The notes under the pieces were generated by a model. That model was not told the DNA's origin. It ran no database searches and saw only the letters and a program-made list of their open reading frames with translations. A stretch of DNA of 64,000 nucleotides from a virus. Its lineage: Duplodnaviria > Caudoviricetes. Made by a program: the position numbers and the translations under genes. The stretch lies in IMG/VR virus record IMGVR_UViG_2863283106_000001, positions 1 to 64,000 of that record, one strand, 5' to 3'. This document shows, piece by piece, positions 1 through 64,000 of the stretch; positions within the stretch are counted from its first letter, which is position 1, and each line of letters begins with the position of its first letter.

Positions 1-94
1 CCCGAGCAGTCGCAGGCCCCCGCCCCGGAGAAGCCGGCCACGGCGGACCCGGCACCCGAGCAGTCGCAGGCCCCCGCCCCGGAGAAGCCGGCCA
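1..94 (+). repeat. 40-bp direct repeat with 54-bp period, coding PEQSQAPAPEKPA
   Basis: cccgagcagtcgcaggcccccgccccggagaagccggcca at 1-40 and 55-94. Confidence 0.9.
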
Positions 95-357
95 GCCCGG
101 CGCCGACGCAGCCGGAGAGTCCTGCCCCGCCCGTGGAGGAGACGCCCGCTCCAGCGGACCCTCCCCCCGCCCAGGAGGCGCCCGCCCCGCCGACCGAAGA
201 TGAGCCGGGCGTCCCGCCCGCGGCAGGTCCTCCCGCCGACGAGGTACCGCCTCCTGTGCCCGACACGGCGGCGCCGGGCGAGCCCCCCGCCGCCGGGCAG
301 GACGGGCCCGAGGGCAACCTGGTCATCCTCGACTCGGCTTGGACCACCGCAGTCTGA
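1..357 (+). CDS. 3' end of a Pro/Ala/Glu-rich protein (starts before the window)
   Basis: Frame 1 is open from base 1 (PEQSQAPAPEKPA...) to TGA at 355-357 and is followed by a strong hairpin. Confidence 0.7.
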   Translation, partial: PEQSQAPAPEKPATADPAPEQSQAPAPEKPASPAPTQPESPAPPVEETPAPADPPPAQEAPAPPTEDEPGVPPAAGPPADEVPPPVPDTAAPGEPPAAGQDGPEGNLVILDSAWTTAV

Positions 358-365
358 ACAGGCCA

Positions 366-402
366 GAAGGGGGCCCCGGAGCATTGCTCCGGGGCCCCCT
401 TC
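366..402. terminator. Bidirectional terminator-like hairpin between convergent genes
   Basis: Perfect 18-bp inverted repeat gaagggggccccggagca / tgctccggggcccccttc. Confidence 0.85.
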
Positions 403-416
403 CGGTATGCGGTCGG

Positions 417-887
417 CTAGAACGGCGGCTCGTCCCCGCCCGGCCCGGCCGCGGGCGGTCCGGCCCATGGGTCGTCCGCCGGGGGACGCCCCTGCGCTGC
501 GGCCGCCGGGCGCTGCGTTCCGCCGCTGGTCTTGGTCACCTTGGCCGTGGCGTTCTTGAGGCTCGCGCCGACCTCCTCGACGTCCAGCTCGTACACGGTG
601 CGCTTGACGCCCTCGCGGTCTTCGTAAGAGCGCTGCTTGAGCCGTCCCTGGACGATGACGCGCATGCCGCGGGTGAGGGATTCAGCGACGTTCTCGGCCG
701 CCTGCCGCCACACGGCGCAGGTCAGGAACAGGCTCTCGCCGTCCTTCCACTCGTTGGTCTGCCGGTCAAAGGTGCGCGGGGTCGAGGCGACGCGGAACTT
801 GGCGACCGCGGCGCCGGAGGGGGTGAAACGGAGCTCGGGATCGTCGACGAGGTTGCCGACGACGGTGATGACGGTTTCGCCTGCCAC
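417..887 (-). CDS. ssb: Single-stranded DNA-binding protein
   Basis: GTG start; [37 protein letters not shown]...DEPPF is a typical actinobacterial SSB with acidic tail. Confidence 0.97.
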
Positions 888-949
888 AGACCTGGGCCTT
901 TCAGGGTTGGGGCCGGCCCGCGGGGTGCGGACCGGCCGGGAGGGAGGGG

Positions 950-2020
950 TCAGGAGAACAGGCGGGACCAGGTTTCGGGGCCGGGCAGTCCGTCCGCGTC
1001 GGAGCCGGTCCAGTCCTGGGCGCGTTGGAACGCTTCCACGTTCTTGCGGTCGGCTTCCGACCACTTTGGGCCGGGTCCCTTGGTGTAGTGCTTGCCGTAT
1101 CCCTTGCGGACGAGCTGCTGCCCGAGCTGGGTGATGTACGCGTTGGACTTGCCGGGGCCGAACTTGTCGCGGCCGGGGAACTTCGGCGGGGACGGCTTCG
1201 CGGTGACCTTGGCCGGGAGCGAACCGAGCAGGGCCTTGAGGGACGCCTCGCCGGGCACACCGTCGGCGGCCTGGTGCGGGGCGGTGCCTTTGAAGCCGAG
1301 CGAGACCTGGAAGCCGGAGAAGTTCTTGGTGTCCGCGTCCGACCAGCGCGGGCCGGGCCCCTCCTTGTAGTGCTTGCCGAACCCGCGCTTGACCAGGGCC
1401 TCACCGACCTTGGTGACGTGGGCGCCGGTCGCGCCGTAGCCGTAGGTCAGGCCGTTGATCGTGACCTGGTAGCGGGCCACCGTCGGCGTGCTGGTGGAGG
1501 GCGTACCGCTGGAGCCGCCCGGGGCGGGCTGGTAGTCCCCGGCCGGCATGCCCGCCTGGACCCACGCGTACAGGTGCTCACCGGGGCACTTAGTGGCGAT
1601 GCCGTCCTTGTGGCCCTTCTTGGCGAGCGTCCGGCCGGTCTTCTTACACGCCTCCTCGTACAGGGCGCGGCACGCGGCGAGGGCCTTGTCGCTGGGCTCC
1701 TGGTCGCCGCCGATGGCGATCTGCACGCCGATGCCGGTCACATTGAAACCGGGGCAGTGCGCGCCCTGCAGGTTCCAGCCGCGGCCCTCGTAGATGGTGC
1801 CGTCCTGGTCGATGACGAAGTTGTAGCCGATCCCGGCCCAACCCTGGTTGCGGTGCGCGCGGTCGATGGTCTGCGGGACCTTGTTGCCGGTGTAGCCGAT
1901 CGGGTGGGCGCCGTCGTAGTGGACGAAGAAGAAAGCGCGCCGGCTCGAGGGAACGGCGGTCGGGTTGCCCGCCCAGGGCTTCGCGCCCCAGTCGGTACGG
2001 GAGACGATGCTGACAGACAT
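950..2020 (-). CDS. Endolysin: N-acetylmuramoyl-L-alanine amidase (PGRP/Amidase_2-like) with two C-terminal peptidoglycan-binding repeats
   Basis: [41 protein letters not shown]; two repeats of LVxxGxGKHYxxGPGPxWSxAD..FQ..ADGxPG. Confidence 0.92.
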
Positions 2021-2055
2021 AGGTGGTGCCCCTCCGCTGGTGGTCAAGGAGGGGC

Positions 2056-2086
2056 ACCGTGCAGGGCCGGAGGGGTTAACGTCGCG
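2056..2086 (-). promoter_or_regulatory. Late-promoter-like motif upstream of endolysin
   Basis: CGCGAC-GTTAAC..(19 nt spacer)-CACGGT on minus strand. Confidence 0.7.
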
Positions 2087-2094
2087 CGCTGCCG

Positions 2095-2739
2095 TCAGGG
2101 GTCGATGACCTCGGCGTCGACGACGCTGCCGTCCTCGAGCTCGGGCGGGTACTCGACCGCGAACAGAGTGCGGTCCAGGCGCTCGGCGAGCTCGGACAGG
2201 TCCACGGCCTGATCATCCGGGCCGGTCGGCACGTCGCCCAGGCCGGTGATCTCGACCGCCAGGGTGGCGTCCTTGCCGTACTGGTCGCGGAACTGCCGCT
2301 CCAGGTACCAGGCATCCGCTCGCCAGTCCGGCGGGGTGCGGTCCTCGACGGTTTCCTCGACGATCTGGCCGGTGGCGGGGTCACGGAACTTTCGGGTGGT
2401 GACCTTGGTGACGATCCCGCCGTCCGCGACACGGCGGATGTTCGCCATGGCGCGCGCGGCCGCGGTAGCGCGGGCGGTGCGGACCTTCACGAACAGCTCG
2501 GCGTACCGCTCCTCTTCGGGGTCCGGTTTCTCGCCTGCCTCGCGGGCCTCGATCTCGGCGCGGCCGCGGGCCATCCATGCCAGGAAGCTCGAGCGGGACA
2601 CCCCGGCCATCTCCGCGGCCAGCTCGACGGCGACGCCTGTGCGTGAGGCTGCGACGAGTCGCTGCTCGACCTCTTCGGAGAGCAGGCGCGGCCGGCCGGC
2701 GCGGGGGCGGGGCCGGTGTGCCTTGCGTCGGGTGGACAT
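2095..2739 (-). CDS. Putative terminase small subunit-like HTH protein
   Basis: GRPRLL, HTH (AAEMAGVSRSSFLAW) and DWRADAWYLERQFRDQYGK motif typical of TerS-like proteins; follows a ParB-like gene. Confidence 0.6.
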   Translation of the reverse strand: MSTRRKAHRPRPRAGRPRLLSEEVEQRLVAASRTGVAVELAAEMAGVSRSSFLAWMARGRAEIEAREAGEKPDPEEERYAELFVKVRTARATAAARAMANIRRVADGGIVTKVTTRKFRDPATGQIVEETVEDRTPPDWRADAWYLERQFRDQYGKDATLAVEITGLGDVPTGPDDQAVDLSELAERLDRTLFAVEYPPELEDGSVVDAEVIDP

Positions 2740-2762
2740 GGGCGTACCTCAGCGGCAGGGGG

Positions 2763-3395
2763 TCAGTGGCCGGACGTGAACAGGTGCCCGCAGGCCGGGC
2801 AAGTGGTGTGGGGGGCGCGGCCCTCGTCGTCGGGGCTGAGACCGTCCCCGCGTTCCCCGTCGTCGGGCAGGTGCAGCAGGGCCGTCTCGTCTTCGCGGCC
2901 GCCGCCGGGCAAGGTCTCGGGGTCGACCAGGCCCAGCATCTTGTCGATCTCCTCGTGCGGGATGGCCAGGGAGTCGAACAGTTCCGCGTCGTTGGTGGCC
3001 AGGTCCTCGAGGACCTCGGCGAACTCGCGCGGGTCCCACCCTCCCTCGCCGGGGAGCCGGTTCAGCTTGATGGCCAGAGCCTCGGCTTCGGCGTCGTTCT
3101 TGGAGGACCAGCCGCGCAGGATGGGGACGAGCCAGCCGCCGTCCTCATCGACGACGATGCCGCTCGGGGTGCGCATGCCGCGGGCCTGCATCTCCAGCAG
3201 GGACTCGCGGCGGCCGTGGCCGTGAAGGGTCTTCTGGGTGCGCTCGTCGACGACCGGTATCTCCACCAGGCCATGCATGTCGATCGACGCGATGATGAGC
3301 TCGAGCTCATGCCGCTTGGGGTTGCGGGGCGCCGGCGTCAGGTCGGTGAGCGGCACGTAGGCGATGTAACGCGGCGCGGCGATCGTCTCGGTCAC
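2763..3395 (-). CDS. ParB/Srx N-terminal-domain protein with C-terminal CxxC
   Basis: VPLTDLTPAPRNPKRH..IASIDMHGLVEIPVVDE..LHGHGRRE; ends TTCPACGHLF. Confidence 0.8.
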   Translation of the reverse strand: MTETIAAPRYIAYVPLTDLTPAPRNPKRHELELIIASIDMHGLVEIPVVDERTQKTLHGHGRRESLLEMQARGMRTPSGIVVDEDGGWLVPILRGWSSKNDAEAEALAIKLNRLPGEGGWDPREFAEVLEDLATNDAELFDSLAIPHEEIDKMLGLVDPETLPGGGREDETALLHLPDDGERGDGLSPDDEGRAPHTTCPACGHLFTSGH

Positions 3396-3615
3396 GGCTG
3401 GTGCAGTCCTCTCCCACGCGGTCGGTGTCCGACAGCGGGTGAGGGTTGCGAGCCCGCGGACTCCTACCGCGGCGCCCCGCCTCGCAAGCTAGGGCATGCC
3501 GTCATGGCCGTCCCTCACCCGCTGCCGGGCCGGTCCCGCCCCCTGTTCCGGATGGGGGTGGAGCCGGGGCGCTGCCGCTTCCGGTGACGTCACCGAACGC
3601 TGCAAAGCCGCGAGG

Positions 3616-3645
3616 AACGTAGGTGGGCGCGCCGTTAACGTCGCC
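3616..3645 (-). promoter_or_regulatory. Late-promoter-like motif upstream of ParB/TerS operon
   Basis: GGCGAC-GTTAAC..(18 nt)-TACGTT. Confidence 0.6.
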
Positions 3646-3718
3646 TTCTCCCCAAGCGATTTACCTGGGTGTACTATTCGGGGCAGTTGGGAGAGCAACC
3701 CAGCTACCTGGGCCTAGG

Positions 3719-3746
3719 TGTAACAAAAATCGGCTGGCGACGTACC
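3719..3746 (+). promoter_or_regulatory. ECF-sigma-like promoter TGTAAC-N16-CGT
   Basis: TGTAAC aaaaatcggctggcga CGTACC; same architecture at 59251-59278 on minus strand. Confidence 0.45.
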
Positions 3747-3828
3747 TCTATGCGACGCCCCCGAGACACCCCGCCCGGGACACCACGGAACCCGGGCCTT
3801 GGCGTCCGGGGAAGAGAGGAACACCCAG

Positions 3829-4431
3829 ATGTCGCACGACGTCGCTGACGACACCCAGGGCGAGGAAACCCCCGAGGTCCCCCTGACGGTTCTCGGGCTG
3901 ATCGGCGCCCTTGCCCGCGCGATGGAGGACCACCAGAAGGAGGTCATCCAGCCGAAGAAGGACGCACCGAAGGACCTCCTCGTCCAGAGCTTCACCGACG
4001 ACAAGCGGACCGACCTCGTCATCGAGATCGGCGGCCAGAAGGTGGGCCACTACAAGGTCAACACCACCCGGCCCAAGTTCGTGGTCGACGACGAAGCCGC
4101 GTTCGACGCGTACGCGGAGGAGAAGGGCGAGATCGAGGTGGTCATCGTCCGCCGGAAGTCGTTCGAGACCGCGGTGCTCACCCACGCGCAGAGGGACCCG
4201 GAGACGGGCGTCATCTTCGACTCGCGCAACGGGGAGATCGTCCCCGGCCTCAAGTTCGTGCCGGGCGGGAAGCCCACCGGCACCGTCACCTGGACCTGGG
4301 AGACGTTCAAGAAGCGGCCGGTCGGCAAGGACGTGCTGCTCGCGGCGTACCGGCGCGGTGAGCTCAACGAGTTGCTGCGGGAGATGCCGGAGCTGTTGCC
4401 CGGCGCTGTACCCGACAGCACCGACGCGTGA
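3829..4431 (+). CDS. Phage hypothetical protein (possible Gam/Gp157-like DNA-end-binding protein)
   Basis: RBS gagagga before ATG 3829; GC3-biased frame; C-terminal FVVDDEAAF..DSRNGEIVPGL pattern; family assignment is tentative. Confidence 0.7.
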   Translation: MSHDVADDTQGEETPEVPLTVLGLIGALARAMEDHQKEVIQPKKDAPKDLLVQSFTDDKRTDLVIEIGGQKVGHYKVNTTRPKFVVDDEAAFDAYAEEKGEIEVVIVRRKSFETAVLTHAQRDPETGVIFDSRNGEIVPGLKFVPGGKPTGTVTWTWETFKKRPVGKDVLLAAYRRGELNELLREMPELLPGAVPDSTDA

Positions 4432-4490
4432 CGCTGACCGTCCGGGTCCGGCCCACCGCGGCCGGGCCCCTCTCCCCAGGGACTCCCACC

Positions 4491-4775
4491 ATGACCACCG
4501 CCGTGAAGACCACACGCATCGAGGCCACGGACCTGTCCGACCGCGCGTTCCGCGTCCTGTGCGAGCTCGCCACGCACCCCCGGAACCACTGGGTCGACGT
4601 CCCCTCCATCGCCTCCGGCCTCAAGGTCAAGCCCCACGCCGTACGCCGCGCGCTCGCCGAGCTGCGCGCCGCCGGCGTCGCCGAGCGGGACCGTCGGTTC
4701 ATACGCGACAACGGCCGCGCCACGCACCGCACGTACTTCCGCCTGACCAACGACTCCAGCGAGGCCTCCGCATGA
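4491..4775 (+). CDS. Winged HTH protein
   Basis: LSDRAFRVLCEL..IASGLKVKPHAVRRALAELRAAGVAER; ATGA overlap with next gene. Confidence 0.75.
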   Translation: MTTAVKTTRIEATDLSDRAFRVLCELATHPRNHWVDVPSIASGLKVKPHAVRRALAELRAAGVAERDRRFIRDNGRATHRTYFRLTNDSSEASA

Positions 4776-5842
4776 ACCGCTCGTCCGAGGCCGGAGGGCT
4801 GCGCCACAATCCGAGCCGCCCTCCGTACGTCATAGTCGATTCCAAGACCGTCCGCGACACCAGAATCAGCTACCGCGCTCTGGCGCTCCTGGTCTTCCTC
4901 CTGGACCAGGCGGAAGGATGGCAGGTCCGGTCCGACCAGCTCTCCAAGGGCGAGGGCCGCGAAGGACGAGCGGCCGTCCGTACCGCGCTGCGTGAGCTCG
5001 CCGTGCACGGTTACTACCGCCTCGAGCGGCGCCGGCTGCGCAACGGGAAGTGCGTCATGGGCACGGCCATCTCCAGAACCCCCATCGAGCAGTGGGTTCG
5101 GGATCACGAGATTTTCAGCACCCAGAGAGACCCGGCCGTGCCCGTCGTCGAGCAGGAGGACGGCACGTTCCTCGTGGAGTACCCCGACGGCACCTTCGGC
5201 AGCGACGGGTTCGCGCCCGACCCCCGCGACGAGGAGGAACCGCCCGCCGATCCGGGGCCCGAGCCCGAGCCGGCGGAGGAGCAGCCGGCCGCGCCGCCGA
5301 AGAAGCCCGCCCGCACCCGGCGCCCCCGCCGGACGCCGGAGGAGAAGGCGGCCGCGGACGCGGAGAAGGCAGCCGCCGCTGAGAAGAAGGCCGCGGAGAA
5401 GGCCGCGCTCGACGAGGGCGCGACCGCGGGGGCCCAATGGTGGTGGGGCACCGCGGCGAAGAACGGGCAGCCCGCCAAGAAGGGCCGCGTGGACGAGCTG
5501 GCGGACGCTGGGGTCATCCCCCGATACGTGGGCAACAGGAGCCGCGCCTATCACGGCGTCAGGAACCTGGTCCGTAACGCCCTCGCGGCCGGATACGACC
5601 GCGGCACGGTTGCCCAGGCCCTCGAGGACACAAAGCGCGCGTTCCCCAGTCAGCAGCAGTTCGAGGACGCATGCGCGGCTGCGGCCGGTGTCCACATCGA
5701 CCGGCCCCGTTTCGGCAGCTCCCGGCCGCCGGCCTACAGCGACACCGCCAACTGGGGCGACCAGAACAGCGGCACGCCGACCACCAGCAGCACCCCCGAC
5801 GAGCCGGACGAGGTCACGTTCGGCGTCATCGAACGACCGTAA
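4772..5842 (+). CDS. Phage replication initiator-like protein (N-terminal wHTH)
   Basis: YVIVDSKTVRDTRISYRALALLVFLL..GW..EGRAAVRTALRELAVHGY; directly upstream of a DnaC-like loader. Confidence 0.75.
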   Translation: MNRSSEAGGLRHNPSRPPYVIVDSKTVRDTRISYRALALLVFLLDQAEGWQVRSDQLSKGEGREGRAAVRTALRELAVHGYYRLERRRLRNGKCVMGTAISRTPIEQWVRDHEIFSTQRDPAVPVVEQEDGTFLVEYPDGTFGSDGFAPDPRDEEEPPADPGPEPEPAEEQPAAPPKKPARTRRPRRTPEEKAAADAEKAAAAEKKAAEKAALDEGATAGAQWWWGTAAKNGQPAKKGRVDELADAGVIPRYVGNRSRAYHGVRNLVRNALAAGYDRGTVAQALEDTKRAFPSQQQFEDACAAAAGVHIDRPRFGSSRPPAYSDTANWGDQNSGTPTTSSTPDEPDEVTFGVIERP

Positions 5843-5860
5843 GCAAGGAGGGCGACCCCC

Positions 5861-6685
5861 ATGACAGCCACGACGGACGCCCCGGCCCCCGCCACGACGC
5901 GCGGCCTCAACCGTCTCGACGCCGTCACCGCCCACATGCGGGAGGTGCTGGCGCGCGGCGGCGCGGATATGTCCCAGCTCGGCGTGCCCGACCGCCGGGC
6001 GGACGACGACGAGGGCGAAGTGTGGGACAAGATCACCGTGCCGAAGGCGCGCGCGGCCCAAGCGGCGTGGAGGAACAGCATGGTCGACGCCGCGCACGAG
6101 GAGTACCTGCGCTTCCGCTTCAAGGACCTGGACCCCAATCAGAGCCCGGACAAGCTGCAGCAGTGGCTCGACTCCCTCGTCGCCGCGAAGAGGAGCGGGG
6201 GGCGGCCGTCACACCTGAACGCGATCATGCCGGGGAACGTCGGCAGCGGGAAAACCACCGCGCTCACCGCTCTCGGCAACGAGGCCGCCGACCTGGGCCT
6301 GCGGGTCCTGTTCCTCAAGCACGCCACCTACCTGACGTGGCGCCGCCCCGACTCCGCACCGCACGACCTCACCACCCACCAGGTCCGTGCCAAGTTCATC
6401 ACCTGCGACCTGCTGATCCTGGATGAGCTGTGCGGCGAGATGGACACGGTCGCCAGCGAGTTCGCCCGAAGGGAGACCATCGACCTGGTGGACGCCCGGA
6501 TCGCGGCCGGCCGGCCGACGGCGTACTCCACAAACTTGCACCGCTGCCGCACGAAGGAGCGGCCCATCCCGGGAATCGCCGAGATCCTCGGGGCGCGGTT
6601 CCTGTCGCGGCTGGAGGATTCCGCGTACCTGGTTCCGGTCGTAGGCCCGGACCGGCGGAAGCCCGCGAAGGAACTCGACTGGTAG
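5861..6685 (+). CDS. DnaC/IstB-like AAA+ ATPase (helicase loader)
   Basis: Walker A GNVGSGKT, Walker B DLLILDEL, RPTAYSTNL, LGARFLSRL, GPDRR. Confidence 0.88.
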   Translation: MTATTDAPAPATTRGLNRLDAVTAHMREVLARGGADMSQLGVPDRRADDDEGEVWDKITVPKARAAQAAWRNSMVDAAHEEYLRFRFKDLDPNQSPDKLQQWLDSLVAAKRSGGRPSHLNAIMPGNVGSGKTTALTALGNEAADLGLRVLFLKHATYLTWRRPDSAPHDLTTHQVRAKFITCDLLILDELCGEMDTVASEFARRETIDLVDARIAAGRPTAYSTNLHRCRTKERPIPGIAEILGARFLSRLEDSAYLVPVVGPDRRKPAKELDW

Positions 6686-6792
6686 CACCAGCGTCGAATC
6701 ACCCGCTATGCGCCTCTTCCTGACGGGAAGTGGGCGTCAACACCGGCACAGCAGACGGAAGACGCTATATCGTTTAGTCGATCCGGGAGGCC

Positions 6793-8076
6793 ATGAGCAT
6801 AAGCCGACCGGGCGACCCGAACGAGAGGAAAGGTGTCTTGAAGCTGCCGTTCACCCGTGCCCGGCAGGACCGCGATCCGAAGCCCTCCAACGACTCCGGC
6901 ATCCCCCCGCTCAGCCGCTGGGAGCGCCTCGGCGCCGGAGCCATCGTCATCGGCGGGGCCGCGGTCGGAGGCTTCGGCTTCTTCGCGTCGTTCGACGCGG
7001 TGTCGCTCAAGGCCGCGGACTGGGGTTTCAGTGAGCCGTGGGTCCTGCCCACGGCCATCGACTCGGCCATCCCCGTGTTCACCGGCGCGTACCTGCTCCT
7101 GATCCGTATGGGCATGCCGCTGTGGTGGGCGCGGATCGTCCCCTGGGCCCTGAGCCTGGTCACCTGCGCCCTGAACGTCGCGGCCGGCACCTCCCTGTGG
7201 TCCAAGGTGGCGCACGGCGCGATGTCCCTGCTGTGGGTCGCAGTCTCCGAGATCGCCGCGCACGTCTACGCCGTGCGGATCGGCGCGGCGACCGGCCGGA
7301 AGATGGACAAGGTCCGATGGGCCCGCTGGTTCCTCTCCCCGGGCCCGACGTTCCTGCTCTGGCGCCGGATGAAGCTGTGGGAGCTGCGTTCGTACGACCA
7401 GGTCCTCAAGCTCGAGCAGGAACGACTCGTCTACCAGGCGCAGCTCCGCGGCCGATTCGGGCGGGCATGGCGCAGGAAGGCGCCCGTGGCGTCGCTGCTG
7501 CCGCTGCAGCTCGTCAGCGCCGGCGTCCCGCTCGCCGAGACAGCCCCGGCCGGTCTGCGCGCGGCGGGCCTCGAGCCCACGGGCATCTTCGCCGAGCCCG
7601 TCGAGCCGGTCGAGGAGCTGCAGGCGCTCCCTGCCCCGCCCGCGCCCCGGCCCACCCCCGTGCCTGCGGCGACCGCCCGTAGGTCGCGTCAGGTCACGGC
7701 CACCGTCCCCGCCCGGCCGGAGGCCCCGAAGAACACCCCCGAGCCGGCTGAGCCTGCGGCGGCCCATGCCGAGAACGACAACACCGAGGAGCAAGCCGAC
7801 GCCTACGCCCCTCTGCCGGCCACGGAGAACGAGTTGTACGGCGTGGTCGTGGCCGCCCTGGAGCAGGGACAGCTCAAGCGCTTCAACCAGGGCGGGGACC
7901 TGACCGGCGCCGCCATCGGCCGCGCGTTGGGCCAGACGGCCCAGAACGGCCGGAAGGTACGCAACCGGCTGCTGACCCGGTACGCCGCGCACCTCAGCGA
8001 CCAGGGCATCCCCGTACCGGAGAACTTCGGTCCCGAGGACCTGGCGAAGCACCTGACGACCACAACGACCGCGTAG
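6793..8076 (+). CDS. DUF2637-like (plasmid spread-type) membrane protein
   Basis: Four hydrophobic segments, GFFASFDAV, VLPTAID, RWFLSPGPTFLLWRRMKLWELRSY motif; Pro-rich linker and C-terminal HTH; exact start uncertain. Confidence 0.8.
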   Translation: MSISRPGDPNERKGVLKLPFTRARQDRDPKPSNDSGIPPLSRWERLGAGAIVIGGAAVGGFGFFASFDAVSLKAADWGFSEPWVLPTAIDSAIPVFTGAYLLLIRMGMPLWWARIVPWALSLVTCALNVAAGTSLWSKVAHGAMSLLWVAVSEIAAHVYAVRIGAATGRKMDKVRWARWFLSPGPTFLLWRRMKLWELRSYDQVLKLEQERLVYQAQLRGRFGRAWRRKAPVASLLPLQLVSAGVPLAETAPAGLRAAGLEPTGIFAEPVEPVEELQALPAPPAPRPTPVPAATARRSRQVTATVPARPEAPKNTPEPAEPAAAHAENDNTEEQADAYAPLPATENELYGVVVAALEQGQLKRFNQGGDLTGAAIGRALGQTAQNGRKVRNRLLTRYAAHLSDQGIPVPENFGPEDLAKHLTTTTTA

Positions 8077-8102
8077 GGCATCCTGCCCCTACCCGTACCG
8101 AA

Positions 8103-8136
8103 GCGGCGGGCCCCCGAGACCTGGGGCGCCCGCCGC
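8103..8136 (+). terminator. Hairpin after DUF2637-like gene
   Basis: gcggcgggc.ccc ... ggg.gcccgccgc. Confidence 0.55.
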
Positions 8137-8156
8137 CTGCATGATCGGACCCTTCC

Positions 8157-8570
8157 ATGACACCGGAGATCCTGGCCCGGATCGCCACCGCCCGCGCACT
8201 CCGCGACCTGTCCGACCTAGCCCGGCAGGAAGTCGCGGCCACGGCTGAGCCTCTCAGCCCCGCAGAACGCATCAGGAGAGCCCGCCGCCTGCGGCAGATG
8301 ACCAACGAGATCATCGACCGCGTCGTCCTCGCCGAGGCCCTGGCCGGCGCGTCATGGGAGGAGATCGCGGGGGCTCTGGGCCTGCGTGACCCGGGCACGG
8401 TGGAACGGGAGTACGCCGAAGACGTCGCCGAGTGGGCGGCCCTGCCCGAGGACGAGATGGAGGCCGAAGCCGAGGGCGCCGAGGACCTTGACGCCTGGTA
8501 CGCCCGGCACCGCGAGGACCACGACCCGACAGCACCAAGTCCCGTAACCGATCTGCTGAACAGGCGTTGA
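8157..8570 (+). CDS. Hypothetical protein with HTH-like segment
   Basis: EALAGASWEEIAGALGL; fills the gap with appropriate codon bias. Confidence 0.7.
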   Translation: MTPEILARIATARALRDLSDLARQEVAATAEPLSPAERIRRARRLRQMTNEIIDRVVLAEALAGASWEEIAGALGLRDPGTVEREYAEDVAEWAALPEDEMEAEAEGAEDLDAWYARHREDHDPTAPSPVTDLLNRR

Positions 8571-8594
8571 TCCACCCCCACCGAGGGGTAGAAT
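8567..8594 (+). promoter_or_regulatory. Housekeeping-sigma-like promoter
   Basis: TTGATC-N16-TAGAAT about 100 bp upstream of the AAA gene. Confidence 0.45.
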
Positions 8595-8690
8595 GGGTAA
8601 CCGATGTCAACGGCGAGAGGCTAAGGCCTCCGCCGTCGCATCCTCCGCGGGAGAGCAACCCGGGGAACCACGAAGTGAGGAACAACCCAG

Positions 8691-10433
8691 ATGCCTGGTA
8701 TCACTGCGCCTCAGCGCCCACGCCGATCCCGTAGACCGACCTGCCTTCCCAACCCGCCGATGATTCTCCTCGCGGGGCCGGAGAAGACCGGCAAGAGCCG
8801 CATCGCAGCCGAGGGCACCGCCTCCGAGTTGCTTGGGATGACCTACTGGATCGAGATCGGTGGCTCCGAGGGCACCGCCGACTACTACGGCCGGATCCCC
8901 GGGGCGAACTACGAGATCGTCCCCCACGATGGCAGCTACCAGGACATCCTCGATGCCGTCCGGTGGGCCGTCGCCCAGCCGCCCGCCGTCGAGGGCAAGC
9001 GGAACATGATCGTGGTGGACAACGTCAGCGTGCTGTGGGACATGCTCAGCGACGAGCAGGCCATCTACGCCCGGTGGCGCGCCGAGAAGAGGGCGAAGGA
9101 GGACCGCCGCCGCGGCCCGAACCCGGACCTCCCCGTCACCGTCGATCCCGACCTGTGGAACCGGGCAAAGGACCGGTGGGGCGAGATCCTGTGGCACCTG
9201 CGCCGTCACTCCGGCCCCACGCTTTTGCTCGCCCGCCAGGAACTCGTCATCGCGTTCGAGAACGACAAGCCCACCCGGGAGCGGACCCGCAAGATCAAGG
9301 CCGAGAAGAACCTCCCGGCCGCGGTCGACGCCATCGTCGAACTCCACGCCTTGGGCGAGGCGTACCTGACCGGTGTCCGCACCCTGCACTGGGAGGTCAC
9401 CCCCGGCCAGAGCGAGCGGTTCGAAAAGTTCAGCATCGACGCCCTGCTCCGCCGCATGGGCTTCCACGAGGCCGCCGCCACCCGCCAGGTCACCGAGGCC
9501 CGGCCCGAGGCGTACCTGGACGAGCAGCAGGCCCAGCAAACGCAGCAGACGCAGCAGCGACCCCCGCAGCAGTCCCAGCAGCGGAACCAGCGGCAACAGC
9601 AGGAAGCGCCGCCCGCGCAGCAGAGCACCCAGAAGGCGGACCAGGCCGGGAGGCAGGTCGTCGAGCTAATCCACCAGGCGCTCAAGGACCCGACCGACCC
9701 AGAGAAGCGCCTGCAGGCCATCCGCGCGGAGTGGGGCACCCGCACCCTCAAGCAGACGCCCACCTTCACGAAGATGTGGGGGGAGCTCAACGCGGACGAC
9801 CTGATCACCCGCTCCCTCGCGTACGTCAAGGAGGAGGCCGAGAAGCGCCGGAAAGCCGCCGAGGCCGCCGCCTCCACGCCGGGCGCGAAGGCCGAACCCG
9901 ACACGCCCGCCCCGCCCCCGGCCGGGCAGGACCAGGCCCGCGAGCACCAGGTCCACCCGGAGCCGGAGCCGCCGGCCGAGGACGACACGCCCCCGCCGCC
10001 GGACCCGCAGGCCGAAGACGGGCCGCCGCCCGGCGAGTCCCCGGAGGACACCACCGAGGCCGAGGAACCGCAGGACCGCCCTGCCCCGGGTGCGCAGCGG
10101 CTCGCCGACTTCGCCGCCGGCCGCCCGCCCAAGCGCGAACCGGACCGGAAGACGAAGATCGCTCTCGATGCCCTGCACGCCGAGGCGGACGTTCAGGCCC
10201 GCGTGCTGATGCGCACGCTAAGTGAGCACCTGGCGCCGATCTCCGGGGAGGGCGAGCCGGAGATGATCCCGCTGCGGAACTACCTCCTCGCGCAGCGCCC
10301 CGAGATCATCGCCCAGCTCGAGCGGGAGGGACACACGGAGCTCGCCGCCTACTACCAGAAGGCCCCGCACGTGGACACGAAGATCCGTGAGGCATTCGCC
10401 CCGTACTTCGGCGGCGCGCCCGCCGGGCAGTGA
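8691..10433 (+). CDS. P-loop ATPase (AAA_24/Sak4-like recombination protein) with long Gln/Pro-rich C-terminal extension
   Basis: ILLAGPEKTGKS Walker A, MIVVDNVSVLW Walker B, KIKAEKNLPAAVDAIV; RBS gagg. Confidence 0.75.
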   Translation: MPGITAPQRPRRSRRPTCLPNPPMILLAGPEKTGKSRIAAEGTASELLGMTYWIEIGGSEGTADYYGRIPGANYEIVPHDGSYQDILDAVRWAVAQPPAVEGKRNMIVVDNVSVLWDMLSDEQAIYARWRAEKRAKEDRRRGPNPDLPVTVDPDLWNRAKDRWGEILWHLRRHSGPTLLLARQELVIAFENDKPTRERTRKIKAEKNLPAAVDAIVELHALGEAYLTGVRTLHWEVTPGQSERFEKFSIDALLRRMGFHEAAATRQVTEARPEAYLDEQQAQQTQQTQQRPPQQSQQRNQRQQQEAPPAQQSTQKADQAGRQVVELIHQALKDPTDPEKRLQAIRAEWGTRTLKQTPTFTKMWGELNADDLITRSLAYVKEEAEKRRKAAEAAASTPGAKAEPDTPAPPPAGQDQAREHQVHPEPEPPAEDDTPPPPDPQAEDGPPPGESPEDTTEAEEPQDRPAPGAQRLADFAAGRPPKREPDRKTKIALDALHAEADVQARVLMRTLSEHLAPISGEGEPEMIPLRNYLLAQRPEIIAQLEREGHTELAAYYQKAPHVDTKIREAFAPYFGGAPAGQ

Positions 10434-10459
10434 AGTGACGTGACGTGCGCCCAAGGCCC

Positions 10460-11124
10460 CCGGGCGCGCTTCCCGGCGCGGTCTCCTCCCCCGGCTCTCG
10501 TCACCTCACCTCACCTCAGCACCGCGCGGCGCGCCTCTGGCTCCCCCCGCGGGCGCGCCCGAAGATGGCGCGCCCGTTCCTCTCCCACCCCAGGCGCGCC
10601 GCGCCGCGCCGCCCCCGCGCGCGCTCAGGCGCGCCTCGAGGCCGCGCCGTGGCGCGCCATGAACCGCGCGGCGCGCTGACCAGGCGCGCCTTCCTCGCGC
10701 GCCGCGCGGCGCGCCTAAGCGCGCGTGGGCGCGCCCTCGGATCGGCGTGCGGCGCGCCTGTCCGGTGATGGCGCGCGCGCCCGCCCACGCGCGCCGCGCC
10801 CAGGCGCGCCATGCCGAGCGCGCGCGCACGGACCAGGCGCGCGCCCAGTGAGCTGCGATTTCCCGCGGGGCGCGCCGCGCGCCCAGTGCCGGCGCGCGCC
10901 CAGGCGCGGCGCGGTTCCCCAATGAGGCGCAGCCCTGCAGCGCGCCATCATCCACTCGAGGGCGCGCGCCCCGCGGCGCGGGGAAGGTCCTCGAGCGCGC
11001 GCCGTGAACCCTGTGGCGCGCCGTCCCCCCGCGCGCGGCCGCGCGTCCAGGCGCGCCTAGATACGACGAAGGGCGCGCCGCCAGGCGCGCCCTTGAGTGA
11101 TCGGCGATCCAGCAGTGGCGCGCT
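10460..11124. repeat. Non-coding GGCGCGCC / (GC)n palindrome array
   Basis: About 16 GGCGCGCC octamers (hand count) plus longer (GC)n runs between two convergent stop codons. Confidence 0.9.
11069..11094. terminator. Hairpin at the right end of the GC array
   Basis: aagggcgcgcc gcca ggcgcgccctt. Confidence 0.55.
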
Positions 11125-11946
11125 CTACCGCGCGCCCGGCCGCGCCGCGCGGCGGAGGTCCCGCCGCTCCCGGCGCGCTTCCTTCACGGCCGCGCGGTCC
11201 TCGCCGCGGACCTGGCGCAGGAGCTGCAGCAGCTCCTGGGGGTGGGCCTTGCCCAAGAGCTTGAGTGCCTGCAGCCGGTGGTTCGGCTCGCTGGGCATGC
11301 GGCCCTGGCGCGCCTCCGCGTACTGGATGGCGTAGCGCAGGAACCCGGCCTCCGACGCCACCCGCCGACGGAAGAGTTCGACGCGCTGTTCCCGAGCGTT
11401 ACGGCCCTCGCCGGGCGAGGGCTCGGGCATGAACCGGGCTGGCTCCTCGAACATCAGGCGGCAGATGTCCGCCGCCCTCCTGGCTACTCTCGGTGAGCGA
11501 AACGCGAGAGCCTCGACCCGTGGAGACGTCGGCGGAGGGACCGGCTCGTCGAGGACGAACGCCGTCCACCGGTCGGTGAACGCGTCGTCGTCGAGCGCCG
11601 CCAGTTCCTTCGCATGCTCATGGGCCAGGTCGTCGACGACGTCCTGGACCGGCCCCATGGCGGCCTTGAGCCTCGCCCGCCACGGCGCGATGCGGGCCTG
11701 CTGCTCCCGCTTGCTCTCCCCCTCCCGAAGAGGGTTGTAGGACTTCGCCCGCCGCAGAGCGGTCTCGAGGGCGTCCAGCGTGTGTGGGGCGAGCCGGCGA
11801 TCCTCGAGCGCCGCCCCCCGCACGTCTCGCGGGGTCCGCCCGTCAGCGCTACCCGTGACGTGGGCGACGACTGCGTCCATGAAGGCGTCCGGGCCCATCT
11901 GGGACAGTCGCTTGATCTCGGCGGCGACCTGCTGCGCATCGGCCAT
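11125..11946 (-). CDS. Hypothetical alpha-helical protein
   Basis: ATG 11946 after GGAGG; two weakly repeated halves (LxxxxxDAF..A..[DS]xR.A). Confidence 0.7.
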   Translation of the reverse strand: MADAQQVAAEIKRLSQMGPDAFMDAVVAHVTGSADGRTPRDVRGAALEDRRLAPHTLDALETALRRAKSYNPLREGESKREQQARIAPWRARLKAAMGPVQDVVDDLAHEHAKELAALDDDAFTDRWTAFVLDEPVPPPTSPRVEALAFRSPRVARRAADICRLMFEEPARFMPEPSPGEGRNAREQRVELFRRRVASEAGFLRYAIQYAEARQGRMPSEPNHRLQALKLLGKAHPQELLQLLRQVRGEDRAAVKEARRERRDLRRAARPGAR

Positions 11947-12307
11947 AGGGGGGTGGTCCTCCGTCTCCGGCGTGCCCCGTGCTCTCGGGCCACTGTGTCG
12001 TGATGCACCTGGTGGAACAGGGCGAGGTGGCCGTACGGCCGCGAAGGGCGTGTGCCGGATCATCGCAGGAGCATCCACTCCCCGGCCCCGAGCGCTCTAC
12101 ACACACCCGGTTACTCGATCCCATGTGGCCAGGGCCACCACTGGGCGGAGAGGAGCACCCCTGAACCCCCAACCGAAGAAGGAGGGGCGGTGTCTTAACG
12201 CCACTAGACCCTGACCGGAACCTCAAACGCGTTCCTCGCGGTAGCGCTACGGCCACCTCTGTGCAGATGGTACCCGCCGGTCGAGGGCTGAGCGGGCGCC
12301 GCCGGTC

Positions 12308-12631
12308 CTATTCGGCCTGCTGAGGCGTCTTCCTGGTCGTCAGGGCCTCGAGCCAGGGGGCGAGCTTGGACGGCTTCCAGAACAGGTCATAGCTCGTCTG
12401 AGAGGCGGCCAGGACACCGAGGACGGTCGCGGCCGTGAGCTGGCCGTGCTGGAACTGGGACCAGCCGCCGTCCGCCGCCACGGTGGCGACGCCGGCGACG
12501 AGCGCGGCGACGACCGCGACGATCTTCTTGTTCTTCGCCGACCAGGCGGGCCGCTGTACGACCGCGGTGAGCAGCGGCAGCACGGCACCGACCTGGGCGC
12601 CGGTCGAGAGGGATTCGAGCGTTGCAGACAT
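12308..12631 (-). CDS. Holin-like membrane protein
   Basis: 107 aa with hydrophobic segments (VGAVLPLLTAVVQRPAWS..IVAVVAALVAGVATV); at the end of the tail module. Confidence 0.7.
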   Translation of the reverse strand: MSATLESLSTGAQVGAVLPLLTAVVQRPAWSAKNKKIVAVVAALVAGVATVAADGGWSQFQHGQLTAATVLGVLAASQTSYDLFWKPSKLAPWLEALTTRKTPQQAE

Positions 12632-12666
12632 GGGTCCGCCCTTCACTGGAGTTGTGTGTCGGGCGG

Positions 12667-12697
12667 ACTGTGGCGGCCGCTGGCGCCTTGCGTCGCC
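12667..12697 (-). promoter_or_regulatory. Late-promoter-like motif upstream of holin
   Basis: GGCGAC-GCAAG..(19 nt)-CACAGT. Confidence 0.65.
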
Positions 12698-12705
12698 CGC
12701 TGGGT

Positions 12706-13116
12706 TCAGCGGTCGGAGTCATCGGCCAGGTCCTCGGCGATCTCCAGCGGGGGCGCCGGCGCGGGGCGCTCGTACAGCTTGGCGACCAGGGCCCGGAGCT
12801 GATGGATGTACTCCACCGCGGCCACCTTCCAGCGGCGCCACTGCCGCTGTTCCTCCTCCAACCGCTCGACCCGGCTCTCCAGGGTGGCGACCCGCTCGAG
12901 GGTCTGCGCGTTCGTCGCGCGTTGCTGTTCCAGAAGCTGCGTGAAGCCCTGTGTCACGGTCTGCACGGACGACACGAACGTGCTGGCTTCCGACGCCTGG
13001 GTGTCGGCTTCGGTCTTCTTCCGGTTCCCCCGGTACACCAGCCACGCCCCGCCCAGCACACCAGTCATGCCGAAGACGGAACTGAGGACGGGCGCCAGAG
13101 AGGTAAGCCATTCCAT
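12706..13116 (-). CDS. Membrane-anchored coiled-coil protein (lysis-cassette associated)
   Basis: N-terminal TM segment then heptad coil LERVATLESRVERLEEE; RBS GAGGAGG. Confidence 0.75.
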   Translation of the reverse strand: MEWLTSLAPVLSSVFGMTGVLGGAWLVYRGNRKKTEADTQASEASTFVSSVQTVTQGFTQLLEQQRATNAQTLERVATLESRVERLEEEQRQWRRWKVAAVEYIHQLRALVAKLYERPAPAPPLEIAEDLADDSDR

Positions 13117-13221
13117 GGGGCGCCTCCTCGGTCAACGGTCATCAGATCGGGTGTGCGGGAGCCGGGGTCCGGGAAGACCCGCGGTTCCCCGCAGCCCGGA
13201 ACGCTGCAACACCCCTGCCGT

Positions 13222-13611
13222 TTACGTCTCCTCCTGCAGGGGCGTGCCCGGCTGTGCCATGGCCGGGCTGACGCCGGCCGATGTGTTCCAGCCCTGCCGG
13301 ATCGCGTCGAGGAGCTGCTCGTCGGTGAGGGCCGCGGCAATGCTCGGGGCGTCCGTGGCACCAGTGGCCGCGACCGCGTCGAGCATGGGCTGGCTGGCGA
13401 CCAGGCCCACCAAAGTGGCCGCGGCCTGGACGTCGGTCGGGTAGAGCACCGTCTTGGAAAAGTTCCAGCGCATGGTGTGGCCTGGTGTTGCCGGGTCCTC
13501 GGCGAATACCTCCTGGGCAACCACGGCGATGGCCATGCGGACCCGGGGCAGAAGCGACGGCTCCCGGGCGAGAGCGCTGATGACGCTCAGCGGGACAGGC
13601 AGGGCGGGCAT
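13222..13611 (-). CDS. Hypothetical protein downstream of tail fibre
   Basis: RBS GAGGAGG, 129 aa, co-oriented with tail genes. Confidence 0.7.
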   Translation of the reverse strand: MPALPVPLSVISALAREPSLLPRVRMAIAVVAQEVFAEDPATPGHTMRWNFSKTVLYPTDVQAAATLVGLVASQPMLDAVAATGATDAPSIAAALTDEQLLDAIRQGWNTSAGVSPAMAQPGTPLQEET

Positions 13612-13624
13612 AGGTGCAGCCTCC

Positions 13625-16600
13625 TCACTTGGTGTAGGTCACGCGCAGCTTCGGAGGGTTGGTCTGGCCGTACCCGCGCGCGCGGCCGTAGTAGGTCAGG
13701 CCCGAGGTGTTTGGGTCCAGGGCAATGCCCCGCCACCTGGTCGAGTCGAACACGCTGGTGATGTCCACCCACTTGCCTTCGTTCTTCGCCCAAGAGATCG
13801 TCTTGGACTCGGCATCGCAAGAGAACGTGGACGGGCGTGACGCGTGGTTGTGGGCCTTGACCACGGCCTTGCCGCCGCTGTTGTTGTACCAGTGATCGAA
13901 GTACAGATAGACCTCTGCCTTCTGGATGCTGGCGCCGGACAAGTCGGTGGCCAGGGAGGACGAGAAACCGATCAGGCTCGCCTGCATGCCATTGGTGGAG
14001 CTGTAGTAGCCCTGATAGCAGGAGTTGCCGTGGTTCGAGTTGTACGAGCCGCGCGAGGCGTACGAACCGGACCAGGTCGCCGAGTACGTCTTGGTGTACT
14101 GCCGGATCGGTGGGGCGGCTGTGCCGCCGCCAGTATTGGCGACGCCGGTCGCCGGGATTGCGGCGCCGATGTCCTCGATGAAGAAGTAGGCATGCCGCTC
14201 CGAAATGGACAGACCCAGCTCCATCGTCTGACCACTGCTTCCGCCGCTGTTGAAGAAGCTGATCAGGAACCGGTGAAGGCCCACACCGAAGGCGCTGGCA
14301 GGGGCGATGTGCTCCAGCTCAACCGTCCAGTAGTTGCCGGTGTGCGAGGGTGTCAGAATCGCCATCTGGCGTACCGGTGAGGCGATTGTGGGCGACGCCT
14401 CCCCACCATCACGCAGGTAGATCCTTGCCTCGCCGTCGTTGGCGAAGTCGAAGTCGGCTGTCGCGTGAAATTTGATGCGGTACATCCGCCCGGCATCGAT
14501 CATGGCGGGCAGCTCGTAGAAGCCGATTTCCGTCCCCGTGGACGTCACCGTCCCAGTGGGCACGCCGTAGGCGATGATGCCGCGTGGGCGCTGGTCGAGG
14601 AGGGTGGCGATGTCGTCGCCGCCCACGGTGAAGCCCTCCGCAACGGCCAAGGACTGAAACCCGGCCTTGCCTTCCTGGTCGATCGTGGCAACCGGCGTGC
14701 CGGCCGCGGACAGCGTCAGGTAGTTGGGGCGGCCGGTGGCCAGCGCAACAGCTTCCTCGCCGGTGCTGTCGTAGAGCAGGAGTCCCTGCGGGCTGAGTTC
14801 CGCGCGGGCGCCCGCAACGCCGGATGCCATGACGACGCGGCATGCGGCGTTGTCGTACGTGACTGTGCCGGCGCTGGAGTTGAAGGAGTTGATCAGGATC
14901 CGCACCCGCGTGGTGCCTGCCGGAGCCGCTATGCCGGGCACACCTGACATGGTCGTCCACGCACCGAGGACCGGTGTCGCGCCGGACGACACGGTGCTGT
15001 ACGCGAGGGCTTCCCCGGCCGTGTCCAGCCACTCGCCGTAGATGTTGATGCTCTCGCCCACCCAGTCGGCAGAGGCGAGGTAGTCCACCGACAGCCAGAG
15101 CTTTTGGCCCGGCACTGCCGGCAGCTCCCCCAGGACGAGGAACCGGGTGACTGGTGCCGTGCTCGTCGCGTCCGTACGGATCGCGCGCGGGCTGCCATTG
15201 CCGGATGCGACCACTGACCAGTTCGCGTTGTCGGCCACCCGCTGGTCCGACAAGCCCCCCTCAAAGCTGGGATCGGCGATCACGTTGCCGTCGGTACCGA
15301 CCGCGAGGCGGTCCGCGCTGATCGCGCCTGCCTTGATGTGGGTGGCGTCGATGACCCCGGCCTGGATCTTCGTCGCCGTCACGGAGTTCACGGCGAGCTT
15401 GTCCGCGGTCACGGCCAGGGCGTCGAGCTTGGCAGTCGTGATGGCCAGGGCCGCGACCTTCTCGGCGGTCACGGCCAGGGCGTCGAGCTTGTCGGTCGTC
15501 ACCGCCCCGGCGAGGATCTTCGGCGCGGTGATCGCTCCGTCCGCGATCTGCACTCCAGGCACGACCGGGCGCACCGCGGCGTTGTCGAACCACACGGCGC
15601 CGGCCGTTCCCGAGACGGACTCGACGCGCACCCGCGCCTGCACGGCGTCGGCCGGAGCCGTGACGGCCCCCGCAAGGCGGCCCCATACGCCCTTGGCGGG
15701 GGCGGTGGCGCTCACAATGCCGTAGCTGAGGACTGTGCCGTCCGCCTTCTCCCACCGTGTATGGATGTTGGCATTGGCGCCGGCCCAGTCCGCGGACGGG
15801 TAGTAGTCGGTAGCGAGGTAGAGCTGATCCCCTGGGGTGACGGGAAGCAGCGTCAGCTCAGCCGACCGGTTCGTAGCGGTTGCCGCCACCGCGTCGATCT
15901 TCAACGAGGCGGGGGAGCCGTTGCCGAACGTCTTGTCCTGAGCGAGGTACGTCTGTTTCTCGGCGATGGCTGCACCGCCTGCGCCCTCGAACGAGGGGTC
16001 GGCCAGCACGTTCGGGCTGCCGACGATCGTGAGCTTCTCCGCGGTGATCGCGCCCGCGGCAACGGCCTGGGCCGTGACCGAGCCGGCTGCCAGCTCTGAC
16101 GCGGTGACGGCCCCGGCCTTGAGCTCCCGCGCGGTGATCGCGTCCGCCGCGACCTTCCCGGCCGTGACAGCGTCAGTCGCCAGGGCGGCCGTGGTGACCG
16201 AGCCGGCGATCAGGTTGGTGGAGTTGACGACGCCGGTTTTCAGGGCCTCCAGCGTCACGCAGTCCACTTCCATGACTCCGGTCTGCGTGCCGTTGGCGGA
16301 GTTGTAGTTCAGCCACACGTAAGGGGCGATGAACCGCACGTCGGCATGCGCGAGCCCCGGTACGCGCGGGTCATTGTTCGGGCCCGGAGAACCGGCCACG
16401 CCGGCCGCGGCCCGACCGCTGAGGTAGCCGATGACCTGCACCCAGCCTTCGGCCGTGGTGATGGCCTTGCCGGAGGCGGCCACGTAGAAGTGCGAGTTCG
16501 TGCTGCCCGGCGTGCCGTTGCGGTTGACCAGCGTCGTCTTGTCGGCGCCGATACCGGCCACCCCGACATAGAAGGCATCCGTCCCGCCAGCCGGGCCGGT

Positions 16601-17569
16601 CATCCGTACCCGGGCGCTGAGCCGGTACAGCACATCCGGCTCGTAGGGGATGGCCGTCTTCCCGAGGAGCCGTATGTACCCGGTCGCCCGGCCCACGGTC
16701 CGGCCGGTCGGCGCATCAGCGATACCGGAGAGGTGTTCCCAGGTGGCGCCGGCGCTCTTGTCGGTGATGGTCCAGGCGGCCGCATCGCCCATCGCGTCGA
16801 CGTAGCGTTGCACCGCGGAGTCGGACAGCGCCCCACCGAGGGCGTTGATCGTGACCGCGCCGTCGGCGATTTTCCCCAAGGTGACCGCGGCCTTGGCCAG
16901 CTTCTCCTCGAGGACCGCACCGTCCTCGAGCGCGGTCGTTCCCACGGCCCCGAGGGCGATTTTCGCCTTGGTGACGGCGTTCTCGGCGAGCTTGGCCTCC
17001 GTGACGATCCCGTTGATGAGGTCCTGCTCCACGGCCTGGCGTGCCTTGCCTGCGACAGCCGCTGAGGGGGCGCTGGTCAGGCCTGCGGTGTTCAGGGCGA
17101 CCAGACGCACCCAGCGCTCGGCGTAGCCCTCCACTGCGACCGTGACGCTTCCGCCGGTAACGTCGGTGATGGCTGCGGTCAGGGTGGTGAAGTCGGGGGT
17201 GAAGTCGGCGGCCGGGCCCAGGTGCACCTGCATTGCGGCGAAGTCGGTGGGTGGGGCGTTGGAGTCGTCCCACCAGCCGTCCCAGGTGACGACCAGCCCG
17301 GCCAGGGCGGAGACCACGGTCGGGGCGCCGGGCGTGGGCGGCGGGACAGCGGCCGCGGGCTTCGGCACGAGCGCAATGCCGCCGTCCGGCTGCACACCCA
17401 CCGACCCGGCGAGCGTGCCGTCCTCGGTGTAGATGTCGAGGGTGCCGCCCTCGATGGACGTGTATGCGGCCTTGGAGGTGCGCTCAAGGGCCTGGAGCCG
17501 CCGTTCGTAGTCCGCCAGCAGCGCCGCGAAGCGCTTGGCGTCTGTCTGGGAGTCCAGGAAGCTGACCAT
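13625..17569 (-). CDS. Tail fibre / minor tail protein with carbohydrate-binding-like modules
   Basis: Three blocks of [AS][VI]TAxK[LI] repeats separating beta-sandwich modules, two starting NV[LI]ADPSFEG; follows tail tip genes. Confidence 0.85.
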   Translation of the reverse strand: MVSFLDSQTDAKRFAALLADYERRLQALERTSKAAYTSIEGGTLDIYTEDGTLAGSVGVQPDGGIALVPKPAAAVPPPTPGAPTVVSALAGLVVTWDGWWDDSNAPPTDFAAMQVHLGPAADFTPDFTTLTAAITDVTGGSVTVAVEGYAERWVRLVALNTAGLTSAPSAAVAGKARQAVEQDLINGIVTEAKLAENAVTKAKIALGAVGTTALEDGAVLEEKLAKAAVTLGKIADGAVTINALGGALSDSAVQRYVDAMGDAAAWTITDKSAGATWEHLSGIADAPTGRTVGRATGYIRLLGKTAIPYEPDVLYRLSARVRMTGPAGGTDAFYVGVAGIGADKTTLVNRNGTPGSTNSHFYVAASGKAITTAEGWVQVIGYLSGRAAAGVAGSPGPNNDPRVPGLAHADVRFIAPYVWLNYNSANGTQTGVMEVDCVTLEALKTGVVNSTNLIAGSVTTAALATDAVTAGKVAADAITARELKAGAVTASELAAGSVTAQAVAAGAITAEKLTIVGSPNVLADPSFEGAGGAAIAEKQTYLAQDKTFGNGSPASLKIDAVAATATNRSAELTLLPVTPGDQLYLATDYYPSADWAGANANIHTRWEKADGTVLSYGIVSATAPAKGVWGRLAGAVTAPADAVQARVRVESVSGTAGAVWFDNAAVRPVVPGVQIADGAITAPKILAGAVTTDKLDALAVTAEKVAALAITTAKLDALAVTADKLAVNSVTATKIQAGVIDATHIKAGAISADRLAVGTDGNVIADPSFEGGLSDQRVADNANWSVVASGNGSPRAIRTDATSTAPVTRFLVLGELPAVPGQKLWLSVDYLASADWVGESINIYGEWLDTAGEALAYSTVSSGATPVLGAWTTMSGVPGIAAPAGTTRVRILINSFNSSAGTVTYDNAACRVVMASGVAGARAELSPQGLLLYDSTGEEAVALATGRPNYLTLSAAGTPVATIDQEGKAGFQSLAVAEGFTVGGDDIATLLDQRPRGIIAYGVPTGTVTSTGTEIGFYELPAMIDAGRMYRIKFHATADFDFANDGEARIYLRDGGEASPTIASPVRQMAILTPSHTGNYWTVELEHIAPASAFGVGLHRFLISFFNSGGSSGQTMELGLSISERHAYFFIEDIGAAIPATGVANTGGGTAAPPIRQYTKTYSATWSGSYASRGSYNSNHGNSCYQGYYSSTNGMQASLIGFSSSLATDLSGASIQKAEVYLYFDHWYNNSGGKAVVKAHNHASRPSTFSCDAESKTISWAKNEGKWVDITSVFDSTRWRGIALDPNTSGLTYYGRARGYGQTNPPKLRVTYTK

Positions 17570-17577
17570 GGCGCGGG

Positions 17578-17608
17578 ATGGTCGACGTCCTGCGGCCTTA
17601 GTGTCGCG
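17578..17608 (-). promoter_or_regulatory. Late-promoter-like motif, near-leaderless, for tail fibre
   Basis: CGCGAC-ACTAAG..(19 nt)-GACCAT, 8 nt before ATG. Confidence 0.7.
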
Positions 17609-17614
17609 CCCTGA

Positions 17615-18835
17615 TCAGTAGTGGAAGCTGTCGGAGCGTTTCAGGGTGAAGGTCACGAGCCCGTCGGCGCTGATCTCGTCGGAGACGATGCGGTGCCACA
17701 CGTCGATGTCCCCCACCCACGGCACGTGCACCTGCACCCGGATGTCGTCACCGAGGGACCACGACCCGAACCGGGCATTGGGGTGGTCGATGATCTGGAC
17801 GGCGGGAATCTGCAGGGCGGCCGTGCGGCCGTTGAGTTCCTGCTGCCCCCGCTTGCGGAGTGCTTCCCCCGAGGTCAGCGTCTTGTCGGTGACGGTGGCC
17901 ACCCGGCGCAGCCGTCTGGTGCCCCAGGTCCGCGAGGCGAAGTCCGCCACCTGGACGCGCTTCATCTTCCGGCCCTCGCCGCGGCCCAGGACAATGACCT
18001 CGTTGGCGTAGTCGTCGCCCATGCCCTCGGGTTTGGCGATGGCGATGATGTTCTCGCCCTGAGCGAAGCGCAGGTCAGTGCGCTTGCGTCCCAGGCGGGG
18101 CGTGCCGAGCCTCACCCGGTGGGTGATGGTGTTGCTGGTCGAGTCCTTCCAGGCGTGGGTCTCGATCCAGTCGAATTGGTACTGCTTGACGAGGTTGTCG
18201 AGGGTCTGCCCGCAGTCGGGGGCGTCCCACCAGGCCAGTTCCCACGGGTCGCTGCCGTCCTTGGCGCCGAGCAGCTCGCCCTTGTCGTGACTGTCGATCA
18301 CCAGGCCGACGTCGCTGAACGGTCTCGACTGCACGTGAGACCAGATCTTGCGGAAGGCGTCGTAGACGTCGATGCGGGGGCCGCCGTACGGCTTCGGCGC
18401 CGGCGGGACCTTCCGCTTGGGATTCGAGAAATCGATATACCCGTCATGATTCTTGTCTTTGCCCGCATACGGGTCTTTTGGTGTGATCTTCTGGCCCGAG
18501 ATGATGTAGTCATCGAACGGAATGCCGTGCGGGTACGAGGAGAACCCTTCGCAACTGACCTTGGCCTGCTCCCCGTCGTATGCCGTCTTCGTCACCAGCC
18601 CGCCCCACCGGATCGAGCCGTCCACCTCCAGGTAGATCTTGGTGCCCCACTCTTGCAGGATCGGCTGTCCGTCCGGCCCGAGCATCCGTGCGTACTCGGG
18701 TTCGATCGTGCCTGTCATCGAGCCCGGCCCGGACAGGTCCCGCTTCGGGTTGGACGACAGGGCGAACGGCACCTGCCAGTCCAGCACTTCCTCGCTGAGT
18801 GCGCTCTGCGCGATGAACCGCCACCCGGCCGGCAC
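17615..18835 (-). CDS. Minor tail (baseplate hub, Gp37-like) protein
   Basis: RDLSGPGSMTGTI, IRWGGLV, LGTPRLGRKRTDLRFAQGENI, YANEVIVLGRGEG, SLGDDIRV. Confidence 0.85.
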   Translation of the reverse strand: MPAGWRFIAQSALSEEVLDWQVPFALSSNPKRDLSGPGSMTGTIEPEYARMLGPDGQPILQEWGTKIYLEVDGSIRWGGLVTKTAYDGEQAKVSCEGFSSYPHGIPFDDYIISGQKITPKDPYAGKDKNHDGYIDFSNPKRKVPPAPKPYGGPRIDVYDAFRKIWSHVQSRPFSDVGLVIDSHDKGELLGAKDGSDPWELAWWDAPDCGQTLDNLVKQYQFDWIETHAWKDSTSNTITHRVRLGTPRLGRKRTDLRFAQGENIIAIAKPEGMGDDYANEVIVLGRGEGRKMKRVQVADFASRTWGTRRLRRVATVTDKTLTSGEALRKRGQQELNGRTAALQIPAVQIIDHPNARFGSWSLGDDIRVQVHVPWVGDIDVWHRIVSDEISADGLVTFTLKRSDSFHY

Positions 18836-18838
18836 CCC

Positions 18839-19810
18839 TCACACCTCCTCTTCGTCCGGCTTCTCGACGAACTCGACGTCGGCGACGATCGACGTGCCGG
18901 CGTCGACGGACAGATCACCGGTCTCCGAGCGGTACATGTACGTCTGCACCGACAGGGTCTGAGTGGTGCCGCGCATGGAGCTGGGGACCGCGTGGTTGTC
19001 GGCGAGGACGATGGTGGAGCGGCGCGTGCCGGTGCCGGAGTCGTCGTCGATGTAGGTGTCCTGACCGAGCATCGACCCGAATTTGGTCTGCATCCGCGCG
19101 TAGATGTCCGACCGTGTCATGCGCAGCCCGGCGAAGGTCATGACGATCTTCATGCGGGTTGCCCATGAGGGCACGTCGATGTCCCAGGACGCGGCGCCGG
19201 GCCAGTTGTGCCATCTGTTGTCCGAGTAGCCCATGGTCGACAGAGTCCCGGGGAACGCGGTGTAGAGGACCCGGTCTCGGCGGGAGGAGACCATGCTCCG
19301 CAGATCCTTGATCATTCCCTGGGTGATCGCTGACGTGTTCGCCGGGATGGTGATGCGGGCCAGAGTGATCGCTGAGTCGTTCGGGCGGACCTGCCGCACG
19401 TCGGTGGTCGTGCTCGGCACCCCGGAGATCACTCGCGTGAAGATGTACGGGCCGGTAGCGGCGTTGGAGGGGAGCGGCCACGTCTCCCCATAGGAGTAGG
19501 GGTTTTCAACGCGGGCCACGATCAGGTCCGTTCGGGCAGACGAGCCGGTCGCCGCGATGTTGACCGTGTCCGAGGTCGGCAGCCGGCCCGCGTACGCCTG
19601 ATAGGTCGCTCCGGCCGCCCGGTTGAGGATCGCGCACGCCCCCGGCCGCACCTGCACCTGAGCCGCAGGCGATGACAAGGCCCTGACCGCCAGGTCCCCG
19701 GACCCGACGATGCCCTGCCCCCCACCGAACGCGGCATACGCCAACAGCCGCGCCACCTCCGTGGAGTGCTCCGCCTGCCCCTCGGTGAACCACGGAACGC
19801 TGTCCCACAT
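18839..19810 (-). CDS. Minor tail protein
   Basis: MWDSVPW..GIVGSGDLAV..RTDLIVARVENP..ITLARITIPANTSAIT..IKDLR; position in tail tip cluster. Confidence 0.82.
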   Translation of the reverse strand: MWDSVPWFTEGQAEHSTEVARLLAYAAFGGGQGIVGSGDLAVRALSSPAAQVQVRPGACAILNRAAGATYQAYAGRLPTSDTVNIAATGSSARTDLIVARVENPYSYGETWPLPSNAATGPYIFTRVISGVPSTTTDVRQVRPNDSAITLARITIPANTSAITQGMIKDLRSMVSSRRDRVLYTAFPGTLSTMGYSDNRWHNWPGAASWDIDVPSWATRMKIVMTFAGLRMTRSDIYARMQTKFGSMLGQDTYIDDDSGTGTRRSTIVLADNHAVPSSMRGTTQTLSVQTYMYRSETGDLSVDAGTSIVADVEFVEKPDEEEV

Positions 19811-19847
19811 CTCGCTTCTCCTCCGCTGCTGCTCTCGTGGACAGCGG

Positions 19848-19878
19848 AGGATCACGGGCCGGTACGGCTTGTGTCGCG
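19848..19878 (-). promoter_or_regulatory. Late-promoter-like motif
   Basis: CGCGAC-ACAAG..(19 nt)-GATCCT. Confidence 0.7.
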
Positions 19879-19889
19879 CCCTGGGCCGG

Positions 19890-20825
19890 CTACATGTACG
19901 CGTAGGCGTCGCGCCAGGCCACGGTCATGTATGCCGTGGCGGTCGCGTCCGTGCCGCGCAGCACGAAGTCCTGCCGGCCGGTCGGGATCAGCAGGTGCTC
20001 GAGGAACGGGGACCCTCGAGTGATCAGGCCCGCAACGCTTGCACTGCCTCGCTTCACCGTCCGCACCCACGGCCGCGGGTCGATGACGACCCGCTCGCCC
20101 GCCGCGAGGGTCAGGTTCAGTTGCACCTTCCACCGTCCGACCAGCTCGCACGCAGGCTGAGCAATCGGCCCCACGATAGTGATGACGGGCCACGTCGGGC
20201 GGTTACCGCGTACCACGATCTCCCCGGGCGCGCGGGCCGCGCTCTCCCCGACCATCATCAGCGGCGCCTTGAGGGGCCCCTTGATGCCGCGGTGCGGCGG
20301 CGGTGCCATGTCCACGCGCACGCTTTGTTCGATGTCGTCGAAACTCCCGGTGTGCGACGCGGCGAAGTTTGCCACCATCGGCGTGTACCCCTGCCGGGTC
20401 AGCTTGGAAGCGGCCTTCTCGCACTTGCGGGGCCGCCCGTACCAGCGGCGCGCGCGGCCGCCCTGCATGGTGGACAGCACCGCGGGCGTGGCCATGACGT
20501 CGCGGATCGCCTTCGCGTCCCACGCCTGCTTCATGACCGACACCGCGTCCAGGTTCGCGCCGTGCCGGGCCAGCAGGGTGCCGCCGGCGTCGACGGTGTC
20601 CACCCCTACCTCGAACGTGATGGTCGCACCGGTGGTGAAGTCCTGTCCGTGCCGGAGACCGTCCTCCCGTGGCAGCGGGGTATCCCCGTTGGTCACGTCG
20701 GCGTCCTTGATCTCGACGTCGTCGAGCAGGTAGTAGCCCGATCGCACGGTGCCGAACGTGAAGTTCGCCCCGGGGTGGACCCCCCGCGCGCTGTACGACA
20801 GTCTCCACTCGCCCTCAGCCGGCAT
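19890..20825 (-). CDS. Distal tail (Dit)-like protein
   Basis: Immediately after tape measure; RRWYGRPR, GNRPTWPVITIVGPI, VVIDPRPW, ends VAWRDAY. Confidence 0.8.
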   Translation of the reverse strand: MPAEGEWRLSYSARGVHPGANFTFGTVRSGYYLLDDVEIKDADVTNGDTPLPREDGLRHGQDFTTGATITFEVGVDTVDAGGTLLARHGANLDAVSVMKQAWDAKAIRDVMATPAVLSTMQGGRARRWYGRPRKCEKAASKLTRQGYTPMVANFAASHTGSFDDIEQSVRVDMAPPPHRGIKGPLKAPLMMVGESAARAPGEIVVRGNRPTWPVITIVGPIAQPACELVGRWKVQLNLTLAAGERVVIDPRPWVRTVKRGSASVAGLITRGSPFLEHLLIPTGRQDFVLRGTDATATAYMTVAWRDAYAYM

Positions 20826-23800
20826 ACGCCCCTCCCAGCTTGATCCTGCGCAGCTCGAACATGGCGTCGCCCAGGGCCTGGCTCGGCGACATAGGCGCGC
20901 TCGTCATGGTCAGGTTCAGATCCCCGCCGACCAGGGCCGAGGTCGCGGCCGCGACGGTCGCACGGGTGCGTGCCGCGGCCACGCCGGAGGTGCGGATGCC
21001 GCCGGACGCGTAGTTCCGCAGGGCGCCGCGGCCGGGGTAGACGACCATGCCGCCGAAGATTTCCGCGACCCGGTCAAGGATTCGCTCACTCCGCTTACGC
21101 TTTGCTTTTGCAAGAGGCAAGTATGCCTCGCCTCCGGTCTCAGGCTCCGCCCATATGCGCCATTCGCCCGGTCTTGCTATCTGCGCGATGTGCCGTTCCG
21201 TTCCGTTTGCGAATGCCTGGATACGGCCGCGGGCGGCGCGGATACCGCCATCGGCGAAGCGGACAATGCCACCATCAGCCTGCGGCCGGCCGACCACCGA
21301 GGGCTTCCCGGACTCCGAGTACCTGACCGTGACGTGCACGGTCTTCCCGGTCAGACCGTTGATCGCGCCCTGAATGGTCTGCACGTTCGCCAACGGCGTC
21401 TTGGTCGGGGCCGTGATCCGAACCGTCTTACCGTTCTTCCCGTCAACGTTCTCGATCTTGTACCCAAGATCCTCGAGCGCCCTCTGAGCGACCGCAGTAG
21501 GGGTCTTGACCTCGATGGACTTGCCCTTGGGCAGGCCCGCCACCTTCTCCTGCACGCCCTTGAGGTCGCCAACGGCCTGCCGGATGATCGCCTCGACCGT
21601 GACCTTCTTCTTGTCCGGCGCGGCAGCGATGTCCTCCGCCAGCGCGCCAAGGTTCGCGCGCGCCCCGCCGGTCGGCGCGGTCACCGACACGTTCTTGCTG
21701 CCGGGGATGCGCTGCACAGAAAAGCCCAACAGCTCGAGCTGCTCGCGAGCCTCGATAGAGGGCGCCTTGATCTGGATGGACTTCCCCGGCGGGATCTGCG
21801 ACAACTGGCCCTGCAGTGCAAGCACCTCAGCCGTCGCTTCGGGGACGCCGGTCGTGGCGATGAGAGTGGTGACGGTGTCCGGGACCAGCCCCATCTGGTC
21901 GGCGAGTGCCTTGGCCTGTTCCTTCGGAACGCCCATGTCCACGGCGAGTTGGATGGCCTTCGCGCGGGCCTTCTCCATGGCATCGCTGCTCAGGCTCATC
22001 GCCTGCGCCATGGGCATGGCGCCCTTCTCCGCGGCCTCGACCGCCCGGGTAGTGACGCCCAGCATGGAGTCCCGCAGCTCTGTGAGCTGACTGTTCAGGG
22101 TCTGGCCGTTGCGGGTGGAGGTGTCGACCAGGCCGTTGTTGGCAATGAGGGCCTTGCCCCAGCCTTCGGCCTTCTCGATGTTCGACCCCATGGTGTCGTC
22201 GATCTGGAGCATCACGGAGTTGAGCTGCGCCTGCGCGTCGTGGACGCTCTGCGTGTTGCCGTTCAGGGCGTCCAGGGCCCGCTTGAGCGCGTCCACCCGC
22301 TCGTCGGCCGACTTGGTCTTGTCGCTGAAGTCCTGCACCGCGGTCGTCAGCCGGCTGTAGGAACTGGCACCCACATCTCCGGCGTTACGCATCGCGTCAG
22401 CGGCTTCCTTGCTGTCGCGCTTGCTCTTGCCCAGCTCACCGTTGACCGCCTTGAGCGCGTCGGCCGCCGCCTTGTACCTCTCGCCTTCCTCCGTGTAGTC
22501 CAGGACCGACGCCTTGCCGCCCGCGATGTCCTTGTAGACCCGGTGCGTGTCGGCCAGCTCCTGCAGCTTCTTCTGCAGGCCGCCGATGCTGCCCTCCTGC
22601 TCCAGGTAGGCGTCGGTGAGCGTCGTCAGGCTCACGCCCGCATCACGCATGACGTCGACCAGCCGCCCGTTGCCGTCAGCCAGCTCGGTGCCCTGGAGGA
22701 GCTGCACGGCCTGCGCCCGGACGTTGGCGTCGATGACACCATTGGAGTCGGCCAGGGCTTGTGACAGAGACTGGACGCGCTCCTTGTGCGCCTGGGCCGC
22801 GCGGGCGTTCTCCTCCTGCTTGGCGGCGAGGAGACCCAGACCGATGGTGACGCCGGCGATGGCAAGACCGAGCGGTCCCCCCATGACAGCCATCATCCCG
22901 CCCATGGCACGGGAGGCGACCCGGTTGGCGGCACCGATACCGCGCAGGGCACCGGACAGACGACCGCCTTGCGCGGCCGCGCCCTGGTAGGCGAGGCCCA
23001 TCCGCTGCCACATGCTGATCTGCGGGCCCATGACCCCAGGGCCCATGGTGCCGCTCATCGTGGTGCCGAGACCGCGCACGGAGGTGCCCGCGGCCGCCAC
23101 CGACGTCCCGAACCGGCCGATCAGGCCGGCGATGCTGCTGACCACCTTGAGGGCGAGCATCGTGCCCAGGAGGGTAGCCAGGACGGTGTTCGCGCCGGGG
23201 ACAACGCTCATCAGCGTGTTGAAGACCTGCAACAGGCCACTGAACGCCATGAGCAGCACCCCGAGCCCAGAGCCGGCTGCCGCGAGGTTTCCGATCGCTG
23301 TGGCAATGTTCGAGATCAGGGAGATGAGCGCCGGGCCGATGGTCTGCCCGAGCCCGTCGAAGAACGCGCCTAGGGCGGGCATCAGCTCGGTTCGGATCTG
23401 CCGGACCAGGTCGAGGATGCCGCCGTCCCGCATGGACCGGCCCAGCCCTCGCATCAGGTCGCCAAACATCTTGTTGACCTCGGTGAACACGGGCGCGGCA
23501 TCGGAAAAGAACTGCCGCATGGCCTTCTGGCCGGCGCCCGAGTTGGCCCAGCGCTCGAAGCGCTTCATGCTGCCCTCGAGGCCGTCGACCAGCGCGTTGC
23601 CGGTGTCCATGGCGGCCTTGCCGACACCGCCGAGTCCCTTGATGAGGCTACCGGTGGAGCGGCCGAGCTGTGCGGCCTTGTCACCAGCGTGGTCAAGGAA
23701 GCGGGCGAGGCTGCCGGTTTCCCGTCCGGCCTTCACGGAGGCCCGGAACCACTGGGTCATCCGCTCGCCGCCGCGTGCGACCCGCTCGGCGAACGGCCCG

Positions 23801-24873
23801 GAGGCCACCAGGAAGTCCATGGTGGCCCGGCCGACGTTGGCGAGGCTGTCGGCCATGTGGCCGACGATCCGCGAGTTCGACGAGGCGATGGTCTTGAAGT
23901 CTTTGCGGAACGGGCCGCTCTGCATGAACTTCGCGCCGCGTTCCGCCAGGGACCCCATCTGCGCAGCAGAGTCACCCAGAGCGTCCTCGAGGAGCGGGAA
24001 CACCGACTTGGCAAGCGGCTTGATGTCGTCGGCGACCTCGGAAAAGAACCGGTCGCTGACCGTCATACGGACCTCGCTCCACTCCGTTTGGAGTGAAGAC
24101 ACCGCCTTGACTGCTTCGCGGGCGGAAGGCGACAGCTTGTCCATCGCCTCTTTCAGCTTCTTCTGCTGCGCCTCAGTGACCTTGCCGTCCTGGGCGAGCA
24201 TCTGCTGAGCGGCGTTCGACTGCTTGAGCGCTTCACCGAAGCCTTTGAACGCGACCGTCGTGCCGATCGCCGCGGTGGCCGCCGCAGAGATCAGACCGGG
24301 TATCGCTCCGAGGACACCCACAGCCGGGGTGGCCGCGGACACGAGCGCGGTGAGGCCAGCGCCGTACTGCCCGATGAGGGCGACCGCGGGCTGCAGCAGG
24401 GAGATGAGGGCGCCGATGCCGAGCATCCGCAGGCTTCGGCGGCCCCCGCCGGGCAGGCTCATCCGCACCGGCACGTGGACCGGGTTACGGTCGGCCTCGC
24501 CCTGCGCACCGGTGATCAGGCCCCGGAGGCGGGAGAGGAGTCCGCCGCTTTGCCCTCCGCCATCGCCTTCGCCGTCCGGGCGTACCGGTAGGCGAAGGTC
24601 GGCGTCGTCGACGCGGCGGCGCAGCGCCTCGAGTTCGGCCTGGAACCGGCTCTCGTCGACCTTGACCCGGACCGTCGCGGTGACGCCCCGGGACGCCTTC
24701 TCTACGGCCTTCTCCAGCCGCTTGCGCAGCCCCTTGGAATCGACCTCGACCTTGACCTGGGCGGCCAGGCCCTCGGCGGCCGTCTCGACTGCCGTGCGGA
24801 GCTTTTCCGCGAAGCCGGCCAGGTTGGCGACGACCGGCACGTCGAGGCGGCCGGCCTGCAGGCCCTCAGCCAC
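20815..24873 (-). CDS. Tape measure protein
   Basis: 1352 aa Ala/Gly/Leu-rich helical protein after tail chaperones; C-terminal ADGG/FANG and WAEPETGGEAYLPL motifs. Confidence 0.93.
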   Translation of the reverse strand: MAEGLQAGRLDVPVVANLAGFAEKLRTAVETAAEGLAAQVKVEVDSKGLRKRLEKAVEKASRGVTATVRVKVDESRFQAELEALRRRVDDADLRLPVRPDGEGDGGGQSGGLLSRLRGLITGAQGEADRNPVHVPVRMSLPGGGRRSLRMLGIGALISLLQPAVALIGQYGAGLTALVSAATPAVGVLGAIPGLISAAATAAIGTTVAFKGFGEALKQSNAAQQMLAQDGKVTEAQQKKLKEAMDKLSPSAREAVKAVSSLQTEWSEVRMTVSDRFFSEVADDIKPLAKSVFPLLEDALGDSAAQMGSLAERGAKFMQSGPFRKDFKTIASSNSRIVGHMADSLANVGRATMDFLVASGPFAERVARGGERMTQWFRASVKAGRETGSLARFLDHAGDKAAQLGRSTGSLIKGLGGVGKAAMDTGNALVDGLEGSMKRFERWANSGAGQKAMRQFFSDAAPVFTEVNKMFGDLMRGLGRSMRDGGILDLVRQIRTELMPALGAFFDGLGQTIGPALISLISNIATAIGNLAAAGSGLGVLLMAFSGLLQVFNTLMSVVPGANTVLATLLGTMLALKVVSSIAGLIGRFGTSVAAAGTSVRGLGTTMSGTMGPGVMGPQISMWQRMGLAYQGAAAQGGRLSGALRGIGAANRVASRAMGGMMAVMGGPLGLAIAGVTIGLGLLAAKQEENARAAQAHKERVQSLSQALADSNGVIDANVRAQAVQLLQGTELADGNGRLVDVMRDAGVSLTTLTDAYLEQEGSIGGLQKKLQELADTHRVYKDIAGGKASVLDYTEEGERYKAAADALKAVNGELGKSKRDSKEAADAMRNAGDVGASSYSRLTTAVQDFSDKTKSADERVDALKRALDALNGNTQSVHDAQAQLNSVMLQIDDTMGSNIEKAEGWGKALIANNGLVDTSTRNGQTLNSQLTELRDSMLGVTTRAVEAAEKGAMPMAQAMSLSSDAMEKARAKAIQLAVDMGVPKEQAKALADQMGLVPDTVTTLIATTGVPEATAEVLALQGQLSQIPPGKSIQIKAPSIEAREQLELLGFSVQRIPGSKNVSVTAPTGGARANLGALAEDIAAAPDKKKVTVEAIIRQAVGDLKGVQEKVAGLPKGKSIEVKTPTAVAQRALEDLGYKIENVDGKNGKTVRITAPTKTPLANVQTIQGAINGLTGKTVHVTVRYSESGKPSVVGRPQADGGIVRFADGGIRAARGRIQAFANGTERHIAQIARPGEWRIWAEPETGGEAYLPLAKAKRKRSERILDRVAEIFGGMVVYPGRGALRNYASGGIRTSGVAAARTRATVAAATSALVGGDLNLTMTSAPMSPSQALGDAMFELRRIKLGGAYAG

Positions 24874-25318
24874 TGCGAACCATTCCTCTCTGCATGGCGG
24901 CCATGAGCATCTGCCGGTGGCCGGTCATGCGGGGCGCCTGCTGCGGGGCGGGCGACGACGGCGGTGGGGGCGGCGTGGAGCTGCGGGGCCGACGCGTCGT
25001 GCGTTCCTCGTAGCGAGGCGGACGGATGACGTGGGTGGGTTCCTCACGCCGCTTGTCGGCGGCCAGGAGCCCGATCTCGTCGACGATCAGCGCCAGGAGT
25101 TCCAGGTCCTTGGTCCAGCCGCCGAGCGGGGCGGAGCGGACGCTGGAGTCGTCGGGCAGACGGTCGATGAGGGAGATCAGCCGTCGGAGGCCGATGAATC
25201 CTGGCTGCCCGGGGCGGAGCCAGACGCCTCGGGCGTCGAGTCCGTGGTGGTAGCGGGAGAGGTCGGATTCGACGTCTCCGAAGCGTTCTCGGAGGAGTCG
25301 GCCGACCGAAAGAGCTTT
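24866..25318 (-). CDS. Tail assembly chaperone, frameshifted (gpT-like) portion
   Basis: The -1 frame from GGGAAAG reads ALSVGRLLRERFGDVESDLSRYH..LIDRLPDDS..GGWTKDLELLA to TGA at 24866, overlapping the tape measure start; absent from the ORF track. Confidence 0.85.
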   Translation of the reverse strand, partial: KALSVGRLLRERFGDVESDLSRYHHGLDARGVWLRPGQPGFIGLRRLISLIDRLPDDSSVRSAPLGGWTKDLELLALIVDEIGLLAADKRREEPTHVIRPPRYEERTTRRPRSSTPPPPPSSPAPQQAPRMTGHRQMLMAAMQRGMVRSG

Positions 25319-25701
25319 CCCAACTCCACCCCGTAAACCCTGGCCAGGCCGGTCGTCAGCCGGACGTAGTCGCCGACGGACGGGCGCTGCTTGGTGAAGT
25401 CCTCGTACTGCTCGAGCAGGAGGATCGCGTACGTCTCACGGACCGCGCCGAGGAACTTCCGCGGCAGGGACGGGCGCCGGAACAGAGCGGCAATGACCTC
25501 CGAGACGCCGGCGTCGCCGTCGGCGGACTCGATGACCTCGCCGAGGAGACCGACCAGGTCCAGCTCGTCGGACAGGAGCGGATCGAGCGCTTCGGCCGGC
25601 AGCTCCGCCGGGAAAAGGAACTGCTCTCCGCCGAGACGGACGGGAATGCCGTGGGGGTACTGAACCTCGCGGCGCTCGGCGTCCAGGTCGATGACGAACA
25701 T
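25177..25701 (-). CDS. Tail assembly chaperone (gpG-like)
   Basis: Between major tail and tape measure genes; contains slippery heptamer. Confidence 0.85.
   Translation of the reverse strand: MFVIDLDAERREVQYPHGIPVRLGGEQFLFPAELPAEALDPLLSDELDLVGLLGEVIESADGDAGVSEVIAALFRRPSLPRKFLGAVRETYAILLLEQYEDFTKQRPSVGDYVRLTTGLARVYGVELGKLFRSADSSENASETSNPTSPATTTDSTPEASGSAPGSQDSSASDG
25315..25321 (-). other. Programmed -1 frameshift site G GGA AAG
   Basis: Same heptamer as the lambda G/T site; opens a long -1 frame. Confidence 0.85.
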
Positions 25702-25756
25702 GGGTGTGACCTCTCGTGTGTGCGTAGCTGGGTCGCATTGGTGCGGCAGCGCGCGG

Positions 25757-25787
25757 ACAGTGGCAGTGCCGCATGGCTTACGTCGCG
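25757..25787 (-). promoter_or_regulatory. Late-promoter-like motif
   Basis: CGCGAC-GTAAG..(19 nt)-CACTGT. Confidence 0.7.
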
Positions 25788-25791
25788 CCGT

Positions 25792-25830
25792 GGGCCGCCC
25801 CTGCTGTGCTGGGGCGGGGAGGGGCGGCCC
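25792..25830 (-). terminator. Hairpin after major tail gene
   Basis: gggccgcccct ... aggggcggccc. Confidence 0.55.
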
Positions 25831-25839
25831 GGGAGCGGG

Positions 25840-26673
25840 TTACTCGTAGGTGAAGCCGCCGGCCTGGGTGACGGTGCCGCCCGCGGTGGTCACGACCACG
25901 TCCTTCGCGCCGGCGGTGCTGGCCGGCGTGGTGACGGTCAGCTCCGTGTCGCTCTCGATGACCAGGCCGGTGCCTGCCGCGCCGCCGAACGTCACGCCGG
26001 TCGCGCTGTCGAGGTTGGTGCCGACGATGGTGACGTTGGTACCGCCGGCGATGGGACCGGTGGACGGGGTCACGCTGGTGATGGTCGGCGCCGGGGGCTG
26101 GAACGCCAGGTCGTCCGTCAGCACGTACCAGGCATCGGTGTCGTCGCCGCCCTGGACGGCCAGGCGCAGCGGCAGGACGGACTCCTTGGTCTTGGCGAGG
26201 TCCTTGGAGACGCCTTCCATCTGCATGGTGCGGGGGATGACGTACCTGTAGTGCTTGCCGCCGTCGATGACCTCGATGACCGCGGCGATCTCGGTGCGGC
26301 CCCCGATCCGGGGCGGGGCGAACCGGAAGTGCTTGGAGCCGCCTCCCTCGGGGGTGACGACGGTGATGGAGCCGCCGCCGTACACGGCCCGGAAGTTCTT
26401 GCCGGACCACTGCTGCAGGTCGACCTCGATGGTCGCCGCGTCGGTCGTCTGGAACGTACGGGTGGGGTAGGCGGACTGCGCGCTGCGGACCTGCTCAAAG
26501 TTGGGCTCAGAGTTGAACTTGAGGCTGTCTTCGGTGAACAGTCCGACGCTGTACCAGCCGGCAGGCATGGCCGACGTGGCGTCGGCCGGGGCGGTGGTCC
26601 CGACGGGGGCCAGCCAGACGCGGCTGAGCTGGGGGATGACGATCTCGTTGTTGTTCGTGGTCTCGCCGGCCAT
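25840..26673 (-). CDS. Major tail protein with C-terminal IPT/TIG domain
   Basis: RVWLAPVGTTAP..GWYSVGLFTED; PTITSVTPSTGPIAGGTNVTIVGTNL..GFTY. Confidence 0.9.
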   Translation of the reverse strand: MAGETTNNNEIVIPQLSRVWLAPVGTTAPADATSAMPAGWYSVGLFTEDSLKFNSEPNFEQVRSAQSAYPTRTFQTTDAATIEVDLQQWSGKNFRAVYGGGSITVVTPEGGGSKHFRFAPPRIGGRTEIAAVIEVIDGGKHYRYVIPRTMQMEGVSKDLAKTKESVLPLRLAVQGGDDTDAWYVLTDDLAFQPPAPTITSVTPSTGPIAGGTNVTIVGTNLDSATGVTFGGAAGTGLVIESDTELTVTTPASTAGAKDVVVTTAGGTVTQAGGFTYE

Positions 26674-26712
26674 GGCGGGCCTCTCCTTGGTGTCCGGTGC
26701 TAGGGCGCGGAC

Positions 26713-26743
26713 ACCTTGGAGAGCCGGGAGGGTTAACGTCGCG
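26713..26743 (-). promoter_or_regulatory. Late-promoter-like motif
   Basis: CGCGAC-GTTAAC..(19 nt)-CAAGGT. Confidence 0.7.
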
Positions 26744-26746
26744 TCC

Positions 26747-27172
26747 TCACGGGTGCAGGGTGGTGGAGAGGTTCATGACCCACCTGGGTTGCCCGTCGGC
26801 GAGGGGGGACCACAGCAGCAAGCCGGACGGCTTGATGCCGCTGACGACCGGCCGGCCAGGGACATGGGGCGCCTCCCCCAGCTCCTGCGCCGCCTTCGCG
26901 CAGCGCAGGAGGATTCTGCGGAGTTCCGCCTTCCCTGGCCAGCCGCCCGGGTCGCCCCACGCCTCGAGGGTCACCTCCGGGGAGATGGCCCAGTTCAGGT
27001 CTCGCAGGTCCCCTCCGGGGCCGTGACCCACCAGGAGGTGCGGCCAGGGCGCTTCTGCGATGCCGGACACGCGACCGGGGCCGCCGAGTGCGTCGGCGGC
27101 CTGGTTGCTCTGCTGGAGCCAGGCGAGGATCTCGGAGACCGGATCGGCGTCCGCGAGTGTCAGTTCGGTCAT
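26747..27172 (-). CDS. Tail terminator-like protein
   Basis: 141 aa directly before major tail; PWPHLLV..GG..EVTLEAWG..PRW pattern. Confidence 0.7.
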   Translation of the reverse strand: MTELTLADADPVSEILAWLQQSNQAADALGGPGRVSGIAEAPWPHLLVGHGPGGDLRDLNWAISPEVTLEAWGDPGGWPGKAELRRILLRCAKAAQELGEAPHVPGRPVVSGIKPSGLLLWSPLADGQPRWVMNLSTTLHP

Positions 27173-27453
27173 CAGGTACGGGCGATGTAGCCCTGCCCGC
27201 GCAGCCGGCGGGCGTAGTCGGGAGAGACGCTGATCTCGGAGCCGGGCCGGTAGTCGACGCCGTCGATGGTCAGGTGGTGCGACAGCCGGACGGACACCGG
27301 ATCGGCGCCCACGGCGAGAGGTGGGCCGACGACGGGCGGGGCCTGGGCGGGGGCGCGCTTGGGGCGGGCCGCAGGGGTGTCGGTGACGTCCGTGGTGGAC
27401 TCCTCCGCCGCGGCGGCCACGGCGGGCTTCTTGGTGGTGGTGTTCGTAGCCAT
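27172..27453 (-). CDS. Small virion-associated hypothetical protein
   Basis: VRLSHHLTIDGVDYRPGSEISVSPDYARRLRGQGY; TGATG coupling to next gene. Confidence 0.7.
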   Translation of the reverse strand: MATNTTTKKPAVAAAAEESTTDVTDTPAARPKRAPAQAPPVVGPPLAVGADPVSVRLSHHLTIDGVDYRPGSEISVSPDYARRLRGQGYIART

Positions 27454-27460
27454 GGCGCGC

Positions 27461-27490
27461 ACTGTGCGCACCGGAGCCGTTTGTGTCGCG
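27461..27490 (-). promoter_or_regulatory. Late-promoter-like motif, leaderless
   Basis: CGCGAC-ACAAA..(18 nt)-CACAGT, 7 nt before ATG. Confidence 0.7.
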
Positions 27491-27497
27491 TCGTGGG

Positions 27498-28037
27498 TCA
27501 GCGGCGGGCAGCGACGATGGCGGCCGCCCGGGACATGAAGAACGTTCCCTCGGCCCGGAGGTTGCCCGGGTAGACGGTGCCCACCTCGGCCTCGACGACC
27601 TGGTCCGCCTCCACCGACACGGTGACGGTGACCTTCTTCCCCGCGATGACGGGCTGGCCGGTGGTGATGTGCCGGGCGATGCCCTTCGGGTCCTTGTGCG
27701 TGGTGCAGCGACAGTTCTTGATGTTGGCGACCGCCCGCGAGCTCTCGTCCTTGGGCTGGAGCATGTAGGTGTGCTCACCGAGACCTCGGTGCTTCATGTC
27801 CCAGTCCATCGAGTTGATTTTGAAGCGAAGGTTCCCCGGGACCACTTGGCCCTGCGCGGCAACGTGGGTGGGGCGGACCCGGTTGTCGCCGACGGTCACC
27901 CACCGTTTGGTGGGCGGGGCCAGCCGCTTCGCCTCCACCTCCACCTGGACCGCGATGCGACGCACGGCGGGGGCGAGCATGCGGGCGAGCTGCTCCTCGA
28001 GACCCTGGGCCGGGGTGAACTTCGCGCCGGCCATCAC
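27498..28037 (-). CDS. Neck/tail-completion (HK97 gp10-like) protein with embedded MuF-like motif
   Basis: VEVEAKRLAP..EVGT..EGTFFMSRAA frame interrupted by KRWVTVGDNRVRPTH..NCRC. Confidence 0.7.
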   Translation of the reverse strand: MMAGAKFTPAQGLEEQLARMLAPAVRRIAVQVEVEAKRLAPPTKRWVTVGDNRVRPTHVAAQGQVVPGNLRFKINSMDWDMKHRGLGEHTYMLQPKDESSRAVANIKNCRCTTHKDPKGIARHITTGQPVIAGKKVTVTVSVEADQVVEAEVGTVYPGNLRAEGTFFMSRAAAIVAARR

Positions 28038-28366
28038 GGCACCTCCGGCGGGTTGAGGGTGGCGGCCGCCTGGACGTAGTCGGCATCAGAACAGCCGGGA
28101 ACGGCGTGCTTGCGGGCACTGGACAGGGTCCAGGACCGGCCGGTCTCGTCGGTGATGGTGTCGCCCGGCTCGACCGGCCACGCGCGGGGGTCGAGTCGTA
28201 CCGTCCATGTGCCGTCGGGCTGCTCAAGGACCGACCCGGGCCAGGTGCCGCGCGCGGCCGGCTTGACGTTCGGGTTCGGAGGGACGGGCACACCGTTGGC
28301 GTCGCGCTCCCATGGGTGGGCGAGCACATACACGGTGAGTACGGCGTTCGGCAGCACGACGGCCAT
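28034..28366 (-). CDS. Head-closure / head-tail adaptor-like protein
   Basis: 110 aa beta-rich, ERDANG, WPVEPGDTITDETGRSW; position after connector. Confidence 0.68.
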   Translation of the reverse strand: MAVVLPNAVLTVYVLAHPWERDANGVPVPPNPNVKPAARGTWPGSVLEQPDGTWTVRLDPRAWPVEPGDTITDETGRSWTLSSARKHAVPGCSDADYVQAAATLNPPEVP

Positions 28367-28386
28367 GGTGCGGGCGGCTCCCTTCG

Positions 28387-29247
28387 TCAGAAACGGCGGT
28401 AGCGGGTGGTGGAGTACGGCCACGGCGGGCGGGCCGGACGGTTCAGCGGCTGGAACAGGCGGCGCTTCCATCGCGAGAGGCTGCTGAGCTCGGGCAGTGA
28501 GCCGGCCTGGCCGGTGGTCGGCGCGGACTCGTAAGAGATCGACTGTCCTTCCGCGCTGACGGAGGACACGCGGCGGCCCTGGGCGCCGACTCCGCCGGGG
28601 CGCAGCCGTTCGGCTTCCGCAGCGTGCGTGGTCACGTACCGGACGACCGCGTCGTTCGCGGCGCCGTCGAAACCGACGAGGAAGTCGACGTCGTAGGTGC
28701 CGTCACCGCGGTCGCGGTAGGCGGACACCTGGACCAGGTCGTCGGCCTCGAACGGCCACGACTCGGCGTCCTCGAGCTCCTGGCGGCCACGCTGGTACGG
28801 CGTGAGGGCGGTGCGGGTGATGAGCTGGGGGATGACGGGCTGGCCGAGGTAGGCGACGACGTCGGCCTGTGCCTTACGGATGGCGGTGAGCAGGTCGTCG
28901 CGCTGCTCTGGAGTGAGGGGGAGCGGCATGCCGAGTTCGCCGGCAACCGCTTCCGGGGAGGTGACGAGACCCAGCCCGAGGGGGAGATCCAGTCGGAGGG
29001 ACTGGTCCTTGACGGGCTGGGACCCTTCGCTCGGGGTGAAGGCGACGGTGGCCCAGTAACGGCCGGGTGGCACGTCGGGCAGCGCGAACCGGTAGACGCC
29101 GGCACGCAGCCGGACGCCTGGCCCTGTTCCCGCCACGAGGGTGGTGCGGTCCGGGCCGTCGTAGAGGGACAGGCTGGTGACCTGTCCCCCGGCCGGTTCG
29201 GGGTCGTAGTGCGCCCCGCCGTACATGGGCCTGTAGTCGTACGTCAC
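28387..29247 (-). CDS. Head-tail connector-like protein with N-terminal extension
   Basis: LVTSPEAVA..AIRKAQADVVAYLG..VSSVSAEGQSISY pattern. Confidence 0.68.
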   Translation of the reverse strand: MTYDYRPMYGGAHYDPEPAGGQVTSLSLYDGPDRTTLVAGTGPGVRLRAGVYRFALPDVPPGRYWATVAFTPSEGSQPVKDQSLRLDLPLGLGLVTSPEAVAGELGMPLPLTPEQRDDLLTAIRKAQADVVAYLGQPVIPQLITRTALTPYQRGRQELEDAESWPFEADDLVQVSAYRDRGDGTYDVDFLVGFDGAANDAVVRYVTTHAAEAERLRPGGVGAQGRRVSSVSAEGQSISYESAPTTGQAGSLPELSSLSRWKRRLFQPLNRPARPPWPYSTTRYRRF

Positions 29248-29259
29248 CCCGGCCCCCCT

Positions 29260-29784
29260 TTACTGCTCGCCAGCCGCGTCGTCGGCCTGAACGGCGAGAC
29301 GCGCGGCCTGGGCCTCAAGCCGCTCCCGGATCCTGGCTGCGACGCCCTCGGAGACGTGGGCGCCCTTGGGCTGCAGAAGCCGGTGAACGGGGTTGCGGTG
29401 CGGTCCGAGGTAGGTCTTCTCGACCAGGCGCACGGTGCACACGAGGACCGATCCGTACTCGGTGAGCGGTACGAACACGCCCGCCACATCGGCCGGGGGC
29501 TCCTTGGTCGCGTCGTCGATGATGACCTCGGAGAGGTTCTCGTCGTCGGGGATGACCTCGGTCGGGGTGGCGTACACGGGTGCCTCGGGCGCGGCCGGAG
29601 GCTCCTGAACCGCCGGCGGCTCGAGCGGAGCGGCGTCGGGCGCCTTCGGAGAGCTGTCGGTGGCCGGGGCGGTCTCCTCGGCCGGTGGCGCGACGGGCTC
29701 GGCGGGGGTGGTCTCCTCCGCCGCCGCGGCGGTCTCGGCGGCCTTGGCCGCCGCGGTCTTACGGGTGCGGGTGGTGCCTGCCAT
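29260..29784 (-). CDS. Hypothetical Ala/Pro/Glu-rich virion-region protein
   Basis: RBS GAGGGAG; MAGTTRTRKTAAAK start; globular C-terminus. Confidence 0.68.
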   Translation of the reverse strand: MAGTTRTRKTAAAKAAETAAAAEETTPAEPVAPPAEETAPATDSSPKAPDAAPLEPPAVQEPPAAPEAPVYATPTEVIPDDENLSEVIIDDATKEPPADVAGVFVPLTEYGSVLVCTVRLVEKTYLGPHRNPVHRLLQPKGAHVSEGVAARIRERLEAQAARLAVQADDAAGEQ

Positions 29785-29823
29785 GAGTGGCTCCCTCTCG
29801 GGGTGGTGGTCCGGACGGCGCGC

Positions 29824-29854
29824 ACCCTGCACGCCGGGCGAGGCTTGTGTCGCG
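29824..29854 (-). promoter_or_regulatory. Late-promoter-like motif
   Basis: CGCGAC-ACAAG..(19 nt)-CAGGGT. Confidence 0.7.
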
Positions 29855-29891
29855 CCCTACCTCGAGGGGCGGGCCGCGGCGTAGGTTGGCC

Positions 29892-29929
29892 CAGGGCGGC
29901 CCCCGCGCCCGTGCGTAGGGGCCGCCCTG
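29892..29929 (-). terminator. Hairpin after IPT/TIG gene
   Basis: cagggcggcccc ... ggggccgccctg. Confidence 0.6.
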
Positions 29930-29938
29930 TCGCGCGGG

Positions 29939-30403
29939 TCAGGAGTAGGTGAACCCGCCCGTCTTGGTGACGTTGCCGGAGTCGGCCGCGACAACGACGT
30001 TGACAGCGCCGGCTGCACCGGCGGGCGTCTTGACGCGCAGCTCGGTGGCAGAGACGACCTTGAGTTCGGTGCCGGGCGTGGCGCCGAAGTTCACGGCGGT
30101 GACTCCGTCGAGCCGGGTGCCGGTGATGGTGACGGTGGTGCCGCCCGCGGCCGGGCCGGTGGCCGGGGTGATGGTCGAGACGGTCGCCGCGGGGGTGAAG
30201 AGGCGGTCGATCTCGGACTGGGGAACGACAGTCCCGGCCTGGTAGAGCAGGTGACGCCGGGAGCCTTCCGGGCGGCCGTCGCCGCGGCCGTACGGCTTGG
30301 TCTCGTACACGTCCTCGGTGACGCGCATGGGGGTGTCGCTGGCGGGGGTCGCGGGGAACGCGGACTGCTTGATGCGTGTCCCGTCTTCCTTGTAGAGGCC
30401 CAT
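29939..30403 (-). CDS. IPT/TIG-domain protein (possible capsid decoration)
   Basis: TVSTITPATGPAAGGTTVTITGTRL..GGFTYS, paralogous to the major tail C-terminus. Confidence 0.8.
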   Translation of the reverse strand: MGLYKEDGTRIKQSAFPATPASDTPMRVTEDVYETKPYGRGDGRPEGSRRHLLYQAGTVVPQSEIDRLFTPAATVSTITPATGPAAGGTTVTITGTRLDGVTAVNFGATPGTELKVVSATELRVKTPAGAAGAVNVVVAADSGNVTKTGGFTYS

Positions 30404-30434
30404 GGGTTTCCTTCCTGGGGTCGGTGGCCGGGGA

Positions 30435-30465
30435 AGGATGGGGCACGGCGGGTGCTTGGGTCGCG
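30435..30465 (-). promoter_or_regulatory. Late-promoter-like motif
   Basis: CGCGAC-CCAAG..(19 nt)-CATCCT. Confidence 0.65.
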
Positions 30466-30481
30466 CGTTACCGGGAGCGCG

Positions 30482-30516
30482 GGAGACTTGCCCAATTGGG
30501 CAAGAACGATCTTGGT
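30482..30516. repeat. 35-bp site A with 18-bp palindrome CTTGCCCAATTGGGCAAG
   Basis: Inverted copy (34/35 identical) at 37631-37665. Confidence 0.92.
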
Positions 30517-30517
30517 G

Positions 30518-30553
30518 CCGCGGCTCCGGGGGGTGGATCCCCCGGAGCCGCGG
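30518..30553 (-). terminator. Hairpin after the accessory operon
   Basis: ccgcggctccggggg ... cccccggagccgcgg, 15-bp stem. Confidence 0.75.
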
Positions 30554-30560
30554 GCGCTGG

Positions 30561-30794
30561 TCACTCCGTTTCCACTGACAGGTAGGTTTCGATCCACACG
30601 TGCGCCCCGCACGGAAGCGGCCTGTCCGGCCGGTAGATGACGCGCGCAACCTCGGCACCGTTGGCGTCCCGGATGATGGCCGTGTGGGCGTAGGCGTTGC
30701 TCTTGTACGTCTTGACGGTCAGGACGGGTTCGTTCTCGCCGTGCGTCCGGTTGCGTCGGATGACGTGCTGATTGACATGGATGATCGTCTTCAT
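30561..30794 (-). CDS. Small conserved phage protein
   Basis: MKTIIHVNQHVIRRN..EPVLTVK..YRPDRPLPCGAHVWIET; ATGA overlap with upstream gene. Confidence 0.78.
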   Translation of the reverse strand: MKTIIHVNQHVIRRNRTHGENEPVLTVKTYKSNAYAHTAIIRDANGAEVARVIYRPDRPLPCGAHVWIETYLSVETE

Positions 30795-31537
30795 GGGCGG
30801 CCGCTGCTGTACTGCTTGCCGGGGCCGCGACGCCGCGCGTCCTGGTCCCGCTGCAGCTCGCTGAACCGCTTGTCGCCCTGCCTCTTCTGCAGGTGCTTGA
30901 TGTTGTTCGCAGGGATGCCGATCTTCTGCGGGCCCAGCACGGACACCAGGCACCCCTCCGTCGCGGTCGCACGGGAGGTGTATCCGGCCTCCTCGAGGGA
31001 CCCCTCGTCGGGGAAGATGTCGACGTGCCTCTCGATGGTCACGTCGACGAGGTGGTCCTCGCGGCCCCCGAGGGAGTACACCCACTTGAAGTTGGCCGGC
31101 GGGTCCGGTTCGACAACCTCGCGGAACAGGCTGACGCTCTTGGTGTACGCGTAGAAGCGGACGCCCGGCGCGGCCCTCATCACACGCATCCACGCTTCGG
31201 TGTACTCCCGGGAGAAAAAGTCCCCCGCGTCATGGCAGCGCACCCACCGGTCTTGGTAGCGCTTGTGCTGGAGCTCGGCGGTCATCTGCGCTTCCCAGCC
31301 GGGCAGATCGTCGAGCACCATCATCAGGTTCGCCTCGTGGCGCGCCCTGACGCCCTTGAACCGGTAGGCGCCCTGCCTCGCGTAGCAGAGCTGTGCGCAG
31401 ATCCCGGCGGAGGGACAGGTGTTGTAGTTGCGGCCGTCGGGCAGGGTCCCGGCCCACGCCGGGATCGACCAGTTGTAGATGCCCTGCCGGCGCATGTCTG
31501 TGTTCTGGGTGAGTAGCCACCGTGGTTTCTCAGTCAT
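30791..31537 (-). CDS. GP88-like Cys-rich phage protein
   Basis: WSIPA..TCPSAGICAQLCYARQG, VRCHDAGDFFS, FYAYTKS, YSLGG. Confidence 0.78.
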   Translation of the reverse strand: MTEKPRWLLTQNTDMRRQGIYNWSIPAWAGTLPDGRNYNTCPSAGICAQLCYARQGAYRFKGVRARHEANLMMVLDDLPGWEAQMTAELQHKRYQDRWVRCHDAGDFFSREYTEAWMRVMRAAPGVRFYAYTKSVSLFREVVEPDPPANFKWVYSLGGREDHLVDVTIERHVDIFPDEGSLEEAGYTSRATATEGCLVSVLGPQKIGIPANNIKHLQKRQGDKRFSELQRDQDARRRGPGKQYSSGRP

Positions 31538-31543
31538 GGCCGG

Positions 31544-31574
31544 AAGGTGGGGTTCCGGGGTGGCTTGCGTCGCG
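31544..31574 (-). promoter_or_regulatory. Late-promoter-like motif, leaderless
   Basis: CGCGAC-GCAAG..(19 nt)-CACCTT, 6 nt before ATG. Confidence 0.7.
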
Positions 31575-31575
31575 T

Positions 31576-32823
31576 TCAGAGGATCCGCAGGTCGTCCCAG
31601 CCATCCGGGCCGACGCTGAACACCAGCAGTCCGGACGTTGATACCTCGCCGGAGCGCACGGCGTACCAGTCGCTCCCGTTGTCGAGCGTCGGGGCCTGGA
31701 TCCAGAGTCGACCGTTGCCCATCTGCTGGGCTCGGAAGTGATGGAAGTGCCCCGTGATCAGAACGTCGGCGTCCGCGACGGGCTGGCGGCCGAACGTCTG
31801 CCCTCTCCACCAGTCGCCGGCCTTGTCGGGGCGGGGGTACTGGTGACCGTGGGCCAGGCCGACGATGTGCCCGGCGATGTCCAGGCTCACGGTGTCCCGC
31901 CACCGTTCCGGCATCACGAACGAGACGTGCCCGTAGGCGTCCTGGTTGTGGGCGTAGGCGTCAGCAATCTGAGACATGACCTCGATGCCCCAGTCGTCGA
32001 CGGGCGGGCCCACAGCGTCCTTCCCACGGCGCACACGGCCGTGGTTGGAACCGCAGGTCGCCGCGACGACGCGCCCGAAGCGACCGGCGAGCCGGTCCAG
32101 GCCCTCGAACGTCACCCGGCGGTGCACGCGGATCATCTCCGTCAGGGTCAGGTCGTTGGTGAACGCCTGCTGCGTCGTGTTCTCGAACCCTTCCACACAG
32201 TCACCGGCGTCCATCCACCACGCCGCGGTCGGCGCGCGGCCCACGGCCTTGAGGTCACGAATGTGGTCGTCGAGCCGGTCGAATCGGTCGGCGATCCGGG
32301 CAATGAGCTCGGGGGTACCGCCGTCCCGGCCCACCTTCCCGGCCTGCGCATCGGCGTACACGACGACCAGGGCGCGCTCCGCAGTGTCGACGATGGGGCG
32401 TGCCTTGCGGCGGCGGCGCATCGCGTCCCGGACGAGGGCATCGACGTCGCCGGCGGACATCCACGCGGGCGCAGCAGGCTCGATGACGTACCGGCAGCGC
32501 CACACGGCCCGGGTGACGGCGTCCTCGCCCTCCCTGTCGCGGTGCCAGGCGGCCGGGTCGTGCTTGGCCTCCACTAGGCGGACACGGAACCCGTCGGGAA
32601 TGGACAGGCCCATCTCCTCGACCCGCTGGCGCAGTTCGTCGTCCCCGTTCGGTGGCTTCTCCGCGGGCGGGGCGGTGACGACCATGGTGCCGCCCGGCTC
32701 GTACCGCACACCCTCCTCCCAGCCGCGGGGTGCGGCCGGCTGCAGGCGCTGTGCCTGCGGGGGCTGGCTCTGGGAGTGGGTGGCAGGCTCGAGGAGCGCC
32801 TGCAGCTCGTGGTTCAGGGTCAT
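31576..32823 (-). CDS. Calcineurin-like metallophosphoesterase
   Basis: ADAQAGK, DAGDCVEG, GSNHG, LAHGHQ, ITGHFHH motifs. Confidence 0.85.
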   Translation of the reverse strand: MTLNHELQALLEPATHSQSQPPQAQRLQPAAPRGWEEGVRYEPGGTMVVTAPPAEKPPNGDDELRQRVEEMGLSIPDGFRVRLVEAKHDPAAWHRDREGEDAVTRAVWRCRYVIEPAAPAWMSAGDVDALVRDAMRRRRKARPIVDTAERALVVVYADAQAGKVGRDGGTPELIARIADRFDRLDDHIRDLKAVGRAPTAAWWMDAGDCVEGFENTTQQAFTNDLTLTEMIRVHRRVTFEGLDRLAGRFGRVVAATCGSNHGRVRRGKDAVGPPVDDWGIEVMSQIADAYAHNQDAYGHVSFVMPERWRDTVSLDIAGHIVGLAHGHQYPRPDKAGDWWRGQTFGRQPVADADVLITGHFHHFRAQQMGNGRLWIQAPTLDNGSDWYAVRSGEVSTSGLLVFSVGPDGWDDLRIL

Positions 32824-33095
32824 CGCTCGCACCGGCATCCGTTGGGCATGCCGCGCCGTCGGTGCCGGGCGACGGTGTAGGCCGTGATGGGGTCGCCGTA
32901 GCGGCTGAGCGTCTCAGCGATGGCCGTGGCCGTGACGCTGGGGGTGTCCAGCACCGTGCGGAGGGATGCGGCCACGTCGGGGTCCGCGGCTTCCAGGAGG
33001 GCGCCGACGCTGCAGCGGGGGCCCCGGTGGGTGGCGGGGGCGCCGGTGAGAGCGTCCAGCTCCTGGGCGAGGCCTACGGGTTGTTTCTCGATCAC
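32820..33095 (-). CDS. Small HTH/Zn-binding protein coupled to the phosphoesterase
   Basis: GPRCSVG..ATAIAETL..VARHRRR..GCRC; ATGA overlap. Confidence 0.7.
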   Translation of the reverse strand: MIEKQPVGLAQELDALTGAPATHRGPRCSVGALLEAADPDVAASLRTVLDTPSVTATAIAETLSRYGDPITAYTVARHRRRGMPNGCRCER

Positions 33096-33132
33096 CGAGC
33101 GTCCTCCGTCAGTTGTGAGGGTGGTACGTGGG

Positions 33133-33168
33133 AGGGGGCGCACCCGCGGGCCCGGGTGCACCCCCTCG
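33133..33168 (-). terminator. Hairpin after major capsid gene
   Basis: gagggggcgcacccg ... cgggtgcaccccctc. Confidence 0.65.
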
Positions 33169-33180
33169 CGCGGGCCGGGA

Positions 33181-34473
33181 TCAGCCGGTGGTCGGCGTGG
33201 TCCAGGTACCGATGACGAACGACTCCGGGCGGGGCACCTCCAGCGCGAGACGCTCGTCCGCGCGGAACGTGATCAAGCCCTGTTCGTAGTTCGTCCCGTT
33301 CTCCGAGGAGACGGTGACGGAGACGCTCTCTCGGTCGTGGAGCTGCGCGCCAAGACCGAACGCACCGATCAGGAAGTCGGTGTCGGACATCGCGGTCGTT
33401 TCGACGACGTTCAACCGCCAGACCTTCTTCTCGGCGCCGATGGCGACGGCGATGGCGACGCGGAAGGCGCCGTTCTTGTCCTCCTCGACCTCGACGTGCT
33501 CCCACATCGTCGGGGACAGGACGATGCCGGTGGGGTCGTACTCGGCGAGCAGGGCCTTGGTGATGGCGCGCCGGATCTGGACGCTGTACTGGTCGGTGGC
33601 CAGACCGGTGTACTGCTGAACCCCCGGCGTGTTGTAGATGCCGGTGATCGACTGGCCGTCGCCGACGGAGTGGAGGAGGTCCCAGTCCTCGGCGTACTTC
33701 ACGCCTTCGACCATGCGCGAATTCACGAAAGTCTTGAGCCGAGGCTCGTCCGACAGGATGTTCTTGTGGGCGTCGAGCAGGTGCGCAACCTCGGCGACCG
33801 GGTACATCACGGGCGTCAGCGTGAGCTTGGACCGCGGGGCCCGGCCCCAGGTGTCGGTCTCGGCGCCGGTCGCTGGCGACGTGCCGTCGGCGGCGTACCG
33901 CTCCTTGACCTGGCGGGCGTTGTTCGTCCAGCCGGTCTCTCGCGCGCCGTACAGGACGGCGTTCTTGGTGGTGGACTTCGGGAACAGGTCCCGGATGTGG
34001 AACTTCCGGAACGGCCGCTCGGCGATGCCCAGGTTCTGGGCGGAGCCGAGGACCTGGTGGGTCACCGTGCCGGCGGACAGGGAGAAGATGGACTTCCCCT
34101 CGATGTCGGCGCGGATGTACGGCTTGTCACGGAACCCGGCCTGCATGGCGTGCTTGTAGGAGTCGGACTCGACGAACAGGTCACCGAGCGACTTCTCCTC
34201 CATGCCGGGGCGCTGGCCGTAGTGGCTGGCCGCGGCCGGCGGCGCCTCCGGGGCGTCGAGGTACTGCTTGACCTCGGTCAGGTTCTGCTCGGCGTCGATG
34301 AGGGCCTTGATCTCCGCGGCTTCGCCGGAGACCTTGCGGAAGGCCTTGGCCTGCTCGCTGGAGACGACGAACTGTCCGCCGTCCTCGACCTTGAACGTCT
34401 GGCTGATGCGCTCGGCTTCGGCGGACTTCGCCTGGAGTGCCTTCTGCAGCTCCTGGATACGGCTGGTGGGCAT
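33181..34473 (-). CDS. Major capsid protein, HK97 family
   Basis: N-terminal coiled-coil delta region; HIRDLFP, AEVAHLL, EDWDLLHSVGDGQSITGI, IVLSPTMW, LITFRADERLALEVPRPESFV. Confidence 0.95.
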   Translation of the reverse strand: MPTSRIQELQKALQAKSAEAERISQTFKVEDGGQFVVSSEQAKAFRKVSGEAAEIKALIDAEQNLTEVKQYLDAPEAPPAAASHYGQRPGMEEKSLGDLFVESDSYKHAMQAGFRDKPYIRADIEGKSIFSLSAGTVTHQVLGSAQNLGIAERPFRKFHIRDLFPKSTTKNAVLYGARETGWTNNARQVKERYAADGTSPATGAETDTWGRAPRSKLTLTPVMYPVAEVAHLLDAHKNILSDEPRLKTFVNSRMVEGVKYAEDWDLLHSVGDGQSITGIYNTPGVQQYTGLATDQYSVQIRRAITKALLAEYDPTGIVLSPTMWEHVEVEEDKNGAFRVAIAVAIGAEKKVWRLNVVETTAMSDTDFLIGAFGLGAQLHDRESVSVTVSSENGTNYEQGLITFRADERLALEVPRPESFVIGTWTTPTTG

Positions 34474-34556
34474 TGGGGTGCTCTCCCTGATGCTGGGGTG
34501 CGGTTGACGTGCGTCGCTCGCCCGGCCAGCACCGGGACGCCTCAACGCGAGGCGGT

Positions 34557-34587
34557 ATGGAAGAGGGAGAGGGGTGTTAACGTCGCG
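34557..34587 (-). promoter_or_regulatory. Late-promoter-like motif upstream of capsid gene
   Basis: CGCGAC-GTTAAC upstream half is exact; downstream hexamer is degenerate. Confidence 0.55.
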
Positions 34588-34697
34588 CGCTGCCCGCTCG
34601 GGTAGTCAAGAGCGGGCAGCGCATGGAGTTTGACCTGCTGTTTTGTTGTCGGCGGCAGGGAAGGGTCGCCGGAATCGGGTGGGTTCTGGGGTGCAAC

Positions 34698-36653
34698 TCA
34701 GCTCTGCATCAGGGCGAGTGCGGCCTTCACCTCCTCCGCGTCCAGGCGGACGGTCTCGTCCTCCGGCGGGGCGGCCGCCCCCATGTCCTCGTCGTCTTCG
34801 TCGTCCCAGCTCGTGTCCTCGTCGCTCGTGTCCTCGTCGTCGCCGAAGGTGTCGTCGTCCCACAGGTCCAGTCCGACCGGGGCGGGCGCCGTCGGCCGGC
34901 GCGCGAACGTGGTGACGTCCCCCTCCTCGCTCTCGTCCTTGCCGGTGGCGACGTCCAGCCCCTTCGCGGACAGGGCCGCGATCAGCTCGCGCACCTTGTC
35001 GCGGACGCCTCCGAGCTGCTCCGGGCCGGCGGTGGTGCTGCTGACGCGGGCGGTGGCGTCAGTGAGTGCGTCGACGGTGGGCTGTACGACGCGCGCGTCG
35101 ACGTCCTCGTCTTCGGTGGCGGCACGGTGCGCGGTGGTGCCCTCCGGCACGACGATGGTGGCGAGCTCGACGGACTGCGGCTTGGACAGGGTGATGTCGC
35201 CGGCGGCCGTGACCGTGTACGGGATCGCGTAGTAGGCGCTGCGGCGTTCGTCTTCGGAGTGCACGGACACGATGACGCGGTCCGGGTAGGTGCCCTCGAT
35301 GCACGTCCACGTCTGGCCGTCTTGGTTGAGGAGCTCGCGGACCTTGTCGGAGAGCCGGGCGCGGAACTGTTCCTGAGACTCGGGCAGGGGCTTGGGGGAC
35401 ATCACGGGGGCCTCCAGGGGGGCATTCTTGGCCTCGGTGACCATGGATCGGGCGGACTTGTGCTCGATGCGCGGCAGAGCGCGGGCGGCCCGTACGGCGG
35501 CGCGCGCGGACTTCTCCTCGGTGGGGGCCACGCCGTTGCGGGTGGCCTTGAGGATGCCCTCGAGGATGTTCGGGGAGACAGGGCGGATCGGCTTCGGGGC
35601 CGGGCCCTGCGGGAGGGCCGCGCCGGCCAGGAGCTCCCACGGGGCTTCGCGGCACTCCGGCCGCAGGAGCGGCATGTCGGGCAGGGACGTGATCGGCCAC
35701 CAGGCGGTGACCTCGGTGGCGTCGCCCTTGGGGTCGTCGGGGTTGGCGACGCGGCGTTCTTCGCTGGGCTTGTTGATGGGAACGGACGCCTCGGTCGGAA
35801 CAACGGCAACATAGCCGCGGTAGATGCCGTTCGGGGCGACCCAGGTACCGACGATGCTCGCGGTGCCGGGCAGGGTCGAGCCGGTCTCCTCGCTCCACTC
35901 GCGCACTGCGGCGGCGAGGGAGTCCTCCCCGTCTTCCAGGTGTCCGCCGGGGAATTCCCAGGTGCCGGCGGCCGGGTCGTCGTCGTTGAGGGCGCGCTGG
36001 AGCATCAGCACGCGGCCGGTGTCGGCGGCTTTCACGACCAGGCCCGCAACCTTGACGCCCTTGCCTTCCGCGGGGGTGGCGACGTCGATCTCTACGTGGG
36101 AGGGCGTGGTCTTGTACTCGAGGCCCACGTGCCCGGCGGCGGACTTCACCTCAAGGCTGCGGGTCAGCGGGTGCGCGCCGTGCAGGACCGGGGAGACCTC
36201 GAACAGGTCCAGGTCGTGGATGACGCGGACGCCGTCGCCGCGGAGCGTTGCGCCTTCCGTCGGCACGCGGTAGCCGATGGAGAACGCGGCCTGCTGGTGC
36301 TCGTGCCACTGCTTGACCTGCTCGTAGGCGTCGCGGCCCTGCTGGGTGCGCAGGTTGTAGATCACGGTGGCGACGAGGGCGCCGGCCTCGGCGGGCCAGC
36401 CGGGGACGCTGGCGAATCGGGGGTCGCCGGGCCGCCACTCCTCGCACTCGATGACGACGCCGACGGGGTCCTTCCACCCGTGGTGCCAGACGGTTTTGAC
36501 GGGGCGGGAGGCCAGGGTGCGGGCGAAAGCACCGGGCACGATGAGGTCGTTTACCTCGTCGACCACGCCGGTGACGGCGTAGATAGCCCGGCTGGTGCCT
36601 CGCTGACTGGTGCTGGGGCGTGGGGATCTGATGGGTGGAGCAGCGCTCGGCAC
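34698..36653 (-). CDS. HK97-type prohead protease fused to a Nudix hydrolase and an acidic scaffold-like tail
   Basis: VVDEVNDLIVPGAF, VWHHGW, FSIGY, LDLFEVSPVLHGAHP; Nudix box GGHLEDGEDSLAAAVREWSEETG. Confidence 0.9.
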   Translation of the reverse strand: MPSAAPPIRSPRPSTSQRGTSRAIYAVTGVVDEVNDLIVPGAFARTLASRPVKTVWHHGWKDPVGVVIECEEWRPGDPRFASVPGWPAEAGALVATVIYNLRTQQGRDAYEQVKQWHEHQQAAFSIGYRVPTEGATLRGDGVRVIHDLDLFEVSPVLHGAHPLTRSLEVKSAAGHVGLEYKTTPSHVEIDVATPAEGKGVKVAGLVVKAADTGRVLMLQRALNDDDPAAGTWEFPGGHLEDGEDSLAAAVREWSEETGSTLPGTASIVGTWVAPNGIYRGYVAVVPTEASVPINKPSEERRVANPDDPKGDATEVTAWWPITSLPDMPLLRPECREAPWELLAGAALPQGPAPKPIRPVSPNILEGILKATRNGVAPTEEKSARAAVRAARALPRIEHKSARSMVTEAKNAPLEAPVMSPKPLPESQEQFRARLSDKVRELLNQDGQTWTCIEGTYPDRVIVSVHSEDERRSAYYAIPYTVTAAGDITLSKPQSVELATIVVPEGTTAHRAATEDEDVDARVVQPTVDALTDATARVSSTTAGPEQLGGVRDKVRELIAALSAKGLDVATGKDESEEGDVTTFARRPTAPAPVGLDLWDDDTFGDDEDTSDEDTSWDDEDDEDMGAAAPPEDETVRLDAEEVKAALALMQS

Positions 36654-36692
36654 GGCGGGGAACCTCCGGCGGTCGACAGTGGGCCGCCGGGC

Positions 36693-36723
36693 ACCGTGCC
36701 GTTCGCGTCTGCCTAGTGTCCTG
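36693..36723 (-). promoter_or_regulatory. Late-promoter-like motif (variant)
   Basis: CAGGAC-ACTAG..(19 nt)-CACGGT. Confidence 0.5.
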
Positions 36724-36922
36724 TTCTGGGCGCCGACTGTTGCGGGTGCGCCTCAGCCTGGGAACGGGCTGCATTCCAGCCCCGGGTCCAGTAGCGGTAT
36801 CCGAACCGCTGTTCCTTGTCGCCGATGCGGTCGTACGGGCAGGCGTCGGAGGGGTCCCCCGCGGCGTATGCGGCCTTGCCCTCGTTGAATCGGACCAGGT
36901 AGGCCTGGCGGTCGAGCTGCAC
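36713..36922 (-). CDS. Rmf/CrpP-fold-like small protein
   Basis: EGKAAYAAG..ACPY..R..YWTRGWNAA resembles the G..AG..CPY..W..GW pattern of ribosome modulation factor. Confidence 0.6.
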   Translation of the reverse strand: MQLDRQAYLVRFNEGKAAYAAGDPSDACPYDRIGDKEQRFGYRYWTRGWNAARSQAEAHPQQSAPRTGH

Positions 36923-36934
36923 TCTCGGCTCTCC

Positions 36935-37558
36935 TTACTGGCCTTGGAACATCGAGTCCTGGACACCGCGGTCCCCCGGCGGTGCCGGGTCGGCCGGCGC
37001 CGCGGGGTCGGACGCAGCGTCCTCACCCTCGGGGCCGTGCGTGCGGGTCATCTGGGCGCCGTCCACGTCGGTCGCCCACGCGTCCGGGTCGGTGTACCGC
37101 CACACCTGTCCGGTCTCGTCGCGGACCCACCCGGTCAGTGTGCCGTCCGGAGCGCGGTCGAGCCAAGCCTGTTCGCCGTTGCTGCCGGTGTAGGCGCAGT
37201 ACGCGTCTTCGGGGGTGGTCTCGTCGCCCTCGTCGTACATGTCGCCGGCCCAGGGGCGGGAGTCGTCCTCGGGCGGTGCGGGGGCTGCGGCCGGGTCCTC
37301 GGCGTCGCCTGCCTCCTCCGGTGGCATGTCCGTGGCCGGGGGCGCCGCGGGATCGGCCGGTTCGGCGGTCGCGGCAGGATCCTCGGGCAGGTCCTCCGGG
37401 AGATCCTCGGAGGGCTCGCTGTCGGAAACGCCAGGCTCGGCGCCCTTGAGCGAGGCCTCTTCGGTGCCCTCGGTCTCCTCGTTCTCGTCGTCGTCTTCCT
37501 CCCCGAAAGGCTTGCCGCCCTGGGGGAGAGCCTTGATGGCGAATCCGTATCTGGTCAC
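36935..37558 (-). CDS. Acidic hypothetical head-region protein
   Basis: GTG 7 nt after promoter motif; Asp/Glu/Pro-rich N-half, Trp-rich C-terminal domain. Confidence 0.7.
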   Translation of the reverse strand: MTRYGFAIKALPQGGKPFGEEDDDENEETEGTEEASLKGAEPGVSDSEPSEDLPEDLPEDPAATAEPADPAAPPATDMPPEEAGDAEDPAAAPAPPEDDSRPWAGDMYDEGDETTPEDAYCAYTGSNGEQAWLDRAPDGTLTGWVRDETGQVWRYTDPDAWATDVDGAQMTRTHGPEGEDAASDPAAPADPAPPGDRGVQDSMFQGQ

Positions 37559-37565
37559 AGTGCGG

Positions 37566-37595
37566 AGGATGACGAGCGCGACGGCTTGTGTCCCG
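37566..37595 (-). promoter_or_regulatory. Late-promoter-like motif, leaderless (variant)
   Basis: CGGGAC-ACAAG..(18 nt)-CATCCT, 7 nt before GTG. Confidence 0.6.
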
Positions 37596-37630
37596 GGCAG
37601 TGCTCCCTGCGCACCGCACCCGCCACCCCA

Positions 37631-37665
37631 ACCAAGATCATTCTTGCCCAATTGGGCAAGTCTCC
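37631..37665. repeat. 35-bp site B with 18-bp palindrome CTTGCCCAATTGGGCAAG
   Basis: Reverse complement of 30482-30516 with one mismatch. Confidence 0.92.
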
Positions 37666-37669
37666 GGGA

Positions 37670-37939
37670 TCAGTTCTCCGGAACGCGGGTCCTCTTCAGC
37701 ACCTCCCCGCTCGTCTCGATGACGTTGGTGAACGTCTGCAGCACCGCAAGGACGGACGCGGTGTCATCCCCGGCCACGGTCTTGACGGGGCCGGTCGGGG
37801 ACAGGGAGACAGACTCGCCCAGGTGGAGCTCCACCAGGGCCGCAGCCCGGTACGACCCGATCACCGGGCGGGCGGCCCGCCCGGTGATCTGCACTGTGTA
37901 GGTCGCACCGTCGTCGAACGAGCCGGTGACGGTGAGCAC
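37670..37939 (-). CDS. Small hypothetical protein coupled to the giant gene
   Basis: RBS AAGGAGG immediately after the giant ORF stop; 89 aa. Confidence 0.75.
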   Translation of the reverse strand: MLTVTGSFDDGATYTVQITGRAARPVIGSYRAAALVELHLGESVSLSPTGPVKTVAGDDTASVLAVLQTFTNVIETSGEVLKRTRVPEN

Positions 37940-37950
37940 GGCCTTCCTCC

Positions 37951-40900
37951 TTACCTCGTGGCCATCAGGCCCAGGAGGAACGCCCGCAGGTCGTCGTCCT
38001 GGTACCAGTCGCCGTTGAACATCGCCTGAACGGACCGGGCGAGACTGTCACCGGTGTCCGGTTGCGTCTGCTGCCGGCGCAGGAGCCGGTCCAGGGCGCT
38101 CGACCGCATACGGCGGGCGCCCGGCCGGCCCGTGTGGGTCCGGGTGAACCAGAACGCCCGCTGCGCCGCGTCCAGGTCCCCGATGTGCCGGGCGAGGTGC
38201 TGCGCCAGACCGTGCCCAGCGGTGCTCAGCCCCTCGTCGGCCAGGTCGGCGACCGTGATGCGCTGCCCGCTCGGCTCGTAGCGGCCCTCGTCGCCGTCCA
38301 CGGCCGTCACGCCGCGCACCGCGCCGGTGGCGAGCCACGACCGGGGAAGGACGCGCTGCACGCCCCGCACGGCCCGCTCGGCGTCCGGGGTGCTGTCCGG
38401 GCCGAACACGATGCCGGCGCTGCCGTCGGGGCCGACGTCGCGGATTTCGGCCAGGGCCGCGGCCACGGCGTCGGGCACCGCGGCCGCGTACCGGGCACGC
38501 AGGTCCGCGTACTCCCGGCGGGCGGTCGACAGCTCCATGCGGGCCGCGTCGATCTCGATCTCGAGGTCGGGGTCATCCGGGATGGTCGCGCTGCTACGGG
38601 CCGCCTGCAGGTTGACCAGACGCCGCTCGCTGGTGGCGACGTAGTCGTCGGCGTGCTGCAGCGTGACGTGCGGGTCGTCCCCGAAGTCGTCCCCGAGGAC
38701 CGCGGCCAGGCGGCGGGTGACGTCCTGGTCGACGTCGCCGCCGGCCGCCCGCAGGGCCGCCATGTGGCGAAGCGCGGCCAGGCCGGGGCCGCCGTCGGCC
38801 GCCCGGTCCGGCGCCCACTGGATCCGGTCCGACATCCCCGGGAGGCGGCCCGCGGCGAGCTGCCCCCACGTCGTCGGCCGCCAGAGGGTGACCCGGCGCT
38901 GCGCCTGCCCGAACCGGCCCGGCTCCGGCATCAGACCGGCCCAGTGGGAGATCCGGCCGGCGAGCGAGCCACCGTCCGTGTCAGGCAGGTTCACCGCACG
39001 GTGCAGGCGGGCCAGTCGCCGGGACTCCGGCCACTGCCTCACCCGGCGGACCAGGCGCCCGAGGAATGCCCGCAGGCGGCGCAGACGCTCACGCGCCGAC
39101 CGGTACTTCTCGGCGATCTTCCGGGCGCCGGCCTTCACCAGCAGTGCCAGGCGCTTGGCCAGGCGGATGAGGAAGGCGACGATCCGGGCGAGGAGGCCCG
39201 GCTGCCGGGCGGCCTCCGGGGACGCTGCGGCAATCCGGCGGGCGATCCGGCGGGCGGTGGCCTGCCGGGATCCGTCGAGCTGCCGGGTGACGATACGGGC
39301 GATCCGCTCGGCGTCGCCCGGGTCGACGCCGGCGGCCTGGAGTTGCTGCAGGAGCGCGTTCATCGCGTCGTCGACGTGCCCCGTGACCGCCCGCGCGACG
39401 TCGGGGTCGGCATCCGGGTCCGTTGCCGTGCGCGCGTCGGCGACTTGGCCGGGGATGAGGCGCAGGAGGTCCCGGGCGCGGGCCGCCAGGTCCTCGTTGC
39501 TCTCGCCGGGGAGCGGCTCGAGGTCGTTGATGGTGCGCAGGGCCGCCCGCACGGTGTCCGTGTGGGCCTGTTCCCGGGTGTCACGGAGGGTCTGCTGTGC
39601 GGCGTCTCGGTCGCTGCCGGTGATGCCCGCGGCGTCGAGGGCATCGGCGCCGTCACGGCTGGTTTCGTCCCGGACGTTGCGCAGAGCCTCGGGGGTGAGG
39701 CGCTGGGCGATCTGCTCGCGCAGGGCGTGGATGTCTCCGGGCGGCTCCGTGCCCGCGACAGCTTCGCCGATGATGCGGGCGGCGAGGCTGCGGGCCTGGT
39801 CGCTGGCGATCCGGTCGGTGCTGGACTGCGGGGTCGGGTTGGGGTCGCGGAGCTCTCCGACTGGCGGGAGGGCCGGGGTGGGCCGGTTCCGGTCGTAGAC
39901 GTTCACGGCGCGGCCGGCGTGCAGGCCGAAGTCGTGGACGTTGCCGTCCTCGTCCATGCCGGTGAGCTGCATCCACCATCCGTTGCGGTGGGGTGCGCTG
40001 ATGATCGTCAGGCGACGGTGGCCGTTGAACTGGTAGCCGGCCCGGCTGACGGGGGCGTCAATGACGTCACCGGCGCGGAGGTTGCCGGGGCGGACCTGGG
40101 CGATGGGCACGGACGGCTCGTCGGGGACGGCCGCGGCCGGGGCGTTCCCGGTGTCCGGGCCGGAGGGGTCGGTGTCGTCGTCTCCGTCGGTGGTGTCGGC
40201 GTCCGGGGCGGGGGCGCCCGCCGCGGGGGCCGGGCCGGGGGCCGGGGTGCTCGGCGCCGCGGAGGCCGGGGTGCTCGGCGCCGCGGAGGCCGAAGGCTCG
40301 TCACCCATGTCCGGGGTGACCACCAGGCGATCCCGGTTCCCCACGAACCACTCCACGGCCCGCCGCGGCCGGCCAGCGACCAGCACGGTCTCGGCGAGGA
40401 GACCGCCCAACAGCTCATAGCGGACCGTGGCGGTCGGGCCGCCGGCGATCCCCACGAGCTCCACCGTCACCCATCGGCCGCTCACATCGACGGCCTCAAT
40501 ACGGCGCGTGTACCAGCCCCCGTCCGAATGGCCGTTACCCACCACCAGGTGCTGCCCCGGCTGGAGCTTCGAGGCCTGCACCGCCATGGTGCCCTCCTGG
40601 TCCAGGGCCCGGCCCGGCCCGTCCGCGGCGGGAGTCTCCACCACCTCGAAGCCTTCGCTGCTGCCTACGGTGGCGCTCATGAACCTCCCGTCATGGCCGA
40701 CGAGACGGAGCTGAACCGTCCTGCGATCCTCGCTGCGCTGCGCCTCAGCCACCAGCATCCGGCGCTGTTCGCCGTTGACGGGCACGCTCACCACTTCACC
40801 GATACTGAGGTAGCGGGCCTCAACCCTCATGCGCGGCGCGCTGTCCTCCCCCTGGCCGTCACCCTGAGCGGGCGGCTCCGGAGGTGCAGGGTGCGCTTCG

Positions 40901-43900
40901 GGAAGCTGCCACACAGGCATCGCCCCATGCACGATCCGGCGCCGCCACACCTGGTTTTCGTCCTCCAAGAGCAGGCTGCGCACGCCGCCGGGGGCGTCCT
41001 CGATGTCGATGACGCGGAAGATGCCCAACCGGTCGCCGTTGCGCTCGTCCGGCATGGCGATCAGGTCGCCCTCGCCGAGCTGCGCCACGTTCGACGGGCG
41101 GGGCCGGTCAAAGCCCGCGGGCGGGGTCCGGCCGGCGGCCTGGTCCAGGTGGTCGGCGGCGCGCAGGGCCGCGCGGCCCTCAGGGGTCGCCGGGTCGGCG
41201 GACTGGCGCAGTTGCGTAGCGAGTGCGGCGGCCTGCTCCGGGGTGACGGGGAGGTCCGCGGCGATACGGGCGGCGGCCTGCTGCGCGTCCGGGTTGTCGT
41301 CCGGGCCGCTGGCGTGGTCGTCGATGACGCCCCGGTCACCTTCGGTGAGGTCCGGGTCGATGGTGGTTCCGGTCACCGGATCCACGGGGCGGGGCGGCTC
41401 GTGCACGGTCAGGTCCTCGGGCTCGTCCGGCGCGTCGTCCGGGCCCAGCTCGGGGGCGTTGCCGTTCTCTCCCTTCGCGCGCGGCAGGATCGCCGCGGCG
41501 TCCATGTCGATCTCGCCTACCTCACCGGTGGTGGTGTCGGCGTACTCGACCGTGACCCGGTCGCCGTCCCGGCGGGTGCCGGTGACCGCCACCGTGGCGA
41601 GCGCGCCATCGCGGTCCAGGATGATGACGTCTCCTTCCTTGAGGTCGGCGGCCGCCGGGTGGTCGATGTCCGTCACGGGGGCCGTGCCGGGGGCGGTGTC
41701 GCTGACTTCGCCCGTGACACGCAGATCGCCGGCGCTACGCGTGGTGGTGCCCTGCGCGGTGCTGACGGTGACCTTGTCGCCTTCCACCTCGTCGACGGGC
41801 CCGAGGAGCGCGCCGTCGGTGTCGGTGACGACGTGCCCGGGGCGCACCTGGTGGCCGTCGGACGTCCAGCCGTCGGGGCGGGCGCTGTCGGTGACGGCGA
41901 GCGTGGTCGGGCTGATGCCGTCCTCGGTGTCGTCGTCGTCCCAGCGCACGGACACGGTGGTATCGGTGGCGCCGGTGACGGTGCCTTCCTGGGTACGGAT
42001 GCCCCGCACGCCGGTAACGGCGCTTCCCGGGAAGAGGGCACGGCCGTTGCGGTCGGACGGGACCCGCTCGGGCATGTTGCCGGTCTGCACCGCGCTCTGG
42101 GCGCCGGTGGCCGGGGAGCCGGGCGTGACGTCGTCCGGGGCTTCGGCGCGCGCCGCGGTGGCGTTGAGCGTCGTGTAGACGTTGCCGCCCGCACCGGTGC
42201 CGTCGGGGTTCTCGGTGACCCAGGTGCGCCACTCCTGGGTGGTGCGGCCGCGGCGGGTCACGTCGACGAGCTCGGGCCCCTTGTAGACGTACCCGGCGCG
42301 CTGGAGCGGCTTGCCCTTCCTGGTGGTGCCGTCCATGCGGACCATGTCGCCGGGCACCAGGTCCTCGACGCGGGCCCAGTGGGCGGGCTGTCCACCGACC
42401 GGGGCCGGCTCCCCCTCCGGCTCCGGCTTCCTCGACCCGTCGGCGGGGTCCGCGGGGCTCGGGGTGCTGCCGTCCGTGGCCGGCGTGGTCGACGACGCGT
42501 CGGTGCTACCCGGCTGGTCGTAGGTGTGCGGCCGCTCGCGGCTGCTGTCCGGGGCGAAGCCGTCAAGGAGACGACCGGCCCAGGCCGCGCGGGCGTCGAG
42601 GTCAAAGAGCGCTTCGGGCTGTCCGCCCTCTTCGCTGTCGGCCAGTACGGTGCGCAGCCACGCGAAGTCATCGCGTGCCTGCACCAGGTCGTCCCGCAGA
42701 TCTCCGCTGGGGGAGCGTCCGTCGCGGAAGGCGTCCACCATCGCGGCGAGCCGGTCGTACCGGGCGCGGGCCTCCGGGATGTCTCGGAGGGACTCCGGGA
42801 GCTCCGGCAGGGTCCGGTCCGTGCCCGCCAGGCGCAGCATGACCGAGTCCCACACGTCCTCGCCCGGGTTGGCCGGGTCCGCGGGGCCATCCTGCATTGC
42901 CTGCACGACCAGGTTGGCAACGGCCAGGTTCCGGTCCCGGGTGCGGCTGGCGCGGTCGTTGCCCAGGCCGAAGAAGGGCCGGGCGTCCCAGACCGGGTCC
43001 GTACCGGGGGCTGCGGAATGGATGGAGACGGTGCCGATCCGGCGCCCGTCCAGCCATACGGCCTGTGCGCCGCCGTCCCCGTCCGGGCGCAGCTCCGCAC
43101 GGTCGGCGAACGCGTCGGCTCGGTCAGCACTTCCGTATCGGAGCACAGCGTCGTCGATGTTCTCGGCGCGCTGGGGATCGAACGGCCGGGCGGGGGCGAC
43201 GTCGTCAGCCGTGAGGGGCTGCGGGGTGTCCGTCTCTGCGGACCCGGCGCGCTGCTCCTCCTCGTACTGGTGCCGTGCGATGCGGTCGTTCTCGCGGCGC
43301 TGCTGCTTCCACTGGTTGAAGGTGACGCGGCCGCCGTTGAGGTCGTACCACTCCACCAGTTCTTCGCTGGCGTACTCCCTCCACCGGTCACCCGCGGACA
43401 GGCTGCCGCCGGAGAACAGTTCCGTCTCGTTGGGCTTGTCCGCGCTGTACTTGTACTTCTGCTTGTAGAAGTAGCCGTTCGTGAACTCGATCGCGGCTCG
43501 GTGGCGGGCCTCGTTCCAGTCGGCGAACTCGAGGTGCAGCGCACGGTCGGCTTCCCGCTGCCGGTACTGCGAGTACGTGAGCCGGCCATTGCCCGCAGTG
43601 GTCTCGTCACCGAACAGCCAGAGGTTCAGCTCCGGCGAGGCCAGTTCCTTCGCCCGCTTGTTGCTGTACTTGCGGCCGGAGAACACCTCGCGGGGGTCGA
43701 CGCCGGCGGCCTCAGCCTCCGGCGAGAGGAACCGGCCGCCGGTGGCCTCCATCGCGGCCTGGAAACGCTCCTCATCGAGGGCGTCGAACTCCCGGCGCAG
43801 GTTCCCTGGGGTGGCCGGAGCGGGCTGGGTGACGTCCGTGTCCCCGAAGCCGAGAGCCGCGTCCATGGCCTTGCCTTCGCGCTCGGCCTCTTCGGCGTTC

Positions 43901-46900
43901 GCCGGCGGGGTGTCCCCCATGGCGGCGCGGACCTTCTCGTCGACGTAGCCGTCCCGGCGGTCCATCTCCGCCATGACGCGAAGCTCGTCCTTCGGGCCCA
44001 AGCCCCGCAGGTAGGCGGCCTCGAGCTCGGCGTCGTCCAGGGTGGTGAGGTCCTCGGGCAGGACGAACGCGCTGGCCCGCTCTCGCTCGTAGTCCTCCTG
44101 AACCGCGCGGAGTGCCTGCGGGAGGTTGCGGCCTTCCCCGTCGCGCCATGCGGCCACGGCCGCCGGGCCCCAGGGCTGATTCCAGTCGAACAGGTCGCCG
44201 TTGCGGTCGGTGAGGTCCTCGAACCGTGCGGTGAGCTCGCTGGCCTCTTCGGGGTTGTCGGAGGTCAGGGCGATGCCGGGCAGGTTGGTGCCGTTGCGGG
44301 CCTGAGCGAAGCGCCACACGGTGCTGCCGTCGTCCTGCTGCTCGGGCCACATCGCCAGGCCGCCCTCGGGCGACAGGGCGAGGCCTTCACGGTCCGCCAG
44401 TTCGGCCAGGTGGGCACGCCGCTCTGGAGTGTCCTCGGCCGGGGTGAGGCCGTCGCCGGCCTTCCACGCGCTGCGCAGGGAGTCGACGTCACGGTGCCGG
44501 GCCGGGGTCCGGCCGTCGCCCTCGTCGCCTTCACCGGAGGGCGTATCGGACTCCGGCATGTTCATGTGTGGCAGGCCAGGCCCGCCGGGGCCGCCTCCAT
44601 TGGGGCCGCCGTTGCCGCCGTCGCGGTTACGACGCCTCCGCCGACGCCGGCGCTTCCCCTCATCCTCCTCCTGGTCGTCGTTGCCGTCGTCCGGGCCGTC
44701 CTCCCCACCGTCGGCGTTGTCGGGCCCGTCGCCGTTGTCGCCGGAGTCGCCTCCGTCGCCAGGCGCGTCTGCACCGCCCCCGTCAGGCTCGCCGTCGGGG
44801 TCGGCTGCTCCTCCGTCGAGGTCGCTGTCCCGGCGTCGCTGGTTGTCCTCCTCGTTGTCCTGGTCCTGCTGCTCGTTGTCGTTGTCCTGCTCGCCCTCGT
44901 TCTCCGGGGTGTTCTGGTTCTGCTGCTCCTCGTCCTGGCTGTTCTGCTGCTCGTTGTCCTGGTCCCGCTCACCGCGAGCGGCACGGGAGGCGAGGCGGAA
45001 CCGGTCGGCGGCGTGCTCGCCCTGCGGGCCCGCGAGCTCGTACTGCTCGGCGAGCGCGTCCATGCGGTCGGCGATGTCGCGGAGCTCCGCGTCCCGGTCG
45101 TCGGCGTCGTCCGCGCGGTCCAGGCGGTCACGCAGCTCCTGCATCTCGGGGAGGGACTCGCCGCCCACGGCATTCAGGCCCTCGCCGAACAGAGCCTGCG
45201 CACGCGCCGCTCGGTCGTCGCCGTCCTGGCTTGCCGCGTCGCGCTCCCCAGGCCTCGGCCGACGGAAGGCTTCGGGGCGGTCGGCCGTGCTCCGAAAACG
45301 CAGCGACCGAATCAGTGCCCTTCCCGTCTTATCGGCTTGCTCGTCCGTAAACTCCGGGCTCTCCTCAGTCCGCACCGACCAATGCGAGTCGACCAGGAAG
45401 GGGAACATCGCGCCTTGGCCGAGCGGGTCAGGGCGCGCGGAATCCTCGAGCCGGGCGCGGTTCGTGATACCAGCGGTGCGGGGGCCCGAGTCGTAAGGGC
45501 CGGGATAGGCGTGCAGGACCGTGATTTCATCGCCGGCCTGGGTGTCCAACGGGTTCAGCGGGATCGTGTACCCGTCCGCCTCCTGCCGCGTGCGCCACTC
45601 GTCGTAGTAGTTGCTGAGCTCGCGCTTGCTGTCGAGGTACCTCCGCGCTTCCTTCTGCCAGAAGCTGTGTACCCCCTCGTCTCCGCCCTGGGAGACCATG
45701 CGCTGAGCGACCACTGTCCCCAGCGATTCACCGTCGGGGCCGCGGAACGTCAGTGCGCGTTCCGCCGCATCCGGTGCGTCCCACGGGAAGAGGTTGCCAT
45801 CGGTGTCACGGACCCCTTCCAAAATCCGCGCCTGTGCAAGGGCATCGTCACGGTTGTATGCGCGAGCGATGACCGCCATGGACCCCGGCGCCACGACCGA
45901 CCAAACGGGCCCAATGTCCTCGGAGACCTGCAAGACCGCCAGGCGGCCGCCCTCGGACAGCTCGAGCGTGTCGGTGTCGGCATCCGTTGACCGCATGCCG
46001 TGCTTGTGGGACGGCAGCACCATGTCGGCGTGAGGTGCCGGGTCCAAGTCGCCGCGCTTCCAGCGGTCCCGCACCTCGTCCACGCTCGAGAACCGGCGAG
46101 GGCCCGCGTCGGGAGCAGCGGCGGCCTGACCACCGAGGACCGGAGCGTTGCCCGGACCGTCCGTGTTCGGCTTGCCGCTCTCGGGTGCGTCGTCGTCCCT
46201 GCCGCGCGCATCGGAACCATCGGGAATGGCCACGATGTCGCTCGGGCGGAAGCTCAGCGGCTGGTTCTTGACGCGCCAGTAGCCGTCTCGCTGGGCCGGC
46301 CGCTCCACCGTGATGTTCATGTGCTCGGGGCCCGAGTTGGGGCCCGAGCCGCCGCCCCTGCGCGCGACGATCCGAAAGCGGTCGCCGGGGCGGGGCTGGA
46401 TCTGGGAGCCGTCAACGGCCTGCCAGCCCTCCGGCACACGCACCTTGGCCGCACGACGCCGACCGTGATCGGCCTCGATCCGACGTGCCAGGTCGGAGGA
46501 GTCCTCTCGTCCGGGGTTGCCCTCCGGGAGCCGCTCCACCAGGTCAGTGGCGCGGATCATCGCGAACTCGGCCCGGACGGTGTCCGTGCCGTTGAGCGTT
46601 ACATCCGCCTCAACCTCGATGCGGACCTGTCCGTTGCTGAGCACCGGTGTGACGCCGATGACGCGCCCCACCATGTGCATCGGCTCGTTGTAAGCGGGGT
46701 CTGCAGAGACGGTGTGCACCCAGTCCCCGAGCCGGATCTCGGAGGCGGGAACCATGTCGCCGTCGTAGCGCTGCCGCACCGCCGCGAACTCGTCGTCCTG
46801 CACCGGATCCGTGCTGCCCTGCTGGAAATCGGGGTGCTCGAGCGCCCGCCGCGCCTTGTTGTGCGCAGCAGAGGCCCAAGACCTGTATCTCCGCGTCTCG

Positions 46901-49900
46901 TACGGCAGATCAGGGTTGTCGAACTCCTCCTTGAGCCACGCGGTCTCGCCGACGAGGCGGCGAAGGTCGGCCTGCAGGTCCTCGCTACCGTCCTCAACGC
47001 GCTCGAGCAGGTCCTGGAGGCGCTGTATGCGGTCCTGGTCGTCGATCCCTTCGGAGTGGTTCCGCAGGGTGAGAATGTCGTCGTGGATGTCGCGCATGCG
47101 GGCGCGCAGCTCGTGGTGCCACGCCGGGGTCGGCTCCGGCCGTGTGCGGTCGCTGGCCCACGCGAACGTGTCGTCGGGACCGCGCAGGAACAGCGGGCTT
47201 CCCCACGCATACGAACCGTCGGAGTTGACGAACGACACGGTGGTCGTGCCGTCGTCCCTGCGCTCCACGCGGGTGACACGGACCGGCGCGTTCCAGCCCT
47301 CGGGATACGGGCGGCCATCTCGGTCCTTCCGCATGCGTGGCACGCGGATGATGTCGTTCTCGGCGACGTCTTCGCGGTCTCCGAGAACCCAGCCGTCGGG
47401 GGTCTCACTGCGTGCGGCGTCGTTCCGCGCGAGTTCTTCCTCCTGCTCGCGGCGGAAGTCGACCAGGTGGACGAGGCCAGCCACGGCATCGGCCTTGGAC
47501 TTGAGGAGGGGGCCGCTGCTGGTGCCGTCAACGTGCGTGTACGACCACTTGCTGCCCAGCTTCTCAACCGTGCCGATCTGCTCACCGTCAAGAGACACCG
47601 GTGAACTACCGTCGGCGGCCTTCTTGCCTACCACGGCACGAGCCAGAGCGTCGGCCTTCTCCCGGGCCTTCTGCGCGTCCTGCTCCTCCCGTATACGGAC
47701 GGCCTGACGCTGGTTCTGCGCCTCGAGTAGCGCACCGCGGCGGTTGCCGATCCTCGACACCGTGGGGGACAGATCGCTGCGGGGCACGCGCGGGCCTTCG
47801 CCGCTCGGCACGACGTGCCGCTGCCGCCACGCTTCCAGAGCCTCCAGTTCCGCCGCGATCTCGTCGTCGCTCATCGCAATCGGCGGTGTGTCGCCGATCG
47901 GCGCCAGCGGAATCTCCTCGGCGCCTGCAGAGTCGTCGGTGTTGGACTGCTCGGGGCGCTGCAGAGCGTCCCACTGCTCCGGGGTGAACTTCTCCACCAG
48001 GTCGCCCGGCGCAAGGTAGCCGTACTCGACCCGGTTGTCGCCTTCCCACTGCTGGGCTTCCTCGTTCCAGAGCATCCGCTCAAGGCGAATGGCCGTCTCG
48101 CCCGTCTCGTGGTCCTTCGGGGTGCCCATCGACAGGTCGTGGAAGATGCCGCGGTAGGTGTGGACCTGGTTCCGTGTGTCCATCGGCTCAGTGCCCTGGA
48201 AACTGATCAGGTCGCCGTCCCGCAGGTCCGACGGGTGGTAGAGCGTGCCGCCGTTGGGGCCTTCGCCCCGAGGCTGCGGGGTCCGCTCCGGGAGTGCGGA
48301 CATGGCCTGGTCGATGACGGCGTCCATGTCCTGCAGCTCTGCGCGCACGGACCGCGTCTGTTCGAGGTCCGGCAGCTCGGCCTCATACCGGTCGAGAGCC
48401 TCAGCGGTCTCTGCGATACGGACGCGGGCCCTGCGCAGGTCCTCGCGGTTGTCGCCGGTCGGCGGGTTCCCCGACAGGATGCCGTCGAGGTGGGCCGCAG
48501 CGTGCTCGTAAGGGCGGCGGATCTGCAGGAGTATTTCCCGCTTCCCCATGTGCCGGATGTGGTCGCCCGGGTCCGGGGGCAGCGGGGGCAGCGCGGGCAA
48601 CCGGTCGCGCAGGGTGCGGGCGATCGACGTCTCGTCGCCATCGTCGTCACTGGTGGCGGCGGGTTCGGAGCTGTCACCACCGTTACCGGTACTGCCAGCA
48701 TCGGTGTTGTCGCTGCTGTCGTTGTCGTCCTGCCCACCGGTCGGCTCGGGGCGGATCTGATTGAGGGTTTCCTGAACCTCCTGCCGCGGGATGCGGACCG
48801 CACCCCCCTGCTGCGGCGGGACGAATTGGCCGCTGTTCAGGGCCGCGTCCAGTTCCTCGGGGCTGGCCACGTCCAGGCGCGGCTGGTCCTGCCCGTTGCG
48901 GCGCACGACACGGCTTGCGGTGATCGGCGCGGTGCGGCCGTCCTCCGTGCGGACGCGCAGCTCCACGCCGTCGATCGCGGAGACGGTCCCCGCGAGGACG
49001 CTCTCCCCGTCCTCAGACCAGAAGGTGACGCGGTCGCCAGCCTGGAAGTCGCTGATCTTCCAGTCCCGGGTGTAGTCGCCGTCAGGCTCCTCCATGGGGT
49101 CGTCGCCCCGGGTGGCGTCCATGACCCACCCCAGGGACCCCATGTCGAGGACGTCCGTCGCGCGGGTGACCGCGACGTACGCCAGGCGCAGCTCCTCGTC
49201 TCCGGGGATGGTGTCCCAGTCGATACCTCCCTCGGGTGTCTCCTTCGGGGTGAAGAAGTCACTGGCGATGCGGACGCGCTCGGACTCCAAGCCCTTGGCC
49301 TTGTGGGCGGTCGAGACGAGGAGATCGTGCGGGGCGGCCTGGTCGACGACCTGCCCGCCGCTGCTGCTGGGCGGGGCGGTGTACCGGTCGGCGATGTACT
49401 GCTCGACCTTCTGCAGGATCCGGGCGCGCTCGTCCTCGGGGACGTAATCGCCCTTCCTCGGCGGCGGGTACCCCCACCGCTTGCTGACGCCGTCCCAGCC
49501 GAAGCCCTGGCGCTTGAGCCATTCCTTCGTGGTCTCGAAGTTGCTGTCGCCGAAAGCGAGCTTGACCCACATGTGCTCGCCGTCGTCTTCCACCAGCGGC
49601 CGCGGCATGCGCACCGCGTTCAGGAGCGCCTCGAGGTCTTCGCTGTGGCGCTCCATCAGCTTGAACATGCTGTCGAGCTGCTTGAGGTTCTTGTCGCCCG
49701 CGACCTCTTCGCGGATGTCTTCCCAGGCCATGCCGTTGAACTGGGCCAGGTCCTGGTGCTTGGTGCGCTTGCCGTCCCGGAGCGCCTCGGCTGCTTCCAG
49801 GAACTTCCGCAGGTCGTTGAGGCCTCCGGAGACGGCAACCCTCCGACCGGCCTGTAGTCCTTCCACGGCGCCGAGAACGACGCCGGCGTTGGTGCGGGCG

Positions 49901-52900
49901 ATGAGCATGGTTTCGTCGCCCGGGTTGATCTCCCCGATGTGGGAGTTCTTGCGGTCCCAGCCCTTGAGGCGCATCCGGGAGCCGACCAGCCGCAGGAACC
50001 GGTTACCGGCGTCGGCGACAGCGTCACCGAAGCGGAACGTCTGGGTGAGGGTGGCCGTGGCGTCTGCGGGGAGCCGCCCCAGGGCGTCCGTGGCGCCCCG
50101 GAAGCCGTAGATGGCCTGGTTGGAGTCACCGACCGCGACGACCTGGATGCCGGCGGCGCGGATGTTGCGGACGATGCCCTCCATGACCGGGTTCACGTCC
50201 TGCGCTTCGTCCCAGAACAGAACATCGGTGTCCGGCACCCTGCGGGACAGTGCCCACATCTTGACGGGGTGGTCGAACGACAGGGGCAGGTCGCGGTCCT
50301 TGTTCTTCGCCTTCGGGTCGGTGAGGTTGGCCCACATCTGCTCGGCGAGCGGCTTGACCGCCGCGAACACGGCCGCCCGGTTGCGGAGCTCCTCGGGCAG
50401 GTGGTGCTCGGCGAAGTCGTCGTCGTCGGACTTGACCCACGCGGAGAGCAGTTCGTTGGCGTAGTGTGCGGCCCGGCGCGGGGACAGCGAGTCGCCGCCG
50501 GCCTGGATCGGCTCGTACCAGCGCATGCGGTCGGCGAGCTGCTGATCGTTGAGGCGCGGCCACTTCAACCGCTCGAGCAGGTCCTTGTCGACCATGCTGT
50601 TCGCGTACGCGTTGGCCGTGGTCGGGGTGAGATTCTTCCCGTATTCGCCGCGCTGCTGCGACTCGATCGCCTCATCGGCCACGGACCGGTTGAACGCCAG
50701 GTACAGGATCCGCTTGTTCGGCATGCGCCGGGACAGCATCTTGAGCGTCGTGGACTTGCCGGTGCCAGCGAGCGCCATGACACGCATGTCCAGGCCGCGG
50801 CGGGCGGCGCCCTCGATGATGACCCGCTGCTCGTCGGTGGGCGGGTACGCCTCGCCGGCGGACGCCTGGGCCTCGATCCGCTCCCAGTCGGCGTCCGAGT
50901 AGCCTCCGGGCTTCGCGGGCGGCAGCTCGTCCACGCTGGAAACGGCGCCGCGGGCCTCGTCCTGGTTCAGGCCGTACCCGCCGACGCGGTCGAGGAGGAT
51001 GCTGCCGCGGGACGGCTCGACCAGCTTGCCGTCCTTGTCGTACTCCGGTTCCCGCTCCCAGCGGTCGGCTTCCTCCCGCTGCAGCGCCCACAGCCGGCGC
51101 TCAGCGCGCAGCCGGTACGCCAGTTCCAGCGGGTCGGTGGACTCCTCCAGGGCGCGGGTGACGTCCTCCAGGCCGTCGACCTCGTTCTCGATCTCCTCGG
51201 CGCTCATGTCGGCCGGTTCGCGGTCGCCGATCGGGTCGGTGCTGCCCGCCTCGCCCTCCGGCTGCGGGGCTGGCGGCTGGTTCACAGTGCCCGCGGCGGG
51301 GGTGTCGCTCTCCGGGGTCTCCGGAGCGCTGTTCTCCGGCGCCTCGGGCGCGTCCGTGGCCGGGGCGTCACCTTCGGGGGCCTCCGGCGCGTCCGTGTCC
51401 GGCACCTCGGGCGCGGCCTCGTCCGGGTACAGCACCCGCACCTCGACATCGGACGGGAGCAGGTGCTCCTTGCCGTCTTCGTCGACGACCAGGACGCGAC
51501 CGCGACCGGTGAGCACGGGCTTCCGCGCCACGGTGCGCGCGCGGCCTCCGCTGTCCAGGAACCGGTCCCCGGACTCCAGGTCCATGGGCGCGCGAAGCTG
51601 TGCCTCCCGGAGGTTGGTGGTGTCGCGTCCCTCGGCGTCCGCGAACATGTCGGGGGTGCCGAACTCGTCGGCGGCCCGGTCGTCGGGGTTGTTCAGGTCC
51701 GCGGCCCTGTTCGGCCCGGTGTTGGCCGGCTGGTCGACGTCGAACAGGCCGCCCGGCTCCTCCACGGGCTGCTTCGGCTTCGGCTTCGGTTCCTGCTTCG
51801 GCTTGCGGCCGGCGCGGCGGGCCTCCTCCGCCTCGAGGACCTGCATGCGGGTGCGGTCGGCGCCAGACAGCTCCCCGGCCATGTCCCGCTCCATCAGGGC
51901 GACGATCTCTTCGCGGATCTCCGGGTCCGTCATGGTGGACGGGGCCTTGGAGCCTTCCGGGCGTATCGCGTCGAGCTGTTCGGACACCTCGTCGGGCGAC
52001 ATGCTGACGGTGCCGTCACCATCACCGCCGTCACCACTGCCGTCGGCGTCATCGGTGCCGTCGGCGTCATCGGTGCCGTCGGCGTCATCGGTGCCGTCGG
52101 CGTCCGGCGCCTGCGTGTCCTTCTCTCTCTGCGCGCGGCGTTCCCGCAGTTCAGCCGCAGCCTGGTCAACGCGCTTGGTGTAGGTGTTGTACGCCCGAAC
52201 CTCATCCGGGTCGGACTCCAGGCCCTCGCCGCCCGCCATCGTCCACGCCCACTCGAGGAGAGCGCGGTGGACCTCGACCGGCCCGGTCACCCTGAGCGTG
52301 CCGTTGCGGCCCTTCTTGGCCTCCTTGAGGGCCTTCCGGGTGTCCGGGTCCTCCATCGCCGCGGTCTCTTCCGTGCTGAGGAAGTCGGCGAGGGCCTCCG
52401 GCATGGTCAGGGTGATGAAGTCCTCGGGCTTGTCCCACGCGTAGCGCAGTGGCTCATCCGCCGGCTCCGAGTTGTTGCGGTTGTTGTCGCTCTCGCGGCG
52501 CGCGAGTTCGGCCTCGACGTCGGTCAGGCGCTGCTTACGGATCTTGGTGATCTCGTCGGTCTCGTATGACGGGCGAGCGCTGGCGAGCTCAGCCCGCTCG
52601 GCATTGAGCTGCTCGGTGTCGAGATCGGCGACCGGCGGCCGCGCCTGCAGTTCCTGCGCGCGCTGCTGTGCCTGTGCCGCGGTCTCCTTCTTCCGCCTGG
52701 CCTCCCGGATCGCTCGGGCGTCGGCTTCGAACCGGTCGGCGTTGGCGTCGAGGCGGTCATCGAGCTGCAGCAGTGCCCGCTGCAGGTCTTGGTCGAGACT
52801 CTCGGTGTCCAGGCCCTCGAGGGCGGCAAGAGCGCCACGCATCGCGTCCGCGTTCTGCTGGTAGCCCTCGGGGCCCTTCGGGGCGTCCGTAACGTTCTGC

Positions 52901-55119
52901 ATGTGCTGGGCCAGGGCGCGGAACTCCTCCGGCGCCCCGTCCGGCCACTGCCGCTCGGCGAGCTCGTTGACCTTGCCCCAGTCGCTGATGACATCCCTGG
53001 CCGCGACCCTGGCATCACCAACGGCGGGATGCGCCTGCATACGGGCACCGCTGTCGCGCTGCACGTCTTCCAGACGCCGGCGGGACCTGGGGACGACGGA
53101 CAGCATGTCGCCGGGGCGCGCGCCGAACTGATCGATCTCCTCGCGGCCGCCGAGGCTGCGGGTGGTGAAGGTGCGGCCGCCCTCGTACCGGTCCACGCGG
53201 GTGACGACGTGCCCGAACATGCCACGTGCCACGACGTCACCAACGCGCACACGGTCGGCGCGGACTTCCTCGGGGGTGAAACCGTCGGTGTTCCCGGACA
53301 CCTGCACCTGCGTCGGCATCCGCAGAACGCGGGCGGTGTCGCCAGACACGATCACCTTGCCGTCCGGGCCCGTCAGCGTGACGTCCACCAGGGGCGCGCC
53401 GGTCGTTCCCGGGCCGGGCGAGTAGGTCGAGGCGATAGTGCCCTCGACGGTGACCGTTCCCGGCTTGGGCATGCTGCGGGTGCTGTCCGGCCACTCGATG
53501 TCACGGCCGTTGATGGTGACGGTGACGCGGTCGCCGTGCTTGAGGCTGTCGCGGCTGACCGTCTCTGGGGTGTCGCTGCTGGACGCGTCGGTGTTTCCTT
53601 CGCCGGTGCCCGCAGCCGGGTCGTTCTGCGTTCCGGGAGCGTTCTCGTTCTGGCCAGGCTGGTTCTGTGCGCGCTTGTTGGCCTGGGAAGCGTCAGCGTC
53701 TGCCTGGGCTTTGGCGATGGCCGCCTTGCCCGTGCCCTCGGTGTGGGACGTGTAGCTTCCGGGAGTGCTCCAGTCGAGCGGCTGCCCGTCATCACCGCGC
53801 ACGGCCTCGAGGTCGCGGGCCGCCGCCATGCCCGAAGGCTTTGAAGCGAAGCCGTGAGCGACCAGCAGGGACGTGCCGGTGTGGTGAAGGTCCCACACGT
53901 TTCCTCGCCGGACGAGGACGAAGTGCCCGGCGGGGGAGAGCTGGGCGCGGGGGAGCTTGCGGGCGGCGGTCTCTCCGTTCTTCGCCTGGATCCTGCGGGA
54001 GCGTTCGCTGTCGTCTCCTTCTCGAACCGGGTCGGGTCCGTTCTCCCAGTGCTTGCGGACAGCGTTGATGGTGGCGAAGCGGCGCTCACCGCCTGGAGCG
54101 TCGGTCTTCGGCTTCTTGGGTGCTGTGGTCTTCTTCGCCGTGGGCCGGGGGGTGGTGTCGAACTCTGTACGGGCCCGGGTGATGGCGGCCTGGATGTTCT
54201 CGCCCTTGGTGGAGCGCCAGGAGCCGGCGGCCCGGTCGAGGTCGGGGTTGGAGAAGTCGAACCCGCCGGGTGTCGCGGTGTCGGCGGTGGTCTGGGCGAG
54301 GTGGTCGGCGAACCGGGAGGCTTCCTGCGGGGAGTCGAAGTCGCCGGCGGCGTCCATGCGCTGACCGGTGCCGGTGGCCGTCAGGTACCAGCGGCCGCTG
54401 GAGTCGTCGCGGAGGATTGCCAGGCCGCCGGTGCGGTTGGTCACCAGGTCGTCGTCTTCGGCGACGGACCGCAGGAACCGGTCCATGTCCGGCCCTGTGT
54501 CGGGTCGTGCGGCGAGCTGGTGGAAGTGCTGGCGGACGGCTGCGACGTCCTTGAATCGGGAGCCTTTCTCGTGCCGCTTGTTCGGCAGGGCGTCGGTGTT
54601 GAGGGGGTGTCGGCCGTCGGCCGGCTCGTCCTCGTCGTCATCGTCGTCCGGGCCGTCGCCGTCATCGTCGCCGATGGGGCGGCCCTGGTCGTCGACGTCG
54701 TGCGGGTCGTTCGGGGTGTCCGGGTCGCCGTCGTCGTCCCGGGCCAGGCCGTTGCCGCGGCGCGGGTCCTTGCGGCGCTTCTCGTCCTCCGCCGCGACCT
54801 TGTCCTGGTCCTCGGTGGGCGCGGTGCCGTCGGGGCGGGTGACCATTGACACCCACTTGGCGCTGGTGGTGTGTCGGCGGCCGCGGAATTCGTTCGGGCC
54901 GCTCTGGTCCTGGACGAGGATGCGGTCATGCGGGAGTGCTCGGACGACGCGCGCGAGCTTGCCGCCCCACAGGCGGACAGTGCCGCCGGTCTCGATGAAC
55001 CTGCCCTTGCTGTCGCGCGGGTGCAGGGCGGGGTTCCACTTACGGCGGGCGGCCTTGACCTCGAGGGCGTCACTCAGGGCCTGCAACTCAGCGTGCGCAG
55101 CAGCGGGGCGATTCAGCAT
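37951..55119 (-). CDS. Giant (5,722 aa) multidomain protein with SF1/UvrD-like helicase
   Basis: Uninterrupted 17-kb ORF; helicase motifs ALAGTGKST, FWDEAQD, VGDSNQAIYGFRGA, LTQTFRFG, IARTNA, STAHKAKGLE, EELRLAYVAVTRA at about 49130-50850; start placed 7 nt after the promoter motif. Confidence 0.92.
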   Translation of the reverse strand: MLNRPAAAHAELQALSDALEVKAARRKWNPALHPRDSKGRFIETGGTVRLWGGKLARVVRALPHDRILVQDQSGPNEFRGRRHTTSAKWVSMVTRPDGTAPTEDQDKVAAEDEKRRKDPRRGNGLARDDDGDPDTPNDPHDVDDQGRPIGDDDGDGPDDDDDEDEPADGRHPLNTDALPNKRHEKGSRFKDVAAVRQHFHQLAARPDTGPDMDRFLRSVAEDDDLVTNRTGGLAILRDDSSGRWYLTATGTGQRMDAAGDFDSPQEASRFADHLAQTTADTATPGGFDFSNPDLDRAAGSWRSTKGENIQAAITRARTEFDTTPRPTAKKTTAPKKPKTDAPGGERRFATINAVRKHWENGPDPVREGDDSERSRRIQAKNGETAARKLPRAQLSPAGHFVLVRRGNVWDLHHTGTSLLVAHGFASKPSGMAAARDLEAVRGDDGQPLDWSTPGSYTSHTEGTGKAAIAKAQADADASQANKRAQNQPGQNENAPGTQNDPAAGTGEGNTDASSSDTPETVSRDSLKHGDRVTVTINGRDIEWPDSTRSMPKPGTVTVEGTIASTYSPGPGTTGAPLVDVTLTGPDGKVIVSGDTARVLRMPTQVQVSGNTDGFTPEEVRADRVRVGDVVARGMFGHVVTRVDRYEGGRTFTTRSLGGREEIDQFGARPGDMLSVVPRSRRRLEDVQRDSGARMQAHPAVGDARVAARDVISDWGKVNELAERQWPDGAPEEFRALAQHMQNVTDAPKGPEGYQQNADAMRGALAALEGLDTESLDQDLQRALLQLDDRLDANADRFEADARAIREARRKKETAAQAQQRAQELQARPPVADLDTEQLNAERAELASARPSYETDEITKIRKQRLTDVEAELARRESDNNRNNSEPADEPLRYAWDKPEDFITLTMPEALADFLSTEETAAMEDPDTRKALKEAKKGRNGTLRVTGPVEVHRALLEWAWTMAGGEGLESDPDEVRAYNTYTKRVDQAAAELRERRAQREKDTQAPDADGTDDADGTDDADGTDDADGSGDGGDGDGTVSMSPDEVSEQLDAIRPEGSKAPSTMTDPEIREEIVALMERDMAGELSGADRTRMQVLEAEEARRAGRKPKQEPKPKPKQPVEEPGGLFDVDQPANTGPNRAADLNNPDDRAADEFGTPDMFADAEGRDTTNLREAQLRAPMDLESGDRFLDSGGRARTVARKPVLTGRGRVLVVDEDGKEHLLPSDVEVRVLYPDEAAPEVPDTDAPEAPEGDAPATDAPEAPENSAPETPESDTPAAGTVNQPPAPQPEGEAGSTDPIGDREPADMSAEEIENEVDGLEDVTRALEESTDPLELAYRLRAERRLWALQREEADRWEREPEYDKDGKLVEPSRGSILLDRVGGYGLNQDEARGAVSSVDELPPAKPGGYSDADWERIEAQASAGEAYPPTDEQRVIIEGAARRGLDMRVMALAGTGKSTTLKMLSRRMPNKRILYLAFNRSVADEAIESQQRGEYGKNLTPTTANAYANSMVDKDLLERLKWPRLNDQQLADRMRWYEPIQAGGDSLSPRRAAHYANELLSAWVKSDDDDFAEHHLPEELRNRAAVFAAVKPLAEQMWANLTDPKAKNKDRDLPLSFDHPVKMWALSRRVPDTDVLFWDEAQDVNPVMEGIVRNIRAAGIQVVAVGDSNQAIYGFRGATDALGRLPADATATLTQTFRFGDAVADAGNRFLRLVGSRMRLKGWDRKNSHIGEINPGDETMLIARTNAGVVLGAVEGLQAGRRVAVSGGLNDLRKFLEAAEALRDGKRTKHQDLAQFNGMAWEDIREEVAGDKNLKQLDSMFKLMERHSEDLEALLNAVRMPRPLVEDDGEHMWVKLAFGDSNFETTKEWLKRQGFGWDGVSKRWGYPPPRKGDYVPEDERARILQKVEQYIADRYTAPPSSSGGQVVDQAAPHDLLVSTAHKAKGLESERVRIASDFFTPKETPEGGIDWDTIPGDEELRLAYVAVTRATDVLDMGSLGWVMDATRGDDPMEEPDGDYTRDWKISDFQAGDRVTFWSEDGESVLAGTVSAIDGVELRVRTEDGRTAPITASRVVRRNGQDQPRLDVASPEELDAALNSGQFVPPQQGGAVRIPRQEVQETLNQIRPEPTGGQDDNDSSDNTDAGSTGNGGDSSEPAATSDDDGDETSIARTLRDRLPALPPLPPDPGDHIRHMGKREILLQIRRPYEHAAAHLDGILSGNPPTGDNREDLRRARVRIAETAEALDRYEAELPDLEQTRSVRAELQDMDAVIDQAMSALPERTPQPRGEGPNGGTLYHPSDLRDGDLISFQGTEPMDTRNQVHTYRGIFHDLSMGTPKDHETGETAIRLERMLWNEEAQQWEGDNRVEYGYLAPGDLVEKFTPEQWDALQRPEQSNTDDSAGAEEIPLAPIGDTPPIAMSDDEIAAELEALEAWRQRHVVPSGEGPRVPRSDLSPTVSRIGNRRGALLEAQNQRQAVRIREEQDAQKAREKADALARAVVGKKAADGSSPVSLDGEQIGTVEKLGSKWSYTHVDGTSSGPLLKSKADAVAGLVHLVDFRREQEEELARNDAARSETPDGWVLGDREDVAENDIIRVPRMRKDRDGRPYPEGWNAPVRVTRVERRDDGTTTVSFVNSDGSYAWGSPLFLRGPDDTFAWASDRTRPEPTPAWHHELRARMRDIHDDILTLRNHSEGIDDQDRIQRLQDLLERVEDGSEDLQADLRRLVGETAWLKEEFDNPDLPYETRRYRSWASAAHNKARRALEHPDFQQGSTDPVQDDEFAAVRQRYDGDMVPASEIRLGDWVHTVSADPAYNEPMHMVGRVIGVTPVLSNGQVRIEVEADVTLNGTDTVRAEFAMIRATDLVERLPEGNPGREDSSDLARRIEADHGRRRAAKVRVPEGWQAVDGSQIQPRPGDRFRIVARRGGGSGPNSGPEHMNITVERPAQRDGYWRVKNQPLSFRPSDIVAIPDGSDARGRDDDAPESGKPNTDGPGNAPVLGGQAAAAPDAGPRRFSSVDEVRDRWKRGDLDPAPHADMVLPSHKHGMRSTDADTDTLELSEGGRLAVLQVSEDIGPVWSVVAPGSMAVIARAYNRDDALAQARILEGVRDTDGNLFPWDAPDAAERALTFRGPDGESLGTVVAQRMVSQGGDEGVHSFWQKEARRYLDSKRELSNYYDEWRTRQEADGYTIPLNPLDTQAGDEITVLHAYPGPYDSGPRTAGITNRARLEDSARPDPLGQGAMFPFLVDSHWSVRTEESPEFTDEQADKTGRALIRSLRFRSTADRPEAFRRPRPGERDAASQDGDDRAARAQALFGEGLNAVGGESLPEMQELRDRLDRADDADDRDAELRDIADRMDALAEQYELAGPQGEHAADRFRLASRAARGERDQDNEQQNSQDEEQQNQNTPENEGEQDNDNEQQDQDNEEDNQRRRDSDLDGGAADPDGEPDGGGADAPGDGGDSGDNGDGPDNADGGEDGPDDGNDDQEEDEGKRRRRRRRRNRDGGNGGPNGGGPGGPGLPHMNMPESDTPSGEGDEGDGRTPARHRDVDSLRSAWKAGDGLTPAEDTPERRAHLAELADREGLALSPEGGLAMWPEQQDDGSTVWRFAQARNGTNLPGIALTSDNPEEASELTARFEDLTDRNGDLFDWNQPWGPAAVAAWRDGEGRNLPQALRAVQEDYERERASAFVLPEDLTTLDDAELEAAYLRGLGPKDELRVMAEMDRRDGYVDEKVRAAMGDTPPANAEEAEREGKAMDAALGFGDTDVTQPAPATPGNLRREFDALDEERFQAAMEATGGRFLSPEAEAAGVDPREVFSGRKYSNKRAKELASPELNLWLFGDETTAGNGRLTYSQYRQREADRALHLEFADWNEARHRAAIEFTNGYFYKQKYKYSADKPNETELFSGGSLSAGDRWREYASEELVEWYDLNGGRVTFNQWKQQRRENDRIARHQYEEEQRAGSAETDTPQPLTADDVAPARPFDPQRAENIDDAVLRYGSADRADAFADRAELRPDGDGGAQAVWLDGRRIGTVSIHSAAPGTDPVWDARPFFGLGNDRASRTRDRNLAVANLVVQAMQDGPADPANPGEDVWDSVMLRLAGTDRTLPELPESLRDIPEARARYDRLAAMVDAFRDGRSPSGDLRDDLVQARDDFAWLRTVLADSEEGGQPEALFDLDARAAWAGRLLDGFAPDSSRERPHTYDQPGSTDASSTTPATDGSTPSPADPADGSRKPEPEGEPAPVGGQPAHWARVEDLVPGDMVRMDGTTRKGKPLQRAGYVYKGPELVDVTRRGRTTQEWRTWVTENPDGTGAGGNVYTTLNATAARAEAPDDVTPGSPATGAQSAVQTGNMPERVPSDRNGRALFPGSAVTGVRGIRTQEGTVTGATDTTVSVRWDDDDTEDGISPTTLAVTDSARPDGWTSDGHQVRPGHVVTDTDGALLGPVDEVEGDKVTVSTAQGTTTRSAGDLRVTGEVSDTAPGTAPVTDIDHPAAADLKEGDVIILDRDGALATVAVTGTRRDGDRVTVEYADTTTGEVGEIDMDAAAILPRAKGENGNAPELGPDDAPDEPEDLTVHEPPRPVDPVTGTTIDPDLTEGDRGVIDDHASGPDDNPDAQQAAARIAADLPVTPEQAAALATQLRQSADPATPEGRAALRAADHLDQAAGRTPPAGFDRPRPSNVAQLGEGDLIAMPDERNGDRLGIFRVIDIEDAPGGVRSLLLEDENQVWRRRIVHGAMPVWQLPEAHPAPPEPPAQGDGQGEDSAPRMRVEARYLSIGEVVSVPVNGEQRRMLVAEAQRSEDRRTVQLRLVGHDGRFMSATVGSSEGFEVVETPAADGPGRALDQEGTMAVQASKLQPGQHLVVGNGHSDGGWYTRRIEAVDVSGRWVTVELVGIAGGPTATVRYELLGGLLAETVLVAGRPRRAVEWFVGNRDRLVVTPDMGDEPSASAAPSTPASAAPSTPAPGPAPAAGAPAPDADTTDGDDDTDPSGPDTGNAPAAAVPDEPSVPIAQVRPGNLRAGDVIDAPVSRAGYQFNGHRRLTIISAPHRNGWWMQLTGMDEDGNVHDFGLHAGRAVNVYDRNRPTPALPPVGELRDPNPTPQSSTDRIASDQARSLAARIIGEAVAGTEPPGDIHALREQIAQRLTPEALRNVRDETSRDGADALDAAGITGSDRDAAQQTLRDTREQAHTDTVRAALRTINDLEPLPGESNEDLAARARDLLRLIPGQVADARTATDPDADPDVARAVTGHVDDAMNALLQQLQAAGVDPGDAERIARIVTRQLDGSRQATARRIARRIAAASPEAARQPGLLARIVAFLIRLAKRLALLVKAGARKIAEKYRSARERLRRLRAFLGRLVRRVRQWPESRRLARLHRAVNLPDTDGGSLAGRISHWAGLMPEPGRFGQAQRRVTLWRPTTWGQLAAGRLPGMSDRIQWAPDRAADGGPGLAALRHMAALRAAGGDVDQDVTRRLAAVLGDDFGDDPHVTLQHADDYVATSERRLVNLQAARSSATIPDDPDLEIEIDAARMELSTARREYADLRARYAAAVPDAVAAALAEIRDVGPDGSAGIVFGPDSTPDAERAVRGVQRVLPRSWLATGAVRGVTAVDGDEGRYEPSGQRITVADLADEGLSTAGHGLAQHLARHIGDLDAAQRAFWFTRTHTGRPGARRMRSSALDRLLRRQQTQPDTGDSLARSVQAMFNGDWYQDDDLRAFLLGLMATR
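52038..52104. repeat. 18-bp tandem repeat x3.7 (DADGTD) within giant ORF
   Basis: tgccgtcggcgtcatcgg repeated. Confidence 0.9.
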
Positions 55120-55126
55120 GCCGCGG

Positions 55127-55157
55127 ACCATGCACAGTGCAGGTGGTTAGCGTCGCG
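55127..55157 (-). promoter_or_regulatory. Late-promoter-like motif, leaderless, for the giant gene
   Basis: CGCGAC-GCTAAC..(19 nt)-CATGGT, 7 nt before ATG. Confidence 0.72.
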
Positions 55158-55191
55158 CCCTGGCGTGCGGGCGCGACACCACGGCGGCGGC

Positions 55192-55437
55192 CTACATCGT
55201 TTCGGTCAGGATGTGGAAGAGGAACCAGACGGCGCCGCCGGCGACAGTCACCGTGAACAGGGCCCTTCCGGTTTTCGAGGTGCGGGTGCGGAAGGCTCTG
55301 CGGGTGGTCTCGCTGAGGGTGTCGTCGTCCTGCTTGTTCACCAGAGTGACCGTCTCGTAGATCACGAAGAACGCGGCCCACGTTCCCCAGAGGATGCGGC
55401 TGGTGTGGCGGCGGAGGAATTGCACGGCAGTCTTCAC
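55192..55437 (-). CDS. Small membrane protein
   Basis: Two hydrophobic segments around DDTLSETTR; GTGA overlap with nuclease gene. Confidence 0.7.
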   Translation of the reverse strand: MKTAVQFLRRHTSRILWGTWAAFFVIYETVTLVNKQDDDTLSETTRRAFRTRTSKTGRALFTVTVAGGAVWFLFHILTETM

Positions 55438-55793
55438 GGGGACTCCTTGGCGGCGGGGACGGGGCGGGGACCGGTGCCGTCGTAGGGAGCGGCGTGACCG
55501 GCGTCGAGGAGGGCGCTGTTCAGGGATGCGCCGTCGGCGGCCGTGATCGTGGCGAGCCAGCGGCCGTATTTCTCTTTGTGGTGGGTCCGCACCACCAGGC
55601 CCGGGGCGTGCTGGGTGAACCAGTCGGCGGCCCACGCCTTGGCGGCCTTGCCCTCGGGGGTGTTCTTCTCCGGCGTGTTCAGCCCGAGGAGGCGGACGCG
55701 CTGGCGGGTGCTGATCCCGAAGCCGAGGTCGATGTTCAGGTCGTAGGTGTCGGCGTCGACCAGGTGCTGGAGCGTGGCGGGGTAGATGTTCAC
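55434..55793 (-). CDS. Thermonuclease (SNase-like) family protein
   Basis: LVDADTYDLNIDLGF..RVRLLGLNTPE..KEKYGRWLA..LNSALLDAGHAAPYDG. Confidence 0.88.
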   Translation of the reverse strand: MNIYPATLQHLVDADTYDLNIDLGFGISTRQRVRLLGLNTPEKNTPEGKAAKAWAADWFTQHAPGLVVRTHHKEKYGRWLATITAADGASLNSALLDAGHAAPYDGTGPRPVPAAKESP

Positions 55794-55794
55794 G

Positions 55795-58278
55795 TCAGCT
55801 CACCTCTTCGTCCGTGGCGTAGTGGAGGCGGCATCGGCAGTTGATCGTCAGCGCGAGCGGCGCGAAGGGGTCGCCGGGATACCGGAGCTGGGCGCCGTCG
55901 ATCTGGTAGGGGGTGCCGGCGGGCAGGGTCTTGCCGTGCAGTGCCTTGTGCGCGGGCCGGACGCGGTCGTCCCGGCGGGTGACCCAGGTGCGGACGACGT
56001 CGGGGCCAGCGCTCTCCGCCGCGGCGTCCGCGGCCCCGTTGATGGTGGCGACGGCACACGTCTCGGCAGTCCGGGCCACCAGGGCGGGCACGGCCGCGTT
56101 GTAGTAGCCGCCCACTGTGTGCACGAGGGTGTCGAGGTCAAGGTCTGAGTCGTTGTCCTGCGTCTCCCGCAGCACTTCGGCGAGCTCGCCGAGGAAGGCG
56201 GTGATGGCTTCGCCGGCGTACATCGCGGTGACGAGCGCGGCCGCGGCCACGGCCGGGGGCACCGTGTCCGTACCGGTGAGGGCCTGGCTCAGCTTGCGGG
56301 CGGTGGCGGTGGCGGCGCGCTGCAGGATCGGGGCGAGGGTGTTGGTGGTCTCCTCTGCCCAGCGGGCGGCGGACACGACACGGTCCTCGTCGATGTTCGC
56401 GTCGCCGCCGCGGGTGTCGTGTTCGTTTTCCGGCTCCCAGAACCGGGTGTACTTGCGGGTCTTCGGGGCGCGGAGCCGGGCGACGATGACGCCCTCCTGC
56501 CGTGCCAGAAGCGCGGTGAGGGCCGCCTGCACGGCCATGGCCAGGGCGTCGAAATCGGCGTCGGTGACCTCGAACCCGTCCCGCGGGAGTGCCTTAGTCT
56601 CGATCGGGGCGCGCGCGTTCTCGACGTCCTCGGCCGCGGGCCCGGAGTCGGGCTGCATGCGGGTGGCGCGGGCGCGCGCGACGTCGTCGGCCGCATCTCC
56701 GGGGAGTGCGTCGGTGCTCTCGGCGCGGGCCGCCGCGACGTCGTCCGCGGCGGTCGCCGCCGGTCCGGCCGGCAGCTCGAGGGGCGCCTGCCCGCGGGCT
56801 GCGGCGACGTCGTCCGCTGCGGTCGGGGACGTCTCGAGTGCGCGGGCTGTGGCGACGTCCGCGGCGGCGGGCCCGTCTCCGGGGGCCGGGGGCAGCGCCG
56901 CGGCGGGGTCGGCCCCAAGGCCACCGTCAAGGGCGGGGTCGCCACCGAGGCCGGGGTCAGGGGCGAGTCCGAGGGCGGCCGCGTCCTGGTCGTTGGCCGG
57001 TACGGGCGCCTTCTGCGGGCTGATCCACAGCGCGCGGGACTGGGGGGTGTTGAACGGCCGGCGCTTGGCGATCTCCCGGTACTCGTCGATGGTGATCAGC
57101 CCGGCCTCGAACTCCTTGCGGGCTTCCTCGCGGGCCTGGCGGCGGGGGAACTCCAGGGCCTGGACCTGGGAGGTGTCGAACCGGATCACCCAGTCGTCGG
57201 ACAGGTCTGGGTCGAACGCCGAGGCGATCAGGTTGAGGTGGGGCAGCTCGGTGTGTGCCCAGAAGTTCCACTCTTCGCGGTCGGCGTTGTTGAACGTCCG
57301 CTCGCTGGCGTTGCCGATGACGGACTCGTACACGCCGAACGCGGAGAGGATCTCGTTCTTGGCGGTGCTGGCCAGCGTCTCGTATGCCATCTCCCGCGGG
57401 CGGGCGGAGGTGTCCACGTAGGTGACGCCGCCGGGGCCGGTGCCGACGAGGGTGAGCTGGCCGGCGTTGTGTGCGCCTGGGGCGAGGCGCCGTTGGATCC
57501 GTTCGACTTCGGCGGAGTCGACGCCGTCCAGGTCGATACCGACAATGCCGCCCGGTCTGCCGTCATTGTCGATAAATGAGATGTTGTAGGTGCGGGCCTT
57601 GACGTCCAGGTCGACGGACAGGCCGGCGGCCTCGAGCGGGGTCACGCCGCAGAACGGATCGGTGGGGTGCGGGTCGCGCAGCCAGATCACTTTCTCCGGC
57701 TTGAGCTCCCGGATGTGTCCGGCGTAGTCCGTGAACTCGAAATGCTTGATGTAGTCGGCGTTCCGGTCGTCCGGGATGATCTGGACGCGGTCCGGTGGCA
57801 GCAGGTCAAGCCTGACCAGGACTCCGCCGCGGCTGTACGTCTTCTCGATGAACACACCCTTCTTGCTGAGCAGCAACTGGGCGCTGAGTCGCTTTTTGAA
57901 GACGTCGCCGGTCTCGAGGGGGTTGGCCCGCTTGTTCAGCAGCCGCAGCAGCGGGTGGTCCTCGAGGGTCTCCTCGAACTCCCGCTCGTCGCCGCCGCGG
58001 CCGATCTGTATGGGCAGGGTAGAGGCGTGCTTGCTGATCGCCTCGACGCTCTTGAAGGTCCAGATGCTGCGCTCGTAGCCCTCGATGACGACGCGCTCGA
58101 GGTCCCAGCCGTCCGCGCGGCCGGGGGTGCCCCAGACGTTGGTGACGCCGGCGTACGACATCGATGTGTAGACGCCGCCCCCGGCGAGGAGGTCCTTCGT
58201 CTCCACGGGTGGGGGTGGCGGCTCGACCGTTCGGGGGGCGAGGAGGCCGCGGAGCGTGGGGAGGAACTGGCGGGGCAT
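55795..58278 (-). CDS. Portal protein fused to C-terminal MuF (head morphogenesis) domain
   Basis: HPLLRLLNKRANP, LDLLPPDRV, FCGVTPLEAA, FIDNDGRPGGIV, GLITIDEYRE; C-terminal RTWVTRRDDRVRPAH..YPGDP..INCRC. Confidence 0.92.
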   Translation of the reverse strand: MPRQFLPTLRGLLAPRTVEPPPPPVETKDLLAGGGVYTSMSYAGVTNVWGTPGRADGWDLERVVIEGYERSIWTFKSVEAISKHASTLPIQIGRGGDEREFEETLEDHPLLRLLNKRANPLETGDVFKKRLSAQLLLSKKGVFIEKTYSRGGVLVRLDLLPPDRVQIIPDDRNADYIKHFEFTDYAGHIRELKPEKVIWLRDPHPTDPFCGVTPLEAAGLSVDLDVKARTYNISFIDNDGRPGGIVGIDLDGVDSAEVERIQRRLAPGAHNAGQLTLVGTGPGGVTYVDTSARPREMAYETLASTAKNEILSAFGVYESVIGNASERTFNNADREEWNFWAHTELPHLNLIASAFDPDLSDDWVIRFDTSQVQALEFPRRQAREEARKEFEAGLITIDEYREIAKRRPFNTPQSRALWISPQKAPVPANDQDAAALGLAPDPGLGGDPALDGGLGADPAAALPPAPGDGPAAADVATARALETSPTAADDVAAARGQAPLELPAGPAATAADDVAAARAESTDALPGDAADDVARARATRMQPDSGPAAEDVENARAPIETKALPRDGFEVTDADFDALAMAVQAALTALLARQEGVIVARLRAPKTRKYTRFWEPENEHDTRGGDANIDEDRVVSAARWAEETTNTLAPILQRAATATARKLSQALTGTDTVPPAVAAAALVTAMYAGEAITAFLGELAEVLRETQDNDSDLDLDTLVHTVGGYYNAAVPALVARTAETCAVATINGAADAAAESAGPDVVRTWVTRRDDRVRPAHKALHGKTLPAGTPYQIDGAQLRYPGDPFAPLALTINCRCRLHYATDEEVS

Positions 58279-58622
58279 CAGGCCCCCTCAGACTCGTGGG
58301 TGGCGAGCCAGAGGCCGGCCGCGGTGACGGCGAGGGCGATGTAGAGCCAGCCCGCGGGCGCGTACAGCACGAACGCGCACGCGGTGACGCCGCTGTACCC
58401 GACTCCGCAGACTGCCCAGCGCAGGACGTGCACGCGGCGTGGGGCGTCGGGCTTGGGGGTGATCAGCCAGCCCGCGACGATGAGCCCGATCATGACGGCG
58501 TTCAGGGCCGCAGCCCAGTGGAGTGCGCCCAGCGCCACGAGGACACCGAGCACGCCGAGAGCGGTGAGGCACAGGCCGGCGGCTTCGCGGGCGAGCGCCC
58601 TGGGGGTTCGCTGAGTAGTCAC
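58278..58622 (-). CDS. Membrane protein preceding portal
   Basis: Four hydrophobic segments; TGATG coupling with portal. Confidence 0.72.
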   Translation of the reverse strand: MTTQRTPRALAREAAGLCLTALGVLGVLVALGALHWAAALNAVMIGLIVAGWLITPKPDAPRRVHVLRWAVCGVGYSGVTACAFVLYAPAGWLYIALAVTAAGLWLATHESEGA

Positions 58623-58629
58623 GCCGCGC

Positions 58630-58660
58630 ACCATGAACAGCGTGCGGCGTTAGTGTCGCG
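58630..58660 (-). promoter_or_regulatory. Late-promoter-like motif, leaderless, for the portal operon
   Basis: CGCGAC-ACTAAC..(19 nt)-CATGGT, 7 nt before GTG. Confidence 0.72.
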
Positions 58661-58663
58661 TGC

Positions 58664-59197
58664 TCAGCGCTTGGGGCGGGACACCCCCGACACGTACGCG
58701 CCGATGCCGCGCCGGTTGATCCTGCCGCCGGGGATGATCCTGGCGTTCGCGGGCGGGACAGGGATCTTCCGCTTCGCTCGCTTGGACTGGTCCCCGCCGA
58801 TCAGGTGCGTGTTGTCGATCTTCGCGGCGCAGTCGTCGCCTCGAACCTCGTCGTACGGGCGGCGGCAACCCTTGCAATACACCTCGAGTGCGTCGACGCG
58901 CTGCCCTTCGGTGGTCTTGAAGCTGCCCCGGAAGTCAGCGACGCGCGCGATCTTCGGAGTCACCTCGATCTCGGCGGCCACGACCCACACGTGGGAGAGG
59001 TCCGGTTTCTGCTCCGGCGCGGGCGGAGCCGGGGGTACTTCGGGGGCGGGCTCCTCGAGCGTCTTCGTTTCAGCCGCGGGCGCGGGCGGCTCCGGGGCCG
59101 GGCTGGGGGCCGGCTCGGGGGCGAGCCAGGCGAACAGGCTCTCCTGCAGATGGGAGCGGCCGGTCTCGGGCGAGAGGGGGGCTGTCGCTGTCGTCAC
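58664..59197 (-). CDS. Hypothetical protein with possible Zn site
   Basis: RBS GGAGG; HVW..YCKGCRRPY..DC..THLIGG; basic C-terminus. Confidence 0.7.
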   Translation of the reverse strand: MTTATAPLSPETGRSHLQESLFAWLAPEPAPSPAPEPPAPAAETKTLEEPAPEVPPAPPAPEQKPDLSHVWVVAAEIEVTPKIARVADFRGSFKTTEGQRVDALEVYCKGCRRPYDEVRGDDCAAKIDNTHLIGGDQSKRAKRKIPVPPANARIIPGGRINRRGIGAYVSGVSRPKR

Positions 59198-59250
59198 CGT
59201 TCCTCCGGATCACTGCGGGGTTGACATAAAGCGCAACCCCCTTCACTCCC

Positions 59251-59278
59251 GGAACGTCAACGGCCGTGTTCTGTTACA
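59251..59278 (-). promoter_or_regulatory. ECF-sigma-like promoter TGTAAC-N16-CGT
   Basis: TGTAAC agaacacggccgttga CGTTCC. Confidence 0.45.
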
Positions 59279-59290
59279 CCCCAACGGCTG

Positions 59291-59320
59291 CGCCCCCGGG
59301 CCGGGGAGGGCTCGGGGGCG
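59291..59320 (-). terminator. Hairpin after MurF-C gene
   Basis: cgcccccgggcc ... ggctcgggggcg. Confidence 0.5.
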
Positions 59321-59355
59321 GGAGATCGAACAGGTTCAGGCGTCTGGATGAACCG

Positions 59356-59712
59356 TCAACTCAAGATGCCGGTGATCTCCTTTCCTGTGAGGGCCTGCGC
59401 AATCTGCCAGCGCATGCCCCCGCGAGAACCCTTGATCAGGACGATGTCGCCGGGCTGCAGGAGCGCATCGAGTAACGCGGTGGCGGTCTCGTTGTCCCGA
59501 ACGATGGCGGCCTCTACACCGGCATCGGCCGCGCCCAGGGCAAGCTGCTTGGCCATGTCATCGCCGACCGCGATCACCATGTCGATGTTGTACTCGCCTG
59601 CCATCCGGCCCACGTCCCAGTGTGCCCTGGCGGCTTCGTTGCCCAGCTCCAGCATCTCGCCCAGGACGGCGATCCGCCGCCCTCCAGTCTGCTCGCTTGC
59701 TTCCTTAGCCAC
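59356..59712 (-). CDS. Stand-alone MurF-like C-terminal domain (or murF remnant)
   Basis: RRIAVLGEMLELG..AHWDVG..LQPGDIVLIKGSRG; in-frame stop just upstream, start overlaps previous gene. Confidence 0.78.
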   Translation of the reverse strand: MAKEASEQTGGRRIAVLGEMLELGNEAARAHWDVGRMAGEYNIDMVIAVGDDMAKQLALGAADAGVEAAIVRDNETATALLDALLQPGDIVLIKGSRGGMRWQIAQALTGKEITGILS

Positions 59713-60325
59713 CCAGGATCACCCCCCTGCCCGCATAGAAGCTCTCCAGCCGGGCCCACGAGACTGGCGCGGCCTCCTGGGACACCCCAGGCAGCCCAGA
59801 GGGGTTGTGCAGCATCACGTTCTCCTCGCTGACGCCGACGGCGAGCACCAGGTGCCCGCCCTTGCTCGGCGGCTTTTCCTCGGTCGTGCGGATCGTCTTG
59901 TGTACCGACAGCAGCGCCAGGCGGCCGCCGGTGATGATGCCGGGCAGATGCGCGGCAGACAGCTCGGGGACGGCTTCAGCTTCCAGCCCCCAGCGGGCCC
60001 GTACGTGCTCGGCGAACGGCTGGTAGATCAGGCCCTTTACCTGGTTCCCGTCCCGGACGTAGGCGCCGGCCTCGCACAGCTCCCTCGCCAGGGGAACGGA
60101 CGGCGGAACCGAATGCCCCCAGAAGTCCAGCGCCATCCGCAGGCACGCAACGCCGCACATGCGCGGCGCCCAGAACGCGTACTCCTGCGGGCTGTCAGCG
60201 CCGGACTTCTGCCACAGCGGATCATCTGCCGCGTCCCTGGTGCCAGTGATGAACTCCGGCACCAGGGACGCGGACTCCCACTGCGAGTAGTAGGGCACGG
60301 GGTGGAGGATCGTCGGGACGCTCAT
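59705..60325 (-). CDS. C39-like (papain-fold) peptidase
   Basis: VPYYSQW..RMCGVACLRMAL..GGHLVLAVG..LHNPSG. Confidence 0.82.
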   Translation of the reverse strand: MSVPTILHPVPYYSQWESASLVPEFITGTRDAADDPLWQKSGADSPQEYAFWAPRMCGVACLRMALDFWGHSVPPSVPLARELCEAGAYVRDGNQVKGLIYQPFAEHVRARWGLEAEAVPELSAAHLPGIITGGRLALLSVHKTIRTTEEKPPSKGGHLVLAVGVSEENVMLHNPSGLPGVSQEAAPVSWARLESFYAGRGVILGG

Positions 60326-60340
60326 GCGCCCCAGTCTTTC

Positions 60341-61312
60341 CTACGGCAGGTACGCGGGCTTGGTGAACGCCGTCCTGACGATGTGCTGGATCAGCGCGGG
60401 GTAGGAGATCCCCGACGCCTTCGCCATCGTGGCGAGGTTTCCTCGTGCGGACAGGCCTGGCAGCGTGTTGCACTCCAGGATGGTGACGCGGCCGTTGGCG
60501 CCCGCCATGAAGTCGACGCGCAGCACGCCGTGCGCGCCGATCATCCGCCACACCCGCCGGGCCATGTACTTCATGGAGTCCGTCATGTGCTGCGGCAATA
60601 TGGACGGGCAGTGCTCGGTGCGCAGAGTCGGGTCGTGCTTGGCCTCGTAGTCGTAGAACTCGCGGGTCGTCTCGACGTCGAGGACAGGCAGCGTCATGAC
60701 GCGGCCGTCGATCTCGATGAGGCCCACGGTGCACGGCAGGCCCTGGATGTACTCCTCGACCATGTACTCGGCGTACGGCTCCGCGTGCGCGGCTTCGATC
60801 ATGCGACTGAGCTGGGTCTCGTCGTGTGCGATGCCGGCTGCAAGGCTTCCGCCGCCGCTGGACGGCTTGACGAACACGGGGAACCCGATGGAGTGCCTGA
60901 CGACGGACAGCGTGTGCGTCACCGACACCTGCGGGTCAATCATCACCCACCGGGGGGTGTCCAGGTGTTCCTTGAGGGCCAGGTTCTTGAAGGTGGGTTT
61001 GTGCATGCCGATCGCGGAAGCGAGCACCCCGGAACCGGTGTAGGGAATCCGGGCGGTTTCGAGGGCGCCCTGAATCTTGCCGTCCTCGCCCCCAAGCCCG
61101 TGCAGGCCGAGGAGTGCCACGTCGATACGCCCCTGCAGGGCAGAGAGCGGGATGTCCGCCACGTCGATCAGGTCGGTGCTGATCCCGGCATCGGTGAGAG
61201 CCTTGGACGCGTGCTCGCCGGAGGCGATTGAACCGGGCCGTTCGGGGGAGGCGCCTCCGCAGAGGACACCAATCCGTAAGGTCTGGATGTCCGGCACCAT
61301 TGCTGCTGTCAC
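60341..61312 (-). CDS. ddl: D-Ala-D-Ala ligase family ATP-grasp enzyme
   Basis: IGVLCGGASPER, LHGLGGEDGKIQG, IPYTGSG, FPVFVKP..GGS, FYDYEAKH, LRVDF, LECNTLPG; RBS AAGGAG before GTG. Confidence 0.88.
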   Translation of the reverse strand: MTAAMVPDIQTLRIGVLCGGASPERPGSIASGEHASKALTDAGISTDLIDVADIPLSALQGRIDVALLGLHGLGGEDGKIQGALETARIPYTGSGVLASAIGMHKPTFKNLALKEHLDTPRWVMIDPQVSVTHTLSVVRHSIGFPVFVKPSSGGGSLAAGIAHDETQLSRMIEAAHAEPYAEYMVEEYIQGLPCTVGLIEIDGRVMTLPVLDVETTREFYDYEAKHDPTLRTEHCPSILPQHMTDSMKYMARRVWRMIGAHGVLRVDFMAGANGRVTILECNTLPGLSARGNLATMAKASGISYPALIQHIVRTAFTKPAYLP

Positions 61313-61547
61313 GCGATTCTCCTTCGCGTTGTGACATGGGTGGTGTCCTCGGCGCGGCGGCTGATCCTGGCAGGGGTGACCGTCGCGCCGAGCTGTATAC
61401 CGCTCCTTCGTGGGGAGCGGAGAGAAGCCCGACGCGGGGCGATGACCTTGCCGTGGGGGAACACGAGTCGGGCAGTTCGTCCCCGCGCCGGGAGTTGTGC
61501 CTGCCTGGCGGCCCGGCCGGGGGACATTCGGGCCGCCAGGCAGGGGT

Positions 61548-62249
61548 CTATGCGGCGCGCTCCAGTTCCCAGAGCAGTTGGTCCAGGCCCATGAGGCGGA
61601 AGGTGCTGAGGCGGCGCACCATCTGGGAGGCGAGGACGGTCGGCAGGAGCGGGTGGCCGTACGGGATCGGTCCCTCCGGCCGCTGTACGACCAGTACGCC
61701 GTCGGCGCTGGCGCCGTAGCCGACACCGTTCACGCCGTACAGGGGTGCGCTCTGCGCCAGGAGCACCACCGGGTCGCGGGTGAGGTGCGGGCACAGCTCG
61801 GCGGCGGGGCGTGCGTGCCGGGCGCACACCGGCGGCTGGTTCGTCAGGACCATCGAGTCGTCGGGGTCCACCGTGTCCGGGCCGGCGAGGAAGATGTACC
61901 CGAGCGGGGTCCGCGCGCGTTCGGCGCAGACCTGGCAGCGCATCGCCTGCATCGTGCCCCGCTGCCGCAGGGGGTGCATCATCCGCCACTGTGGCCTGCC
62001 CGTCGGCTGGCCGAGGTCGTCGACGGGGCCGAAGGAGCAGCGGGCCCACAGCACGCCGCGCAGGTCACGGTCCCGGGGGTCCTCGTCGGCGTAGCACAGC
62101 CGGTAGCGGCCTTTCCCGAGCGGGGCCAGTCGCAGGTTGTCGGGGGCGGCTTCCTCCCCCTCACGCTGGATGACGAACGGGATCAGGGGCGGCTCGGTGC
62201 GCACAGTCTTCTCTTCCAGGGATCGTGGCGGCGGGGGGAGAGTGGTCAC
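61548..62249 (-). CDS. Conserved Streptomyces-type hypothetical protein with Cys motifs
   Basis: DRDLRGVLWAR..GRPQW..HPLRQR..RCQVC..PPVCARHA..CPHL. Confidence 0.75.
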   Translation of the reverse strand: MTTLPPPPRSLEEKTVRTEPPLIPFVIQREGEEAAPDNLRLAPLGKGRYRLCYADEDPRDRDLRGVLWARCSFGPVDDLGQPTGRPQWRMMHPLRQRGTMQAMRCQVCAERARTPLGYIFLAGPDTVDPDDSMVLTNQPPVCARHARPAAELCPHLTRDPVVLLAQSAPLYGVNGVGYGASADGVLVVQRPEGPIPYGHPLLPTVLASQMVRRLSTFRLMGLDQLLWELERAA

Positions 62250-62653
62250 GCCGCCTCCTTGAGGCATCCAATGGCGGCCAGGCGCTCGAGGAGCTCGTTC
62301 GCGGCCCAGGCCATCCGTCGCAGGTGGCCGACGGCGCTTTGGTGGTCGGCCGGTGTGCGCTCGGCGTGCAGGGCGCGGGCGCGTTGGGCCAGTCGGCCGG
62401 CTTCGTGGTCTTCGTGGGCGGCCTCGGTGGCGATCGCTATGTCCACGAGACGTGTCAGGTGTTCGTGGAGCCGTTGGGCGAGTCCCTCCAGGCCGGCTCC
62501 GCTTGGGGCGACGTCGTCCAGCGCGGTGGCGATGTCGTCGAGTAAGGCGCCGCCGTCGAACGGGGTCCACTGGCGGACCTTCTCCAAGACGCCGGTCAGG
62601 GCCTGTGCGTCCAGGGGTGGCGTCCACCGTAAGGCGGGGACCGGGGCGGTCAT
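62246..62653 (-). CDS. DUF6415-like helical protein
   Basis: LAQRLHEHLTRLV..AVGHLRRMAWAANELLERL; four-base overlaps on both sides. Confidence 0.65.
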   Translation of the reverse strand: MTAPVPALRWTPPLDAQALTGVLEKVRQWTPFDGGALLDDIATALDDVAPSGAGLEGLAQRLHEHLTRLVDIAIATEAAHEDHEAGRLAQRARALHAERTPADHQSAVGHLRRMAWAANELLERLAAIGCLKEAA

Positions 62654-63168
62654 GATGCCGCTCCGGCCGGGATGGTGAGGCTGCACCAGGTCTCGGCGCC
62701 GTTGTCGCTGGTTCCCCAGGTGCCGCCGCTTTCCTTCACGAGGGCCTGGACGAGCTGCAGGCCGCGCCCGCTCTCGTCTTTGTGGCCCGGGGTCTTCGGG
62801 GTGGCGTTGCCCGGCATCCCGTCACGGACCGCGATACGGAGGCTCTTGTCCTCCGCGGTGATGGACAGGCTGATCTCCGTGGTGCCGCTGTGCAGCAACG
62901 CGTTGGTCAGCAGCTCAGAGACGATCAGCATCACGTCGCCCTTCAACACCTCGAGGCCGCAGTACCTGAGCCGGGCGGCGGCGATACGGCGCATGGTGCC
63001 GATCCGGGCCGCGTCCCCGGCCGGCGGGTGGGTGCCGCAGGGGCGGGGAGCGACCGCGAAGCACGCGGTCATCACGTCCCCGCTGCGGGGGAGGGCCGTG
63101 CGCGACGTCCGTACGACCGGAGTCTTCCAGGGGTTTTCCTGCTGCGCAGCAGACGCAGGTGATGCCAT
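62650..63168 (-). CDS. HATPase_c ATP-binding protein (RsbW/AbaA-like)
   Basis: LIVSELLTNALLHS, IAVRDG, DESGRGLQLV, WG..TWCSL; start could be 63072-63075. Confidence 0.88.
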   Translation of the reverse strand: MASPASAAQQENPWKTPVVRTSRTALPRSGDVMTACFAVAPRPCGTHPPAGDAARIGTMRRIAAARLRYCGLEVLKGDVMLIVSELLTNALLHSGTTEISLSITAEDKSLRIAVRDGMPGNATPKTPGHKDESGRGLQLVQALVKESGGTWGTSDNGAETWCSLTIPAGAAS

Positions 63169-63312
63169 GCCGGGGCCTCCAGACGCCCAATGCGTGACGG
63201 TGCGGCAGGGCGAAGCGGAATCGCACGGGGGTGCGACTTTCCCAGCTTGCCTGTCACGGTTTGCGTTGGCTCAACTACCGTGGCGGTAGGACGCATTGGT
63301 AAGCAACTGGAT

Positions 63313-63334
63313 CGCCACTGAAAATTCAGTGGCG
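63313..63334. promoter_or_regulatory. Operator-like inverted repeat between divergent HATPase and XRE genes
   Basis: cgccactgaa-aa-ttcagtggcg, perfect 10-bp arms. Confidence 0.65.
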
Positions 63335-63449
63335 TCGCAAATGGACTATGCCAGAACCTGCACAGGGGGCTGCGGTGGGCGCACAGCGGGTGTCACACTC
63401 TGCGCAGGGTCGTACTCAACCAGCGCAGACGCATGGGGGTGGTGCACAG

Positions 63450-64000
63450 GTGGCGGCGAAGCGAGGGGCGACCGGGCGGCGTTTGGATCTTGGGATCCAG
63501 CTACGGCAGTTGCGCGAGAACTGCCCGCCCGTCGAGGACGGCAGAGCGCGCGGCATGACCCGGAAAGCCGCCGTGCGCGGGCTCAGGCAACTGTCGGAGG
63601 CGTCCCTCGCGCGGATCGAGCACGGCGAGCTCAATTTCCGGCGCAACGTCGGGGACCTGCGCACGCTGTTGAAGCGATACGCCGTCGAGGATGACGAGCT
63701 GATCGAGTACCTGGTCGAGCTGAACCGCGAGGCCGCGAACGACGACTGGCTGACCACGTTCCGCGCCTTCATGCCGACGGGGATGCCGCACTACGTCGGT
63801 CTGGAAGCGGAGGCTACCGAGATCCTGGCCTACCACCCGACCGTCGTGTGCGGCCTCCTGCAGACGGAGGACTACGCGCGGGCCCTGTTCGAGGTCCAGC
63901 GGCCCGTCGAGGACACCACCAGCGAGTTCATACAGCGCAACGTGGACCTACGGATGGAGCGAAAGCGCAGGGTCCTCGAGCGCGGCGACGTCCGTCTCCG
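63450..64000 (+). CDS. XRE-family HTH regulator with DUF5753-like domain (WhiJ-like), runs off window
   Basis: VAAKRGATGRRLDLGIQLRQLRE..LSEASLARIEHG..LLKRY..YVGLEAEATEILAYHPTVVCGLLQTEDYARALF; absent from ORF track because truncated. Confidence 0.9.
   Translation, partial: MAAKRGATGRRLDLGIQLRQLRENCPPVEDGRARGMTRKAAVRGLRQLSEASLARIEHGELNFRRNVGDLRTLLKRYAVEDDELIEYLVELNREAANDDWLTTFRAFMPTGMPHYVGLEAEATEILAYHPTVVCGLLQTEDYARALFEVQRPVEDTTSEFIQRNVDLRMERKRRVLERGDVRL

What the first reader, a model, noticed from the sequence alone, without database searches (positions are those of the whole stretch)
33181..59197. Candidate protease-processed capsid-cargo system: an E-x-K-[S/A/T/D] motif marks domain borders in capsid, protease-Nudix, portal-MuF and the giant helicase protein
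Seen: capsid MEEK-SLG and IEGK-SIF at the end of the delta region; protease LEVK-S and LEYK-T just before the Nudix domain and TEEK-S and IEHK-S just after it; portal VETK-D at the N-terminus and IETK-A between the linker and the MuF-bearing region; giant protein LEVK-A about 20 aa from its start; AETK-T in the 58664-59197 protein; AIK-A at the start of the 36935-37558 protein. Known: the HK97 protease cuts its capsid protein after Lys (TFNK/SLG). Inference: the prohead protease cuts these polyproteins, releasing a free Nudix hydrolase, a MuF protein and a mature giant helicase protein inside the head for delivery with the DNA, in the manner of P1 DarA/DarB but with different parts.
Basis: partly seen in the sequence, partly recalled or inferred. 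Interest (0 to 1): 0.85.

Follow-up and report, generated by a model that had tools for sequence, protein, structure and literature searches.

The report
Protease cut-site code in a phage head
A large Streptomyces phage carries one short, strictly conserved Glu-x-Lys motif at the borders of its capsid scaffold, of an enzyme built into its head protease, of its portal-MuF fusion and at the start of a giant helicase protein, which most likely marks where the head protease frees proteins that travel inside the virus particle.

Summary
The motif is real, enriched and conserved. In capsid, protease-Nudix and portal-MuF (1908 aa) E-x-K-[SATD] occurs 10 times against 1.7 expected (0 of 5000 shuffles). 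In 26 other ORFs it occurs 6 times against 5.7.

Glu and Lys are invariant at three capsid sites in 121 of 121 homologues. They also hold after the protease domain and around the Nudix domain, at both portal sites (25 of 25 and 23 of 23), and at the giant protein's N-terminus (100 of 106).

- In relatives the Nudix domain is replaced by a 2H phosphoesterase, or joined by extra modules. Each module is flanked by the motif.
- The sites lie in predicted disordered linkers.
- The giant proteins avoid hydrophobic-E-x-K about tenfold. Non-head proteins do not.

The capsid site IEGK|S aligns with the HK97 maturation cut.

Best reading: the S78 prohead protease cuts after Lys, releasing cargo inside the head. 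No proteomic proof exists, and delivery into the host is inferred. Two listed sites are not supported: AIK-A and AETK-T.

The closest isolate is Streptomyces phage Gilgamesh.

The parts
33181..34473 (-). Major capsid protein (430 aa from Met), HK97 fold with an N-terminal delta (scaffold) region of about 127 aa
   Evidence: PF05065 E 5e-28. phrog_10. Matches HK97 and D3 capsid chains. 93% identical to Gilgamesh gp53.
34303..34317 (-). Capsid delta-region site A-A-E-I-K56|A
   Evidence: Glu and Lys are 121 of 121 in the capsid family. P1' is G, S, A or Q.
34189..34203 (-). Capsid site M-E-E-K94|S-L-G, at the border between the variable delta end and the conserved segment
   Evidence: Glu 121/121, Lys 121/121, Ser 113/121. 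P2 varies (E, V, A, G, Q) and the upstream residues vary. Cantare has MEAK|SLG at the same place.
34090..34104 (-). Capsid site I-E-G-K127|S-I-F, the predicted mature N-terminus
   Evidence: E, G, K and S are each 121/121. The site aligns within about 2 residues of HK97 K103|S104 and about 3 of the D3 mature start at 114.
34698..36653 (-). Prohead serine protease (S78) fused to a Nudix hydrolase and a C-terminal domain with an acidic tail (651 aa)
   Evidence: PF04586 and PF00293. H58 and S125 are invariant in 103 sequences. AlphaFold gives folded blocks at 17-170, 200-350 and 425-500. 76% identical to Gilgamesh gp52.
36141..36155 (-). Site L-E-V-K170|S at the end of the protease domain
   Evidence: E168 and K170 are invariant in 103 sequences. 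An E-x-K within 20 aa of the SPVLHG anchor is present in 110 of 110 parsed homologues.
36108..36122 (-). Site L-E-Y-K181|T in the linker before the Nudix domain
   Evidence: E179 and K181 are invariant in 103 sequences. It lies in the pLDDT<50 segment 173-196.
35604..36056 (-). Nudix hydrolase domain (aa about 200-350), the cargo slot
   Evidence: PF00293, 57.9 bits. The acidic residues E243, E252, E255 and E256 plus R251 and G258 are nearly invariant, and G237 is invariant. Foldseek top hits are ADP-ribose pyrophosphatases at E 1e-6. A 2H phosphoesterase takes this slot in 15 of 120 listed relatives.
35508..35522 (-). Site T-E-E-K381|S after the Nudix domain
   Evidence: E379 and K381 are at least 90% conserved in 103 sequences, while the preceding segment is not alignable. 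pLDDT is below 50.
35454..35468 (-). Site I-E-H-K399|S
   Evidence: E397, H398, K399 and S400 are at least 90% conserved. It is kept in 16 of 16 close relatives, one of which has Q in place of E.
35424..35438 (-).
   Evidence: K409 is invariant, and E407 and A408 are at least 90% conserved. Extra modules in relatives are inserted right after this site.
34722..34736 (-). Site E-E-V-K643|A, eight residues from the C-terminus
   Evidence: E641, V642 and K643 are at least 90% conserved. An E-x-K lies in the last 16 aa in 105 of 110 parsed homologues. It sits in the predicted C-terminal helix 639-650.
36935..37558 (-). Acidic, Pro-rich protein with M-T-R-Y-G-F-A-I-K9|A-L-P. A doubtful member of the set.
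   Evidence: FAIK-ALP occurs in 14 of 15 and SYKALP in 1. There is no Glu at P3. No Pfam or PHROG match.
37951..55131 (-). Giant 5726-aa polyvalent-type protein. It has a conserved N-terminal 330 aa, a variable middle and a conserved C-terminal part of about 2500 aa.
   Evidence: Only the UvrD helicase is found by Pfam. Length and module variation of 3912-5726 aa in relatives. 124 homologues of the N-terminal region, some with N6-MTase plus SNF2.
55051..55065 (-). Giant protein N-terminal site L-E-V-K26|A, ending a propeptide of about 26 aa
   Evidence: Of 106 homologues with an N-terminus, 100 have E-x-K, 5 have Q-x-K and 1 has no Lys. In the first parse, which found 95 of them, the site lay 6 residues before the conserved NPALHPR in 90. 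Residues 1-36 have pLDDT below 50.
49147..50787 (-). UvrD-like superfamily 1 helicase module of the giant protein (aa 1449-1995)
   Evidence: PF00580 E 1.5e-12 and PF13361 E 2e-6.
55795..58278 (-). Portal protein fused to a MuF-like domain (827 aa). Portal is aa 75-403, the linker about 430-565 and MuF 688-818.
   Evidence: PF04860 E 1e-42. PF04233 at 29.2 bits against a cut-off of 29.6. phrog_2662 E 1e-78 over aa 47-825. Gilgamesh gp46 is annotated 'portal and MuF-like fusion protein'.
58192..58206 (-). Portal N-terminal site V-E-T-K28|D
   Evidence: An E-x-K lies within the first 22-38 residues in 25 of 25 portal homologues. In two divergent ones it has moved: LEEK|S and VEVK|T.
56590..56604 (-). 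Portal/MuF junction site I-E-T-K562|A-L-P
   Evidence: E-x-K is present in 23 of 23 full-length homologues, within a variable Ala/Pro/Asp-rich linker.
59060..59074 (-). A-E-T-K45|T in the 58664-59197 protein. Weak, and probably not part of the system.
   Evidence: E-x-K is kept in 7 of 11 homologues, within a low-complexity Pro/Ala stretch. No family match.

Best explanation
The window holds the head module of a Gilgamesh-like temperate Streptomyces phage of about 125-130 kb. Several relatives are annotated as plasmids.

Its HK97-type (S78) prohead serine protease most likely cuts after Lys in the motif (hydrophobic)-Glu-x-Lys | Ser/Ala/Thr/Asp. The same motif is written into every protein that is built into the prohead.

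Proposed sequence of events:
1. The capsid protein assembles through its 127-aa delta region. The protease enters as a fusion carrying a Nudix hydrolase and a C-terminal domain. Twelve portal-MuF fusions form the portal. The giant helicase protein enters through its N-terminal part.
2. The activated protease cuts the delta region at K56, K94 and K127, leaving a capsid protein that starts at Ser128. This is the position of the HK97 cut.
3. The protease cuts itself at K170 and K181 and at K381, K399 and K409. This frees a folded Nudix enzyme of about 200 aa that is too large to leave the shell. It also trims its own C-terminal helix at K643.
4. It removes 28 residues from the portal and severs MuF at K562.
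5. It removes a propeptide of about 26 aa from the giant protein.
6. The freed Nudix (a 2H phosphoesterase in relatives), MuF and the giant protein stay in the head and are probably expelled with the DNA to act early in infection.

What is shown: the genes, the motif, its conservation, its placement in linkers, the module swapping and the motif avoidance.

What is inferred: cleavage itself, retention in the head, ejection and the enzymes' targets.
For: - **Enrichment in head proteins only.** 10 hits against 1.7 expected (0 of 5000 shuffles). Other ORFs give 6 against 5.7.
- **Selection on Glu and Lys specifically.** At the capsid site x-E-x-K|S, Glu and Lys are 121/121 while P2 is E, V, A, G or Q and P4 is M, L, T, I or P.
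- **Position.** IEGK127|S aligns within about 2 residues of the HK97 K103|S104 cut, and HK97 also has Lys|Ser there.
- **Modularity.**
  - Of the 120 listed protease homologues, 15 carry a 2H phosphoesterase in place of Nudix. Others add an 85-aa domain or a Cys-rich module. Each module is flanked by E-x-K-[S/A/T].
  - Two of the 2H variants appear to lie on the same 125-126 kb contigs as capsids 81-84% identical to this one, judged by matching organism label and contig length.
  - Between the protease and C-terminal domains there are 573 E-x-K against 94 expected, and 547 of 573 are followed by S, A or T.
- **Accessibility.** The sites lie in pLDDT<50 linkers (173-196 and 355-415) between folded blocks with pLDDT around 90. 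The giant protein's site lies in the disordered residues 1-36.
- **Portal.** The N-terminal site is present in 25/25 and has moved rather than been lost in two divergent sequences. The junction site is present in 23/23.
- **Giant protein.** 100 of 106 have E-x-K and 5 have Q-x-K at a fixed place.
- **Avoidance.**
  - In 120 giant-protein bodies (592,535 aa) hydrophobic-E-x-K occurs 8 times against 149 expected. With Asp in place of Glu it occurs 332 times against 218.
  - Counted as distinct 13-mers, the figures are 8 against 70.
  - Four of the eight have Pro after the Lys, and only two are followed by a small residue.
  - In 245 non-head ORFs of the same elements the figure is 32 against 20.
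- **Distant relatives.** Cantare, GMA6 and ChisanaKitsune (capsids 33-35% identical) carry the motif at the delta border and after the protease domain. Cantare gp11 has IEEK|A at residues 14-18.
- **Protease and Nudix look active.** H58 and S125 are invariant, and the conserved Nudix acidic residues are kept.
- **Precedents.**
  - SPN3US: short N-terminal propeptides, a portal propeptide and a protease C-terminal propeptide, all cut at one motif (PMC10052503, passages).
  - P1: darB lies beside the portal and protease genes, and its N-terminal 30 residues target a protein to the head (PMC9024508, abstract and passages).
Against: - No call shows a cleaved protein. There are no proteomic or N-terminal data for this phage group. 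A search for Gilgamesh papers returned 0.
- The motif was defined after looking at the sequence.
- The homologues are related, so the counts are not independent events. The viral and genome loci may overlap.
- HK97's own site, TFNK|S, has no Glu, so the Glu requirement has no experimental precedent in this protease family.
- P1' is Asp, Asn, Val or Glu at some sites, so either P1' is loose or those sites are not cut.
- A conserved linker could serve another purpose.
- Several control patterns are also depleted in the giant proteins, for example hydrophobic-Q-x-K-[SAT] at 0.12 of expectation and x-E-K patterns at 0.2-0.3. This is because their lysines cluster in charged patches. The Glu-against-Asp contrast is the cleaner measure.
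- Nothing tests whether the freed proteins are ejected.
Confidence: 0.66

Rival explanations
1. Cleavage is real but serves only clearance, as in HK97. The protease destroys the scaffold region and itself, and the Nudix (or 2H), MuF and giant proteins are not delivered to the next host. They would act in the producing cell or inside the prohead, or stay behind as structural or inert passengers.
For: [quoted passage not shown] That the HK97 protease also cuts itself up is recalled, not from a call. No call bears on ejection. Gilgamesh also encodes a separate free MutT-like enzyme, gp43.
Against: - A folded domain of about 200 aa should not escape a closed shell.
- The slot is swapped between two nucleotide-cleaving enzyme families. 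The Nudix module also occurs between portal and MuF in Arthrobacter phage Sonali. This fits a cargo under arms-race selection.
- MuF and polyvalent proteins are held to be head-delivered (PMC5512222, passages).
Confidence: 0.2
2. The motif is not a cleavage site. It would be a conserved flexible joint or docking peptide, for example a repeated E-x-K-S-A-R-x-x-V cassette that binds the capsid interior or eases recombinational module exchange, and the fusions would stay intact in the virion.
For: The sites around the cargo form a repeated cassette of about 15 aa (E-x-K-S-A-R-A-A-V-x-A-A-R and I-E-H-K-S-A-R-x-x-V-x-E-A-K) that recurs beside every inserted module. Such cassettes could be recombination joints.
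Against: - The same Glu-x-Lys occurs without the cassette at the capsid delta border, where cleavage is the rule for HK97-type capsids, and at the position of the HK97 cut.
- Only Glu and Lys are invariant there.
- A docking or joint role does not explain the roughly tenfold avoidance of the motif inside the giant proteins, which is absent from non-head proteins.
Confidence: 0.1
3. Chance or composition: Glu-x-Lys-small is simply frequent in these Glu-rich, Ala/Ser-rich linkers.
For: The motif is short and was chosen after the fact. The linkers are of low complexity.
Against: No shuffle of 5000 reaches the observed count. Glu and Lys are invariant across 121 capsids, 103 proteases and 25 portals. 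Lys makes up only about 2% of these proteins.
Confidence: 0.01

Closest known systems
HK97 prohead maturation (gp4 S78 protease, gp5 capsid protein with delta domain)
   Same: Same protease family (PF04586) and the same capsid fold with an N-terminal scaffold region. The protease gene lies directly upstream of the capsid gene. The predicted final cut is Lys|Ser at the aligned position.
   Different: HK97's site, TFNK|S, lacks the Glu. The HK97 protease is 225 aa with no enzyme inserted, and HK97 has no portal-MuF fusion or giant head protein.
T4 gp21 and phiKZ/SPN3US gp245 prohead proteases with propeptide-bearing internal or ejection proteins
   Same: One protease motif is shared by the capsid, the portal, the protease itself and the packaged proteins. 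There are short N-terminal propeptides of 20-24 aa, several cuts within long propeptides and a C-terminal cut in the protease (PMC10052503, passages).
   Different: The protease family differs here, and so does the motif. That the T4/phiKZ enzymes cut after Glu is recalled, not read in a call. Here the cut follows Lys with Glu at P3. Here one cargo enzyme is part of the protease polypeptide itself.
P1 Dar system (DarB with N-terminal capsid-targeting signal)
   Same: A very large nucleic-acid enzyme encoded beside the portal and protease genes. In P1 the N-terminal 30 residues suffice for head targeting (PMC9024508). Relatives of this giant protein carry the N6-methylase plus SNF2 helicase pair.
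   Different: This window's protein shows only a UvrD-type helicase. I did not search for DarA, Hdf or DdrB homologues, and none appeared in the family scans I ran. A protease-motif end to the signal is predicted here and was not seen in the P1 passages I read.
Polyvalent proteins and MuF or portal effector fusions (Iyer et al. 2017)
   Same: Multi-domain giant proteins of phages with a portal-terminase system that are predicted to be packaged. 2H and other enzymes are fused to MuF or portal. Giant actinomycete proteins with UvrD-like helicases are mentioned (PMC5512222, passages).
   Different: That paper proposes processing by built-in zincin-like metallopeptidase domains. In the passages I read, the prohead protease is not proposed as the processing enzyme, and no protease-cargo fusion or shared Glu-x-Lys motif is described. 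I could not see the supplements.
Streptomyces phage Gilgamesh (MN234216)
   Same: Same gene order, with 76% (protease-Nudix) and 93% (capsid) identity. All motif sites are present.
   Different: Its giant protein is 4624 aa. gp52 is annotated only as 'hydrolase' and gp48 as hypothetical. No paper was found.

Membership tests
HK97-type prohead serine protease (MEROPS S78, Pfam PF04586) | Profile match above the curated cut-off | tested here: met
   PF04586 scores 37.9 bits against a cut-off of 21. phrog_80 head maturation protease at E 9e-19.
HK97-type prohead serine protease (MEROPS S78, Pfam PF04586) | Conserved His and Ser of the catalytic pair | tested here: met
   H58 and S125 are invariant in 103 aligned homologues. 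That these are the catalytic residues rests on recalled knowledge of HK97 gp4.
HK97-type prohead serine protease (MEROPS S78, Pfam PF04586) | Gene directly upstream of an HK97-fold capsid gene that has an N-terminal delta region | tested here: met
   Protease at 34698-36653 and capsid at 33181-34473, both on the minus strand. The capsid aligns to HK97 gp5 from the N-arm onward, with about 127 extra N-terminal residues.
HK97-type prohead serine protease (MEROPS S78, Pfam PF04586) | Cuts the capsid protein at the delta/N-arm border | not testable with these tools
   Only the aligned position and the Lys|Ser identity with HK97 could be shown.
Nudix hydrolase (PF00293) | Profile match and an intact Nudix box | tested here: met
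   57.9 bits against a cut-off of 21.1. G237 is invariant. E243, R251, E252, E255, E256 and G258 are at least 90% conserved. Nudix folds top the Foldseek list.
MuF-like head protein (PF04233) | Profile match | tested here: inconclusive
   29.2 bits against a cut-off of 29.6. However, phrog_2662, phrog_859 and phrog_2468 cover aa 733-825, and Gilgamesh gp46 is annotated as a portal-MuF fusion.
Polyvalent protein / P1 DarB-like packaged enzyme | Many-domain giant protein encoded in a phage head module | tested here: met
   5726 aa, encoded between the portal-MuF and protease genes. The middle part is modular in relatives.
Polyvalent protein / P1 DarB-like packaged enzyme | N6-adenine methylase plus SF2 helicase pair | tested here: not met
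   This protein shows only the UvrD (SF1) helicase. Relatives P0244 and P0264 have N6_Mtase plus SNF2.
Polyvalent protein / P1 DarB-like packaged enzyme | Presence in the virion and N-terminal targeting signal | not testable with these tools
   The support is indirect: the conserved N-terminal propeptide-like segment and the motif avoidance.
T4/phiKZ-type propeptide (capsid-targeting sequence) system | T4 gp21-type protease cutting after Glu | tested here: not met
   The protease here is S78 and the conserved P1 residue is Lys. The system works like that one but is not a member.

The most novel reading that the evidence does not exclude
The prohead protease of these phages has been turned into a self-unloading delivery vehicle.

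- Its polypeptide holds an exchangeable cargo slot (Nudix, 2H phosphoesterase or further small modules) bracketed by its own Glu-x-Lys cut sites. Each head would then be loaded with tens of copies of a nucleotide-signal-destroying enzyme that enter the host with the DNA.
- The same code removes a targeting propeptide from a 4000-6000-aa DarB-like protein and unhooks MuF from the portal.
- The code would let any protein be addressed to, and released inside, a Streptomyces phage head.
Probability: 0.4. Interest if true: 0.8.

Novelty: new variant of a known kind. Interest (0 to 1): 0.66.

Why it matters
If the motif is the protease's recognition code, it links four things that have so far been treated apart: capsid maturation, portal-MuF fusions, enzyme domains fused to head proteins, and giant polyvalent proteins.

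- It gives testable mature N-termini for a whole group of large Streptomyces phages and phage-plasmids. 124 giant-protein homologues were found, and 430 capsid homologues, of which the best 120 were examined.
- The motif avoidance is sequence-only evidence that a 620-kDa protein is exposed to the prohead protease, and therefore packaged.
- The Nudix and 2H exchange in one slot points to pre-loaded enzymes against nucleotide-based host defence.
- The predicted propeptide and cut code could be used to load foreign proteins into phage heads.

An isolate, Gilgamesh on S. lividans, exists for direct tests.

Tried and rejected
- **No terminase.** I suspected the element lacked one, because none lies next to the portal and PF03354 and PF03237 found none in the record. 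Rejected: a homologue 74% identical to Gilgamesh TerL lies at 77540-79297 of the record, and a TerS homologue lies at window 2101-2739.
- **Internal cuts in the giant protein.** I looked for motif sites at its internal domain borders and found none that are conserved.
- **D3 as a second experimental reference.** It uses a ClpP-type protease and has no E-x-K, so it is not comparable.
- **Arthrobacter phage Sonali.** It has Nudix between portal and MuF but a different small protease and no E-x-K flanks. The motif is therefore specific to this protease lineage.
- **Composition-based expectation for avoidance.** This proved unreliable because the lysines cluster, and several control patterns were also depleted. 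I replaced it with the P3 table, distinct contexts and a non-head control.
- **The 85-aa extra domain and the giant N-terminal 300 aa.** Neither has a Pfam match.
- **Literature searches that found nothing on point:**
  - T5 pb11/pb8 cleavage: 0 papers.
  - Gilgamesh: 0 papers.
  - Maturation protease plus Nudix fusion: 2 papers, unrelated judging by title and abstract start.
  - Portal-MuF proteolysis: nothing relevant among the 12 listed of 119.
- **Unavailable sources.** I did not use complex prediction, read-mapping or the RNA tools.

Full report
**What the region is.** The window is the first 64 kb of a 112,518-bp virus record classed as a provirus. It is about 70% G+C. Coordinates 12-59 kb hold a minus-strand structural module.

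Reading in the direction of transcription, the head part is:
- a 177-aa protein (58664-59197);
- a membrane protein (58278-58634);
- portal fused to MuF (55795-58278);
- a staphylococcal-nuclease-like gene (55434-55793);
- a 5726-aa protein (37951-55131);
- a small ORF;
- an acidic 207-aa protein (36935-37558);
- a 73-aa RMF-like ORF (36713-36934);
- an S78 prohead protease fused to a Nudix hydrolase (34698-36653);
- the HK97-fold capsid protein (33181-34473).

These assignments rest.

The closest isolate is Streptomyces phage Gilgamesh (129 kb, host S. lividans). It has the same order, with 76% (protease-Nudix) and 93% (capsid) identity. There the protease fusion is annotated only as 'hydrolase' and the giant gene as hypothetical. 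The large terminase lies far from the portal, at 77.5 kb of the record, as in Gilgamesh. Capsid homologues sit mostly on 120-135 kb Streptomyces contigs, and some are labelled plasmid.

E-x-K-[SATD] occurs 10 times in capsid, protease-Nudix and portal-MuF together (1908 aa). Shuffling gives 1.70, and 0 of 5000 shuffles reach 10. With a hydrophobic residue in front it occurs 7 times against 0.41. The 26 other ORFs of the window (9563 aa) give 6 against 5.7 and 2 against 1.3. The giant protein as a whole is not enriched, at 2 against 3.2. Only its N-terminal site fits.

Because the motif was chosen after the fact, I put the weight on relatives.

**Conservation.**

*Capsid.* I aligned this capsid with the best 120 of 430 capsid hits (62-92% identical).
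- Glu and Lys are 121/121 at A-x-E-[ILV]-K56.
- They are 121/121 at x-E-x-K94|S. There Ser is 113/121, P2 is E, V, A, G or Q, and the residues upstream vary freely.
- E-G-K127-S is 121/121.
- A fourth E-x-K (TEVKQ) is not conserved and serves as an internal negative.

*Capsid position.* IEGK127|S aligns within about 2 residues of HK97 K103|S104 and about 3 of the mature start of D3. HK97 itself reads TFNK|SLGS, so the Lys|Ser is shared but the Glu is not.

*Protease fusion.*
- E168, K170, E179, K181 and K409 are invariant in 103 sequences.
- E379, K381, E397-S400 and E641-K643 are at least 90% conserved.

*Portal.* All 25 sequences have an E-x-K in the first 22-38 residues. In the two most divergent it has moved rather than been lost (LEEK|S, VEVK|T). 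All 23 full-length sequences have one at the portal/MuF junction.

*Giant protein.* Of 106 homologues whose N-terminus is in the called protein, 100 have E-x-K, 5 have Q-x-K and 1 has no Lys. In the first parse, which found 95 of them, the site lay 6 residues before the invariant NPALHPRDSKGRF in 90. Fourteen further proteins start downstream of the anchor and were set aside.

*Sites that do not fit.* FAIK9|A in the acidic protein is conserved (14 of 15) but has no Glu. AETK|T in the 58664 protein is kept as E-x-K in 7 of 11. I do not count these two.

**Modules.** This is the most telling result. Among the 120 listed protease homologues (of 681 hits), 15 have a 2H phosphoesterase (PF13563/PF02834) exactly where this protein has Nudix.
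- Two of the 2H variants appear to lie on the same 125-126 kb contigs as capsids 81-84% identical to this one, judged by matching organism label and contig length.
- Other homologues carry an additional 85-aa domain without a Pfam match, or a Cys-rich module.
- Every module, whatever its kind, is bracketed by E-x-K-[S/A/T]. Often this sits in a repeated cassette, E-x-K-S-A-R-x-x-V...I-E-H-K-S-A-R-x-x-V-x-E-A-K.

In the 110 homologues that my anchors could parse (10 were dropped because the C-domain anchor did not match), the region between the protease and C-terminal domains holds 573 E-x-K against 94 expected. Of these, 547 are followed by S, A or T.

A Nudix module 50% identical to this one lies between portal and MuF in Arthrobacter phage Sonali. 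That phage has another kind of protease and no E-x-K flanks. Nudix is therefore a recurrent head-borne module, while the motif belongs to this protease lineage.

Three distant actinophage myoviruses (capsids 33-35% identical) were also checked.
- At the delta border, Cantare has MEAK|SLG and ChisanaKitsune has EEAK|S. GMA6 has Q in place of Glu at that first site and E-x-K at the second.
- All three have E-x-K-[S/A/D] just after the protease domain.
- Cantare gp11, a 1040-aa protein between portal and protease, has IEEK|A at residues 14-18.

**Accessibility.** AlphaFold2 on the 103-sequence alignment gives three confident blocks: protease 17-170, Nudix 200-350 and an alpha/beta domain 425-500. 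These are followed by a helical hairpin, an acidic disordered tail and a C-terminal helix at 639-650.

The segments with pLDDT below 50 are 173-196 and most of 355-415. They hold LEYK181, EEK381, IEHK399 and EAK409. LEVK170 ends the last protease strand. In the giant protein, residues 1-36 are below 50 (from only 9 sequences).

**Avoidance.** If a protease cuts at this motif, proteins that sit with it in the prohead should avoid the motif in their bodies.

| Set | Pattern | Observed | Expected |
|---|---|---|---|
| 120 giant bodies (592,535 aa, first 60 residues removed) | hydrophobic-E-x-K | 8 | 149 |
| same | hydrophobic-D-x-K | 332 | 218 |
| same | E-x-K-[SAT] | 34 | 223 |
| same, distinct 13-mers | hydrophobic-E-x-K | 8 | 70 |
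| same, distinct 13-mers | hydrophobic-D-x-K | 138 | 102 |
| 245 non-head ORFs (69,605 aa) | hydrophobic-E-x-K | 32 | 20 |

The distinct 13-mer count damps the effect of relatedness. Of the eight remaining hits, four have Pro after the Lys, two have Arg, and only two are followed by a small residue.

A caveat: simple composition-based expectations mislead here because the lysines cluster in charged patches. Several control patterns are also low. The Glu-against-Asp contrast and the non-head control are the measures I rely on.

Gln at P3 is also depleted, at 0.14-0.17 of expectation before S/A/T. This agrees with Q-x-K replacing E-x-K in five N-terminal sites.

**Mechanism.** The most likely reading (0.66) is that the S78 protease cuts after Lys in (hydrophobic)-E-x-K|(S/A/T/D). 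H58 and S125 are invariant.
- It degrades the delta region at three places, leaving Ser128 as the mature capsid N-terminus.
- It cuts itself free of the Nudix domain on both sides.
- It trims its own C-terminal helix.
- It removes 28 residues from the portal and severs MuF.
- It removes about 26 residues from the giant protein.

The D3 paper's introduction gives about 60 protease copies per HK97 prohead. If the number here is similar, tens of Nudix molecules would be enclosed. A folded domain of about 200 aa should not leave the shell.

That these proteins then enter the host with the DNA, and that Nudix or 2H destroy nucleotide signals of host defence, is inference. It rests on the polyvalent-protein and MuF literature (PMC5512222, passages) and on the exchange of two nucleotide-cleaving families in one slot. 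The top structural neighbours of the Nudix domain are ADP-ribose pyrophosphatases, but the discrimination among Nudix families is weak.

**Comparison with what is known.** The logic is that of T4 and of phiKZ/SPN3US. In SPN3US one protease motif marks short (20-24 aa) and long N-terminal propeptides of head and ejection proteins, the portal, and a C-terminal piece of the protease (PMC10052503, passages).

It is also the logic of P1, where darB lies beside the portal and protease genes and its first 30 residues suffice for head targeting (PMC9024508, abstract and passages). Relatives of the giant protein carry the DarB-like N6-methylase plus SNF2 pair. This window's copy shows only a UvrD-type helicase.

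The differences are these:
- an HK97-type S78 protease;
- Lys at P1 with Glu at P3;
- a cargo enzyme embedded in the protease polypeptide itself, in an exchangeable slot;
- a portal-MuF fusion predicted to be unhooked by the same code.

I found no paper on Gilgamesh, nor on protease-Nudix fusions of this kind or portal-MuF cleavage. The polyvalent-protein paper proposes built-in metallopeptidases, not the prohead protease, in the passages I read. Its supplements, and those of the other papers, could not be seen and may hold related architectures.

**Verdict.** It is unproven for delivery, and it is wrong or doubtful for two of the eleven sites. I class it as a new variant of a known kind.

Noticed in passing
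window 56600-56990 (portal aa about 430-560): The portal-MuF linker holds four to five copies of a short repeat, roughly P-x-A-A-x-D-V-x-x-A-R. The last copy runs straight into the junction site (A-A-E-D-V-E-N-A-R-A-P-I-E-T-K|A). A similar V-x-x-A-R-A-x-P-x-I-E-x-K stretch precedes IEHK399 in the protease fusion. This suggests an extended recognition or spacer element.
   Followed up: partly
window 36713-36934 (-): A 73-aa ORF between the acidic protein and the protease matches ribosome modulation factor weakly (PF04957, E 7e-4, below the cut-off). The Gilgamesh counterpart gp51 is annotated 'ribosome modulation factor'. This is an odd gene to find inside a head module.
   Followed up: no
G000 77540-79297 (outside the window) and window 2101-2739 (-): The large terminase gene lies about 19 kb from the portal gene, and the small terminase gene lies at the other side of the structural module. 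This matches Gilgamesh, where TerL is gene 1 and TerS is gene 85. Neither PF03354 nor PF03237 detects this TerL.
   Followed up: partly
whole record; relatives: Homologous elements sit on 120-135 kb contigs, several labelled plasmid. Gilgamesh encodes ParA, ParB, an FtsK-like translocase and two integrases. The record also has an FtsK/SpoIIIE-like gene (72957-75002) and an integrase (64709-65884). The group may be phage-plasmids rather than integrated prophages.
   Followed up: no
window 27498-28085 (-): A second, stand-alone MuF-like piece lies among the head-tail connector genes. It has PHROG head-morphogenesis and portal-MuF hits (E 1.6e-9) over aa 59-130, and Gilgamesh gp61 is annotated 'minor capsid protein'.
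   Followed up: no
window 31576-32838 (-): A 420-aa protein directly downstream of the capsid gene matches phrog_284 'exonuclease' (E 2e-55). By gene order it corresponds to Gilgamesh gp55, which is annotated metallophosphoesterase. I did not align the two. This is another enzyme gene inside the head module that could be a packaged protein. It has no E-x-K-[SATD] hit.
   Followed up: no
window 59356-61726 (-): Upstream of the head module lie a Mur-ligase C-terminal fragment, a C39-like peptidase and a D-Ala-D-Ala ligase-like gene. Gilgamesh has a thymidylate kinase and a MutT-like gene at the corresponding place, so this is a variable cargo region.
   Followed up: no
window 20815-24924 (-), aa 1137: The tape measure protein has one strict motif hit (IEVK|T) about 230 residues from its C-terminus. 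Its conservation was not checked. Tape measure proteins of some phages are trimmed near the C-terminus.
   Followed up: no
relatives P0195, P0222, P0226, P0238; loci L012-L014 and L016-L018: An 85-aa domain without a Pfam match (G-G-x-D-x-N-R-G-x-A-E-Q-L-R-H-W-Y...C-N-L-R-H...Y-P-A-T-H-A-A) is inserted in the protease fusion of many relatives, between two motif sites. Its function is unknown. This window lacks it.
   Followed up: partly
window 1-100: The window starts inside a direct repeat of about 45 bp (CCCGAGCAGTCGCAGGCCCCCGCCCCGGAGAAGCCGGCC...), seen. It probably encodes a Pro/Ala/Glu-rich protein repeat.
   Followed up: no
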